From: Octopus vulgaris | Lineage: Eukaryota | NCBI GenBank assembly: GCA_951406725.2 | Contig: OX597825.1 | Coordinates: 28,458,001 to 28,522,000 of the forward strand | Reading direction: 5' to 3' | DNA: 64,000 bases | Shown here: positions 1 through 64,000 of the stretch, one piece after another | Numbering within the stretch: position 1 is the stretch's first letter | Layout of the letters: the number at the start of each line of letters is the position of its first letter | Position numbers and translations under genes: made by a program | Notes under the pieces: model-generated | What the model was told of the DNA's origin: nothing | Seen by the model: only the letters and a program-made list of their open reading frames with translations | Databases searched by the model: none

Positions 1-1628
1 GATACATCGTTCTTTGTGTCAATGCTTTTTACACTGAACCACACGCCTTTCCTTTTCAAATACGGAACTAATATTCCATTGTTGATATCATTTACAGCAA
101 GTTGAATGAAAGTATTAACGTGAGAATCAACGTTTTCTCCAGAACCACTGTAGTGAAGATCTCCAAGGTGGACAATTGAAATATTACCTCGGACACTAAA
201 TTCTGGCGTTGCATATCTAACGGTGCCATTGGTTGAAGATTGAAATATTAATTTTACCTTGTCAATTATCTCGCATATTGATAGGTATATTACAGACCTT
301 CCCCTTTTTAATTTACAAACAGTATCAGAAGATATACAAACTCCGCTTGGGATAGTAACATACATTAAAGGTTGATCTGAATCTGGCCCAGAATATATTC
401 GACGCCCATCGCTATCCAACGCAATAAGAGAAAATCCACCAGGGAGGTAGGTACTTACTGACATAGGGATTCTTTTCGTTTTGGGATCTCGAATTTTATT
501 CCATCTTTCCGCCACTATTTTATCGAGAACTAATTTCGATATATGCTGAGCCTCGATTCTCATTAAAGACGTGAAAACCATAGGCAATATATTCACCTGT
601 TTCGCACCTGTCACACGAGTGAACATAAAATATTTGCCATTATCTGAAACTTCATAGTGATCGAGATCGATATAGCAAGACGGACAAGATGGAATTCTAG
701 TAAAAGGATCACGTGCCATTGTCATCGTTATGTTTAACTGAAAATTATGGACTGCATCTAAAATTCGAATAGTTCGGAAAACAACTTTACCCTTCACCGC
801 TTGTTTACGAATAGACAAATCTCGTGTGTTGAGATGTAGCAAAAATTCATCAGCGTCCAGCGTAACATCTGTCATAGCTAAAATCATTTCTCTCTTTTTG
901 TCGGCATAGAATTTCTTATAGTCATACGGAACTGTTAATATAACAAATGCCACTGAATCAAGGCCATCTTCTACTCGTTTATTGCTGCTATCCCGAATTT
1001 CGACCTCAACATCGAAATTATGGTTCGCTTTTACTGATGCTGGAGGTTGTTTGGTAATTCTCAAATGATGTGCAGGAACTGTAATGCGTATTGGATTAGT
1101 ATCAGTTTTTGCGTGATATTTGGGGACCTCAATTCTCAGCACACGTGGGCCAGGCGGTAATATTGTATGTTCATGGTAGATCCAGTCAATTATTATTTCT
1201 CCTTTAAATATTTCAATGTTCAATTGAACTTTAGAATTCGGTGACCCACACCGGGTTTTCGCATATTCTCTATTTAATCTCTCCGGATAACCCAGCCACC
1301 ATGCTGTTTTCTGACACAATTTACCTCCACTCTCAGCCCAAGTATCTGAATGGGAACTGTTTTCGGCTGTTTTAACATCCAGTGATGTCACTTTTGCTGT
1401 TATGTTTGATGTTGGCTTCGGTGATAACAGAGCCCCGTTCTTTAATTGTATCACGGCAAATATTGGTCTGCTAATCGTTTGATTTAGTGGGACAGAATAG
1501 TAGAGATCCAGTGGATTAGAAGGAATGCTACTTGGGGGAAAATACTCTCCTTTAAACTTAATAATATATTTCCCATCCTTTAAAGGCAAAAAACTGAATA
1601 GTATAAAAAGCAAACGTAAAAGTTTCAT
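1..1628 (-). CDS. Receptor guanylyl cyclase paralog A1, 5' part only (runs off left edge): signal peptide, beta-rich modules, start of ANF-receptor-like domain
   Basis: Colinear with 29455-31082 at a constant 29454-bp offset. Manual translation from ATG 1628 gives MKLLRLLFILFSFLPLKDGKYIIKF...; no stop seen in the translated parts. Absent from the ORF track, presumably because no stop lies in the window. Confidence 0.88.
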   Translation of the reverse strand, partial: MKLLRLLFILFSFLPLKDGKYIIKFKGEYFPPSSIPSNPLDLYYSVPLNQTISRPIFAVIQLKNGALLSPKPTSNITAKVTSLDVKTAENSSHSDTWAESGGKLCQKTAWWLGYPERLNREYAKTRCGSPNSKVQLNIEIFKGEIIIDWIYHEHTILPPGPRVLRIEVPKYHAKTDTNPIRITVPAHHLRITKQPPASVKANHNFDVEVEIRDSSNKRVEDGLDSVAFVILTVPYDYKKFYADKKREMILAMTDVTLDADEFLLHLNTRDLSIRKQAVKGKVVFRTIRILDAVHNFQLNITMTMARDPFTRIPSCPSCYIDLDHYEVSDNGKYFMFTRVTGAKQVNILPMVFTSLMRIEAQHISKLVLDKIVAERWNKIRDPKTKRIPMSVSTYLPGGFSLIALDSDGRRIYSGPDSDQPLMYVTIPSGVCISSDTVCKLKRGRSVIYLSICEIIDKVKLIFQSSTNGTVRYATPEFSVRGNISIVHLGDLHYSGSGENVDSHVNTFIQLAVNDINNGILVPYLKRKGVWFSVKSIDTKNDV

Positions 1629-1829
1629 ATTTCTTTTCGAATATTTTCGAAGCTTTGACTTGTGTTATTTTACAATTTCCGTTTATAGCAGGAATATATC
1701 TTCCGTTGGCGTTTAAAGAATGCCGCTTCTTTGGTAAATAGCAACAACGGCGTCTTTTCCAAGTGACAATATCATAACAAATCATACTCAAAATTTACCG
1801 TCTTGCACACTTTAGTTTGTCTGTCTGTA

Positions 1830-2670
1830 AGTGTGTTTCTATGCATATGTATGTATGCATGTGTCCATGCATGTATGTATGTATGGTTGTATGTGTATAC
1901 GTCTGCAAGTATGTGTGTACGTATCTAAGATTGTATGTATTTATGCATGCATGTGCTTATGTGTGTATGTATGTATGCAAGGATGTATGTATGTATGTAT
2001 GTATGTATTTATGTATGCATGGATGTATGTATGTATGTATGGATGGATGGATGGTTGTATGTATGTATGCATATATGTATGCATGGATGTAAGTATGTAT
2101 GTATGCATACATGTATGTATGTATGTATCTATGTATGTATGTATGTATGTATGCATGTATGTATGTATGTATGTATATATGCATGTATGCATGTATGTGT
2201 GTATGTATGCATGTATGCATGTATGCATGTATGTATGTATGTATGTATGTATGTATGTATGTATGTATATATGTATGTATGTATGTACTCATGCATACAT
2301 GTATGTATGTATGGTTGTATGTATGTATGTATGCATGGACGTATGTATGTTTGTATGCATGTATGTATGTATGCATGCATGCATGTATGTATGTATATAT
2401 GCATGTATGCATGTATGCGTGTATACGTGTATGTGTGTATGTATGTATGTATGTATGTATGTATGCATGTATGCATGTATGCATGTATGTATGTATGTAT
2501 GTATGTATGTATGTATGTATGTATGTATGTATGTATGGTTGTATGTGTATACGTCTGCAAGTATGTGTGTACGTATCTAAGATTGTACGTATGTATTTAT
2601 GTATGTATGTATGCATGCATGTATATATATATATGTATGTATATATGTATGTATGTATGCATGTATGTAA
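1830..2670. repeat. (TATG)n/(TGCA)-degenerate microsatellite array
   Basis: Direct reading; explains the MYVC/HTYI ORFs. Confidence 0.95.
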
Positions 2671-2730
2671 GCATATGTTTGTGAGTGTGTGTTTCGATAT
2701 CCATGTTTCTGTGTATGTTTCAGTGTACAT

Positions 2731-2895
2731 AGGTCAAGATGTGGGTGTGTGGTAAGAAGCTTGCTTCTCAACCACATGGTTCCGTGTTCAATCACACTTC
2801 GTGGCACATTGGGCGAGTGTCTTCTACTATAGCTTCGGGACAACCAAAGCCTTGTGAGTGGATTTGGTAGATGGAAACTGAATGAAACCCGTAGC

Positions 2896-2934
<39 letters not shown>

Positions 2935-3124
2935 CATACATATATTTGTGTGTGTGTTTGTTAGTCTGGGTGTCCATGTTTGTGCCCCCATCATCGATTG
3001 ACAACCGATGTTGGTGTGTTAGCGTGTCCTGGGTTTAATTTGGTGGACCAAGAAGAATACTCCTTCGAGACAGGCAGCGCTCCAGCATGACCGCAGCTAT
3101 ATGAGTGAAACAAATAAAAGAGTA
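2731..3124 (+). mobile_element. tRNA-derived SINE, family A (degenerate copy)
   Basis: A/B-box-like head (GTGTGGTAAG...GTTCAATC) and a body shared with 20970-21366 and 35012-36712. Confidence 0.75.
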
Positions 3125-3516
3125 AATGATAGTGAATATGTATGTAACAACTGTAAAAAGTCGTCCCTGGTGAACATCTCTATCTCAGTAGTTGGGCTGT
3201 GACACACAAGCACAGACCCAGTTATTTACCCATGGAGATAACGGCACATTGGATATAGGTGGATGATAATTAAGCTTATAAGTGTTGAAGAAAAAGAAGC
3301 AAAAGTATCCTAGTAGAGGGCGAATACTAATGTAGACTATAGTCTTTAGGGGAAGGTATAGGCTGAAGCTGAGTTGTGGTGGCAGTATAAACTAACGAAA
3401 GAAGATAAATTTGAGTTCAGGGAGTGTAGCATGTAAGAAAAAATATTGGAATTTCCTAAATGATGGAAGAGCTAAATTACTTAGGAATATAAATATATAC
3501 GTGTATGTGTGTGTAT

Positions 3517-3551
<35 letters not shown>

Positions 3552-3555
3552 AATA

Positions 3556-3590
<35 letters not shown>

Positions 3591-3655
3591 GTGTGTGTGT
3601 GTTCCTGTGTGTGTACGTGTACACACAGAGTCTCTCTCTCTCTCTCTCTCTCTCG

Positions 3656-3693
<38 letters not shown>

Positions 3694-3744
3694 ATACACA
3701 CACACACATACACACACACATATACAAACACATATGTATTTGTT

Positions 3745-4021
3745 TAACAGGACGTCAAATATTAAGGCAAGGTAAACATCTCATACAATATTATTATAGG
3801 GAAGAAATACAAAATCTTACAGCTGTTTCTGGAATATCTCCGAGTATTGGATATCCCAGAAACAGCTGTAAGATTTCGAATTTCTTCCTATGTTTTGATG
3901 ACGGAATAACCCATACTCGGAGATATCCCAGAAAAAGCTGTAAGATTTTGAATTTCTTTCTACAATAATATTGTATATGACTTGAGATGTTTGCCTTGCC
4001 TTAATGTTTGACGTCATGTTT
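3745..4021. repeat. Inverted repeat (arms ~3745-3850 / 3911-4021) with degenerate hammerhead motif; Penelope pLTR-like
   Basis: Arms are reverse complements of each other. TTGATGA...GAAA-AAGCTGT-A at 3894-3942. Confidence 0.6.
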
Positions 4022-4178
4022 AACAATTATATATCCGCTGCATCAGAAATCTGCAATGTCTCCATAACTACTGTCTCGGCTATAACCTTGGAGCCCCAGT
4101 GATCGGTTACACCACTTGCCTAGAATACCTGATCGTTTAGATCATCCGTGAACTAAACTTCCATAATTTGTATATATA

Positions 4179-4244
<66 letters not shown>

Positions 4245-4345
4245 GTTGCCCGTTTTCAGTTTCAATTTTCCTGTAACAAGCGGATTATAAGTGGATAAAA
4301 CAGTGTATTTGGCTTTAGAATAACCCTCTTTAGCCCTTAATTATA

Positions 4346-4419
<74 letters not shown>

Positions 4420-4420
<1 letters not shown>

Positions 4421-5482
4421 CACGACAGGTGTATGAAAAGTTTTGAGCCTAATCTAGAAACGGGGCTGCTAGGTAGCTGAAACGATATTTTCTGCTAAGT
4501 ACAGTTTTTTCGGGGTATTCTTGCTCATGTCCATGGTTCTGATATTTTAATTTTGTTTTGTTTCAGATATTTGAATAAAAAAGTGTCGAGCTTACAAGGA
4601 AAATGGAAAAAACTGAGTATCACGCTATCACAAAGTGCCTTCATTTGAATGGCAGGACTCCATCATAAATCCTTGAAATTATGGAGAGAACCTTAACAGA
4701 CAATACTCCTTCATATGCAATAGTCAAACGCTGAGGAAATGAACTCCAGCGTGGCAGGGAGAGTGTGGAAGATGATGCCAGACCAAGGAGACCTCCAACT
4801 GCAACCACCGAGGACAACATTGACCTTGCTCTTGGTATGATAATGTAAGATCGTCGAATATCATGTGAGATAGCCGAGAGACTGGACATCTCAACTGAAA
4901 GAGCAGACAACATTCTGACAAAAGAACTTGGGTTCTCAAAGGTTTCTGCAAGGGGTGTCCCTCACTTTTTGACCCCCGAACAGAAACGCACCAGGTGCAT
5001 TTTGCTCACGAGCAATCTGGAACTGTTTGAAGCTGAAGAAGAAAATTTTCTTGCTCGCTTTATTACTATGGACGAAAGATGGATTCATTACTACCAGCCT
5101 GAAACCAAAGAACAATCAAAGCAGTGGAAGCACACGTCTACTCCTACCCCAAAGAAGGCCAGGGTCATTCCGTCAGCTGGCAAGGTCATGGAGGAGTCAT
5201 TTTTTTTTATTCTCAAGGTGTCTTGCTAATCGATTACCTTGAAAAGGGTCACACCGTGACAGGGCTGTATTATTCTCAGCTACTGAAACGCCTCCGAGAA
5301 GCAATCAAAGAAAAGAGGCCGGGAATGCTCACCAGAGGAGTCCTTTTTCCTCACGACAATGCTCCAGCCCACATCTCAGTGGTTGCCATGGCAGCAATTC
5401 GCAATATTAGATACGAACTTATTCCCCATCCGCCTTATACGCCAGACTTAGCCCCGTCTGACATTCATCTATTCCCCAAAAT
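4420..5482 (+). mobile_element. Degenerate mariner (DD34D) transposon, 3'-truncated
   Basis: MEKTEYHAI start at 4603; ITMDERWIHYY, HDNAPAH and HPPYTPDLAPSD motifs; stops and frameshifts; flanked by (TA)n. Confidence 0.9.
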
Positions 5483-5535
5483 AACATATATGTATATGTA
5501 TGTATATATATATGTATATGTACATACATATACAT

Positions 5536-5591
<56 letters not shown>

Positions 5592-6059
5592 GTATATATT
5601 AAGCTTTAGATCATCGCTATATAGGTGATTCACTTTTCCCATATTCTTTACTTAGCTCTGTTTATTTTGATGATCAAAGTGATCCATGAATGTGGGATTG
5701 GATCGCTGGTTAATCTATTAATCGATCCATGCGATACATAAATTCGTCCATGTATTTCTGCTTATCCTTGTTGATCGATTATTTCCTCATTCGTTTCGAA
5801 GACTCTTCTTCCCGACAGCCTTTTCTGTTCATCAGCTAGTAGGTGTTTTTCTTCATGGGTGCAATTATCTACTAGGAGATTTCGCAATTTATTGTCACGT
5901 AATTATTTGATAATTTACAGTAGCAGTTACTTACTTTCTTACAAGTTGTCTTTTAGCAAACGACAAGTCTTTTCATTTGTGTATCTCAACAGTGTTATTT
6001 CTTCCTATGCTTAGCATCGCTTACATTTCGACGATATTCATAAATCCTTTCAGCCAGTA

Positions 6060-7299
6060 ACCATGGAAAAGCTCAACATCTTGAGGCAGATGGAATTAAA
6101 CAAAACTAAGTGAAAGAAGAGAGAAAGAAAGAGTACCTGCAGCGAGTGTGAAAAATATTGGCTTCAAAGCTAACTTCCAGAAAAATAATTTCGACAATAA
6201 ACTCGCGCATAGTCACAGTAGTTCGGTATGGTGCTGGAATCCTGAAGAGGAGCTAAAGGAGTTGAAGAACAAGAGAAGAAATTGCCTAACGATGCATGAA
6301 GCCCATCATACATGTGCAGATACTGATCTCCTTTATATAAAGGGAAAAAATGGAGGAAGTGGACTGATAAGTGTGGAACGCAGTGTACGTATCTAAATCG
6401 AGAGCCAAAGTAAGGAAACCTTGCTAGTGTCATTTAGGAATTAGGGGGTATTGAAAGCAAAGAAAATAGGAAAAGCAAAAGAAGAAGTACAAAAAGGACA
6501 AGAAGAAGAATTACGCAAGAAGGGACTACACAATCAATTCCATGTAGCCACAACAGGAGTTGCTGGAAAACATAGGTGAGATTGGCTGAAGAAAGGAACA
6601 CTGAAAAATGAAAATGAGAGCACTCTACTGGCAGCACAGGACCAAGCTTTGGCCACAAATTGGAGGGTTAACCTTAAGAATGAGTGTTTCCACTGTGCCG
6701 TATCTCTAATAGAGTGGGCGAAACCTTTGTCCATATCGCAAATGAATGCCCTAAACTTGCACAAAACCACTAAAGCGGAAGTGCTACATTGGAAACTGCG
6801 AAAAGTGGGGGCTAGAGAGACAAGATGTGGTATGAGCACAAACCGGAGTGAGTGGCGGAGTTGGAGGCCTGCAAGATCAGGTCAGGTGCTGAAGCATAAC
6901 AAACTGAACCTAGTGATAGTGGACAAGATGCACATAATGTGTTATATTGTCGATGTTGCATGTCCCTTTGTCTCACGAATAATCAAGAAAGAAGACAAAA
7001 AATGGATATATAAGTAAGAAATAGCCCGGCTATGGAAAATGAAGAAGGTGAAGATAGTGCTGATTATTGTTGGGTCATTGGAGACAGCATCAGAAAACAT
7101 CAAAAAGAATATAAAAGACATTGGAATAGAGTGCCCAATAGTACTGTTACAAAAGTTTTGCCTTCTTGGCGCGGCCAGACTAATTAGGAAAGTTTTAGAC
7201 ACTTGAGAACAGATCGCACAGTGCCATAGTCTGCAAGTAGAAAACCCGCTGAGCATGCAAGACTCCATGAGTTACAGCAAACTTGAGAGAAAAATATTA

Positions 7300-7300
<1 letters not shown>
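6060..7300 (+). mobile_element. 3' remnant of an R4/Dong-like non-LTR retrotransposon
   Basis: AAQDQAL, K-LNLVIVDK..CYIVDVACP restriction-like endonuclease remnants; ends at (TAA)n. Confidence 0.7.
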
Positions 7301-7344
<44 letters not shown>

Positions 7345-7557
7345 TTCTACTAAATGCACAAGGCCTGCAATATCGAAATTTTGTGGGAGAGAGCAGTCGA
7401 TTGCAGCGACCTCAGTGTTTAATTGGCATTTAATTTATTGACCCCTCCCCCAAACGATAGAAAGCATAGTCGACCTTGTCGGAATAAGAAGTCTGAACGG
7501 ACGAAATAGCGCAAAATTGTCTTTCCGGTGTACTTACGATTCTGCCAGCTCGCCGTC

Positions 7558-7616
<59 letters not shown>

Positions 7617-7629
7617 CATAATAATAAGG

Positions 7630-10600
7630 AATAATTTAAGGAACACCGAGGGACGTTTAAGGAAATAACACCGGGGGACGTTAAAGACGTGAGAACGATA
7701 AAACAAAGCTCCGAAATCTATCCACAAACATCGAAAACAAGGACATCGTATTGAGCCAAAGATTTACTAACAAAGGATTGGACTGTCCTCGAGTAAGTAA
7801 TACTCATTGAAATTTATTACTATTTTCGAAACGAAATGATGTATTTTGACTCGATATCATCTCCACCTCTAACACAACACATGTAAACATGCATGGAACA
7901 TTACGATCCATCAACACCAGATCATCCCCGACCCCAAACACCATGTACAAAGGAACTACGAAGAAATTAAATACCACCGATGTTATTCAACCGAAGAATA
8001 ACAATCGGGAGGTACGTACTTTAAACTTACAACACAAAATATACGAAAAACTACACGTGCAAAACAATGTGACAACAGAAATGAACGGACCGGTACCCTA
8101 CGAAAATGACGACCGTCAAAATAATGGGCCGGACGTTGTTCCTCATGTCCCGCAGATAAAACCCAGAAGACATAAATGGACACGTGAGGAATACATTTCT
8201 ATCCTACACGCATACTTCACAGCAGTGCTCTACCCAAAAAATGAAAACACAACAACACATACATATAAAATATGGAAGGAAAATAACATAAATATAGACT
8301 TGGATACAGCAATGAACCCTAATAAACTAGCTAACGTACGAAGATACATTCTCAACGCAAAAAAATATCAGAAATAGAAATAGAACATCTAGAAGAAAAA
8401 AATACACCAGGAAAATGTAGATAGAAGCCACACAACAATGCCCAATAATATAAACACTGAAACAGTAAAACACGAAGACAAACGTAACATTCCCAACAAA
8501 CACGATATAAACAAAAAGCAACAAACCCAGACCGTAAAGATGCATAATAATACACGACAAACAGCAAGCCAAAACACGGCAAACAAACATATAAATAATA
8601 AAGAAAGTGACACAAATCTAAAACCTGGAAACAGCGAAGGGGAGCCTAATGATTATGATAATATAAAAAGTAAAATAATCAAAGAACTGAAAACCACAGA
8701 GCTCAAAATGGACCACCGACCATACCTCCCAAAAATCAAATTAGGCGAAACAACAACACCAATTATAAACAGCATAATCCTAGCCGTCACGGAACTAATA
8801 GCCACTGAAACAAAAAGCGATATCACTAAGCTAAATGACTTAGTATACGCAGCAGCCACTGCAGTCACAAAAGAAGCTGGATACTCACTCAAACCCATCC
8901 AAACAGGAGTACCATCACCCAAACAAACCCTGTGGATAAATAACATTCAAAACAAAATACAAAAGATGAGAAAAGATCTGTCGATTCTTAATGAAATCAG
9001 TAGACAATCAACGCTACTGAGCAACAAAAAGAAAACAAAAATACTCCGCAAATATAACATCACAGAAAAAGATTTACCTGAGATAAAAGAAAAGCTGAAG
9101 CAATATTCCTTGCCAAAGCACAAAGGATCCGCCGGTACGAGAAACGCCAGCGCTTCTTTGAACAAAACAAAAAGTTCAACTCCAACCCCCAAAAGTTCTA
9201 CCAAAAACTTGTCAAAAATAAAATAGAAATCACTGCAGCACCAACGGCAGAAGAAGTGGAAGAATTCTGGAGAGAAATATGATCGGTGAACGAAAAAACA
9301 AAAAAAGGAGTATCAAAACAACAAACTCAGCATCTGAGCAACTTTGGACCCCCATAACAACTGAAGAGGTCACCCAGGCACTGCAAAGACTAAGCAACTG
9401 GAAGGCACCTGGGCATGACAAGATCCCCAAATTCTGGTTGAAATATCTAATAGGAATGCACAAAAAGCTGGCTGAAAACTTTAACAACATACTAGCAGAG
9501 CCAGAGACAATGCCTGAATGGCTCACGAAGGGGAAAACCATCTTAATTCCCAAATCAAATCAGATAGCAAAACCAGAAAACTACAGACCAATAACCAGTC
9601 TCCCTAAAATGTACAAGGCATTTACTGCAGTGATATCGCAAAGGTTGAACAAGCACCTGGACGAAAACAACCTGTTTCCAGAAGAGCAGAAAGGATGCCG
9701 CAAAGGCTCATATGGCTGTAAAGATCAACTAATGATTAATAAAGCCATAACTGAAGACAGCCACAGAAAGAAGAAAGGCCTCAGTATGGCCTGGATCGAC
9801 TACAAAAAGGCGTTTGATAGCATCCCCCACACATGGATCCTCGAAACACTAGCCATTAACAAAGTAGCACCAACAATTATAAAATTCATCGGGTACTCTA
9901 TGAATAAATGGCAAACAGTACTACAGCTCCAAACAAAAGAGGGACTCATGAAAGCCAAAGCCATCCCCATTAGAAGAGGAATATTCCAGGGAGACACGCT
10001 CTCTCCATTCCTTTTCTGCTTAGCACTGTCACCTCTATCTGATATGCTAAATAGAACTGGATGCGGATATAAATGTTACGGCAAAACGATCAGCTACCAT
10101 TTATATATGGATGACCTAAAACTATAGGCTGCAAATGACAAACAGCTGGAAACACTATTAAAGACAGTTCATGGATTTACCAAAGAAATAGATATGAAAT
10201 TTGGATTAGAAAAATGCGCCAAAGTAACCATGAAAAGAGGAAAACTAGTTAAGAGTAGCAGCATCACACTAGATAAAACCAATGAAATAAAATAATTAGA
10301 CCAAAGCCAAACTTACAAATACTTAGGAATCCATGAACTAGATAAGACACAAAACACACAAATGAAAGAGAAAATAAAAAAGAATATTATAGACAAGTTA
10401 GATCAATACTAAAAACAGAGCTCAATGCTAAAAACAAGATAATAGGTATTAACACTTTAGCTTTCCCAGTTATAAGTTACACCTACAATATCCTTAACTG
10501 GACACTAAATGAACTGACCAAAATAGATAGGAAAACAACAAAAATAATGACAGGATCTTGGATGCATCACCCAAAATCTGACATAGAAAGACTATATATA

Positions 10601-11740
10601 CAACGTATAGAAGGTGGTAGAGGCCTTATACAGCTGGAAAACTACTATAAAATAACCACCATAGGACTGCAAAATTATCTACTTCAGTAGGAAGGAAAAC
10701 TGATACAAATAGCGGCAAAACACGAGCAAAGCAAAAAACTGTTCTCAGTATTTAAGGAAGCTGACAAATACAAACAAGAAATCATACCACCTAATAAATA
10801 TGAAGAAGAAGAAGAAGATAAAGAAACAACAATAGCTATAAAACTAATGAAATCCAAACTAAAAATAGAATAGCAACGATCCATGATAAAACGATGGCAA
10901 GAAAAGCCTATTCATGGTAAATACTGGACTAAACTAAACGCAAAAAAAATAGACAAAGAAAAATCCCAGCAATGGCTGAGAAGCTCAGGACTCAAAGCAG
11001 AGACAGAGGGATACTTAATTGCAGCACAAGACCAAAGCCTCCCCACCAGAAATTACCAAAAACATGTAATGAAAAGAAATATAACGAGTAACTGCAGAAT
11101 ACGTGGAGATGAACAAGAAACAATAAATCATATTATCTCTGGCTGCCCAGTCCTGGCTAAGAAGGAATATATTCACAGACATGACAGAGTTGGAACCAAC
11201 ATACACTAGAAGCTATGCCAACATTATGGAATAACAACAGAAAAAAGATGGTATAGGTACACACCAGAAAAGGTCACAGAAAACGAGAAAGCAACCATAC
11301 TCTGGGATATGCCAATACACACAGATAGAGAAATTAAGGCCAACAGACCAGATATAGTTGTCAGAGATCATGAAGAAAAAAATGCTTTCTAATTGATGTA
11401 TCAATACCGGCAGATGACAACGTGACTCTGAAAGAAATGGAGAAACTTTCAAAATACAAAGACCTGGAAATAGAAGTAAACAGAACGTGGAATCTAAAAT
11501 CAGAAACAATTCCTATCATAGTAGGTGCATTAGGCATGATAAAAAAATATTCAGACAAATACATAACAAAAACACTAGGACTTACAAACACATATAACAT
11601 ACAGAAAATTGCACTACTAGGCACTGCACACATCCTATGCAGAACACTTTCCATACAATAACCATCAGAGCATCACAACAAATCACAGCACATACCCAAG
11701 GCACACAGAGCTGCGCTCTGTAGTGAAGTGAAAGCACGCT
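7630..11740 (+). mobile_element. Near full-length R4/Dong-clade LINE (RT + CCHC + RLE endonuclease), disabled, inserted in (TAA)n
   Basis: WKAPGHD, YRPIT, EQKGCRKG, WIDYKKAFDS, GIFQGDTLSP, LYMDD, ETINHIISGC, RHD and NRPDIV motifs. (AAT)n on both flanks. Several stops and frameshifts. Confidence 0.92.
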
Positions 11741-11783
11741 ATAATAATATAACTACTGAATAATAATAATAATAATAATGATG

Positions 11784-11850
<67 letters not shown>

Positions 11851-11864
11851 TAATAATAATAATG

Positions 11865-11934
<70 letters not shown>

Positions 11935-12334
11935 TAATAAAAATAATAATAATAATAATTACAAGAACATTTAGAGAACGCAAACCTCCGCCAATGTTTC
12001 TTTATTTTGGCGCTACGGCCACAACACAGAGGGGACACTTCAAAGACAGACACAACACCACAGTGGGGACAAAAACATAAAACGAATAAAAATGAAAAAC
12101 GAAATGGCCGCATAGGCCCCACTCCCATGCAGTACCATTTGAAAGTTTTTTATAAACTATTTACAATCGTTCTATTATCTTTTTCCTCGTTTTTTCCTCT
12201 CTTTTTTAAAAAGAAAACAATTATATTTCTTTTCCTTCTTTCTTCAATAAAACAATTTAACTTACTTTTTTACTTTTTAATATCTCATGAAAGGTTCTAA
12301 ATCTTGTGGCAATTCATCGAACTTCACCATCACA

Positions 12335-12567
12335 CCTTTTTCTTTACTACCCACAAGGGACTACACACAGAGGGGACAAACAAGGACAGACAAACGGATT
12401 AAGTCGATTATATCGACCCCAGTGCGTAACTGGTTCTTATTTAATCGACCCCGAAAGGATGAAAGGCAAAGTCGACCTCAGCGGAATTTGAACTCAGAAC
12501 GTAGCGGCAGACGAAATACCGCTAAGAATTTCGCCCGGCGTGCTAACGTTTCTGCCAGCTCGCCGCC
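12335..12567 (-). mobile_element. SINE family B (other copies: 7345-7557 -, 17870-18290 + dimer, 25180-25372 -, 25738-25850 +, 32630-33000 +, 42370-42695 -, 54170-54330 -)
   Basis: Shared GGCGAGCTGGCAGAA...GAGTTCAAATTCC...CCTTTCATCCTTTCGGGGTCGAT core. Confidence 0.85.
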
Positions 12568-13384
12568 TTCACACCTGGCAGGTCAATCCCTTCTCCACAC
12601 ATGTCTTTTAGTCTGTTGTATGTGTCTTTGTCAACCACGATGTCCTTGACATTCTTGGAATACACATCCATGGGCAACTTAACTCTTATAATATGTTTCA
12701 ACTCTAATACTTTCTTTTCAGTTTCTTTGCTTTTTGTGTACGTCATAAAATTCCGAAATTTTCCTTTTCTCATTTTTTTTCTCCTTTCTTGCTGTTTTCT
12801 CCTTTCGGCTCCTGTTACCTTCTTCCTTTCTTCCACCTCCCTGAGCACACTCTCCAATTGCATTTCCTAACTTTTCTCCTCCACTGGAACAACCGGTATC
12901 CTCACCAATATCTCTTCCTTATGCAACTCCTCCCTGAACACCTCCTCAAGTTCCTTTTCGCTTATTTTAGCCACCACCATTTCGTATTCCTTCATTCTGG
13001 ACTCCTCCTTTTCCATCTCTTTTTTCTTCTTATTCTGCTGCTTCGGCGGAGAGATCACTCGCCCACTTCTCTTTCTTTTTATTCAAACACCGTGAACCCC
13101 GCCTCCGTTATCTCAACCTGTACCACCTAGTCCGTGCCCTCCTGCCTCGGATTGAGAGGTGAAGGTAGAAGAGAATAATGGCAAAGAGACCGTCGTATGA
13201 ATGAGAAAGGAAGGGGTGATAGATGAATAACGAAGAAGGAGTGAAAAAGCTGATAAACGGTGTTTGAAGTGTCAGTATATGCGTTTGTGAAAGAGAGGTA
13301 TGTTTGCGCGCGCGCGCGTGTGTGTGTATGAGTGCATGTGTGTGTGTATGTGTGTGTGTGGCGGGGGGGGGGGGTTCGCATACA

Positions 13385-13637
13385 AGAGACATATGTGAAA
13401 CTTTACATATACATGTAAAGTAAAGATAATATAAAAATTACCTAGAATCCTTGTCCAATACCGGATCGATCCCAAAATCTAACGAGTTCGTGCTAGCCAT
13501 GAGGCCAAAGATACCTGGACGTTTCATCCGAATCCATCCAACGGTTCTTGATATATCTTGTCCAAGGACAAACAAGCAAGCAAGCAAGCAAGCAAACACG
13601 ACTGAAAACAATACCTCCGCCTTCGCAGAGGCAATAA
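13385..13637 (-). mobile_element. Helentron-associated (HINE/DINE-1-like) non-autonomous element, partial
   Basis: Same head as 39901: short GC hairpin, GGAGGTATTGTTTTCAGTC, (GYTT)n microsatellite, GGATTCGGATGAAAC. Confidence 0.6.
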
Positions 13638-13659
13638 TAAAAATTATTCTTATTATTAT

Positions 13660-14143
13660 AACAGCGCAAACCGAGAATGAAAATTGCAAAATCCTGTGAG
13701 ATGCAATGATTTAGTGCGATCACCTGACATATCATCTGAAACTGGACATTGCCGTGGTGAAAAAGAAAAAGAAAGAACATGCATGATAATCGATGTAGCA
13801 TGTCCTGATGACAACAGGATCAAAGCGAAATGAGAAAAACTGAACAACTATGAATATTTGAAATAGGAATTACGAATGTTGCGGTCACTGAGGAGAGTAG
13901 ACATGGTCTCAGTAGTAATTGGCACGCTTGGAAGTATCAGTACTTAACAACTAGTATGGCTCAAAAAAAAATTGGTACAAATGTAAAGATGGGACACCTA
14001 CAAAAATCAGCATTGTCTGGAACTGCAAGAATTCTTCGCGGAGTTCTTGAAGCATGAACCGTTAAAAAGTGTCTCTTTAGTCTGTTCGTTCTGGGCAGTT
14101 GACACTCCGTCATAGCCAGCAAAATAAGCTGTGAATTTTCATC

Positions 14144-14221
<78 letters not shown>

Positions 14222-14261
14222 GAAGAAGAAGAAGAAGAAGAAGAAGAAGAAGAAGAAGAAG

Positions 14262-14293
<32 letters not shown>

Positions 14294-16350
14294 AAACAAC
14301 AACAACAACAACAGCAACATAATATCACAGCTGAATGGCTCTGTAGCAAGAAGCTATCCACAGTATCAGGAATATGAGTAAAAACATAAGCAACTGGAAA
14401 GCAGCAGAACCTGGTGGTGTAAAGGAATTTTGGATGAAAGCGTTCAGTAGTTGCCGTAAATTGGTCGCAGAGCAATTTAATGCATTGATCAATGGAGAAG
14501 AAGAAATCTCAGGCTGGTTGACAAAAGGACGAATGGTGTTGTGTCTGAAGGATGTATCAAAGGGAAATGCTGCTGACAATTACAAACCAATTTCCTGCCT
14601 CCCGTTAATGCGGAAGTTACTGTCAGGAGGAGTTTCAGAAGAACTGTATAAATTTCTTAATGAGAACGATATATTTACCGACAGAAGAAAAAGGCTGTAG
14701 AAGGAGATGCAGAGATACCAAAGATCAATTATTGATAGACAAAATGGTAATACAAGGTTTTAAACGAAGAACAAATTTGGGAATGGCTTGGATTGACTAT
14801 CGGAAAGCTTATGATATGATTCCACAGTCGTGGATCATCGAGTGTTTAGATCTGTTTGTAATTGGGAGGAATATAATGTGTTTCCTGAAGAGCAGTATGG
14901 CGAGCTGGAAAACTGAACTGACAACTTCGGCACCCTGAGTATCAGAAGAGGGATTTTACAGGGTGATATCTTATCGCAGTCGCTTTTTGTTCTCTGCATG
15001 ATACCCCTGATGTTGGTACTTCGGAAAATGAACCTGGGGTACCAACTAAAGGGATAATCCCAAGCAATCAACCACCTCCTATTCATGGATGATGATTTGA
15101 AACTGTATGGCCAAGCTGACACACAAGTGAGGTCATTGGTGAACACGGTCCACTGTTTTAGTTCTGATATTACAATGAATTTAGATTCAAGAAGTACAGA
15201 ATAATCTACCTAAAAAGAGCCAAGGCACATTCCATAGCAGGGATAGAATTACGGAATAGAGACTTGATTAAACAAATTGAAACGGAAGGATACAATTACC
15301 TTGGTGTACTAGAGTTCAACGAGATAATAGAGAAGGAAATAAAAGACCAACTTAGGATGGAATATTTCCGAAGACTAAGGTTTGTGTTGCGCTCGATGAA
15401 ATAAGATCCAAGCAGTTAATATGTAGGCGATAGCAACATTTCGGTATGGGGCGGGAATTATAGAATGGCAAAAGAGAGAAGTGATGAAAATGGATACCAA
15501 GACCAGAAAAAATGTCGATAATACACGGAACCTTCCACCCTAAGAGAGACAACGATAGGCTGTACTTGTCCAGAAGAAAGAGTGGGAGAGCTTTGATCAG
15601 TTGCCAGGAGTGTATCGAACCAGATAAACACAGTTTAGTGTGGTATATAAAAAGTGTTGTGGGGCCATTGTTGAAACATACGAAGGAGTAACCTGAAGAT
15701 AGAGACAGATGCACTCATATGCGCAGTTCATGAACAAGCGTTAAGGACCAACTATATAAAGTGCAGAATAGACAACACTACCGACGGCGACAAATGTAGA
15801 ATGTGTGGTGAGAGGGGTGAAGCGGTATGGTACATCGTTAGCGAATGCCTGAAATTGGCGCAACGCGAATACAAAAGATGCAATGACAATGTGGCAAGAA
15901 TGATCCAAAGGGAGCTCTGTGGAAATCATGGCCAACTAAAAGCAAAGACATGGTATGAACAAACTCCAGAAGGAGTTAGCGAGAATGAAAATTGCGAAAT
16001 CCATTGTGAGGCAATGATCCAGTGCGATCACCTGACCAAACATCAGAAACCTGACATTGTTGTGGTGAATAAAAAAGAAAGAACATGCATGATCATCGAC
16101 ATAGCATGCTCCGGTGACAACGAGATCAATGTGAAAGAAGAAGAAAAAATAAACAACTACCACGATTTAAAGTGGAGAAATACGAAGGTTGGGGTCAATG
16201 GGGAGAGCAGTAATTGGTGCTTTTGGGAGTATCAGCACTCAACTACCAACGTGGCTGAAAAATATTGGTGCAAGTGTGGAGGTAGAACAACTACAAAAAT
16301 CAGCATTGCTTGGAACTGCAAGAATTTCTCGCAGGGTTCTTAATGCATGA
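13660..16350 (+). mobile_element. Two degenerate R4/Dong-like LINE fragments (13660-14120 RLE end; 14320-16350 RT to RLE), separated by TAA/AGA/ACA repeats
   Basis: [33 protein letters not shown] and IIDIAC motifs. Confidence 0.8.
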
Positions 16351-16880
16351 CCAGCAAACAAATGTCACTTCAGTCTGCTGTCCACATGATTTCCACAGAG
16401 CCCCCTTTGGATAATTCTTGCCACATTGTCATTGCATCTTTTGTATTCGCGTTGCCCCAATTTCAGGCATTCGCTAACGATGTACCATACCGCTTCACCC
16501 CTCTCACCACACATTCTACATTTGTCGCCGTCGGTAGTGTTGTCTATTCTGCACTTTATATAGTTGGTCCTTAATGCTTGTTCATGAGCTGCGCATATGA
16601 GTGCATCTGTGTCATCTTGTTGAAAACTGGAACAAACTCCTCTGAAAAAGATCTGGAGGCAAATCAGAACCGAGAAATCAACACTGACGACTTAAGACAA
16701 ACACCAAATAAAACAAACCCTCAAGAGAACCACGAGCAATTCTTTAGAGAGTCTTTTGCTGATATTGCTCCTGAAAGCCTCTGCTTCTTCAGGATATTTA
16801 TTTTTTCTGGTGTATATATTTTGGGATGTTAAGATGGCTTTTAAGCGTGTTAGTATGTTACTTGTTGGTGTGATTAAACC

Positions 16881-17110
16881 GGCGAGTTGGCAGAATCGTT
16901 AGCACGCCGGGTGAAATGCTGAGTGGTATTTCGTCTGCCGTTACGTTGTGAGTTCAAATTCCGCCGAGGTCGACTTTGCCTTTCATCCTTTCGTGGTCGA
17001 TAAATTAAGCACCAGTTACGCACTGGGGTCGATGTAATCGACTTAATACCTATGTCTGTCCTTGTTTGTCCCCTCTATGTTTAGCCCCTTGTGGGTAATA
17101 AAGAAATAGG
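16881..17110 (+). mobile_element. SINE family B with target-site duplication
   Basis: GGTGTGATTAAACCGG occurs at both ends (16867-16882 and 17109-17124). Confidence 0.85.
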
Positions 17111-18844
17111 TGTGATTAAACCGGTGTATGTAATGTTTATGTGGTTATATACGTGTTCCATCGGTTCTTTTTTGTTTCTCTTTATTGCTGTTCAGTTAAT
17201 GATATTTAAATCTTCCTGGTGTTTGGTTGTGCGATCTGAGACGTGTGTGTGAGTTGGGTTGTTTCTGACGGCGGTGACTGTAACAGTAATGGTGGCAGTG
17301 ATGGGGATGATGCTGTTGTTGGTATTGGTGTGGCTTCTGTTGGGGGTGGAAGTCGTGTATTTGTTCTCAAAGGCGTTTCTCACTCATCGCCTCTGATCAC
17401 ATCTGCCAGTTTTTTGCATTGATGACGGTGCGCTTTATTTCCTTTTCCTGCCGTCTTTTTGCCATTTAGGCAGTGATTCCTGTTGCTACTACTCTTGCTG
17501 TTGGTTTTGCAGCTGTAGCGGTCACCTGCCTCTGCTGGTGTTGTTGCTGTTGTGCTGACGGTTTTGGTAGAAGTGGAGTCTCTCATCTCTTTTTTGTGTT
17601 GACCAGAATGTCTTTAGAGGAATCGTGTCCCATGCAGTTGACACCTCGGCTTTCTACTCTAAATGGTTGCAGAGGCTGGTGATGTCTGGTAAATTTATGA
17701 TGTTTGGAATTGTTTCTAAATTGTCTTACCTATTTACACCCACAACTCTGAGCCTGGCCCCAACCGGATTTGCTTATGCAGTTTCCGCACCTATAAGATT
17801 ATTGTTTTATGCTCTATGGAAGGATAGCTGACACCAACCAGCAGATGTCTATTTCTGATGGTATGCCAAAGGCGGTGAGCTGGCAGAAGTGTTAGCACGT
17901 CGGGCGAAATGCTTAGCGGTCTTTCGTCTGCCGTTACGTTCTGAGTTCAAATTCCGCCGAGGTCGACTTTGCCTTTCATCCTTTCGGGGTCGATAAATTA
18001 AGTACCAGTTACACACTGGGGTCGATGTAATCGACTTAATACCTATGCCTGTCCTTGTTAGTCCCCTCTGTGTGTAGCCCCTTGTGGGTAATAAAGAAAT
18101 AGGTATTTCGTCTGTCGCTACGTTCTGAGTTCAAATTCCGCCGAGATCGACTTTGCCTTTCATCCTTTCGTGGTCGATTAAATAAGTACCAGTTACGCAC
18201 TGGAGTCGATATAATCGACTTAATCCGTTTGTCTGTCCTTGTTCGTCCCCTCTGTGTTTAGCCCCTTGTGGGTAGTAAAAAAATAGGTATGCCTGCAGTT
18301 TATATTTGCGTCCCACACTAACCGTAGACACTTTTCGATTTGTTGTTGTGTTTCTCGTTGTTATCTTTTCACTCCAACAGTTTTCTTATAATTTATTGTT
18401 GTCACAGTGTGTCCTGTACAATGGCTTCTGAATGTTAAGCGTTACCCTATTTCTATTTAATTTTTATATGGTTTTTGCATTTCTTAAATCGTTTGTCGAT
18501 AGATTTATACTTTCTTGTGTATGCCTGACTACGGATGCGAATGTTAGGCCAAGATTTGTCATTTTTGTTGTTTTCAGCGATTGTGTCTGCGTTAATGGTA
18601 GTAGTGAGTGGTGGCCGTCGTGGTTGAATTGGCACATACATGCTATCTGTGAAAAAAATGTGTTTTTACATTTTCCTAATATCTATTATTCACTGTTGTT
18701 TTCGCTTCGATTGGCTATTGAGATGGCAACAACACTTACTTTAACGTGTGTTTTGACTTTTCATGTTTTTGTAGGTGTTCGTAGTGACGTTGTTGCTGCT
18801 GCTGCTTTGTTTGCTTGTTTGTTGAGGGAAGCAGTCTTCGTCCG

Positions 18845-19176
18845 CAGTGTGAGAAGTCCGATACGTGGTCCTTTGCTATTCGTAAGACCCGCAGAAGAGA
18901 AAGCAGGTCAACCCCCGACACTATGAGCATCGACGGATGGATAAATGCGCATCCAGGCTCAGCGGTTGCGTAGTAAGTCGGGGACAAGAAACAGGAAGAA
19001 AGAGAAAGTTGGAACAAAAGAGTACAACAGGGGTCGCCACCACACCCTGCCGGGGCCTCGTGGTGCTTTAGGTATGTTCGCTCAATAAACACACACAAAG
19101 CCCGGAATCTGGGAATCGAAACCGCCATCCTCCGACCGCGAGTCCGCTGCCCTAACCACTGGGCTATTGCGCCTCC
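18845..19176 (-). mobile_element. tRNA-derived SINE family C (also 19575-19748 -, 42140-42300 +)
   Basis: GGAGGCGCAAT-GCCCAGTGGTTAGGGCAGCGGACTCGCGG...TTCGATTCCCAG head shared among copies. Confidence 0.8.
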
Positions 19177-20969
19177 ACTGTTGCTGCTGCTGCAGTCTTC
19201 TTCTTCTTCTTCTTCTTCTTCTTCTTCTTCTTCTTCTTCTTCTTCTTCTTCTTCTTCTTCTTCTTCTTCTTCTTCTTCTTCTTCTTCTTCTTCTTCTTCT
19301 TCCAGTCAAGACGCACGCTATTAGTCACAAAGAATAATCTCTAATCCGAGCATACCCTAAGTTACTAAGAATGCGTGTGGCAACTTGAAGATCCATCCAC
19401 AACACGTGATAGACTGGCGCGAAAGCTACGTTGTTATCCTCATTCCATAAACGGTGGCTTTTAACGGGTGGAGAGCTGAACAACCTGGGGTACAGCGTAT
19501 TCGCAATGTAGACTAGGGTCTGAAAGTTTACCACACCATAATGGGTTACACCATGGTTCCTCTGCTTTATGGCAGAAGTAGGAAGAAAGAGTAAACGAAT
19601 ACAGCGGGGTTCACCCTCCCCCCGTCGGAGCCTCGTGGAGCTTAGGTGTTCTTGCTGAATAAACACTCACAATGCCCGGTCTGGGAATCGAAACCGCGTT
19701 CTTACGACCGCGCGTCCGCTGCTCTAACCACTGGACCATTGCGCCCCCACTCGCTGCGGCTGTTGGTTCTGTTGCGACTACCTATTTCCATGTTTGTTTC
19801 AGATTGACTGAGAAAACCAATTTCGCCTTCAGAACTAACTCACACTATCCTCTCTTCTCCATTTGGTGAAGAAGATCCGCAATATTGAATTTTTTAACAG
19901 TATTTCGTAAAGAAAAAACATTCTTTCCGAAATTTCACCCTTTAGGGCAGATGACGATAACTTTTGCTCAGAGGCTATTGGTCTGCTTCAATTAACGACA
20001 CACTATTCAACGATAGACTTTGGAAACAAATCGATAACTCACAGAACGTTCGTGACACGTTTAGTCTTTTCGATAAACAACAGCAGGAACAACAATAATA
20101 GTAATAATAATGTTTTTTTTTATTTACCTCCAAGGCGATGGATGAGGGGTGTAATACAAAGACAAACATATATAAAATGTGTGTGTAGGGGTTATAATGA
20201 AATTTTTAAAAGTGGGGAAAGCATAACATGGTATACGATAAAACAGTCAAGGGAAGTATACACGGGAGAAAACAGAAAAAGGAAAAAGGGAAAAATGATG
20301 ATAGGGATGTAGTCATCCTGTATCAAGAATAACTGAAGAAATCCATCGTTCAAGATTTCCTTTAACGCCAAGGGCAAGTGCCCTCTCCAATTCCAACTGA
20401 AAATTAACGAATGTTGCGGATTGCGTATGTGTGAGTGTGTGTGGAGTGAACACGCGCGGAAAGTCTCCCACACTCACACACACACCCATGCAACATTCGT
20501 TAATTTCTTGAGGATGGGGGTCATAACCCCGAAATATTGAATGCAAGGTAAGTCTACATTAAGTCATATATTTGCTTTCTTGTGATTTGCCTTGCTTTTA
20601 CTCCGAATTGTTCGACACTTACCCACGATGGTTTATACAATATGTGTGTGTGTGGGTGTGGGTTTGTGTGTATGAGTGTGTGTTATTTCCGGTATTGGCT
20701 TGTTTTCCTCATTCAGCTAAGACCTGCAGCGCGTGAGACCAATAGAGTATGTGCTAGATTTAGAAAAAACCCAAAATATTTGAGTCCGTTTGCTCGAGTA
20801 AGAGCCTCTTTCACCACAACTATCTCTCACTCTTTCCTCCTGCGTCTTGCAGCTCACCTGTAATGGACGGGCGTGCCGTCCAGGTGGGGACCCTATACGC
20901 CAAGGAAACCAGGAAACCGGCCCGAGCCAGGCGTGACTCGAGAAGGAACAAACAATATATGTATATATA

Positions 20970-21366
20970 TACTCTTACTCTCTCTCTTTTACTTGTTTCA
21001 GTCATTTGACTGCGTCCATGCTGGAGCACCGCCTTTAGTCGAGCAAATCGACTCCAGGACTTATTCTTTTTAAGCCTAGTACTTATTCTATCGGTCTCTT
21101 TTGCCGAACCGCTAAGTTACGGGGAAGTAAACACACCAGCATCGGTTGTCAAGCGATGTTGGGGGACAGACACACAAACACACACACATATATATACATA
21201 TATACGACGGGCTTCTTTCAGTTTCCGTCTACCAAATCCACTCACAAGGCTTTGGTCGGCCCGAGGCTATAGTAGAAGACACTGGCCCAAGGTGCCACGC
21301 AGTGGGACTAACCCGAAACCATGTGGTTGGTAAGCAAGCTACTTACCACACAGCCACTCCTGCGCC
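20970..21366 (-). mobile_element. SINE family A, near complete
   Basis: GGCGCAGGAGTGGCTGTGTGGTAAG head on the minus strand; matches the 35012 copy. Confidence 0.85.
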
Positions 21367-21786
21367 TATATATATATGTATGCATAGGACACGCATTTTT
21401 TAAAATTACCTCATTTTAATTGCGGAAGGGGCTTCCTCTTCAATGTCCTGAATTTCATATCTTATATACATACATTCTTCTTTATTGGTAGTGCTATTCT
21501 CTCTGATTCTGCGTGTACTTGTGTGTATGCATGTGTGTTTATATATAATTTTTAATGGTATTCAAAATAAGATATCACTTCGCGTTTGATGCTCCGATGA
21601 AGCTGTACTGTGATCCTCAAGCACTAAAATATGAGTGCATTGCATCTTAAAACAGTTGTAAGCTAATGAAGTTCATTACATAATTGTTTCTTCCTTTGTC
21701 ATCACAATTCCTTAGTAGCGTATATACATATATATATGTATTTGTAATTATACACACATTTATATACATATACGATTTAATACATG

Positions 21787-24442
<2,656 letters not shown>

Positions 24443-26018
24443 CTCAGTGTGGTGTGTTGCAGTCATAGTAGCAAGATTGTTATTTTACTTCCAGCGGGCC
24501 GGCGTCCCGTCCAGGAAGAATTATTTACCCCAAAAATTCTGGAAAGCATCCTACGTCATGGGAAGGACATTTTGAGCTCGTTTGGTTCGTTGAAGACTTT
24601 GGAGGCGGTGCCCAAGCATGGCCGTTTTACAATGACTGAAACAATTTAAATAATAAATGTACGTGTGTGTGTATGATTTGTATGCATGTGTATGTGTTTG
24701 TGTGTGTTCTTTCCATTATTTGAATTATTTCCACAAAACCACTGTGCCTTTGAGACACTGCATATGAAAGTTTTCCCCGCTGACAGACAAAGCATCTTGC
24801 CGGTTATTCATCAATATGAAAACAAACCTCAATGACGGATCCTGTTTGTGTAAACTTCAAAAGTGTAGACCATGGCATACAGGAAAGAAAAGTTGAGCTC
24901 TACCTAGACCATACACAAATGCGCGTTTAACTAACACTTGTCATCTGTACGGTGAGAATGTTTTGTTCCAAAATCAGCACTGAACCAAAATTTAAATAAC
25001 AGGGCTACCATACATGACATGCAAAGTTAACTGTAACCTGGCACCATCACACATTAATTACTTTGGGCTGTGGTGTGTCAGGTGTCATTCACTTCCAAAA
25101 CACTTGAGACCACGCGAAATCAGACGTCACGAGGCCGTTTTATATGACATATTATAGCATATATATTGGTTTATTATTTTGGTACAAGGCCAGAAACTTT
25201 GAGGGAGGAAGTAAGCCGATTATATCGACCTCAATATTCTACTGGTACGTATTCTACCAACCACGAAAGGCTGAAAAGCAAAGTCCACCTCAACGGAATT
25301 TGAACTCAGAACGTAAAGACAGATGAAATGGAGCTAAGCGTTTTTCCCGTCGTACTAACGATTCTGCCAGCCTTTCATTGCGAAATATACATTGTTAATT
25401 TTTATTGAACATATTCAGCTGCAAATACAGGTATTCAATGCTTTTGGATACCAAAATATAAGTATATGTAAATCAATCTATGCATTCTTGTTATAGGTTT
25501 ATGTGAGACACTGAGAGAGAGAGGGGGATTGTGTGAGTATGCTGTTTATGAGAGAGACCATGTGTGTGTGTGTGTGTGTGTGTGTGTGGTACATGCATTC
25601 AGATCTTGATGTTGTAAAACCTTGTGGTACTTAACATTATATGCTATACTAGTCGACATTACGAATTCAGTCGACTTCCAATGCAAATAGAGCAGATACC
25701 ATCGTTATCATTATCAATATTATAATTTGTAACTCAGCCACTACGTTCTGAGTTCAAATTCCACCAAGGTCGATAAATTAAGTACCAGTGAGTACTAGGG
25801 TCGATGTAATCGACTTTCCTCTTCCCCCTAAAATTTCAGGCTTTGCGCCTATAATCATAATTTACATCATCATGAGCGGTAACATATTGTTTTTCATCTA
25901 GGTATTCATTATAACCGATCTCAACGTAGCCATTGACGTCGTCAACATTATCATCATCACCGACGTCTTCATTGCCAAAATCATAGGTGTTGTGGTAGTT
26001 GTGACCAATAAAATTTTC

Positions 26019-29000
26019 TCACTTAAATTTGTGTTTAGAAATTCTCAAAGCGAGAGATTGATCCGGCAATATTTTTTTGAAGGTGTCTTTGCCCCAAAGC
26101 CAGTAGGTTGTCATCATCCCTCGTCCTTTCACATTTATCTGGCCTCTTGATTCCAAGGCATATCCCCCTAATTCTTCAAGAATGCCAGCTGTAGTCTCAC
26201 TCACTTGAATTCGCAGGGCATAACAACTGGACTCCATCCTCGAAGCTGTGTTCACAGTGTCTCCGAACAAAAAATACCGAGGCATAAGTTTACCAACCAC
26301 ACCGCTAACCACTGGTCCTGAATGTATTCCAATTCGTAATTGTAAAGTAGATTTTGGCATATGTGGTATTTCAAACACCGTCACCGTTGACATCAGATCT
26401 AAAGCCATTGTTGCAATTTCTCCAGCATGGCGATTCTCATTCTTCTCTGGGAGACCACTCACCACCATATATGAGTCACTGATAGTTTCTACTTTATAAA
26501 CATCATAATCATCGAGAACTTTGTCGAATGCATTATAAATCTCATTCAAAAAGTCCACAACCTCGAATGCTTTACTCTCGTTGCAAATATTGGAGAAATT
26601 GGTGACATCGCTAAAGAATACACTGACACATTCAAAATACTCTGGATAAATTTTGTTTCCTTCTCTTATGTCGTTCGCTACTTTCCTTGGAAGCATTTCG
26701 CCAAGGAGCCTTTCTGCTTTAGCCTTGCTCTTTTTAAGTTCTTTTGTTCTTTGAATGACAACAACTTCTAAACTACTAGAATACGTCTCCAACCGATCAA
26801 TTAAATTATCTTTAAACTCACCTTTCCCTGGATGTATTTCTGTAAGCATTTGATGAATTGTACCGAACACAGGCCTCGCTAAAGGTTCATCCTGCCAACA
26901 TTGTGCAATCATTTTGGCAAATAACTCATGAGTGGTTGTATTTGTCGGGAAAAGTTCTTCTTTTATAATTGGTCTTGTGTAAAGCATGGCCTTTCCACCG
27001 ATATCTTCCCAAATTCGCCGTATTGCCTTGCTAGATTCATATGTTATTAAACCTATAATTTCTTTTACTGATAAATAATAGAGTTCGTATTTATAAGGGG
27101 GCGCTCTAGTAATAATTTCACTTGTGACTATTGCGAATGAATAAACATCACCAGGCTGTGTACCAGATTTGATTCCATCTAAATCTGAGACATTTTTTAA
27201 CAATTCAGGAGCTGTCCAGAATAGCTCTTTCTTGCTGTGAACTGATTTCGTAATCCTCTTCTCCCCAAAACGAATAATATTTGCCCCAAAACCAGTGAGG
27301 CGTACGGTCCACCGATTGTTTAATAAACAGTTTGAAGATTTCAGACGACCGTGGGACTTGATATCTGTTTTGTTGTGAATAAATTCCATACCACGACATA
27401 TGTCTTTCAGAAAGGAGAACCGGAATTCCCATCCAAGATCAACTGCTTCATTTTGTAAAATATCTTTTAGACTTCCCTTATCGAGGAATTCGACAAACAG
27501 ACTGACATTGGGTTTCACCAGACAAGCGCCACCATATTGAATAAGGTTCTCATGTCTAAGTTTAACCAAGCTAACCATTTCGAGAATAAGAGCTTCATTT
27601 TTGCTATCTATTGTACTACTGTTAATGAATTTTACATACCATTCTTGTCCTTTCCATCTGTATCTCTGAATCATGGATGCACATCTGCTGTTATAAGGAA
27701 ATGAGACATGGCTTGTCTCATATATTTCAACAGTTGACCAATCGACAATCCAGTCAGTATTAGCGAGAGCTGCTCGTTTTTGCCTGTGTTCTATTAATTT
27801 TGTAATAATGAAATACACGAAGAAGCTTGATATTAAAATAGCTGCAATAGTTAATATGATGTATCCGACATGCACATCACAGTATTTCCCTGTGTAAATC
27901 CATGTGTGACAACGACACTCAAACGGTTTGGAACATGTCCCATATTTGCATTTGGTGCAATTTGCCTTTTCGCAGTAGGGGCCAACATAACCCTCTTTAC
28001 ATATGCATTCTCTTGGTTCTATGCAATGACCATTGTCACAGCCACACTCCACAATATGACATTTTGCACCTTGGTACCCATCTTTGCATTTGCATTTGTC
28101 TTTTGAAATACACGTACCAGTATCGAAAATAGTTACATCCTCGGGGCTTACCAGTTTTCTCCCGCACGGCTTTTTACAAAAGAAAGGTGGTATGACCTTC
28201 TCAGTCCTCATTATCTTAACTGGAGGCCAACTTTCTCGGGGATTTCTAATCAATCTTTGTGTGATTATATCAATCATGCCAGAATAAGACCAATATCGGC
28301 GTAAGTTATATCGAGTAGAATGTGGTAGTGTGAGTGGAGCTTCAATGTCAAATCTTTGGTAATCTCCTTTTGCAGAATATGGGATCTCTAGTTGGGCAGT
28401 GTTGTTGATTTTTTGGAAGCACCTTATAAATTCTGTGACTCTTTCTTCACCTGAACCTGTCCGATTTGAACGAGGATTTATATGAGCTAAAGATCCGAAG
28501 TAACCAATACGGTTCCCATGTCTATCAAGTTGCAGATAAGAAGTCAAACCATGAATTTTAACTTTTCGTAATTCAGCAACTTGTTGTTCTCCAGTCGCTG
28601 TCGTTTGATGGCGGATGATTTGCGCCAGCATGGCTGCATAAAGATGCACAGCATCGTATCCAAGCCCCATTCTTGCACCAATATAGTTGGGTCTGTAGCT
28701 TACGCTTCCGCCTTTGTATATAGTTTTGTCGGCTGCAAACCAATTACCGAATATTCGAAACCAGTCAGATGAACTATAGCCGCTTATATTATATTGTTCA
28801 CTAAACAAATTTGTACCTGCAAATGCATGAGTGCATTTCACTGTACCATTGCATACTCCCTCATCATCAAATGGGAATTGCCTGGCATATTCACCAAATA
28901 AAACCCATTGAAAACCATGTAACGCAGAGATGCCAGTCAAATATGCATCATGGAATACATAAGGTTGAATAAACTTAGGCGCAAATAAAAATATTATCTT

Positions 29001-31082
29001 ACAACCTGAAGCGGCAGTATCTAACATTTCTGCCGTGAAATGCTTAGCAAACATACTTTTTTCATCTATATTCTTTAGAACCGGAAGGACAATATCTGCA
29101 ATCAATTTGATTCCATATTTATTCATATAAACGTAAAAGAGTGGGCTGACGTGAGTGTCGTGGTAACGCATTATTAATATTTGAAACCATTTCCGCTCTT
29201 TCGTAGCGAGAAGTACTGAGTTGATGAGAGAGTCTTCCGTCCAACAAATCCTATTGAAATATTTGTATCTTTGGATGCTGGAGAAATCACCTCCAATGTT
29301 AGCTATTGAAATAAATGGCAAACGTCCTTTCAGAAGCAATGGGTATACGGCTTCAGTGATCTCTAATGACACGCTACTGATCACTAAACGTATACTATCA
29401 TAACGAAGCAAATTAATTTCTGAAGTAAAATACATTAATTTTTTGTATGCAATCGATACATTGTTCTTGGTGTCCACGCTTTTTACACTGAACCACACGC
29501 CTTTCTTTTTCAAATACGGAACTAATATTCCATTGTTGATGTCATTTACAGCAAGTTGAATGAAAGTATTAACGTGAGAATCAACGTTTTCCCCAGACCC
29601 ACTGTAGTGAAGATCTCCAAAGTGGACAATTGAAACATTACCTCGAACAGTAAACTCTGGTGTGGTATATGAAATTTGTTTTTTACCGTGAGGGTATATC
29701 GTTAACTTTACTTTGTCAATTACCTCACATATTGATATATATATAATAGCTCTTCCTCTTTTTAACTTAGCATATTTATCAGATGATACACAAACATCAA
29801 CCGGATCTGTTAGAAAAAATAATGAACGATCAGAATCTGGCCCTGAATATATTCGATGATCACTGCTATCCAACGCAATAAGAGAAAATCCACCAGGGAT
29901 GAAGGAACTTAGTAATATAGGGATTCTTTTCGTTTTGGGATCTCGAATTTTATTCCATCTTTCTTTCACTTTTTCATCGAGAACTAATTTCGATATAAGC
30001 TGAACCTCGATGCTTATTAAAGACGTGAAAATCATAGGCAATATATTCACCTGTTTCGCACCTGTCACACGAGTGAACAGAAAATATTTACCATCATCTG
30101 AAATATGATAGTGATCAAAATCGATATAGCAAGACGGACAAGATGGTATTCTAGTAAAAGGATCACGTGCCATTGTCATCGTTAAATTTAACTGAAAATT
30201 ATGGACTGCATCTAAAATTCGAATCGTTCGGAAAACAACTTTACCCTTCACCGCTTGTTTACGAATAGACAAATCTCGTGTGTTGAGATGTAGCAAAAAT
30301 TCATCAGCGTCCAGCGTAACTTCTGTCATAGCTAAAATCATTTCTCTCTTTTTGTCGGCATAGAATTTCTTATAGTCATACGGAACTGTTAATATAACAA
30401 ATGCCACTGAATCAAGGCCATCTTCTACTCGTTTATTGCTGCTATCCCGAATTTCGACCTCAACATCGAAATTATGGTTCGCTTTTACTGATGCTGGAGG
30501 TTGTTTGGTAATTCTCAAATGATGTGCAGGAACTGTAATGCGTATTGGATTAGTATCAGTTTTTGCGTGATATTTGGGGACCTCAATTCTCAGCACTCGT
30601 GGGCCAGGCGGTAATATTGTATGTTCATGGTAGATCCAGTCAATTATTATTTCTCCTTTAAATATTTCAATGTTCAATTGAACTTTAGAATTCGGTGACC
30701 CACACCGGGTTTTCGCATATTCTCTATTTAATCTCTCCGGATAACCCAGCCACCATGCTGTTTTCTGACACAATTTACCTCCACTCTCAGCCCAAGTATC
30801 TGAATGGGAACTGTTTTCGGCTGTTTTAACATCCAGTGATGTCACTTTTGCTGTTATGTTTAATGTTGGTTTTGGTGTAAACAGAGTCCCGTTCTTAAAT
30901 TGTAACACGGCAATTATTGATTTGCTAATCGTTTGATTTAGTGGGACAGAATAGTAGAGATTTAATGGATTAGAAGGAATGCTACTTGGGGGGAAATGCT
31001 CTTCTTTAAACTTAATAATATATTTCCCATTATTTGAAGGCAAAAAATTGAATAATATAAAAAGTAAACGCAAAATTTTCAT
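26019..31082 (-). CDS. Intronless receptor guanylyl cyclase paralog A2 (~1687 aa): signal peptide, 3 beta-rich modules, ANF-receptor-like domain, 3 EGF-like repeats, TM, kinase-homology, coiled coil, cyclase
   Basis: Single 5.06-kb ORF. Likely start MKILRLLFILF (M57 of the tracked ORF). Motifs: LAVNDINN, GYDAV, C-rich EGF repeats, TM VGYIILTIAAILISSFFVYFII, HGRLKSSNC, WTAPE, FSDV, YKVETISD, GDTVNTASRMES. Confidence 0.95.
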   Translation of the reverse strand: MKILRLLFILFNFLPSNNGKYIIKFKEEHFPPSSIPSNPLNLYYSVPLNQTISKSIIAVLQFKNGTLFTPKPTLNITAKVTSLDVKTAENSSHSDTWAESGGKLCQKTAWWLGYPERLNREYAKTRCGSPNSKVQLNIEIFKGEIIIDWIYHEHTILPPGPRVLRIEVPKYHAKTDTNPIRITVPAHHLRITKQPPASVKANHNFDVEVEIRDSSNKRVEDGLDSVAFVILTVPYDYKKFYADKKREMILAMTEVTLDADEFLLHLNTRDLSIRKQAVKGKVVFRTIRILDAVHNFQLNLTMTMARDPFTRIPSCPSCYIDFDHYHISDDGKYFLFTRVTGAKQVNILPMIFTSLISIEVQLISKLVLDEKVKERWNKIRDPKTKRIPILLSSFIPGGFSLIALDSSDHRIYSGPDSDRSLFFLTDPVDVCVSSDKYAKLKRGRAIIYISICEVIDKVKLTIYPHGKKQISYTTPEFTVRGNVSIVHFGDLHYSGSGENVDSHVNTFIQLAVNDINNGILVPYLKKKGVWFSVKSVDTKNNVSIAYKKLMYFTSEINLLRYDSIRLVISSVSLEITEAVYPLLLKGRLPFISIANIGGDFSSIQRYKYFNRICWTEDSLINSVLLATKERKWFQILIMRYHDTHVSPLFYVYMNKYGIKLIADIVLPVLKNIDEKSMFAKHFTAEMLDTAASGCKIIFLFAPKFIQPYVFHDAYLTGISALHGFQWVLFGEYARQFPFDDEGVCNGTVKCTHAFAGTNLFSEQYNISGYSSSDWFRIFGNWFAADKTIYKGGSVSYRPNYIGARMGLGYDAVHLYAAMLAQIIRHQTTATGEQQVAELRKVKIHGLTSYLQLDRHGNRIGYFGSLAHINPRSNRTGSGEERVTEFIRCFQKINNTAQLEIPYSAKGDYQRFDIEAPLTLPHSTRYNLRRYWSYSGMIDIITQRLIRNPRESWPPVKIMRTEKVIPPFFCKKPCGRKLVSPEDVTIFDTGTCISKDKCKCKDGYQGAKCHIVECGCDNGHCIEPRECICKEGYVGPYCEKANCTKCKYGTCSKPFECRCHTWIYTGKYCDVHVGYIILTIAAILISSFFVYFIITKLIEHRQKRAALANTDWIVDWSTVEIYETSHVSFPYNSRCASMIQRYRWKGQEWYVKFINSSTIDSKNEALILEMVSLVKLRHENLIQYGGACLVKPNVSLFVEFLDKGSLKDILQNEAVDLGWEFRFSFLKDICRGMEFIHNKTDIKSHGRLKSSNCLLNNRWTVRLTGFGANIIRFGEKRITKSVHSKKELFWTAPELLKNVSDLDGIKSGTQPGDVYSFAIVTSEIITRAPPYKYELYYLSVKEIIGLITYESSKAIRRIWEDIGGKAMLYTRPIIKEELFPTNTTTHELFAKMIAQCWQDEPLARPVFGTIHQMLTEIHPGKGEFKDNLIDRLETYSSSLEVVVIQRTKELKKSKAKAERLLGEMLPRKVANDIREGNKIYPEYFECVSVFFSDVTNFSNICNESKAFEVVDFLNEIYNAFDKVLDDYDVYKVETISDSYMVVSGLPEKNENRHAGEIATMALDLMSTVTVFEIPHMPKSTLQLRIGIHSGPVVSGVVGKLMPRYFLFGDTVNTASRMESSCYALRIQVSETTAGILEELGGYALESRGQINVKGRGMMTTYWLWGKDTFKKILPDQSLALRISKHKFK

Positions 31083-31899
31083 ATTTCTTTTCGAAGCTTT
31101 GACTTGTGCTATTTTACAATTTCCGTTTATAGCAGGAATATATCTTCCGTTGGCGTTTAAAGAATGCCGCTTCTTTGGTAAATAGCAACAACGGCGTCTT
31201 TTCAAATCGATTAAATGAATGAAAATAAATTCAAAACCCTCCACGTCCATAGCTGCATGTACGAGCTGTATGTATATGACTGCATGTATGTGTCTGTATT
31301 ACTATACCTGTGCATGTGTGTATCTATGTGTGTGCATGTGCGTGTGTGTATCTGTGTGTGTTAATGCATGTGTGTGTGTGTGTGTGTGTGTGTGCTTGTG
31401 AGTCTGTATGTGTGTAAATGTAACAATGCTATAAATGGATAATTATGTCATTACCACGGAGACTTTTATGCTCTGGGCACAAAACGACAAATAATCATTT
31501 TATCCAATGCACCAAAGTGTCGTGAACATACATGGATGATATTGGTAATCCACGGCCTGAAATTCTTCCGGCATCGAATCGAATTTTTTAGTTGACATCA
31601 AATCAGATCTCACACAAATGTTTGCAAAAATTTTTTTCCGCGAGATACACTCTGCCAACGAAAATCTGATGACGTTAAAATGGAGTGTGGGTTAACTCTA
31701 TAAGCCAAAACAATCCAGTACAACTATCATACATGTAAATCTGTTAATATTTTCAAATTTTCAAGTCTTATGAAGTCCCAAATTTAGACAGATGATTTTT
31801 GCCCAAGGTAAACTCTGCTTCATTAATTATTGTTTGTATTTCTTACCTACGTATACCCTTGATGTATTAGAAGAAAATGTTGTGAGCCTTGTCTCTGTT

Positions 31900-32490
31900 A
31901 GAAGAGGCATGTGGTTGAAAGTTGAAAGGCGGGATCCTTCTACTAAGAAGTGTGATTTTGTTTATGTACTCCTGGGTCAAAGACTTGACAACGACTACAT
32001 TTTGTAAGGAAGTAGCAGTAGATTATAGAATTTATTTACGAGAGGTCTGCGCACACGATTTACGTCGCAACCAAATAAAGATGGGTGGTGCCGGCAGAAT
32101 TGTTGAAACAGACGAAACAGTCTTTTTCAGAAGGAAATAACAGCGGGATTCAATAATGCTACTAGTGTAGTGGGTTTTCGGCAGTGTATGTCGCGAAACT
32201 CGAGAAGTTTATACCTATTTACAGAAGTCTGTGACGTGCATATTTGCATATTCCTGAGATATCAGGGTACCAATTTCACCATAGAACGTTGAAGCACAGC
32301 ATTGAGTTTGTTAATTCGCAAGGCAATATCTATACTCAACAAGTACGAAACACTTGGGCCTGTCTTATGCGAGGAAATAAACGGTGCTATGGCAGGTATC
32401 GTTTTATAGTGGACTCACATTTTTACGTGTTTATGTGGCCCTGCATGTGCGAAAAATGCGATTTGTATGGAAAATATGAATTTCCTTAAT
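31900..32490 (+). pseudogene. Merlin/IS1595-type (ISXO2-like) transposase remnant
   Basis: GGAGRIVETDETVF-RRK, WVFG and HRTLKHSIEFVN...YTQ..RNTW motifs, with stops. Confidence 0.75.
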
Positions 32491-32768
32491 TCATAATATT
32501 CCGCTACATAGTCTTACTTCATTATTCTTTTGTTTTTATTGACAGTTCACGTTTTTGTTTCATTTCGACTGTTATTTCTAGTGGAAGGTCGAAAGCAAGA
32601 GCTGTGGTGGTGACAATAATATTATTATTATTCTAAATTCCGCCGAGATCGACTTTGTTTTTCATACTTCGGTGTACCAGTAAAACAGTGTGGTAGATGT
32701 AATAGACTAGCCCCCTCCACCAAAATTTTAGGACTTGTGCCTTTAGTAGAAAGGATTATTATTATTAC

Positions 32769-32803
<35 letters not shown>

Positions 32804-35011
32804 TAAGGCGGTGAGCAGGCAGAACCGTTAGCATGCCGGGAAAATTACTTAGCGGGATTTTGTCTGTTTTACGGTCTGAGTTCAGATTCAAATTCCGCTG
32901 GAGTCGACTTTGCCTTTCATCCTTTCAGGGTCGATTCAGTACCAGTTTCGCACTGGGGTCGATGTAATAGACTTAATCCATTCCCCCAAATTTGAGGTGT
33001 TGAAGCCCTCACTTGGTGAATTTAAGTCATCAAAGTGGTGGAGGAGCTGTGTTAGACAGTGTCTCCCACCACGAAAGCCATGCTGGTTGTAATTTAGAAG
33101 ATGATTTTGCTCTAGGAAGGCTGTTATTCTTGATCTCAACTCTCTCTCAAACATTTTGGTGGTATGTGAGGTGAGTGAGATTGGACGGTAGTTTACTGGA
33201 AGCAATTTATTCCCTTTTTTAAAGAGAGGAGCGAATGACTAATAGAGAAATTTTGAGGGATAACACTGGCATTCGGTAATTTCCTCCAGAGATTTGCAAG
33301 AGGACTTGAAAGATGCTGTCTGCATTCCTTCAGCACTCTAGCAAGGAACCTGTCTGGCCCCACTGCTGCATCAGGTTTGATTTCTTTTATTGCTGCTGGA
33401 TATCAGTGGCGTCGAAGGTTATGTCGGAAAAGACATTTTGAGGATCCAAAGAAGTAAAGATGCTTGATTTAACTGAATGTGGGTCACTGAAAACAGAGCG
33501 GTATTGACTTTGCAGAACCTCAGCCGTATCTTTGGCATCACTGTGAAAGATGCATACCGTTTCCGTCAACCAATGTGCGGATAGAGGAAGCTATGGACTT
33601 ATGTGTTTTTGCAAAGGAGTAAAAGACATTAGAGTTATTCTGTAGCTCTTTGGTCGTTTATGAAGGTTCTCATACAGCCCTGCAGCTGTAGCTTCTTTGA
33701 TTCCAAAGTTGTTAATGTTCTCTTTGGGTGCGCTGCTGATGGTGGTATTTTAGAATATTGATTTTTCGGTTTATTCTTCATATTCTCCTGAAGTGCGCTT
33801 TTCTCTGTTTTGGAATCCTGCATCTACTGTTATTTATGAGTCGTGTGAGTGTGTGTTTTGAGTATATGTGGGTAACTGTGTCCTCAAAGAGTTGCCATGC
33901 ATTTGTGTTTGTTGTGACATTGGAAGAAGCAAGGGTGAAGGACAGTCCACTTGCAATAAGTCTTGAGTGATCACATTCCACTTTGACTTGTGTAAATTTA
34001 TATTACCAAATGGTAGTACTGGAGCTATTGATTTATGCCAAACTTTTTGGATGCTGAACATTGAGGTTACAGATCGGATAGGAAGGATCTTTCTACTATG
34101 ATGTTATGGCTACTGTTAGCAAGAGTGCTTAGCACTAGGTCCAAAACGCTGTGGTTGTTTCTGGTTTGTTCATGGACGAATTGTGACAGGAAAAAATATC
34201 CATAAATTTGAAAATTTACTCTACTGCTGCTTTGTCTGAGCTTGAGGTGAAAGTTCTTGGTCTAACAATATTAGTGGACCAATCTACCGAGGGTGGGTTA
34301 AAGTCGCCCATCATCAGAATATTTCCTGGGTTATATCGCAGGAGGAAAAATGTGATGTTCTCGAGTCACTTTTGGAAATAGTGTAAGGGTGCTTGTGGGG
34401 ATCTGTAGAGCCCAACGACAGACAGGTCTTTACTCTTGTTGTGTTGAGACTGATTCGTAGTAGCCGTTGGAGAAAAGATCCTTGGTATCTGTGCTGAAAG
34501 AATCATGGAGGGAAACAGCAACTCCATCGTTTCTTTGGCCTGCCCGATCTGAGCGAATGGCACTGAAGTCTTTGGTTTTCAGTTCAGCCTCTAAATGAAG
34601 GTCATTTAGGTGGGTCTCAATTAGGACAAAGAAAGGGATTGGATGTGAGCGTGCTGCAATCCATTCCTCAATGTAGGATAGTTTCCTTTTTGAACCTTGA
34701 TGGCTGGGTTGATACCTTAGGCGTGAAGGAGAAATGTCATTGTTAAGGGAGCAGCATCGATGCGTTTCTTCAGGATCCGCACATTATGTTTGTTGTTGTT
34801 ATTGTTGTTGCTACTCAGTAAGGGTATTTTTGCCTTGGGTTGGTAATAGAGGTTGGATACTTCTCTGAATTTCTTTCGCCAGATTCAGCATGGCTAAAAA
34901 AGAAGTTTGGTTTCTAGAGTCACTGCAGTTGTTGCACTGCTGGGTGCGACTGCAGTTAAAGCTTTTGCTCTTTTCGGCTTGGTTTTCTGTTCCTCAGCTT
35001 ATGTGGGATAA

Positions 35012-36712
35012 CTCTCTCTTTTACACTTCTACTTGTTTCAGTCATTTGACTGTGGCCATGCTGGAGCACCACCTTTAGTCGAGCAAATCGACCCCAGGAC
35101 TTATTTTTTGTAAGCCTAGTACTTATTCTATCGGTCTGTTTTGCCGAACCACTAAATTACGAGGACGTAAACACACCAGCATCGGTTGTCAAGCGATGTT
35201 GGGGGGCGGGGGGGGCAAACACAGACGCACAAACATATACACACACACATACACACACATATATATATTCATATATGCGACGGGCTTCTTTCAGTTTCCG
35301 TCTACCAAATCCACTCACAAGGCTTTGGTCGGTCCGAGGCTATAGTAAAAGACAGTTGCCCAAGGTGCCACGCAGTGGGACTGAACCCAGATCCATGTGG
35401 TTGGTAAGCAAGCTACGGATCTTTTCATTTTGAAAGCCAGATTTTTCAGATTTTTCTAGTTAACTAAATAATTTGAAACTTCGTATACTGGTAGAATGTG
35501 TCAAAAGAAAACAATAATTTCAACTAGTCTTTTTGACAAAAACGTATTTTATAAGTTTTAAACGTAGTTTAAATCTGCGAATTTTAACCAATCGTATTGT
35601 CTGTTTTCCTTTGAAATTATTAGCTGCATAGTGTTACTGTGACGTAGACAGCTATTTTGTGAGTGGGTAAGCAGTAAGCAAACAGCTGTGGTAGATGTGG
35701 TTATCATGGCAGTGGTGGTGGTGGTGGTGGTGGTGGTGGCGGCAGTGGATGATGATGATAATGATGATGATAGTAGTAGTAGCATTGATTATGTTAGGAT
35801 GTCTCCTGGATGGTAGTGTTGAAGACATTGCAGAGTGTAGTGGTGGTGAAATTGGTGATTTTGAATATGATGCTGGTATTGATCTTGGGGCTGTGGTTGC
35901 AGAAGATGGTTGTGGTGGTGGCATTGGAGGTTGTAGTAATGGTTGTAGTGGTGGTTGTGAAGATGATTCAGATATTGATAGTCTTTGCATTGAGGTGGTG
36001 GCAGAGTCAGAGTAAATAATAAGAGCCCAGTTAACACAAGATTCTTAAATTTCGGAGATCATCAGATAGAGAGCAAGAAGTTAAAAGTTCCAATACTGGC
36101 CCAATTCCTACACCCCAGATTCTTCAACTATTTTATAAGAAAGAGGTTAATGGCAGGATAGGGATTCAGCTTAAAAATAAATTGTATAACAAAAAATACA
36201 TAAATAAATTACTGCTCCAACGATGTAATTTTAGTATGTGTGTATGTATGTGTGTGTGTGTGTGTAAGCAATGCAAACAATGGAAAATAATTCAAACACT
36301 CATTTTATATATACTAAGACTTTCAAAAAGAATTTAACTATTTAGGATCTGCACAAATTTTATATGTACTCCACGAAGTTTGAAGTGTTTAGTTACGATA
36401 AGCGGATGTTTACATTTTATGTTTACGTTAACTACGTCACAAAATAGCTGTTTACGTCACAGTAACAATATTTTTAGAGGCACTAAATGATATGAAGTCG
36501 AAAGAAAGAATATCATTGGTTAAAATTCGAATTATTAAACAACGTTAAACTTAGAAATTACAATTCCGTTTTCATTTTGGTTTACAATTATGTTTTCTTT
36601 TGACACATTCTACCAGTATACGAAGTTTCAAATTGTTTAGTTAACTAGGAAAATCTGGCTTTCAAAATGAAAAGATCCGCAAGCTACATACCACACAGCC
36701 ACTCCTACGCCT
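35012..36712 (-). mobile_element. SINE family A split by a TIR element
   Basis: 35012-35415 and 36680-36712 rejoin to match the 21330-21366 head. Confidence 0.85.
35416..36679. mobile_element. Non-autonomous TIR element (CGGATCTTTTC...GAAAAGATCCG, ~90-100-bp TIRs), TSD CAAGCTA
   Basis: TIRs and the 7-bp duplication (35409-35415 / 36680-36686) read directly. Confidence 0.9.
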
Positions 36713-36865
36713 ATTTTTGCCGTAGTAGGCGATACAGTTATTGTAGTGGTCGAACTTTGTGGAGCTGGGATAATCTGTTGCGGGGAACACTCACAATATT
36801 ACCACTTTTCTCAGTGCCACTATATTTACTAATGGGCGTCTAGGTCCCGGTAGGTGGGTAAAACG

Positions 36866-37116
36866 AGTTACTACTTAAGAAGAGTGGTCTCAGTGCGCGC
36901 ACTCACGTACTCGCGCATCTGTGCAAACTAGACGTGATTAGTCGATCCTTACTTTGTGTTTTTGTGTTTTATTTACTTTGTTTTAAAAAATGATTTACTT
37001 TCCGTAAAAAAATTATTTATTTTGTATTTTATTTACTTTGCTAGGTAGTCGTTGTAGGATCGACTAGTCACGACTAGCTAGTGCGCACACCGGGACCACT
37101 CTTCTGAAGTAGTACC
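36866..37116. mobile_element. ~250-bp MITE, probably Merlin family
   Basis: Imperfect TIRs (TACTACTT-AGAAGAGTGGTC...GACCACTCTTCT-AAGTAGTACC) and 8-bp TSD GTAAAACG (36858-36865 / 37117-37124). Confidence 0.75.
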
Positions 37117-37183
37117 GTAAAACGGCAGCTTTGTTGCAAACATATTCCCTCATGAAGAGAATAGCAGCAGACATTGGGATTCC

Positions 37184-38194
37184 GGGATCTATTCATTTGT
37201 GAAGCCAGTTTTTCCAAATTTTTCCTACTGAACCAAACAATTTGAAACTTCGTATACTGGTAGAATGTGTCAAACTAAACTTAATTGTAAACCAGAATGA
37301 AAACGGAATTGTAACTTCTAAGTTTAACATTGTTTAATAATTAGAATTTTAACCAATGGTATTCCGTCTTTCGGCTTCATATTATTTACTCCGTCTCGAC
37401 CACCAATTTGGTGACGTAGTAAACATATGGTATGTAAACAAATGGGTTAATATAAAGCGTTACGCATATCAGAAAATAAAAAAAAAATGTGTGTAATAGG
37501 TGTAAAACAACTTCCTATGAACGAATATGAAAAAAAAAATTCGCGCACGCGAAAATGGGGTAGGGGAGAGGCCTCGGAAAATTCACATCGGGAAGTTTCG
37601 AAAGCGTCTGAGGGGCTGACCCGGGCACCAAAACAACAACAAAAAATAGTGTAATATGTGTAAAACAACTTGCTCTAAACGAATATGACACAAAAAATGC
37701 GCTCTCGCGAAAGAGGGGTGGGGAAAAGGCCTCGGAAAATTTATATCGGGAATTTCCGAAAGCGTCTGAACCGGGCACAAAAACAAAAACAAAAACAGCG
37801 TAATAGGTGTAAAACAACTTGCTCTAAACGACTATCATGAAAAAAATGCGCGCTCGCGAAAGGGGGGTGGGGGAGAGACTTCGGAAATTTCCCATCTTCA
37901 GTAACATGTAAACAAAACAATAACGATGAAATTTTTTACTCGGTGTATGTCACAAAACTGCTTTCTACGTCACACTAACAGAATGCAGTAACGTATTAAA
38001 TATGAAAACAAGCAATCTCATTGGTTAAAATTCGCAGTTTTAATCTACGATTAAAGTCATAAAATAGATTTTTCTCAAATAAACTAGTTCCAATCTGTGT
38101 CTTGTTTTGAAACACTGTACCAGCATACGAAGTTTCAAATTATTTAGTTAAGTAGAAAGATCTGGGCTCCTGGCCACACAATTGAAAAGATCCG
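37184..38194. mobile_element. Second CGGATC-family TIR element with an internal ~155-bp tandem repeat (~37490-37890)
   Basis: GGATCTATTC.../...GAAAAGATCCG ends, GATTCC(G) duplicated on both sides, shared GAAACTTCGTATACTGGTAGAATGTGT subterminal motif. Confidence 0.8.
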
Positions 38195-38629
38195 GATTCC
38201 GTTTTCTTTATGTAAGAGGAGTGTAATGTGGTTATATGTTCATGGATATTCCATGTCGTTGCGTTTAGTTCCTGGAAGGTGAGCGTAAAGGGAGTCTTGT
38301 TGCAAACACATCCTCTTACAGAGGGAATAACGGAAGATTTTTGGGTTTCATTTTGTCAGTGAGAGTGGGATATGTGACAGAAGTTTGTTTGCAGAAGATT
38401 TAGAGTTGAATGGTTCTGGGAATGGTGTGGTAACGGTTGTTCCTGGTGAATTCGGTTGGGCTGAGATGTTAGTCATGCTAGAGCTGGATTTTATCGGTGA
38501 AAGACCGGTAAAGGTTGTGGTGGTGGAGACAGTAGTAGTAGTAGCTGATGATGACGATCGTGACAACGACGGCGCTGGCATCGATAATAATGGCGGTGGT
38601 GACGATGGTGATGGCAGTGATGTTGCTTG

Positions 38630-38678
<49 letters not shown>

Positions 38679-39164
38679 AATGATGATGATGATGATAATG
38701 ATGATGATGATGATGGCGATGGTAGTGATGTTGTTGGTGATGGGTATGAAGAATTGGTTGTCATGCTAATCATGGAGTTAGCAGGTTTTGGTATGTGGGC
38801 ATTAGACGGTTGGACCGTTAGCAGGTCAGTAGCAGAAAGCAGTTATCGTTTAGTAGAATTGGAGAATATTAAGCTGATTATTGTAAGATGCTCCTTAACG
38901 AGGTGGTAGGATTTCGAAAAATGCTTTAATATAGATTCCACTTGTTTTGTTGTTCGATTGTCAAAAAGCTGGACAATTTCGGAAGCAACGTCACTGAGGC
39001 ATGACGCTTGTGTGGTGGGTTTTTTGTGAAAGGTCAAGCCAGCTGTTGAGTAGAATAACAATTTCACTCTCTGTTCAGAAAACTTTCTTTTGGACTATTT
39101 TGCTCATAGTAATAGTAGCTGCTGTCTTTTCTTTCGTTCGTTTTGCTAGTCAATAATTTAGGTG

Positions 39165-39740
39165 GATTAAACCACTTCCATCTCAGGTGTCTTCGGAACC
39201 TCCTTCACATCCGCTGGCAGGACAAAGTCCCAGACACGGATGTTCTGAAGCAGGCAGATCTCCCTAGCACCATCACAATCATGCGCAAGGCCCAGCTGAG
39301 ATTAGCGGGCCACGTCTCCCGCATGTTCGACACTCGCATCCCAAAACAGCTCTTCTACGGTGAACTCGGCCAGGGCAGGCGCAAAGTCGGAGGGCAGAAG
39401 AAGCGCTACAAGGATAGTCTCAAGGTCTCTCTAAAAGACTTCTCCATCGGAACAGAGACCTGGGAGACACTTGCTGCCAACCGCTCATCCTGGCGCAGCG
39501 CAATCACCGTGGGAGCAGGGACAGCCGAGGAGGGACGGATTCGGTCAGCGGAGCAGAAACGTCAGATGCGTAAAGCCAGAGCCGCCTGCACCAGTAGCAC
39601 GGCACCTACCCACTTCTGCCCCACCTGTGGGAGGGGCTTCCTTGCCCGGATTGGCCTCACCAGCCACCTCAGGTCTCATGGCGGAAGTTTCATCAGATGA
39701 TGTCAATTGGTCATCTTCGAACCGAAGGACGAACATTATT
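39165..39740 (+). mobile_element. 3' end of an RTE-clade LINE
   Basis: HLRCLRNLL-IRWQD, LRLAGHVSRM, PKQLFYGEL, GGQKKRYKD and terminal CPTC..HLRSH motifs; GC-rich relative to its flanks. Confidence 0.88.
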
Positions 39741-39900
39741 ATGTAATGGAAAAAATTATTTTGAAAGTGAAGATTATTTGAGTTTTGCGAAATTTTGTGA
39801 CAATCTAAAATGTATAATCTTGTGTATGTGACCGTTAGGTTTAAACAGAGATATACGAGTGAAAAGTCATGGTAACAGTAGTTGCTGTAAAGTGATTTTA

Positions 39901-40495
39901 TTACCTCCGCCTTAGCGTAGGCGGAGGTATTGTTTTCAGTCACGTTTGTTTGTTTGTTTGAATGTCCGTGGAAAAGATACCTCACGAACCGCTGGATGGA
40001 TTCGGATGAAACTTTCAGGAATGTTCGAACTCGTAACTGGCACGACCTGATTAGATTTTTGTATTGATCCGGTACCACAAAAGGATTCTGGATGATTTGT
40101 CATATTTACTTTACTTTGCATGATTACGAGCTTACGTTAACTTTCAAATCTTTCTCAATTATCTCCCTTTAGGCTGTAACTATTTTGAATGGTGAATTTG
40201 TTAACTTTGACTTGTATTAGATAAGAATAAAGTATTTATTACTGTTACTAAATTTTTTACAGCTACCTTCACATTCAATTACTGCCACTGTGTTCGATTA
40301 GGTACCGGACGAGAATTCTGGATTATTTTTCCGATTTTGTTAAACTTAACTTTTGAGAACGGTCGGGTTCATTTTAGTATTCTCGTTTGTGAAAGCAGTC
40401 GAGTTTATTTAAAATATTCTTATTTTAAAAATCATCTCTGACTAATCGTTGAGAGGACGTTGACGGAGGTTTGCGCTCTCTGAGTGCTCTTGCTC
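39901..40495 (+). mobile_element. Helentron-associated (HINE/DINE-1-like) element
   Basis: 5' TTACCTCCGCC..GGCGGAGGT hairpin, (GTTT)n, and 3' CGGAGGT subterminal inverted repeat followed by GCGCTCTCTGAGTGC stem-loop. Confidence 0.7.
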
Positions 40496-41877
40496 TCTTT
40501 GTTATAGGTCTTTTCTTTCGTTGGTTTTGCTAGTCAATAATTTCGGTGGATTCTCTTCTTATCTATGTGATGGAGGAAAGATTATTTTGAAAGTGAAGGC
40601 TGTTTGAATTTTGTGAAATTTTGTGATAGTTTGATATGCATAATCCCGTATGTGTGGCCGCTAGTTTTAAACTGAGAGTTTTTAACAAAGAGTTTTACGC
40701 AGACAAATATAAGTGAAAAGTCAAAAGTGTGCGTAAATCGTGAGTGCTCAATGAATTTAATAAAATCGCAGGATGCATGTGTACATGCGTATATATTTAG
40801 TAAAATCACAGGAGAAATTTACACCGCACTCGCAAAAAATGATTTGTTTTCCCACAGGTTATCGCAGGCACCATGGGGTCAAAATTAATCTTGTGTTGAT
40901 TTCATATCGCAGCTTTCGCAAGAATTAGGAATTAAAAATGAGAAATGTTTGAGTTGAGCTGATTTCTGTTTCTTCGTCTACATACCAAGCAGAGCAAGGA
41001 GAAAAATACGTCCAGTTGCCACGGCTGCCTAAAAGAGACAATTTCTTCAATTTATCTTCAATTTTCCGTGAGTATTTCAGTGATTTCTCTGATTATTCGA
41101 ATATAAACACACCTCTTCTATAATAAGAACACTTTCAAACGTCGACAGATATCTGAGTCAAGCAACTTCAAAACAAGGAACTCTTGCGAGTACATAACCT
41201 CTTAATTTCTTCTAGATGTCCGATCACGCAAGCATTCTCCTTTCATAGAAAATGAAAATGAATATATACAACTTTCTGAATAACTGAGGCGCCTTGAAAT
41301 CACATAGTCCAAAACATCTTCCAGAACCAATAACAAACGCAGAAGATAAGCGATTGTCATTTTAACAAACTGCTCCGCCTCAAAAACTGTAAAGATCGTT
41401 ATAACTTTATTTGCTACAGGAAAATATAATGTCACCGATAATTGAAACAGAACAAAGTAAAACTTCTCAAAATCTATAATCACTCTCACTAACCATAGTA
41501 GCAGTAACTATTACTGCTCTAATATATTTTGACCTTTCCTGGCCACATGGGTGCTGGCACTTGTTTGCTTGTTCCCTACCTACAGCTGTTGGGTCTATAA
41601 TAATAAAGAGTAAAATTAATTAATTAATTAATAATTTTACCAAGTAGTTCGGTATGTTAAAAGGACCATTATCGGTAAATTTATACATAAAATTATTATT
41701 ATTATGAGTATAATTATAATTAGGGTTCAGCAAAAATTTGCTTCACCACATACCGAAATTTAGAAATAGCAGTTAAAACTAACTATTTCACTACTATAAG
41801 AAAATCTCCCAGACAGCAATACTCAACAACCCACGCAGGTAAAGAGAAAAAATACCGAATCTATCCGGCTTTGATTA

Positions 41878-41960
41878 ACTGTGTACGCGTTTCGGAGTTA
41901 GAGAGATGTGAAAAATGCAAAATCATATTTCCACTCTATCATTCTCCTCTTCAACACAGT
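41878..41960 (-). ncRNA. Type I hammerhead ribozyme motif (Penelope/retrozyme-like)
   Basis: Minus strand reads ACUGUG-UUGAAGA-GGAG..CUCC-GAA-ACGCGU-A-CACAGU. Confidence 0.72.
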
Positions 41961-42689
41961 GGTCAATATACAGACAAATGATATCTAGATGTATGTCGGC
42001 CAACCTGACTTTCTTTCTTTCTCTCACAAAGTTAAGCCAATCTCTAACATCGACAATAAAAACAACAACATAACTTTACACACATAGTGACAGCAGCAAG
42101 CTTCTGAAGTTAGCTCAAAGTCAACAACAACAACAACAGAGAAGGCGCAATAGCCCAGTGGTTAGGGCAGCGGACTCGCGGTTTCGATTCCCAGACCGGG
42201 CGTAGTGTATGATTATTGAGCGGAAACAGTTAAAGCTCTACGAGGCTCCGGCAGGGGTGGTGGTGATCCCTGTTGTACTCTTTCGCCCCAACTTTCTCTC
42301 ACTCATCACCAACAATCATAATAATCCTGAAATTTTGAGAGACAAATCCTGAAATTTTGAGGGAAAAGGACCAGTCGAATTACATCGAACCCAGCACATG
42401 ACTGATACTATATTTATCGACCTCGAAAAGACGAAAGGCAAAGTCGATTTCGGCGGAAATTGAACTCAGATCTTGATGACGGACGAAATAACCATTTCTT
42501 TACTACCCACAAGGGGCTAAAACACAGAGGGGACAAACAAGGACAGACAAACGGATCAAGTAGATTACATCGACCCCAGTGCGTAACTGGTACTTAATTT
42601 ATAGACCCTGAAAGGATGAAAGGTAAAGTCCACCTCGACGGAATTTGAACTCAGAATGTAACGGCAGACGAAATACCTATTTCTTTACT

Positions 42690-42800
42690 ACCCACACATA
42701 CACAAACAGACACACACACAAACACACATATATAGACAAAGACACACACACAGAAACACACATACACAAACACATACACATACACATACATAAACACACA

Positions 42801-42836
<36 letters not shown>

Positions 42837-42900
42837 AACACACAAACACAAAAACACACAAACATACACAAGCATACGCCCACATACACACACACATACA

Positions 42901-42943
<43 letters not shown>

Positions 42944-43048
42944 ACATGCAAACACACACAAACACAAATACACACACACATACACAAGCATACACCCACA
43001 AACACACATACACAAACACACACAGACACAAACACACAAACACACACA
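42690..43048. repeat. (CA)n-derived microsatellite
   Basis: Direct reading. Confidence 0.95.
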
Positions 43049-43698
43049 TTAACATATACCGATATTGAAATTAATATTCATAACGTAAAGTGCTCGGCGT
43101 TATATGAACCTATGGCAGTCGTGGTTATTTTAAAGTGAAAAACATTTGAAAAATAGTTTATGTTGCTCTCAAAATCATTAGATGAATTGTCAACGATGTC
43201 AGTAGATAATTTTCCGTTAGTATTTTCTTGAATCTTTTAGAATTTTCGGATTATAATGGTGATCTTTCTCATGAATGTGGGTGAACGTCCAAAAGCTTGG
43301 ATTTTCATGGATATCAAAATTATATAAGTAATTTTTACTTTAAAAGGAGGCTTGTCCCATTGTTTTTAAGTGCCAGTGTAAAAACAAAAAAAAAAAAAAA
43401 AAAAAGAAATTGAAAATTCCGTCTTAAAGGCCCCAAGGATATAGTGGCGGGGTGGGATTAAAAAATCAGAGATTTTCATAATTGTTTTTTCATAAAATCC
43501 TTCCCTTTATCATTTTGAAGTGACTGGTGAAGATATAATTTGAAAATCCCTGTGAAAACGGAGATAATCCAAGTGTGAGCGACCTATTCCAGACCTCAGT
43601 TTTTTAATCTTCCTTAAAATATACTTCACTTAAGGCTGTCGCGCAGTTTCATCTTTTTTTTTTTTTTTGTCTGTAAACTGCAACTTATACAGAAGTAT

Positions 43699-44116
43699 CG
43701 GATCTTTTCGGTTTGAACGGCAGTTTTTAACATAATTTCTAGGTAACTAAAAAAATTTAAACTTCGTATACTGGTAGAATGTGTTTATAAAACATCTTTT
43801 TCTCTTGGCTTTATTGAGAAAATTTCATAGTTTGTAAGATATTTGGTCTTTAATTTCTTGCATTTCGGCAATTTCAACCAATCAATGACAGTCTATTGAG
43901 GTGAAAACATTCTGTGCCATATGAATATGTCCCTCGTTTAAGAAACAGATTGGGTTTATTTACATTTGTGAAGAAAAAAAGGATACCCTTCCCCAACCCT
44001 AACCCTAACGCTAAAACAGATTGAAATGCAATAGGTCGATCCTAGGGTCATAATTATGGGTGACAATTTCATATGACACCGCTAGAAAAAACTGCCGTTC
44101 AAACCGAAAAGATCCG
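43699..44116. mobile_element. CGGATC-family MITE (30-bp TIR, TSD AAGTAT) upstream of B1; duplicated at ~58187-58606
   Basis: CGGATCTTTTCGGTTTGAACGGCAGTTTTT and its exact reverse complement; AAGTAT at 43693-43698 and 44117-44122. Confidence 0.9.
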
Positions 44117-45110
44117 AAGTATCTACTTTTCACTATTATTCGTTCATACGCTATTGTTTATTTACTATTGATTCACGAAATTATCTCAGATTCCCGATGT
44201 TATATAACGCAATTAAAAACAGCTCCGTATGAGAAGGGGAGGTAATCCCAAGAATGAAGAAATTTCCAGAGATGACAAACGATTAAGGGAAAGAAATGGC
44301 ATACCAGAACAACAGGTAGATGTTTGTTTATACGTATTTATATATGCGTCGTTTGTTTAAAATTCGTATAAAATTCTATTATATAATAATGGTATTTGGC
44401 ACAATTTCGATTATAGAGAAAAATGTAAATTTTTACAATCACACACTTGTCTCAGTTTCGAGGTGTCATTTACTAATAGAATTAAAGATTTCCAAAGCTT
44501 TTCGTGATCTGATTTCTTCAAAACACATCTAAAAACCATATCAAAAACATTTTCATCTTTAAAATGTAACGGGTGTAACAGTAAAAATTACATATGGAAA
44601 ACATGTCAGAATGCAATCAGGTAAAGCAGATCTACAATGGTATTAAATTATTCACTTACAAAATTTTCAGGTGTATCCACACGCTTGGAACCGACATGGA
44701 AACATCTTGCGACACATGTTGGGAATATCCTCTTCATTTTCATTTGACTAAAATTTTCTTGTGACAAAATCTGTTCATCTGAATTAATCAATAAATATAT
44801 TAAGTATGTGAGCGCATGTGTGTGTGACTTCATACGTGTGTATGTATGTCTCAAGTATGTATGTATATATGTATACACGCACGCGCACACACACACAAAC
44901 ACACACAGATACTTGCGCGTGCACGCACGCACACGTCGCACACAGCCACACACACACTCACGCACACATATATACGATTATGTGTATGTTTGTGATTACG
45001 TATGCGTATGTGAGTGCAGGATTGTGTGTTATTGTGTGTGTGACTACAAATGTGTACATGTACGTGTGTATGTGGTGTGTGTGTGTATGTGTGAATGCGT
45101 ATGTGGTTTA

Positions 45111-45147
<37 letters not shown>

Positions 45148-45487
45148 CTTGTTTCTTCTTTTGTGCATATAGATGAGATAAATATTCACGAAGAACCTTT
45201 CTTAATTTTTTCTTTTATCAGAGACGCTACTCTAAAACAATTTCATATGGAATTCAAATTATGAAAGAAGAAAATTAAAAAAATAATAAACGCTTATTAT
45301 CAGATCAAAAGTGAGTGTTTAACATATGAAGTTGCGTTTAAGAAAGACGTTGATAGATTTTTTGTTATTAGATTTATTTGTTTAATTGCACAGGCGCTCT
45401 GGCTAGCATTTAGTTTTTCATGTTGAAATAGAAAAATTACAATGCTTTTAAACGACAAATGATTATTCATGAAATATCCGATGAACT

Positions 45488-48400
45488 ATGACAATTGCAT
45501 GCCTCATTCTTATCTCTACTTGGATGTTTGTGACAGGACAATTGGAATTATCATTTCTACAATTTCACGAACCTCCCGCAATTATACCCGATGATCCTTC
45601 AAAGTTATACTATTCAGTGCCACTCAATCAAATGATCAGCAAACCGATCATTGTCGTTGCCGTTTATTCAAACGGGACACCTTTTTCTGAGGGAGAAGTC
45701 AATACGACGGCTACAATAGACAGCTATGCTGTTTCGCCATCTGGCGAGATTAATAACAAAGATACTTGGGCAGACAGTGGCGGCCAACTGTGTCAGAAAT
45801 CAGCATGGTGGTTGAATTATCCGGAGCGATATAACAGACATCTTGCGAAAACTCGTTGTCATACACCGCATTCTTCCATTCTAATGAAATCACGAATTTT
45901 TAATGGAAAACTCATATTTGATTGGATTTACCATAAACATACCATTGTACCTCCATCCATGCGAATGTTCAGGATCGAAATACCAGATTATAAAATATAC
46001 GTCGACTCTTTCCCAATATTTGTAACCAAACCTGCACACCGGTTAGTTGTAACGAAACCACCACCTGTAACAGTAATGGCTAATCACGATTTTGATGTTG
46101 AGGTTGAAATAAGAGATGAAGAAGGAAATACTCTCATAAATGGTCTTGATTCGGTAGCAATTGTGGAAATGACAATTCCTTACAATTATAAACGTTTCTA
46201 TGCTGACCCAGAGAGAGAAATGATGATTGATTACACTAAAATTCGAATGGATGGAGAGGATGTAATAATTGATTTTAAAACACGAGATATAATAATGCGT
46301 CAACAAGCAAATTATGGTAAGGCAAAATTTACTGGAGTTCGAATTTTAGACGTTACAGAAAATTTGCAACTAAATATTACTTTAACCATGGCAAGAGACC
46401 CATGGAGCAGAATTCCTGCTTGCTCAGAATGTTTCCTTGACATCGAACGTGCAAGACAGTTGTCCAGTGACAGAAAGTTTATTACTTTCCAACGATTAAC
46501 AACTGAGGAAGAGGAAAAGATTCTACCTGTTGTCTTCACGAATAATTTCTCAGTACATTATCAAATTCTGAATAAAGTTGATATGGACACCTCATCAAAA
46601 AGTATGTATTCTAAACTTAAAACTAATGAAAATGTTGTAGAGGTGCCTATTAGTTGTCCTCTACTTAACGGCTTAAGTATTTTTGCAATGGATATGAAAG
46701 AACGTCGGATCTATTCAGGTCCTCACTCCACATTACGCCTAAATATTAATACAATCCCAAAAGATATATGTTTGTCAAAGGACTACACTAGGAATATGTC
46801 AGAAGGAAAAGCGCTCGTATTTGTATCTATATGTGAGGTAGTCAACTCCGTCAAACTGATAATAACTTACGATGGTCCACCTACTGTTACTTACAGAACT
46901 CCAGCTTTTCGTATAATAGGAAACATTACAATTGGACATTTTGGTGACCTTCGATTTAGTGGTGATGGAAAGGAAATTGACTCACATATCAATTCTTTTA
47001 TACGATTCGCAATCAATGATGTTAATAATGGTATTATTGTCCCAGAATTAAGAAAGAAAGGATTGAAATTATATTTGAAGTCGTATAATATTCCAAACGA
47101 AAAATCTGCAACCTATAGAAAACTTGGGGATTTGGAAACTATTTCAACTAATATTCATTTGGTTATAAGTTCCATTCCAGGAAATGTTGCTAATGTTCTT
47201 AGTCCGTTCATAGTGAAGTTAAGGATACCTTTTATTTCGACGATCGATTCTACTAGAGAATACATCGATAAAGATATATACCCATTGTATAATAGTATAA
47301 GTTGGTCAGAGGAGGCGTTCTATAATTCAGTGTTTCAATGTGCTAAAGATAGGTTTTGGACTGACGTTGTAATCCTTCGATATCACGATATTAATTTAAC
47401 TGGTTTATTCTATTCTGTGGCTATCAAATACAAAATTAACTTACGCAATGAATTTGTCTTTGGGGCAGTAAAAGATTTAAAACTGAAGAACTTGTATGAC
47501 AGGAAGCTGAAATTATCGTTGGAAGCAGTGAAAAGAACTAACTTGAAAATAATCTTTCTGTTTGCTCCATTCCATATACAGCCAATCGTCTTTCGAGAAG
47601 CCTATCTTATGAACCTTTCTTCTCTGCATGGATTCCAATGGGTTTTAATGAAAAAATACGCGCGAGAGTTTCCATTTGAGAACCATTCGGTTTGTAACAA
47701 AAAATTAGAATGCACATTAGCTTTTACTGGAACCTACCTCTTTGATTCGACCTACAATGTATCGGGTTACCAAACAGATAGTTGGAAACGAGTTCTTAAT
47801 TATTATTTTAAAGAAGACCGTGTACTTTACAAAGGTGGAAGAGTTCGTTATAGATCCTTTGAAATAGGAGCGTTAATGGGATTGGGTTATGACGCCGTGC
47901 ACCTTTACGCTAAAGCGTTAGCCATACTTCTCAATAAACAACTAACACTTAACGGTGCGAAGGTTAATTGGCTCATGCGCAAGATAACTATACATGGACT
48001 AACAGATAAAGTATCTTTAAATGCATACGGTGATAGAATTGGTTATTTCGGTTATCTGGCCCAAGTTAACCCAATCCCACGTTGGCCATATTTGCCGAAA
48101 TCTAAAGTTATAACTTACGTAAAGTGTATTAAGAGATCGGAAGACGGTATTCAATTAGAAATACCTTATGAATCGAAAATACTTCCTCACAATAAAACTG
48201 CGGCACTGGTAGCATTTCCTGTCGGTAAGGTACATAACACTAGACAATACATATCTTTATCGGGGATGGTTAGTCTCAATACACAAAAAATGATGCCAAT
48301 AGAGGGTGAAGATTGGCCGCCAACCATTTTTATTCGGACAGAAAGTATAGTTCCACCATATTATTGCGTTCATGCGTGTGGTGAAAAGTTAAAAGACCCC

Positions 48401-50533
48401 GGTAATATCAATGTTTTTGATGGAGGAATATGTCGTCCAGATGACAAATGCGAATGCTTTGAAGGATTCGAAGGGAGGCATTGTCACACTGTTCAGTGCC
48501 ATTGTGCACACGGCCGTTGCAATAATGAAGGTTCTTGCATATGTAATCCTGGTTATACGGGTCCCTCTTGTGGAGCAGCAATTTGTGAGGATTGTAATTT
48601 TGGTGTATGTGTAAAACCAGGAGTATGTGAATGCACTACTATAGTACATTTCGGTGAAAATTGTGCTATTCATATTTCATCCATCATTGTTCCAATATTA
48701 TTTGCAGCAATTCTTCTCATTAGTATATCTTATGTCGTGGCAGGAATAACTAGCTCGAAGACGAAAAGTATAATCTATCAAGACTGGATGATTGATTGGG
48801 ACAACGTTACTGTACCTGAAAAATTAGGTATGGTAGGAGAATCCAAGGGAATAATTAACAAAACGGTTGCAGCTTATAGATGGGACAATGAGAACTGGTA
48901 TGTGAAAAAGATTAATAGTAAGACAATTCCTCCTGATGATAAAAAGATTATTTCAGACATGGTCAAGTTAACTAAAACTAGACATTATAATCTGATTCGA
49001 TACGGTGGATGCTGTTTGACTTATCCTAACGTCAGTTTGTTCATGGAAATTGCTGACAAGGGGAGTATAGCGGATGTACTTGCCAATGAAACATTTGAGA
49101 TCGGATGGGAATTTGGATTTTCATTTTTAAAAGATATATGTTGCGGAATGGAATATTTGCACGACAAATCTGAAATCAAAAGCCATGGACGTCTGAAATC
49201 TTCCAACTGCTTGGTTGATAAGCGCTGGACTGTACGTCTGTCAGGATTTGGTGCACCGTCTCTTCGTTATGGCAGCTACAGAATCCCAGAGTCTGAAGAA
49301 ATGTCTGATTTAAAAGATCTTTTTTGGACCGCACCCGAACTACTGAGGGATGACACAAATCTCGATGGAGTAAAGTCGGGCACACCGCAAGGAGATGTCT
49401 ATTCATTTGCTATCATTGCGTGTGAAATTGTGACGAAGGCAAAACCATACCATTACGAACTGAAACATTTAAGTGAAAAAAGCATTTTAGATCTCATTAA
49501 AGATTCACACTCACGGGCCAATGAAGATATACGACGTGTATGGGAGAGTATTGGTGGAGGTAAAATGATTTTTACAAGACCAATTTTAAGTGAAGATTTA
49601 TTACCAAACAGTAATCTATCTAAGAAGCTGTTTAAAAAAATGCTCGAAGAGTCTTGGAATGAGAAGGAATCTTCACGACCGACTTTTAATAAGCTTAGCA
49701 TCATTCTAAATCAAATGTACCCCATAAAAGGAGAACTTATAGATAAATTAATCCACCTCTTGGAAACTTATTCCAATAATTTAGAAATGGTTGTAATAGA
49801 AAGAACCAGAGAACTAGAAGAAAAAAAAGCTAAAGCTGAGCAGCTATTGGGCCAGATGTTGCCCCCGAAAGTAGCTTGTGAACTGAAACAAGTTGGTGAA
49901 GTGATACCGGAATTATTCGAAAATGCCACGGTATTCTTCAGTGATATCGTGAATTTTGGCCGAATATGTAAAGAAAGTAAACCAATGGAAATCGTTGATT
50001 TTTTAAATGAAGTTTATAAATTATTTGACTCAGTGGTGGACGGCTATGATGTTTATAAAGTGGAATCCATCAGCGATTCCTACATGGTAGTTAGTGGTAT
50101 TCCAGAAAAGAATGGTGATCGCCATGCAGGAGAAATTGCAACAATGGCTTTAGATCTGATGTCATATGTTACTCTACTCCATGTTCCCAACACGGAAAGT
50201 AATGTGCTACAATTACGAATTGGAATGCATTCCGGCCCGGTAGTAAGTGGCGTGGTGGGGAAACTATTGCCTAGATTTTGTCTATTCGGAGACACCGTCA
50301 ACACAGCTTCCAGAATGCAGTCTAGTTCTTATACCTTACACATTCAAGTGAGCGAGAATACTGCAGCAATTCTTGATTCTTTAGGCGGTTATAAATTAGA
50401 ATGTAGAGGGGAAAGAGAAGTAAGAGGTCGCGGATTAATGACAACGTACTGGCTGTGGGGTAAGGACACATTTATGAAAGAATTCCCTGATATATCCCTG
50501 GGAGTCCCTCTCTCACAACACAAATTCAAATAA
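45488..50533 (+). CDS. Intronless receptor guanylyl cyclase paralog B1 (1681 aa), same architecture as A2
   Basis: Single ORF with signal peptide MTIACLILISTWMFVTG, FAINDVNN, GYDAV, 3 EGF repeats, TM, HGRLKSSNC, FSDI, YKVESISD and PRFCLFGDTVNTASRM. AATAAA overlaps the stop (50529-50534). Confidence 0.95.
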   Translation: MTIACLILISTWMFVTGQLELSFLQFHEPPAIIPDDPSKLYYSVPLNQMISKPIIVVAVYSNGTPFSEGEVNTTATIDSYAVSPSGEINNKDTWADSGGQLCQKSAWWLNYPERYNRHLAKTRCHTPHSSILMKSRIFNGKLIFDWIYHKHTIVPPSMRMFRIEIPDYKIYVDSFPIFVTKPAHRLVVTKPPPVTVMANHDFDVEVEIRDEEGNTLINGLDSVAIVEMTIPYNYKRFYADPEREMMIDYTKIRMDGEDVIIDFKTRDIIMRQQANYGKAKFTGVRILDVTENLQLNITLTMARDPWSRIPACSECFLDIERARQLSSDRKFITFQRLTTEEEEKILPVVFTNNFSVHYQILNKVDMDTSSKSMYSKLKTNENVVEVPISCPLLNGLSIFAMDMKERRIYSGPHSTLRLNINTIPKDICLSKDYTRNMSEGKALVFVSICEVVNSVKLIITYDGPPTVTYRTPAFRIIGNITIGHFGDLRFSGDGKEIDSHINSFIRFAINDVNNGIIVPELRKKGLKLYLKSYNIPNEKSATYRKLGDLETISTNIHLVISSIPGNVANVLSPFIVKLRIPFISTIDSTREYIDKDIYPLYNSISWSEEAFYNSVFQCAKDRFWTDVVILRYHDINLTGLFYSVAIKYKINLRNEFVFGAVKDLKLKNLYDRKLKLSLEAVKRTNLKIIFLFAPFHIQPIVFREAYLMNLSSLHGFQWVLMKKYAREFPFENHSVCNKKLECTLAFTGTYLFDSTYNVSGYQTDSWKRVLNYYFKEDRVLYKGGRVRYRSFEIGALMGLGYDAVHLYAKALAILLNKQLTLNGAKVNWLMRKITIHGLTDKVSLNAYGDRIGYFGYLAQVNPIPRWPYLPKSKVITYVKCIKRSEDGIQLEIPYESKILPHNKTAALVAFPVGKVHNTRQYISLSGMVSLNTQKMMPIEGEDWPPTIFIRTESIVPPYYCVHACGEKLKDPGNINVFDGGICRPDDKCECFEGFEGRHCHTVQCHCAHGRCNNEGSCICNPGYTGPSCGAAICEDCNFGVCVKPGVCECTTIVHFGENCAIHISSIIVPILFAAILLISISYVVAGITSSKTKSIIYQDWMIDWDNVTVPEKLGMVGESKGIINKTVAAYRWDNENWYVKKINSKTIPPDDKKIISDMVKLTKTRHYNLIRYGGCCLTYPNVSLFMEIADKGSIADVLANETFEIGWEFGFSFLKDICCGMEYLHDKSEIKSHGRLKSSNCLVDKRWTVRLSGFGAPSLRYGSYRIPESEEMSDLKDLFWTAPELLRDDTNLDGVKSGTPQGDVYSFAIIACEIVTKAKPYHYELKHLSEKSILDLIKDSHSRANEDIRRVWESIGGGKMIFTRPILSEDLLPNSNLSKKLFKKMLEESWNEKESSRPTFNKLSIILNQMYPIKGELIDKLIHLLETYSNNLEMVVIERTRELEEKKAKAEQLLGQMLPPKVACELKQVGEVIPELFENATVFFSDIVNFGRICKESKPMEIVDFLNEVYKLFDSVVDGYDVYKVESISDSYMVVSGIPEKNGDRHAGEIATMALDLMSYVTLLHVPNTESNVLQLRIGMHSGPVVSGVVGKLLPRFCLFGDTVNTASRMQSSSYTLHIQVSENTAAILDSLGGYKLECRGEREVRGRGLMTTYWLWGKDTFMKEFPDISLGVPLSQHKFK

Positions 50534-51507
50534 AGCCTCCAGTGCATAAATTTATCTATAAAACACCATACATATTGTAGTATGTGTTTATGTATGTATG
50601 TATGTATGTATGTATGTATGTATGTATGCATGTATGTATGTATGTACGCATGTATGTATGCATGCATGCATGTATGTATGTGTGTGTGTATGTGTGTGTT
50701 TCTCCTAGTTTTTAATCATTAGAAATCTTCCACTGAGGATGGAGCCGGTTTCCAACAAAGATACAAGGCTCCACCTGTGGGATGTAGTTAACACAGACAA
50801 ATTCACAATTGGAACTTGAGAAAATTCTTGCATATATTTACTGTTCCACCCACAGATTGTACCTGTAATGAACGAATATGCCGGCCAATTTCTCTTTCTG
50901 AAAATCCCAGTTTATCCTGATTCTCACTAAAGCATTTACTGACAAAACCTAATGCTCTAATTAGTATTTGTATGAATATGAATTCATAGTCTGGATATAG
51001 AAGCTGCAGGTTTCGAAGTGGTTGTCCATAGATATTTTCTTTTTCTTTGATTTTCTATGAGTTATTTATATCTACAGAGCAGCTGACCTCTATGATGGTA
51101 CATATCTTTGTCCGTTGTCCCAAACAACAATATCCAGTCTGTTATGTTTACATTTGACAGAAACTTTAATGGGAATATTCCGCTACTATCCCTTGAGTTG
51201 GTGTTTAGCAATGTATTTCATAACACGGATTTTTAAGGGTTATTTCAGGATACACTTTATTGCGGATGGCATTCTGAACAGTTTTAGCTACATCATGACG
51301 CATAGGGAGTTAGTACCGTGGCGACTTTTTAAGATAGCAGCTAATCACATGCGGGATGACTTCCATGCGTGTATGTATGTATGTATGTATGTATGTATGT
51401 ATGTATGTATGTATGTATGTATGTATGTGTGTGTGTATGTATGTATGTATGTGTATATGTATATATGTTTGTGCATGTATGTATGTATGTATGTATGTAC
51501 GTATGTA

Positions 51508-51538
<31 letters not shown>

Positions 51539-51927
51539 ATATGTATATATTTTTGTGCATGTATGTATGTATGTGTATATGTATATATGTGTGTGCATGC
51601 ATGTATGTATGTATGTTTGTATGTATGTATATTGTGAAGTTGCGTGGCTTAGCGGTTACGATCAGAAAGTTATGACTCCGAACCCCGGCAGCGCGTTGTG
51701 ACCTTTAGCAAGATTAATTCACGTTGCTCCTCTCACCAAACAAAAATGAAATGTACCTGTTATTCAAATGGGAGCAGCCTTTCCACATTCTATGTCACAC
51801 TAGATCTTCCTCAGAATTAAATTCCGGTTACACGTGCCTGTGGAACTTGTACTTTAATTTCACGGGTAGGCTGTTCCATCTATCGTATCGACTGGTACGC
51901 TGGTCGTCGTAGCCGACGGAAAGGTAT

Positions 51928-52030
<103 letters not shown>

Positions 52031-52779
52031 GGGAGTATAACTCCAAATAATAGGGAGTATAACACACGCACACACACACACTTGCACACACACAAATACA
52101 TACATACATACATACACACATTTTCACTCACGAAATCTGAACTTTACAACAGAAAAAAGAGAAGGTGCTGTTTTTTTTCTTAAAACATACTGTATTCATA
52201 TATTATTCGCATATAAATGTTAAAAAACATTCAGCCCATCTTCACTACAAAATTAAATTGAAATTGGTAACAATTGGAATCAATTCCACCATTCTACAAG
52301 ATTTCATCTGATTTTTAAAATTGTTTCTAATTTTGAAAATTCCTCATGAAACTGTTTTGTTCACATTTTGTTTTTAATTCAACTTTACATACTTACATGT
52401 ATAATAGAAAATTTGTTTCAATAAAAAGAAATGTGGCTATATTTGATGTTTTATTGAAAACTTTTATTATTCACTTTTCACTTGTAATAAAATTCATTTG
52501 GTTATTCCATTTATCATAACTTTGATAGATTTCGGCCAGTATAGACCCAGGACATGTCTAATTTAATAACACCACCTGGTGAAATCTTTTAGTGATATAT
52601 TGGGCACCATGGCCCACTTTATCAAAGAGTTATTATTGTTGGAGACATATCTGGGTGTAGAAATTTTTGAAGAAATTTGTCCAGTGAACTTTTGAATTTC
52701 ATGAAACCCGTTTCCGTTTTGATTTAATTTGATATTAAAAGACTGGACCGGTTGAGGTAAAGTAGCTGTGGCATAGTGT

Positions 52780-54120
52780 TTTTATGTGTCCTGACTTCGA
52801 ATTTTGTAGTGGGCTGATAGCACGGGGGCCAAGTCTTGGATGGATTTTAAAATTGATGCCAACATCAATGTAGAGGTCCCGGCGGCGTTGGAGAGATTAG
52901 AGATTAAGTTTTTTAGTCGACCCCAATAGTCAATGCATGTTATGCCGTCCATCTTTCTTGTTATTGACATCTGGAGTGCTTCCATTCACGTAATGAGTCA
53001 CTTCTGATTGGGAGACCACAGTGGGCAACAGTATTCAAGGTAGGGTCGAGAAAAAGAAAAGTAGAGAAGGATGATGGTGTGGGCATCTCTAGACCGGTAA
53101 CTTCTCAGAATCCAGGTGTACAACTTGCGGGTCAAGTCAACCTTGTTGTTTACGGAGGAACTCCAGCTTAGATTGTTATCAACAATTACTTCAAGGTCTC
53201 TGGTGTTGTTGGATGTCACTAGGGAGTCACCCAAGAGAAGAGCGGACCAAATTAAACTTGTCTTCATTTAGAAGCATATTGTTCTTTTCCGACCATTGGA
53301 CAACAACAAACAGATCCGACTGAAGGCATGTTCGGTCTCCCATAACGTTTATGGCCTTATGGAGTTTGGAATAATCTGCATGATGACGTCTATGTTGTCA
53401 TTGATGTTGATAAGGAAGAGGAGTGGGCCCAACACAGTGCCTTGTGGGACACCACTACTGACTTTGGCTGAGATTGATCGGATTGCCTCAAACACAACAT
53501 GTTGGGTTCTGTTCGTCTGGAAACTCTTTATCCACTGCAGCAGCTTTTCACGGACTCTAGTGTTGGACAGTTTTTTTCAGCAGGATTTTGTGGTTCAATC
53601 TGTCAAATGCCTCGTCAGCTTTGGAGCCTTCTCACAAAGCTTTTAAAATATCATCAAACTGGTGCAGAAACTGCGACAGGCAGTTCCTGCCATCACGGAA
53701 ACCATGCTGGTTGGGGTTCAGCAGATTATTGTCTCCGAAGTAGTGAGTTATTCACGATTTCAACATCCTCTCGAATACTGTAATGATATAAGAAGAGAGT
53801 GAAAGTGGACGGTAGTTCGCTGCAAGAGTTTTGTTTCCCCTCTTTGAAAACTGGAACGACAGGCTAGGAAAGAAAATAATCAGGAATGCAGCCTGTGTCA
53901 AGTGAATTCCTCCAGAGCTCAGCTAGAGTGGGTACAATTTGATGTCGACACGTCTTCAGGACAGTGGGCTAGAAATTATCGAACCTACAACCGTGTTTGA
54001 TTTTATCTATCTCTGTTAGGATATCCGGTGCACCAAAATTTATGCCAGATATAGTTATTTGAGGGTTTACATCACTGATATTAGCCGGATCAACCTCATT
54101 AGCGTTACTGAAAACAGAGT
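52780..54120 (-). mobile_element. CR1-like LINE RT remnant
   Basis: GVPQGTVLGPLLFL, QHGF and RPYLEYCCPLWSP motifs, with stops. Confidence 0.8.
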
Positions 54121-54918
54121 AGTAAACAAAAACGGAAGGAAATGTATGTTCATCTGTTTCTAGGATGTTCATTCCAGTTGTATGGTAAACTGAAATGGTA
54201 ACTGATTCAACTGGTATTTTTTTTATTATTATCAATTTTCAAAGGATGAAAGGCAACGTTAAACTAGGTAGAATTTGAACTCAGAATGTAAAGCATTTTG
54301 CCTAGTGTGCTAATGATTCTGTCAGCTCGTAGTCTTGTGTTTAGACTATATTAACATAGAACTGAGTATACCCCAGCACACATTACATGCACGTATATAT
54401 TAATGATGTAAACAAATACATGACAAGTATGCATAATACTGAAAAAGCATGAAGTAAATACATGCAGACAAATATATTAATTTAAGAAATATTAAAAATA
54501 TACAAAATACTTTAGAAATCAATGAAGGGACAAAAGAAAAAGTAAGATGATACATGTTGACATTATTAGGTAATATGTTATTTCACAGGCGCTAAACTAT
54601 AAATTTCACAGGGTACAACCTTAAAGTTGACACCGCTAAGTTGACACCGCTACAACGCAGAAAATGTCTGTCTCACTATTCGCTAACAACACACAGTTTT
54701 GTCGATTTTTAAATGTCTGTAACGGTTTCGTCAAATTTTTTCTCCGCTTCTTATGAATAAGAGTGGAAAACTACTTCAATATAACCGATTTTCAGATTTT
54801 TACTTCCTTTAAAAAAATGCATATTCTGTGAATGAATTTAACTAGATCTAGGTGGTGCTTGACCACAAAAAAAACATAGATGTGAGTGTGCGCGCGTGGA
54901 TGTGTGCGTATGTGTGTG

Positions 54919-54980
<62 letters not shown>

Positions 54981-55719
54981 CCTTCCCCTGTTTTCTATCT
55001 GTCGCTCTCTCTTTCTTGCCCTCTATTTCCCCCCTCTGCAGCTGACACCTGACCTTTGGCCAGCCTTCCTTTCTTTCTCTCCCTTTTTCACTCCAGTTCC
55101 GTAGCTGAACGTTCGCAAATTCCCTATCTCATTGTCTTGCTATTTGCTGCTATCTATTCATTTAGGATGCCTTTTAAGCATTACCCACCATTCTTGCCTT
55201 TTTGGTTCTGAGGCTATATTTTGCTCGTTTCTTATTTATTTCGTCTTTCTCCATCGTCTTAAATTACCTTTATTCACGTTCGTCTTTCCACTCTGCATTG
55301 TTTTGTTTGCTCTCGGCCCTATATTCTCCGAACTTTCGCCGGCACCGCTTGCATACGGAGTTCTCAGTCTTATCATTAATGGTGCGAAACTGAGTAATAC
55401 CACCTAGTTGATAACAAATCGCAAATATTCTTGTCAAAAATGACAAAAATCAATGTTTTACCCTGCAACAAGTACCAAACATTCCAAAACAGTTGTGCAA
55501 AAACTAACTCGCGCCCCGCAGGGCGAAAACCCTCCTCAAAACGACGACAACTGTTCGACCTCAAGAGCGCAAACGTAACTTCAACACACAAATCAACAAC
55601 AAAAACACACCAATTAAACAAACACACCAATTAAACAAACACACTGAGCAACAGCAGCTGAACGCAAAAGAGTGACAAGCACCGGTTGGCGATAAAATCT
55701 TTATTATGGTCAAACTGAT

Positions 55720-57395
55720 CGTACATAGACAAAGACATTACAAGACAAACAAATACAAAAATCTTATATGAGTTCGAATGAGCATTAAGTTTGACTATAA
55801 CTTTAAAAAAACGGAAATAAAGAAAGAAAATGAATAAAAGCTCAAACAGATCGAACCCGGCAGCCTATAAGGCCCAACAACTATCTTTTCCTTTCCTCAA
55901 TGATTAAACTGGGTTACTAACACCCACCTATCTCATCACATCCTTCCATCGTTTCTCGTATTCACTCGGTGGCAGGGTCTTCCTCTCAACCCCATCTTGC
56001 TCTTCAGATGGTATCTGAAATAGGACAGCAAACCGGGGCCAGAGACGAAGGACCCTGTCACAGAACCTTCCATTCTAGTCCTCCAAACACACTCTTTCAG
56101 TACTGCAAACGTACAGTAAAAACATGCCTTACCTTCTTTTGAGTGTCCAGTTGGCGGTATCATCTTTATCATAGATCCACCCGACAGCTGTACTCGTCCC
56201 AGATGCGACAGCACGTGTTCAACGTAACATTTCAAGCTAGATAGCTCCCGGCATTCTAGAAAAGCGTGCTGGACAGTCTCATTTTCCAGCCCACATCTTG
56301 GACACGGCGGTGGCATTGACATTCCCTGCCTGGATAACTTATCTCGAACAGGTAAAGCATTCCTGTAGCACTGAAAGGTCAGGGATTTTTGGAAGTTATC
56401 CAAGTACCACGAATTGAAAGATTTTTTAAACAGGTTCCCATCGAATCCTACAGCCCCTCCTAGAACGTCATCATTTTTTTTGCCTCTACCAGCCCTCTAT
56501 AGAACACCGAGGTGGTATTCCTTTCCCAACTTGTCGATCAGCCAGAGTACCTTCTGCCATGAAGTTAGGTTACATCTTTTAATGAAACCGGGTTTAAATC
56601 TCTCCAAACAGGCCGGTCGCGGCAAGAACTCCTCCGCCAGCGGACTCCACACATTATCACCCTCCAGGTGGTACCAGAGATGTCTCAACCTCAACGCATA
56701 TCTGCGCATCATCAGCCTTTCCAGTCCACCGTTTAACGGTTCCTCGCAGTAAACAGAGCGCCTCACAAGTGGTTTCCTCCCTTCAGCAAAAACTGGAAGA
56801 GGAGTCTTTCCAACTTGTTTAGCCACAAATCGGGGCAAGGCACAACGGACAGGCGGTAGGAGATTACAGATGCTATAAACACCTTCACCACCTCCGCCCA
56901 TGCCCTTCAAGAACAGAGGTCTTCCGGACCACTCCCGTACTATGGCCTCCACCATGTCCACTACCTCGCTCCAATTCTTCTCCATCTGGGAGTCCCGAGC
57001 CAAACCAAACTCCAAGCAACCCAACAGGGCAATCTGTCCAGTGTCCAACGACACTGGACGATATCGGATTGTTCCTACAAGTGCCGAGGCGCAAACCGAT
57101 CGATTCGACCTTGTTAACTTTTGCCCTTGCCACCGCTTCGTATCGTCGGAGAGTATCTTCTACACGAGGTAGCTGAGCTACGTTGGATCCGATGAGGGTG
57201 ACATCTTCCCCTAAAGCAGAAACAAACCCACTGCTGTACATAGCGGAGATCTTCCCGCGAAAGCCAGGGCCCAGCCTAGCCGCTTCGAGGACCGCCTCCA
57301 GGTACTGATGGTCTAACAAATCGAACGCTTTACTTTGGTCTAAATGGACCTATGCCCTTCCTTCGTCGGTTAATTTCCCAACCATATCTAAGGTG
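55720..57395 (-). mobile_element. L1/Tx1-like LINE remnant (RT + zf-RVT)
   Basis: LDQSKAFD, GGL and CPRCG...ETVQHAFLEC motifs. Confidence 0.8.
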
Positions 57396-57409
57396 AAGGT
57401 GAAGATTCA

Positions 57410-58160
57410 GCCTTTCATTAAACTTTCTTTACATATCTTCAAAAAAGCTTGTTTCTTTAGCCACGTTTCATTTCTCAGTCGTTGCTTACATCACCGCCTC
57501 ATCCCAAAAGGTTTCCGCTTCCATTTCGCCCTACTCTCCATTCTGCTTCAACCACCCTAACCATACTCCGTACTACATCCTACCGCATTATGGGTGCCAC
57601 CATTTGCTCCAATCTCTCTAAAATACATACCATCGACCGCCCTCTCCCTCCGGCTTTTTCCATCTTTTCCTCCTCTCTGTCCCCCTCCCATTCTCACAAA
57701 TCTTTGCCATATATAATTCATTTAACTCATCTCTTTCATCAATATCTTGTCAACACCAAACTTCGTAAACTCCACTCTCTCCTCCATTCCTTCACACATG
57801 ATGCCACTATCCCAACTCCTCCACTACCTTCCCTGACACACACCCCAACACACCGACCCACCATTGTCCCTCCAAACCCCCATCACACATCCACACTCCT
57901 CCGTCCCAGCCTTCCACCAGCCCTACCACTCCTACTTCTATTCCATCAAATCCTCCTACTTCTATTCCGTCCTCCCCTTCTCTACTTCAGTCTCTTGTTA
58001 CCATTCCCAGATCTTTTCTCTGAGGCGGATCGCTCCATCCTTTGAAGGGGCCTTCGTTTAATCTCCTTCACTCCATCCTGCAATGAATTTCATACTCCTG
58101 CTAATATCCACAACTTTGTGCGCCGTGGTGTGTGCGCTTTTCCGCTACACTCTACCCGCA
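57410..58160 (+). mobile_element. Probable Penelope-like element N-terminal fragment
   Basis: SHVSFLSRCLHHRLIPKGF motif followed by a pyrimidine-rich ORF. Confidence 0.55.
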
Positions 58161-58163
58161 TCT

Positions 58164-64000
<5,837 letters not shown>

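Follow-up and report, generated by a model that had tools for sequence, protein, structure and literature searches.

Patchy gene conversion and islands of old divergence in a tandem cluster of predicted receptor guanylyl cyclase genes of Octopus vulgaris

Two neighboring genes of Octopus vulgaris, here called A1 and A2, are nearly identical over one stretch and strongly different over another, which raises the question of how tandem copies of a gene can be held together in one part and apart in the next. A2 and the 5' part of A1 lie in the stretch of 64,000 nucleotides analyzed here (the window). A sequence-only reading of the window had proposed that gene conversion homogenizes part of the gene, whereas a hypervariable third module is swapped or diversified and is a candidate specificity determinant. 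The contrast that it described is real. The peptides it quoted from A1 and A2 are found in the sequence, in frame and without stops; its estimate of about 32 differences in about 73 residues at 190-415 corresponds to 32 of 76 residues and 75 of 228 bases (A1 codons 405-480), or, within codons 406-477, where the quoted peptide span lies, to 31 of 72 residues; and its handful of differences over 720-1400 amounts to 5 of 681 bases and 2 of 227 residues (A1 codons 77-303). Divergence along the pair is non-uniform at silent positions as well: of the four-fold sites, 7 of 17 differ in the module versus 2 of 94 in the tract (Fisher p 1.7e-5). When the run lengths of identical four-fold sites were tested by permutation, all three pairs of A copies reached p 5e-5, the lowest value that 20,000 shuffles allow.

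Searching the 2.8-Gb assembly with A1 residues 337-542 matched 12 places, three of A type, eight of B type and one on contig C18, and a second assembly search with the tract as the query again found exactly three A copies. Eleven copies form a cluster on contig C12 that includes the window; A0 lies to the left of the window, followed by A1 and A2, and the B-type copies are on the opposite strand (Table 1). A0, A1 and A2 are intronless, full-length and open (1689, 1693 and 1687 residues), and Octopus vulgaris, O. bimaculoides, O. sinensis and Argonauta all contribute named relatives of the genes. A Pfam search of A2 and B1 recognized ANF_receptor, EGF, kinase-homology and guanylyl cyclase domains (PF01094, PF07714 and PF00211 above cut-off); each of the two has a single hydrophobic span with the ANF_receptor ectodomain, kinase-homology and cyclase regions in one chain; in A2 the order is D1-D3, ANF_receptor, EGF repeats, membrane span, kinase-homology and cyclase. 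NPR1 matches a cluster receptor at E 2e-62, and a Pfam search with the first 542 residues of A1 gave no match. By sequence, we classify the A1/A2 cluster copies as predicted receptor guanylyl cyclases, i.e., cell-surface cGMP receptors.

The cyclase domains of the A and B copies carry FSDxxNF and E(T/S)(I/F)S(D/A) compared to FSDIVGF and ETIGD in NPR1, with serine replacing the glycine before the second aspartate, and they keep the N and R motif, TVNTA.R. The copy on C18 and its Argonauta relative keep the first motif pair, without N and R. The A2 cyclase (window 26100-26660) has phenylalanine at the cysteine position of NPR1 RYCLFGD, and those of B2 and B4 (L017, L019) have alanine instead of the second aspartate.

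Table 1. Positions of the receptor gene copies and their parts, in window coordinates except for the row that begins with L016.
Feature	Position	Strand
A1, 5' part, codons 1-542 of a 1693-residue intronless predicted receptor guanylyl cyclase	3..1628	-
A1, whole gene, remainder left of the window	L016:2547-7628	-
Flagged module, A1 codons 405-480, C-terminal two-thirds of D3, unconverted	190..415	-
A1 D3, residues 361-482, predicted Ig-like beta-sandwich directly before the ANF-receptor domain	183..548	-
A1 D2, residues 184-360, predicted Ig-like sandwich with an insertion, mostly within the converted tract	549..1079	-
A1 D1, residues 22-181, predicted beta-sandwich, C-terminal two-thirds within the converted tract	1086..1565	-
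Near-identical tract, almost certainly converted, A1 codons 77-303	720..1400	-
A2, complete, intronless, 1687 residues from an ATG aligning with that of A1	26019..31082	-
A2 counterpart of the flagged module	29643..29870	-
A2 counterpart of the conversion tract	30174..30854	-
B1, intact B-branch paralog, 1681 residues, type-I D3	45488..50533	+
B1 D3, codons 357-479 (B8-type D3 instead in B3, B4 and B7, right of the window)	46556..46924	+
B2, 5' part of an intact B-branch paralog	60070..64000	+
B2 type-I D3	61138-61506	+

The cluster is mis-annotated in public gene models: P0001 runs from the C-terminal half of A2 into A1, and P0003 and P0004 likewise fuse adjacent copies, joining the end of one copy to the next. 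The A copies have in common no more than ~125-150 bases before the coding region and 5-200 bases after it (window 1629-1762 and 31083-31206; L014), whereas B1, B2, B3, B4 and B7 have kilobases of common flank, which indicates that A copies are old duplicates and B copies recent unit duplications. At window 4600-5480 lies what we take, by its motifs, to be a broken mariner-like transposase, and open frames at L013:5878-7254 and L023:3-983 resemble what we presume to be non-LTR reverse transcriptase fragments.

The near-identical tract is almost certainly the product of gene conversion, as the sequence-only reading had proposed. Its silent sites are homogenized, and the three assembled A tracts are close to one another without being identical (5, 14 and 17 differences, those of A1 being 5 from A2 and 14 from A0). 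Which copy is the odd one out changes along the gene, from A1 at codons 51-100 and 351-400 to A2 at 701-900 and 1201-1300 and A0 at 1051-1100 and 1401-1450. Trees of the D3, ANF and kinase-cyclase regions disagree with one another (P0008, P0018 and P0019, 3 of 19 rows, left out). In each of four sequencing runs, which come from four studies and carry two organism labels, the tract is represented by one contig and the module by three. Depths of the tract contig versus the sum of the three module contigs were 167 versus 176, 47 versus 52, 137 versus 160, and 149 versus 120; these are Logan contigs, which lose minor variants and whose depth does not measure copy number, and the one-versus-three pattern is independent of depth. 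Run X1 may be the window's own sample, and run X16 is less clean, with a tract depth of 9 versus 15 for three module contigs. A rise in GC3 within the tract was sought and not found (0.31 versus 0.16-0.41 elsewhere).

Homogenization of this region extends beyond one species. Run X18, which carries another organism label and comes from a more distant organism, yielded a single tract contig that differs from A1 at 36 of 607 bases, and its depth of 92.5 is about double that of each of two flanking contigs (46.7 and 51.4), showing that the more distant species carries its own homogenized tract. The relative P0002 pairs with A1 in the ANF tree (93/95) and is 84-85% identical in the tract to A0, A1 and A2 alike; a protein tree of D1-D2 fails to place it outside the A copies.

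Copies that lie 29 kb apart could also come to be nearly identical over 680 bases if one sequence had been pasted into several of them during assembly, and no read or contig covers the whole stretch. We consider such an artefact, which the sequence-only reading had named as a possible refutation, very improbable, given that the runs from four studies repeat the pattern of one tract contig and three module contigs, that X10, X11 and X18 each contain one long tract contig, and that the assembled tracts differ among themselves. Just as improbable is an explanation without conversion, in which strong purifying selection on D1-D2 holds the tract. D1-D2 is better conserved than D3 between species (85% in the tract versus 57% in D3 for A1/P0002), but homogenization reaches the silent sites, and distances in the tract are 6% of bases to the X18 organism and 15% of residues to P0002, compared to <1% between A1 and A2.

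The flagged module is ordinary unconverted divergence, one of several islands and not a hotspot. The term hypervariable does not suit the A1/A2 comparison, in which silent divergence equals that of other unconverted stretches and dN/dS is below 1: dS is 0.85 and dN/dS 0.41 (bootstrap 0.18-0.72) in the module, 0.93 and 0.31 at codons 590-720, and 0.97 and 0.30 at codons 1000-1150. Four-fold sites differ at 7 of 17 in the module versus 23 of 45 in other unconverted stretches (p 0.57). A codon model of the three A copies gave a module dN/dS of 0.49, below 1 (2dlnL 7.6); the A0/A1 module alone gave 0.98 (0.52-1.94). Sliding-window identity and dN/dS, proposed with the original observation as a check, uphold the contrast between module and tract without singling out the module, since residue differences at codons 637-712 (38) and 995-1070 (35) exceed those of the module, codons 852-927 equal it, and 7.8% of 76-codon windows over the whole A1/A2 gene reach or exceed it. 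Since A1 runs out of the window after codon 542, the diverged stretches beyond the first had been out of view.

The A1/A2 module also shows no mark of a swap, and exchange with a distant donor probably did not take place. Import of the A1 module from the B branch was ruled out, as A1 and A2 are both 41% identical to B1. Contigs of the A1 module from the four runs, spanning both organism labels, differ from the window at 0, 0, 1 and 1 of 329 bases, and the two differences are one silent change and one Ile to Thr. Given a dS equal to that of other islands and this near-invariance across runs, the A1/A2 difference is best read as old, fixed and paralog-specific. The first third of D3 is homogenized between A0 and A2 (96% over residues 355-404).

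A swap of the third module did occur in the same domain of the B branch, outside the window, where B3, B4 and B7 carry a D3 swapped in from paralog B8. Their divergence from B1 is 16-26% of bases in codons 351-500 and 0-9% outside them; D3 forms a single sharp peak (~25% of bases) on a 0-7% background, and B3 and B4 also have a lesser rise, to 9%, at codons 951-1000. Their upstream flank is of B1 type for >1.8 kb, and B8 matches it over only ~350 bases. At sites within codons 352-477 that can be assigned to B1 or B8, they are B8-like at 74 of 89 (B3), 76 of 90 (B4) and 75 of 93 (B7), and across codons 478-700 they are B1-like at 128, 128 and 127 of 134, respectively. The right breakpoint falls at codons 477-492, within 15 codons of the domain edge (D3 ends near codon 479); upstream of codon 352, B1 and B8 are too alike for the left edge to be located. 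In the D3 tree the two B types are split by 0.64 changes per site (100/100). The dN/dS of D3 between B1 and B8 is 0.89 versus 0.47 and 0.43 in other islands (bootstrap p 0.03 and 0.02, uncorrected), and one of ten pairs, B4/B8, reached 2.96 (1.16-26).

B3, B4 and B7 (L018, L019, L022) each contain a single shift by one base, within a run of G or A, and are free of in-frame stops. The shifts may be sequencing error or slippage, and with one in each copy of this assembly the D3 chimeras may be dead or mis-called. An in-frame deletion of 1041 bases (B1 nt 1923-2963) is common to B5 (L020) and B6 (L021), as is a stop at codon 1175. Further stops and shifts occur in B5, the first 1068 bases are missing from B6, and both copies are probable pseudogenes.

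The divergence maps of the A copies and of B1/B8 agree (Spearman 0.60 over 27 windows, above all 26 circular shifts). Both branches spare D3, a part of the ANF domain at 600-700, and a stretch from the EGF repeats to the membrane span. The Argonauta pair P0006/P0007 has undergone conversion with a different map. Its D3 is homogenized (97-100%), the two are identical across most of the ectodomain and diverged in the EGF, membrane and kinase parts, and the map does not follow that of A (Spearman 0.10), so D3 is not always spared. A bivalve and a centipede have the architecture from D2 onward as well, and a snail and another bivalve have its N-terminal part. Distant relatives of the Ig-like N-terminal region, which has no Pfam family, include P0015, P0017-P0019, P0021, P0033, P0035 and P0043 from other molluscs and the centipede. 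Several of these records end in apparent intron read-through, hinting that the gene may have introns outside cephalopods.

An AlphaFold2 model of A1 residues 22-489, built from a 24-row alignment (mean pLDDT 91), predicts three beta-sandwiches, D1, D2 and D3, which were delimited by structural matches, with the limits of D1 taken from the strands of the model. The flagged module adjoins the ANF-receptor domain, and two cysteines of D3 are invariant in all nine aligned copies. Matches of D3 by VIA-align to a Runt domain (Z 8.9, rmsd 2.5, 96 residues), a beta-galactosidase domain (Z 8.1) and filamin domains (Z 7.6) show a predicted Ig-like fold and give no functional hint. Foldseek with the three-domain model returned only generic beta-sandwich chains (query TM-score 0.15-0.25), and the ESM Atlas returned unnamed clusters and leads to SMCHD1-Ig, Big_1 and filamin, all under 0.9. 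A single-sequence fold of D3 with the ANF domain (pLDDT 33.5) was left out of the structural reading. Changes in D3 appear to avoid the core inferred from the alignment, with 0 of 9 A1/A2 changes being radical in 35 always-hydrophobic columns compared to 19 of 33 elsewhere in D3, and no radical change among any of the A copies in these columns. Variable positions coincide between branches, 23 being variable in both A and B, 19 in A only, 6 in B only, and 28 in neither (p 0.001).

D3 is the least conserved region between likely orthologs (57% for A1/P0002, 55-63% for B1/P0008). Its maximum-likelihood dN/dS is 0.64 in the A branch versus 0.33-0.44 in other diverged regions, and 1.20 in the B branch versus 0.48-0.63, with 0.91 in the barely diverged D1-D2; the B value is not significantly above 1 (2dlnL 0.7), and B5 and B6 were left out of the codon models. 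A search with a D3 alignment among proteins of 65-223 residues found none of 1085 candidates at E 0.001, so the view of D3 diversity in other species is drawn from P0002, P0006-P0008 and contig counts.

We consider it likely that patchy conversion of A0, A1 and A2 has left islands of old divergence that are kept for copy-specific outer surfaces. The tandem genes are homogenized in patches, the flagged stretch is one of several unconverted islands holding old divergence under purifying selection, and the islands would persist since copy-specific outer surfaces are worth keeping. The conversion step is common to a neutral alternative that differs only on why the islands persist: they might be the fastest-drifting parts of the ectodomain, now below the identity needed for pairing, with differences that are not copy-specific. 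This alternative is a serious possibility, although we judge it to fall short of probable. It agrees with the module dN/dS below 1, the low conservation of D3 between likely orthologs, the homogenized D3 of Argonauta, the frameshifts of the swapped-D3 B copies, and a weak tendency for silent divergence to rise as conservation of the protein falls (Spearman -0.37, p 0.058), and conversion ended by accumulated substitutions is standard theory in the accessible text of PMC3924837. It sits less well with D1-D2 windows of moderate deep conservation (0.39-0.48) that are fully homogenized, with the single sharp D3 peak of B1 versus B3, B4 and B7 that stops so close to the domain edge, and with a D3 dN/dS above that of the other B1/B8 islands. 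Whether selection against conversion, rather than plain drift past pairing identity, keeps D3, ANF 600-700 and the EGF-membrane stretch apart is to us nearly an even call, leaning slightly against selection.

Stronger claims for D3 gain from some of the same results. That it is an exchangeable, positively selected specificity cassette, with the A1 module swapped or driven apart from that of A2, would fit the genuine swap in the B branch, the highest maximum-likelihood dN/dS of the diverged regions tested in both branches, the B4/B8 value, and the coincidence of variable positions. We find this unlikely: the A1/A2 module has the dS of other islands, a dN/dS below 1, and almost no variation across four runs and two organism labels, the ANF 600-700 and EGF-membrane islands are diverged equally or more, the B D3 value is not significantly above 1 and recombination within D3 can inflate it, and coinciding variable positions are expected of any surface. 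Similarly doubtful is a broader version in which D3 would be an interchangeable recognition cassette, D1-D2 and the cyclase would be kept uniform for a shared partner, the C18 copy, and shuffling of D3, ANF 600-700 and the EGF stalk would yield new ligand preferences. On our preferred reading of patchy conversion with islands kept for copy-specific surfaces, D3, ANF 600-700 and the EGF-membrane stretch may set ligand or partner preference, and D3 is a plausible candidate specificity determinant, as are at least two other spared regions.

The mechanism is known from other gene clusters, as described in the accessible portions of the papers on protocadherins and opsins (PMC1852091, PMC3924837, PMC9068888). 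Clustered protocadherins of fugu, zebrafish and mammals undergo regional gene conversion (PMC1852091), and cephalopod protocadherin arrays offer a further comparison (PMC9068888, PMC6339937), all as far as the accessible text of these sources extends. There, as here, tandem receptor paralogs have ectodomain parts that are >99% identical, silent sites included, and spared domains that are proposed to carry specificity. The octopus receptors differ in being predicted guanylyl cyclases, in having N-terminal D1-D2 as the homogenized part and several spared parts (D3, ANF 600-700, EGF-membrane), and in lacking a GC3 rise in the tract, a mark used for protocadherin conversion that is supporting and not universal. 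Exon 5 of the red and green opsins is a divergence peak under conversion, according to the accessible part of PMC3924837, and B1 versus B3, B4 and B7 resembles it in having one dominant D3 peak over a homogenized background; unlike the opsin case described there, the B peak was imported from an older paralog, and A1 versus A2 shows many broad islands instead of one narrow peak. A dN/dS above 1 in the peak, the opsin-type criterion, was found neither in the A module (0.49) nor in the B D3 (1.20, not different from 1).

Like NPR1/GC-A and GC-C (PDB 9bcv, 8fx4), the octopus receptors combine an ANF_receptor ectodomain, a single membrane span, kinase-homology and cyclase regions; unlike them, they have ~460 extra N-terminal residues with three predicted Ig-like domains lacking a Pfam match, EGF repeats, intronless genes and altered cyclase motifs. 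Relatives bear the labels 'speract receptor-like' and 'ANP receptor 1-like', which are automatic and no evidence of ligand. A sperm chemoreceptor role was considered and set aside as an automatic label only, papers on squid and coral sperm (PMC5636881, PMC6787079) describing no such architecture in their accessible text. PMC1435932 makes no mention of EGF, immunoglobulin, gene conversion, intronless or tandem, and, in the accessible text of each, PMC6878697 does not name such an architecture and PMC9068888 does not mention cyclase. A literature search, mostly of the main texts of open papers, found no paper on the cluster or on conversion in receptor guanylyl cyclases; gene-family tables in subscription papers or supplements could list the genes.

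Since the mechanism is textbook, the A1/A2 contrast is by itself ordinary. Phylogenies based on D1-D2 or the cyclase will give wrong dates for the duplications of these copies, and the fusion of neighboring copies in public gene models is a warning to users of these models. If the doubtful cassette reading were true, it would amount to an octopus receptor repertoire with a previously undescribed three-Ig ectodomain family. More broadly, two old branches of an unstudied cluster of predicted cGMP receptors spare the same three outer regions, which provides a map of parts to swap in assays. Among them D3, which has moved between copies as a whole domain in the B branch and is repeatedly spared, is a fair first target.

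Follow-up and report, generated by a model that had tools for sequence, protein, structure and literature searches.

Tandem single-exon receptor guanylyl cyclases of Octopus vulgaris as candidate variable subunits of heterodimeric receptors

According to PMC2576301, the active site of class III cyclases is assembled from two monomers, one of which provides two metal-binding Asp residues, a triphosphate-binding Arg, and a P-loop-like segment, and the other provides Glu, Cys, Asn, Arg, and Lys. The α and β subunits of human soluble guanylyl cyclase (sGC) each lack one half of the residues, and their homodimers are inactive (PMC3591389). Among receptor guanylyl cyclases (rGCs), ODR-1 and DAF-11 of C. 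elegans are two receptors that each form part of one active site, and a chloride-binding S(x)nGPxC motif is present in the ectodomain of natriuretic peptide receptors (both from PMC5225109). A sea-urchin guanylyl cyclase chemoreceptor is mentioned in the open part of PMC5636881, where no squid cyclase is named. The octopus genes described below have their best PDB matches in NPR1/GC-A and GC-C (E-values, 1e-109 for the gene B1 and 1e-112 for a related gene on contig C18).

The window, by which we mean the whole stretch of 64,000 nucleotides analysed here (G000:C12:28458001-28522000), carries the four rGC paralogs reported in the initial annotation, each with its ORF at the position given there. 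A2 (26019–31082, minus strand; 1687 amino acids) and B1 (45488–50533, plus strand; 1681 amino acids, β-type) are complete, and their description as single ORFs of ~5 kb was correct, each coding sequence being one exon. A1 (1–1628, minus strand; ORF 3–1628) is the 5′ part of a β-type rGC, of which the signal peptide, three Ig-like domains (Ig1–Ig3), and the start of the Venus-flytrap domain lie inside the window; B2 (60070–64000, plus strand) is represented by its first 1310 codons. Both were thought to run off the edges, and indeed continue beyond them as intact single frames of 1693 (A1, locus L013) and 1681 amino acids (B2, locus L014). The A2 frame is open from 26019 to 31250 (minus strand), and its upstream ATG, at 31250, has no counterpart in A1. 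This start was rejected; 31082 is the likely one, because the second Met lies there, level with the start of the paralogue, and opens a hydrophobic stretch. The identity of the genes as rGCs is upheld by the Pfam order of ANF_receptor, EGF-like, kinase-homology, HNOBA, and Guanylate_cyc, with E-values of 1e-58 to 1e-61 for the cyclase.

The domain organization is best described for B1, all features of which are on the plus strand. A signal-peptide-like hydrophobic N-terminus (45488–45538; assigned by hydropathy only, with a predicted cleavage site) is followed by three tandem Ig-like β-sandwich domains (45539–46927; approximately residues 18–180, 181–359, and 360–480), a Venus-flytrap (ANF-receptor) domain (46928–48352; residues ~481–955), three EGF-like repeats (48365–48664), a single transmembrane helix (48683–48739; residues 1066–1084), a kinase-homology domain (48872–49696) with SHGRLKSSN where the HRD loop is expected, and the guanylyl cyclase domain (49910–50467). 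The cyclase domain keeps E1526, C1598, N1605, R1609, and both metal Asp residues, and two glycines are replaced by Asn1489 (49952–49954) and Ser1529 (50072–50074). The signal peptide and one transmembrane helix give the type I topology of an rGC, as judged by hydropathy only, and the kinase-homology domain, coiled coil, and class III cyclase follow in the order of this class.

The N-terminal ~480 residues have no Pfam match, and PF21876 (‘STIV turret’) was rejected as lying under the Pfam cut-off. When the N-terminal 465 residues were modelled (pLDDT, 91), an almost all-β chain was obtained, which structure searches split into three Ig-like sandwiches with generic matches only (best Z-score, 10) to FdeC, invasin, filamin, macroglobulin domains, Rel/Runt folds, and many unrelated Ig folds; Atlas leads for these domains scored at most 0.86, all below 0.9. 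The model of the whole ectodomain (pLDDT, 85; pTM, 0.66) matches the flytraps of class C GPCRs (GABA-B) and GC-A. The ANF_receptor assignment (PF01094) is above the cut-off, the flytrap of B1 is devoid of the GPxC chloride motif, and this motif was found in 0 of 30 rows searched in the flytrap region (two of them without the region and two outgroups). The 18 Cys residues between positions 960 and 1059 of B1 form three six-Cys EGF-like units. The ectodomain is thus made up of three Ig-like domains followed by a Venus flytrap and a set of three EGF repeats, which bears out the long N-terminal region, flytrap, and three EGF-like repeats that had been noticed ahead of the membrane.

The cluster was suspected to be larger than the window, and genome-wide probing confirmed it. 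With an N-terminal probe, 11 of 15 candidates matched, 10 on contig C12 and one on C18; a cyclase probe (51 of 59 candidates matching) added an eleventh C12 copy. The C12 array therefore comprises 11 copies across 177 kb, a tandem expansion in the cephalopod style already proposed, in which three minus-strand A genes stand head-to-head with eight plus-strand B genes. Frames are intact in 6 of 11 (A0, A1, A2, B1, B2, and B8) and broken in five of the eight B copies; in three array copies the break is a single base in a homopolymer run, for which an assembly error is possible, and B5 and B6 have a common 1042-nt deletion. The copies differ from each other by 3–10% in DNA. The gene on C18 (L060:6348-1303; 1682 amino acids) has an array-like architecture in one coding exon and is unlinked to the array. 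Matches to most of the other cyclases in this genome, such as a canonical rGC on contig C29, are divided into separate exons, so that the single coding exon marks out the array family. In four of the eight public gene models examined, adjacent copies are run together (P0031 joins B1 and B2), and expression studies may therefore have missed or miscounted the family.

Transcription was examined for B1 alone. Among the sequencing runs, 9 of 24 rows contain the stretch or part of it; none is on record as RNA, and their labels are coded and carry no tissue. Low or zero shares in other runs say nothing on tissue. Contigs of runs X4 and X6, the depths of which are not expression levels, cover 30 of 30 bins of the interval 45150–50570. 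Ahead of 45219 they have a loose end whose sequence is exactly that of 44287–44312. The 3′ end of a non-coding first exon is accordingly placed at 44287–44315, followed by a 906-nt intron (44316–45221, plus strand) that opens with a GT donor (44316) and closes with an acceptor AG ending at 45221, the joint being at 45221/45222. The 26-nt exon pattern found no match in 100 shuffles, indicating that the exon match is not by chance. The X4 and X6 contigs are mostly 95–100% alike (107/124 and 62/73), and their source may be a close relative; runs X1 and X2 yielded no 5′ joint for B1. A copy of the first exon lies upstream of B2 (58777–58805, plus strand; intron predicted by homology to B1, 58806–59802), and a scan of ten loci located this exon next to five B copies other than B1. 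From the joint across a GT..AG intron it follows that transcription and splicing of B-type genes take place in the source of these contigs; the array family is thus a real rGC variant with transcribed B-type members, and the initial annotation, for which silence of all copies would have been fatal, is sustained on this point. Its term ‘intronless’ holds for the coding sequence and fails for the whole gene, given the spliced 5′-UTR exon of B1.

In the tree, the family falls into two sister clades, which we call α (support, 100/100) and β (100/98) by analogy only. The β type consists of the array and its relatives (18 chains with a cyclase domain); the α type consists of the C18 gene, the sole α copy found (1 of 11 matches), with P0033 from Argonauta and the records P0095, P0096, and P0101. 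The first tree left out P0034, P0035, P0005, and P0018. The two clades were still sisters after removal of the motif columns (99 and 96, joint 99) in a tree of 14 rows with nematode sequences absent. Close members were found in O. vulgaris, O. bimaculoides, O. sinensis, Argonauta, and ENA/Logan records; the named sequences nearest to the window proteins are from Octopus and Argonauta, a Sepia fragment clusters with P0015, the named Argonauta records include both α and β on contigs of unequal size, and other records hold several β paralogues.

The architecture was initially regarded as lineage-specific, and this view did not survive an exhaustive search (65 matches), in which it was also found in the bivalve Sinanodonta (P0037) and the centipede Strigamia (P0045). 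Both have the N-terminal region, ANF, EGF, and kinase domains, with the cyclase also in P0045; Gigantopelta and Tegillarca yielded pieces of the N-terminal region. Placing Strigamia within α, which would make the split as old as arthropods, was rejected (p-AU, 0.004), though its branch is long. With the Strigamia N-terminus as query, an exact-word search returned only itself (1 of 6441 candidates), and an alignment-based search, likewise seeded by exact words, gave 20 matches among 7998 without a further non-cephalopod member; since these searches depend on exact words, the range of taxa given here is a minimum. Some 50 long repeat proteins, six of which were scanned in Pfam, match B1 at residues ~173–230 alone and were set aside as generic Ig-like repeats. 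The bivalve and centipede members place the architecture at least at the age of protostomes, with a patchy record, and only the single-exon form and the tandem expansion look cephalopod. We infer that the single exon arose by retroposition.

The two clades differ markedly in their catalytic residues. In β, neither the P-loop glycine nor the one preceding the second Asp is retained in any chain (0 of 18 for each), while the first Asp (18/18), the second Asp (17/18), the triphosphate Arg (18/18), and Glu, Cys, Asn, Arg, and Lys/Arg (17/18 each) are kept. In α, represented by only five rows that, like other related rows, are not independent, both glycines are present in 5/5, both Asp residues in 4/5, and Cys, Asn, Arg, and Lys in 0/5; the triphosphate Arg is kept. 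Of the two residues specifying GTP, Glu and Cys, the latter is Phe in A2, the cyclase of which reads SDVTNF, ETISDSY, and RYFLFGDTVNTASR. The second metal Asp is changed to Ala in five of the eight B copies of the genome, including the intact B2 (ETISASY, beyond the window). The β loop (IVNF/IANF) equals that of the C2 half of adenylyl cyclase 5 (IANF), the C1 half of which has IEGF; three other octopus guanylyl cyclase loci showing the loop motif (L038–L040) retain TIGD. Human sGC α1 aligns to the C18 protein, and loss of Asn and Arg is common to both. Neither type of chain carries the canonical residues of both half-sites in full, α being without Cys/Asn/Arg/Lys and β without both glycines. 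The complementary loss is clear in α; in β it comprises the two glycines and, in the five B copies, Asp→Ala, and most β chains keep both Asp residues. These patterns suggest that the array chains are catalytic half-subunits to which the single C18 gene is complementary.

We favour, with moderate confidence, the reading that the family forms heterodimeric receptors, in which the array would provide variable β subunits and the C18 gene the common α subunit; it also seems fairly probable that α–β pairing is obligate or strongly preferred. An α homodimer is, by its sequence, unable to build a complete active site, for its Cys, Asn, Arg, and Lys are lost. Having no complete site of its own and an intact Asp half, α most likely pairs with a donor of Asn and Arg, and its natural partners would be the sister array genes, with their matching architecture and modified Asp side. 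In the proposed mechanism, α and β would join via the coiled coil and cyclase domains, forming an active site and a pseudo-site; the flytrap and/or Ig3 would bind a ligand from outside the cell, a peptide or protein being most likely, and the signal would pass via the kinase-homology domain so that cGMP is made, with specificity set by the β copy. Historically, an older receptor of this architecture would have become single-exon in the cephalopod line and been duplicated to α and β, after which β expanded in tandem with patchy gene conversion. The broadest form of the proposal, that in coleoids one common cyclase subunit pairs obligately with tandem variable subunits, whose Ig3, flytrap, and EGF regions are reshuffled by gene conversion for different cues such as egg or sex peptides, and that this system, with the logic of a co-receptor plus tuning receptors, arose independently of ODR-1/DAF-11, is put forward tentatively, its chance being slightly under even.

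Another explanation is that the array encodes self-sufficient homodimeric rGCs tolerating the glycine changes, with the C18 product as a modulator, a dominant-negative form, or a partner of another cyclase, and with the Asp→Ala copies decaying. B1, B8, A0, A1, and most relatives do carry every named catalytic side chain (Asp, 18/18 and 17/18; Arg, 18/18; Asn, 17/18), the frame is broken in four of the five Asp→Ala copies as assembled, and no source in the literature consulted shows a loss of activity through Gly→Ser or Gly→Asn. As β keeps Asp and Arg more than a dead half-site predicts, β homodimers may be active, and α could pair instead with a conventional rGC, for example that on C29. Against self-sufficiency, however, the glycine changes are fixed in 18/18 β and occur in 0/5 α chains, while L038–L040 keep their TIGD; the intact Asp half of α needs an Asn/Arg donor; and the overall pattern resembles the adenylyl cyclase C2 half. 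We therefore consider homodimers unlikely, though deserving serious attention. Catalytic decay is also seen without complementation: P0032 and P0096, and possibly P0045, are degenerate on both sides, and A2 is without the specificity Cys.

Divergence among the copies bears on two further alternatives to heterodimeric receptors. Paralogues do not diverge evenly at synonymous positions: four-fold sites are near-identical in Ig1–Ig2 and the cyclase end, whereas up to ~50% of them differ in some stretches of the flytrap, EGF, and juxtamembrane regions. The unevenness holds in all 5 pairs compared (chi-square p, 2e-5 to 4e-12, with some small cells) and fits patchy gene conversion in the A and B groups alike. 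Among six B copies, positions with at least three residues cluster in Ig3 and EGF, with Ig3 being the most variable part. For most diverged comparisons dN/dS is below 1, and it is never significantly above 1; positive selection on Ig3 was accordingly rejected (dN/dS, 0.60–1.24 in diverged pairs). If the proteins were mainly adhesion or recognition molecules with a tall Ig and EGF stalk, or non-catalytic receptors with weak or vestigial cGMP production, the resemblance of the Ig-like domains to adhesin, invasin, and filamin rods, the hypervariable Ig3 and EGF, and the doubly dead P0032 and P0096 would be accounted for; however, no part is better conserved than the cyclase (dN/dS, 0.09 for A2 against B1), and without catalysis it is hard to see why catalytic residues would be kept in a complementary manner, making this alternative improbable. 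That the B array is largely a set of recent, neutrally decaying segmental duplicates, partly inflated by assembly error and with one to three functional genes, would fit the five broken B copies, the B5/B6 deletion, and a dN/dS near 1 in several regions between B1 and B2, but is very hard to credit given dN/dS below 1 in the A copies and B8 (significant in the flytrap and EGF regions), the three single-base homopolymer breaks, the DNA differences between copies, the several β paralogues in other records, and the spliced, transcribed B-type genes.

As for a role, we can offer only a guess, in which sperm or reproductive chemoreception is possible and ranks first, whereas a function in chemosensory epithelium and any other function, such as a neural one, are each doubtful to a like degree. 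Egg-capsule chemoattractant peptides of O. vulgaris have been reported (PMC6712556), and on the heterodimer reading the array receptors would be named candidates for such orphan cephalopod cues, for example egg-derived sperm attractants. In line with the earlier view of an undescribed family, no description of the architecture or of the α/β split was found in searches of the open full-text literature, nor in the portions consulted of PMC6878697, PMC1435932, bioRxiv 2023.09.14.557824, PMC10700109, PMC9068888, and PMC9712504. If the heterodimer reading is true, an unrecognised receptor repertoire would be added to cephalopod biology, and single genes expressed alone would look inactive for want of the C18 partner. 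Canonical relatives, glycine-modified β, Asp→Ala β, and α would then form a series from homodimer to half-site split.

In comparison with known systems, the octopus genes are like NPR1/GC-A and GC-C in having a flytrap, one transmembrane helix, a kinase-homology domain, a coiled coil, and a GTP-type cyclase. They are longer (~1680 versus ~1030–1040 residues), with three Ig-like and three EGF domains added, no GPxC motif, and one coding exon, and their catalytic residues are divided between two types of gene; mammalian rGCs, by contrast, work as homodimers (PMC5225109). An equal split of Asp-side and Asn/Arg-side residues is found in sGC α1/β1 and in adenylyl cyclase C1/C2; unlike sGC, the octopus proteins are membrane receptors without a haem domain, and unlike C2, the octopus β mostly keeps both Asp residues. 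The sea-urchin speract/resact receptor is likewise a membrane guanylyl cyclase of a marine invertebrate and is not known to carry Ig or EGF domains; the speract-receptor name of P0003 and P0004 is an automatic NCBI label on fused gene models. The uncharacterised proteins of Sinanodonta (KAL3862181) and Strigamia (T1JDE2) have an equal ectodomain order and N-terminal homology, but only ~21–31% identity in the Ig and flytrap regions, and stand outside the α plus β clade; from their fragmentary models and non-aligning insertions, their genes are probably multi-exon. In their proposed division of one active site between two receptors, they would resemble ODR-1/DAF-11, an obligate heterodimeric rGC. 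That octopus α and β are sister clades in one family, in trees without nematode sequences, points to an origin independent of that pair. The ODR-1 ectodomain is dispensable and that of the octopus receptors is enlarged and variable; and, unlike ODR-1/DAF-11, a single α would serve many β genes. The family probably behaves as a heterodimeric cyclase in which one common subunit is combined with many variable ones.

The duplication that gave rise to the adjacent receptor guanylyl cyclase genes B1 and B2 extends beyond their coding regions: the stretches upstream of them (window positions 43676–45147 and 58164–59646, respectively) are 95% identical over ~1.5 kb, so that the duplicated unit takes in the first exon and the probable promoter. 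The 5′-UTR part of exon 2 of B1 (window positions 45222–45487) contains eight upstream ATGs, and a possible role of these in translational control is raised by the sequence. Between A1 and A2, the remains of a LINE-type retrotransposon were identified on the plus strand at window positions 7889–10127 (RVT_1; E-value, 2e-23), and a similar reverse-transcriptase-like frame adjoins the array (locus L023, positions 4879–6255). A lone piece of ~180 nt with 93% identity to the end of a B-type cyclase was also found on another contig (L057, positions 7071–7247; G000:C2:130719073), with the rest of the B-type gene absent from the 10 kb examined around it.

In the cyclase of A2 (window positions 26019–31082), the guanine-specifying Cys is replaced by Phe (RYFLFG), a replacement seen in A2 alone among the 18 cyclase-containing rows of the array-type (beta) chains, and one that may change or abolish the use of GTP. 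Two other family members, P0032 and P0096, have cyclases degenerate on both half-sites and are thus possibly decoy or regulatory subunits. A contig of 48,168 bases is given for both P0032 and P0014. Contig C16 carries C2-like and C1-like adenylyl cyclase halves (L058, positions 6410–7960, and L059, positions 2162–3718), ~270 kb apart and each an unbroken frame of ~520 amino acids; the conserved glycine is replaced by Thr in the C2-like half.

The homology search also matched P0036, P0039, P0044, and ~50 similar records; these long proteins carry as many as 14 repeats resembling the start of Ig2, the second Ig-like domain of the array receptors. Of four scanned proteins that have no other domain, three (P0036, P0039, and P0044) lacked any Pfam family, as did P0049; these repeat proteins possibly constitute an unnamed Ig-like repeat family. 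More distant N-terminal homologues (P0056, P0057, P0065, P0067, P0050, and P0085; about 22–45% identity), some of which stop abruptly as though at exon ends, suggest that the receptor family ranges more widely than in the named records.

What the first reader, a model, noticed from the sequence alone, without database searches (positions are those of the whole stretch)
29640..31030. Unassigned ~480-aa N-terminal region with an internal three-fold, Ig-like repeat pattern
Seen: A and B share strong blocks (LYYSVPLNQxISK, DTWAxSGGxLCQKxAWWLxYPERxNR, DWIYHxHTI, PPxxVxANHxFDVEVEIRD, GLDSVA, TMARDPxxRIPxCxxC). A pattern recurs in about three units: V-x-I-x-D..(R)I/V..G-x-DS......G-x-A/V-x-F/I (VEIRDSSNKRVEDGLDS..KGKVVF; IALDSSDHRIYSGPDS..RGRAII; weaker in unit 1, KNGT..KGEIII). 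Inference: three tandem beta-sandwich modules with Cys-paired inserts fused ahead of the ligand-binding clamshell, which I do not recognise from any characterised rGC.
Basis: inference. Interest (0 to 1): 0.78.

Follow-up and report, generated by a model that had tools for sequence, protein, structure and literature searches.

The report
Triple Ig-rod receptor guanylyl cyclase family
This octopus cell-surface signalling receptor carries, ahead of its usual ligand-binding clamshell, three predicted antibody-like domains of a type repeated in large bacterial proteins; the same design occurs in snails, clams and a centipede, our searches found no description of it, and in cephalopods it likely works as a two-subunit receptor with one shared and many variable partners.

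Summary
Window 31019-29637 (-) encodes residues 78-538 of an intronless 1,687-aa receptor guanylyl cyclase (signal peptide, module, ANF clamshell, EGFs, one membrane helix, kinase-homology and cyclase domains). The module has no Pfam, NCBIfam or PDB sequence match. AlphaFold2 models it confidently (pLDDT 86; domain 1 alone 94.5) as three tandem Ig-like beta-sandwiches with large inserts, and the domains match each other above shuffled and decoy controls. Domain 2 belongs to a ~110-aa repeat found 2-34 times in large, largely bacterial proteins (HHalign 97%). The whole architecture recurs in Argonauta, Haliotis, Gigantopelta, Sinanodonta and the centipede Strigamia, so the fusion is old, not an octopus novelty. 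This genome has 12 loci: 11 in one tandem array and one on another chromosome. Within the array, domains 1-2 are homogenised while domain 3 varies, and the clamshell and EGFs also vary among the A copies and one B copy. The solitary gene has lost one half of the cyclase active site; the array genes drift in the other half, which suggests heterodimers. Ligand, tissue, pairing and the module's role are untested. New variant of a known receptor kind.

The parts
26019..31082 (-). Copy A: intronless receptor guanylyl cyclase, 1,687 aa from the likely start M57 (ORF open from 31250)
31023..31082 (-). Likely signal peptide (MKILRLLFILFNFL...)
   Evidence: inferred from sequence and from the matching start of paralogues; no predictor run
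30534..31019 (-). D1, Ig-like beta-sandwich (aa 78-239) with a Cys161/Cys183 insert and 4 N-glycosylation sequons
   Evidence: AF2 pLDDT 94.5; VIA Z 8.4 to p65 RHD, 8.0 to Velvet, 7.4 to InvE
30006..30533 (-). D2, Ig-like beta-sandwich (aa 240-415) with two inserts, the second holding a CxxC seen only in cephalopod-type members; member of the ~110-aa bacterial-type repeat
   Evidence: VIA Z 9.5 Velvet, 9.4 p65 RHD, rmsd 2.7; HHalign 96.9% over 87 columns to the repeat profile
29637..30005 (-). D3, Ig-like beta-sandwich (aa 416-538) with Cys487/Cys508; the most variable module domain among paralogues
   Evidence: VIA Z 8.7 Runt, 7.6 filamin domain, 9.4 gp210 Ig
28131..29636 (-). ANF-receptor clamshell (ligand-binding fold) and linker
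   Evidence: PF01094 E 3e-12, aa 564-915
27870..28124 (-). EGF-like stalk (about three units)
   Evidence: PF25024/PF21700
27804..27860 (-). Single transmembrane helix
   Evidence: only hydropathy peak above 2.0
26844..27647 (-). Kinase-homology domain
   Evidence: PF07714 E 4e-31; HGRLKS motif
26097..26648 (-). Guanylyl cyclase domain; this copy has Phe at the guanine-specificity Cys
   Evidence: PF00211 E 2e-61
177..1565 (-). Same module in a second A-type copy (gene runs off the window start; intact 1,705-codon frame in the genome)
45551..46927 (+). Same module in B-type copy 45485-50533 (46% identical)
60133..61509 (+). Same module in a second B-type copy (runs off the window end; intact frame, second metal Asp replaced by Ala)

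Best explanation
The region is the outermost part of an old, apparently undescribed family of receptor guanylyl cyclases: three predicted tandem Ig-like beta-sandwiches of a bacterial-type repeat, placed ahead of the clamshell, where domains 1-2 likely act as a constant binding or assembly arm and domain 3 with the clamshell likely sets ligand specificity. SHOWN: domain order, three same-fold domains (as models), kinship of D2 with the repeat, presence across molluscs and a centipede, the 11+1 gene layout, the mosaic of constant and variable segments, and the pattern of active-site residues. INFERRED: the module projects from the membrane-distal lobe; binding of an extracellular, probably macromolecular or surface-bound ligand to D3 plus clamshell is relayed through the EGF stalk, membrane helix and kinase-homology domain to switch on cGMP synthesis; in cephalopods the active enzyme is a heterodimer in which the single C18-type subunit gives the metal- and phosphate-binding half and an array subunit gives the Cys/Asn/Arg/Lys half, so one shared subunit could serve many specificity subunits.
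For: Fold: AF2 pLDDT 86, pTM 0.79 for the module, 94.5/0.89 for D1. D1 and D2 each align end to end with the same single domains (6ggr_A 19/20-186, 4n6r_A 20/21-159/160), D1 and D3 each with Runt 68/69-171/175; three-domain matches are FdeC, filamin rod and invasin. Repeat kinship: 123 of the best 150 HMM hits among 1.84 billion proteins are multi-repeat proteins, holding 1,225 units, 2-34 each; repeat profile vs D2 96.9% over 87 columns, vs D3 score 21-24 over 79 columns, against shuffles up to 14.2 and decoys up to 11.3; 13 bacterial genome loci. Age: module plus ANF, EGF and kinase (and cyclase where complete) in Argonauta, Haliotis, Gigantopelta, Sinanodonta, Strigamia; module and intracellular trees recover the same main clades. 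Constant vs variable: three A copies are 99-100% identical in DNA over codons 78-277 but about 60-77% over the divergent stretches of clamshell and EGFs; six B copies fall into D3 types 77-83% alike between 97-100% flanks; D3 dN/dS 0.46-1.20 vs 0.30-0.52 for the kinase domain in the 6 within-type pairs; distant members are mostly closer to copy A in D1 and D2 than in D3 and ANF. Half sites (27 cyclases; roles from PMC2576301 and PMC3591389, passages): 4 of 4 C-type keep DIVGFT, GD and Arg but lose Cys, Asn, Arg, Lys; 18 of 18 A/B/E-type keep Asn and Arg (17 Cys) but all change the P-loop Gly and the Gly before the second Asp, and 4 lose that Asp; 2 of 2 gastropod proteins keep both halves.
Against: No ligand, tissue or activity data. 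Homogenisation by gene conversion can be mechanistic, not selected, and the D3 ratios were not tested against 1. D1's sequence link to the repeat is weak (score 15.8-18.4, prob. under 3%). Fold Z-scores of 8-9.5 are shared by many unrelated Ig-like domains. 14 of 18 A/B/E-type cyclases keep both metal aspartates, so they may be active homodimers, and the C-type gene could be a decoy or regulator. Two further members (P0017, P0193) are degenerate in both halves. The repeat proteins were picked by their match to the start of D2, so that part of the match is circular. In C. elegans the ODR-1 ectodomain is dispensable (PMC5225109, passages), so an ectodomain need not be the sensor.
Confidence: 0.5

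Rival explanations
1. The module is an adhesion or recognition arm that binds a partner on another cell or surface (as FUS1/GEX2 in gamete contact, or invasin-type adhesins), and the receptor reports cell contact, for example in gametes or epithelia.
For: The repeat profile's only PDB sequence hit under E 0.01 is FUS1p (9qs0, E 3.4e-5; its role as a gamete adhesion protein is recalled); whole-module fold matches are adhesins and S-layer proteins; atlas neighbours carry Big_1, invasin D3 and GEX2 labels (low shares, module scores under 0.9); NCBI names some copies 'speract receptor-like'.
Against: The FUS1 link is through the bacterial profile, not the octopus sequence; automatic names rest on the cyclase; no tissue data.
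Confidence: 0.22
2. The module is a passive, glycosylated spacer or folding and trafficking element; ligand recognition rests on the clamshell alone and the receptors act as ordinary homodimers.
For: Ig-like rods are often spacers (established knowledge); 5 sequons and 3 Cys pairs; 14 of 18 array-type cyclases keep both metal aspartates; both gastropod proteins have a full active site.
Against: A spacer would normally lie between the binding domain and the membrane, where the EGFs already are; D1-D2 are more conserved than the clamshell, with conserved surface inserts; D3 varies as a cassette.
Confidence: 0.2
3. The domains descend from Rel/Velvet/Runt-type DNA-binding domains and bind an extracellular nucleic acid or other polyanion.
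For: Best single-domain fold matches for all three domains are p65 RHD, Velvet and Runt (Z 8.0-9.5).
Against: No sequence match to these families; adhesin, macroglobulin, filamin and gp210 domains score within about 1-2 Z; the clear sequence relatives are bacterial repeats; long inserts at like positions can raise the score.
Confidence: 0.05
4. The fusion or the repeat is an artefact of assembly or of reading patterns into noise.
For: NCBI gene models in this array are chimeras of neighbouring copies, so the region is hard to annotate; D1-D2 sequence similarity is weak.
Against: One uninterrupted frame in 7 intact loci of this genome; same architecture in independent species; controls; a contig of run X1 bridges the D3-clamshell junction (29527-29905).
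Confidence: 0.02

Closest known systems
Receptor guanylyl cyclases (NPR-A/GC-A, PDB 9bcv; GC-C, 8fx4; sea urchin speract-pathway and nematode GCY receptors)
   Same: ANF-fold clamshell, one membrane helix, kinase-homology domain, cyclase domain; lineage-specific expansion as in nematodes and oyster (PMC1435932, PMC4883820, passages).
   Different: An extra 462-aa three-domain module at the N-terminus and an EGF stalk; the general rGC layout in PMC1435932 and PMC5225109 (passages) has neither. Ligand unknown.
Heterodimeric cyclases: soluble GC alpha/beta and C. elegans DAF-11/ODR-1
   Same: Each subunit gives part of one active site (PMC3591389, PMC5225109, passages); the C18-type subunit has exactly the alpha-type half.
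   Different: Most array subunits still keep both metal aspartates; pairing untested; here one putative common subunit faces 11 loci; the split appears only in the cephalopod-type clade, as gastropod members keep both halves.
Bacterial tandem Ig-like repeat near Big_1 / invasin D3 / SMCHD1 Ig-6 (PF26198) / GEX2-FUS1 / filamin
   Same: D2 aligns over 87 columns (96.9%), including the A..L....QP start, the D..GN.V..G.DS motif and the G...F strand.
   Different: The animal domains carry long inserts and Cys pairs; no named Pfam or NCBIfam family is reached; PF26198 labels only 10-40% of the top atlas clusters; the bacterial proteins hold up to 34 units and no cyclase was seen in the 9 scanned.
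Rel homology (N-terminal), Velvet and Runt domains
   Same: Closest solved single-domain folds (Z 8.0-9.5, rmsd 2.6-2.8 A, 96-111 residues).
   Different: Nuclear DNA-binding proteins, 8-17% identity, no sequence match; the module is extracellular.

Membership tests
Receptor guanylyl cyclase | Extracellular ANF-fold domain | tested here: met
   PF01094 E 3e-12, 46.7 bits vs cut-off 25.4
Receptor guanylyl cyclase | Signal peptide and single transmembrane helix | tested here: met
   One hydropathy peak, aa 1131-1149; signal peptide judged by eye and by paralogue starts only
Receptor guanylyl cyclase | Kinase-homology domain followed by class III cyclase domain | tested here: met
Receptor guanylyl cyclase | Full set of catalytic and guanine-specificity residues in one chain | tested here: inconclusive
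   Copy A keeps Asp, Asp, Arg, Glu, Asn, Arg, Lys but has Phe for Cys and an altered P-loop; gastropod members are canonical
Receptor guanylyl cyclase | Ligand-regulated cGMP synthesis | not testable with these tools
   needs assay
Tandem Ig-like repeat (Big_1/invasin/filamin/SMCHD1/GEX2-FUS1 neighbourhood) | Ig-like beta-sandwich fold in each unit | tested here: met
   (predicted models)
Tandem Ig-like repeat (Big_1/invasin/filamin/SMCHD1/GEX2-FUS1 neighbourhood) | Sequence kinship of the units to the bacterial-type repeat | tested here: met
   D2 clear (96.9%), D3 weak but over 79 columns and above controls, D1 marginal
Named Pfam Ig families (Big_1, Invasin_D3, Filamin, Ig_GEX2_N) | Score at the family's curated cut-off | tested here: not met
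   0 of 11 members match any such family
Ig_SMCHD1_6th (PF26198) | Score at the family's curated cut-off | not testable with these tools
   seen only as an atlas cluster label; it did not appear in the Pfam scans and may post-date that copy
Rel homology / Velvet / Runt DNA-binding domains | Shared fold | tested here: met
Rel homology / Velvet / Runt DNA-binding domains | Sequence membership and nuclear location | tested here: not met
   no Pfam or PDB sequence match; lies N-terminal to the only membrane helix, after a likely signal peptide
Obligate heterodimeric cyclase (sGC alpha/beta, DAF-11/ODR-1 type) | One subunit lacks the Cys/Asn/Arg/Lys half | tested here: met
   4 of 4 C-type proteins
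Obligate heterodimeric cyclase (sGC alpha/beta, DAF-11/ODR-1 type) | Partner lacks the metal-binding half | tested here: inconclusive
   P-loop and pre-Asp Gly changed in 18 of 18, second Asp lost in only 4 of 18
Obligate heterodimeric cyclase (sGC alpha/beta, DAF-11/ODR-1 type) | Co-expression, physical pairing, activity only together | not testable with these tools
   needs experiment

The most novel reading that the evidence does not exclude
An ancient animal receptor-cyclase family with a bacterial-adhesin-type Ig triple has, in cephalopods, become a combinatorial receptor system: one common subunit carrying half of the active site pairs with any of an array of intronless partners whose docking arm (D1-D2) and cyclase are kept uniform by gene conversion while D3, clamshell and EGFs diversify to read different extracellular ligands.
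Probability: 0.33. Interest if true: 0.82.

Novelty: new variant of a known kind. Interest (0 to 1): 0.62.

Why it matters
Receptor guanylyl cyclases are known from a few ectodomain designs, and obligate heterodimers have one established case (DAF-11/ODR-1; PMC5225109, passages). This adds a design shared by at least three mollusc classes and a centipede, defines a three-unit Ig-like module with no family model, and links it to a large unnamed bacterial repeat. The 11+1 layout with complementary active-site halves gives a direct test for a common-subunit receptor repertoire in cephalopods, whose expanded signalling families are of wide interest.

Tried and rejected
Pfam, NCBIfam and PDB sequence searches of the module: nothing. 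Atlas on the module: best score 0.88, a lead only. Foldseek on D1 alone: no match at E<=0.001. Complex prediction of the copy-A module with the C18-type module: no verdict (score 0.00, alignments not used), no evidence either way. Expression: no RNA holder listed; contigs of 4 of the 24 listed runs (X1, X4, X5, X6) cover the module, but none is on record as RNA and no silent stretch was laid. Stand-alone or differently fused forms: two further genome searches found no locus beyond those (lower bounds); both 'longer' protein searches returned only ANF-EGF-kinase receptors (16 and 2 hits); shorter proteins were not searched separately, and the short HMM hits look like gene fragments but this was not shown. 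Horizontal transfer from bacteria: neither shown nor excluded; multi-repeat proteins rank high because repeats add up, related Ig domains exist in eukaryotes, and no tree of the units was built. 'Octopus-specific fusion': rejected. Literature: 10 searches gave no paper on this architecture; most subscription papers and all supplements were unseen, so a mention in a genome-paper supplement is possible. PMC6878697 (passages) had nothing relevant.
Full report
Setting. The window is octopus DNA (G000:C12:28458001-28522000; proteins that NCBI names Octopus vulgaris lie on contigs of the same lengths). It holds four copies of a long intronless gene: A' (3-1664, -, cut), A (26019-31250, -), B (45485-50533, +) and B' (60067-63999, +, cut). 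Pfam on copy A gives ANF_receptor 564-915, EGF-like 1043-1127, kinase 1202-1469 and guanylate cyclase 1535-1718; there is one membrane helix, 1131-1149. The likely start is M57 (31082), followed by a hydrophobic leader. The finding is residues 78-538.

Observation. Cut at the recurring linkers into D1 (78-239), D2 (240-415) and D3 (416-538), the three units match each other weakly but above controls: 0 of 60 shuffles reached any pair with the first alignment; with a deeper alignment D2-D3 reached 85% probability and D1-D3 46%, while D1-D2 stayed at 4%; 8 decoy slices from the clamshell, EGF and intracellular parts scored lower.

Structure. AlphaFold2 on 11 sequences gives a nearly all-beta model, pLDDT 86.1, pTM 0.79; D1 alone on 22 sequences gives 94.5 and 0.89. 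The Foldseek rows shown are chains of tandem Ig-like domains (complement and macroglobulin, S-layer, invasin, gp210). In the wide VIA search D2 aligns with Velvet VosA (Z 9.5, rmsd 2.7, 109 residues) and p65 RHD (9.4, 2.7, 106), D3 with Runt (8.7, 2.6, 96) and filamin domains (7.5-7.6), and the whole module with FdeC, filamin rod and invasin over 276-282 residues at high rmsd. D1 alone hits the same single domains end to end: p65 RHD 8.4, VosA 8.0, InvE 7.4, Runt 7.3. So there are three domains of one Ig-like fold with long inserts. These Z-scores are middling, so the fold gives no function.

Where the unit comes from. An HMM of the module against 1.84 billion representatives gave 322 hits at E<=0.001; of the best 150, 27 are family-like and 123 are proteins that match the D1/D2 junction many times. 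A profile built only from those 123 finds 1,225 units of about 110 aa, 2-34 per protein. It aligns with D2 over 87 columns (96.9%), with D3 over 79 columns (score 21, shuffles up to 13.8) and barely with D1 (18.4, shuffles up to 11); as an HMM it also scores D3 of the two bivalve proteins (13.7 and 9.8 bits) and the end of D1 in four unnamed members (5.8-11.8 bits). The match to the start of D2 is circular, since it selected the proteins; the rest is not. Of 10 repeat proteins looked up, 1 names an organism (Bdellovibrionales); a genome scan with one of them gave 13 loci, all bacterial, including Planctomycetota, Gemmatimonadota and Myxococcota members. The atlas places that protein among clusters partly labelled SMCHD1 Ig-6, Big_1, invasin D3 and GEX2 (scores up to 0.93), and a repeat profile hits FUS1p in the PDB (E 3.4e-5). 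The unit thus belongs to an unnamed branch near these families. Whether animals took it from bacteria is open.

Range. The module sits in front of ANF, EGF and kinase domains in every long hit: Octopus, Argonauta, Haliotis, Gigantopelta and an unnamed JGI protein with a longer EGF stalk, Sinanodonta and the centipede Strigamia. Of 20 distant proteins looked up, 6 name an organism (Sinanodonta, Gigantopelta, Tegillarca twice, Strigamia twice). Trees of the module and of the intracellular part (Strigamia as root; P0013 left out of both, P0021 out of the intracellular tree) recover the same main groups. The fusion therefore likely predates the mollusc-arthropod split, resting on one arthropod species. 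The D1 Cys pair is kept widely (first Cys invariant in 22 of 22), the D3 pair in the molluscs shown, the D2 CxxC only in cephalopod-type proteins.

The array. The genome search gave 13 matches at 12 loci: 11 within about 175 kb of C12 and one on C18. Three A-type and three B-type frames and the C18 frame are intact; five B-type loci are frameshifted, deleted or partial (some breaks could be assembly errors). Two more searches added none. The paralogues are mosaics. The three A copies are 99-100% identical in DNA over codons 78-277 and 97-99% over the cyclase, but about 60-77% over long parts of the clamshell and the EGFs; among six B copies D3 comes in types 77-83% alike between near-identical flanks, and one copy also differs in the first clamshell lobe and EGFs. 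Synonymous distances follow the same pattern (A copies: D1-D2 0.05-0.09, D3 0.22-0.43, EGF 0.9-1.9), which points to gene conversion; D3 dN/dS is 0.46-1.20 against 0.30-0.52 for the kinase domain in the six within-type pairs, not tested for significance. Two Argonauta paralogues also have near-identical modules and diverged intracellular parts, which argues against an artefact of this one assembly.

Catalytic halves. In class III cyclases one monomer gives two metal aspartates, a phosphate arginine and the P-loop, the other gives Glu, Cys, Asn, Arg and Lys (PMC2576301 and PMC3591389, passages). Of 27 cyclase domains examined, 4 C18-type keep the first half unchanged and lose Cys, Asn, Arg and Lys (checked against NPR-A); 18 array-type keep Asn and Arg (17 keep Cys; copy A has Phe) but all alter the P-loop glycine and the glycine before the second Asp, and 4 lose that Asp; 2 gastropod proteins keep everything; 2 unnamed proteins are degenerate in both halves; the Strigamia model is gapped and also lacks Asn and Arg. 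The C18 protein cannot form a normal active site alone (follows from the cited structures). A heterodimer with an array subunit would, as in soluble GC and DAF-11/ODR-1 (PMC5225109, passages). That the P-loop changes impair array homodimers is inferred, not shown.

Mechanism. Best reading (0.5): a three-domain arm on the distal lobe of the clamshell, with D1-D2 constant and used for assembly or for a shared partner, D3 and clamshell variable and setting specificity, signalling to a cyclase that in cephalopods is completed by a common subunit. Rivals: a cell-contact arm of the FUS1/adhesin type (0.22), a passive spacer on ordinary homodimers (0.2), a nucleic-acid-binding relic (0.05), artefact (0.02). 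The structural and evolutionary description is much firmer (about 0.9) than the functional one.

What is known. Reviews of rGCs give the plain ECD-TM-KHD-GC layout (PMC1435932, PMC5225109, passages); an oyster kinome paper notes 23 rGCs without, in the passages seen, describing ectodomains (PMC4883820). Ten searches (listings and abstract starts) found no account of this architecture; subscription papers and supplements were not seen. Databases call the proteins 'speract receptor-like', 'ANP receptor 1-like', 'gcy-4-like' or uncharacterised. Verdict: real, a new variant of a known receptor kind; interest 0.62.

Noticed in passing
L023:803-5860 (G000:C18) and P0011, P0012, P0014: Single C18-type paralogue keeps the metal-binding half of the cyclase site but lacks Cys, Asn, Arg and Lys; complementary drift in the array genes suggests heterodimeric receptor cyclases in cephalopods.
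   Followed up: partly
window 26097-26648 (-): Copy A has Phe in place of the guanine-specificity Cys (RYFLFG), unlike its two sister A copies; activity or specificity may be altered.
   Followed up: partly
window 60067-63999 (+), L016-L020: Several B copies, including the intact B' copy, have Ala for the second metal Asp (ETISASY).
   Followed up: partly
G000:C12:28.435-28.614 Mb (L014-L022): Tandem array of 11 loci with sharp gene-conversion mosaics; five B-type loci are frameshifted, deleted or partial (L017-L021).
   Followed up: partly
P0002, P0004, P0005: Database gene models of this array (1,866-2,485 aa) join the tail of one copy to the next copy through false introns; the annotation is wrong.
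   Followed up: yes
P0017, P0192, P0193: An unnamed 48,168-base record length is shared by an apparently active member (P0192) and one degenerate in both catalytic halves (P0017); P0193 is degenerate likewise: a possible decoy subfamily.
   Followed up: no
P0019-P0162; L024-L036: A large ~110-aa bacterial Ig-like repeat (up to 34 units per protein) has no proper Pfam or NCBIfam model and links by profile to FUS1p; its fold neighbourhood may include Rel/Velvet domains.
   Followed up: partly
all octopus loci vs P0022, P0034, P0045, P0121, P0129: Octopus genes are single long frames whereas several distant hits stop or run into unrelated sequence like exon fragments; a retroposed origin of the cephalopod genes is possible.
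   Followed up: no
window 8393-10127 (+) and 39143-39700 (-): Frames that look like reverse-transcriptase retroelement remnants (recalled motifs, not searched); the rest of the spacers is rich in simple repeats.
   Followed up: no
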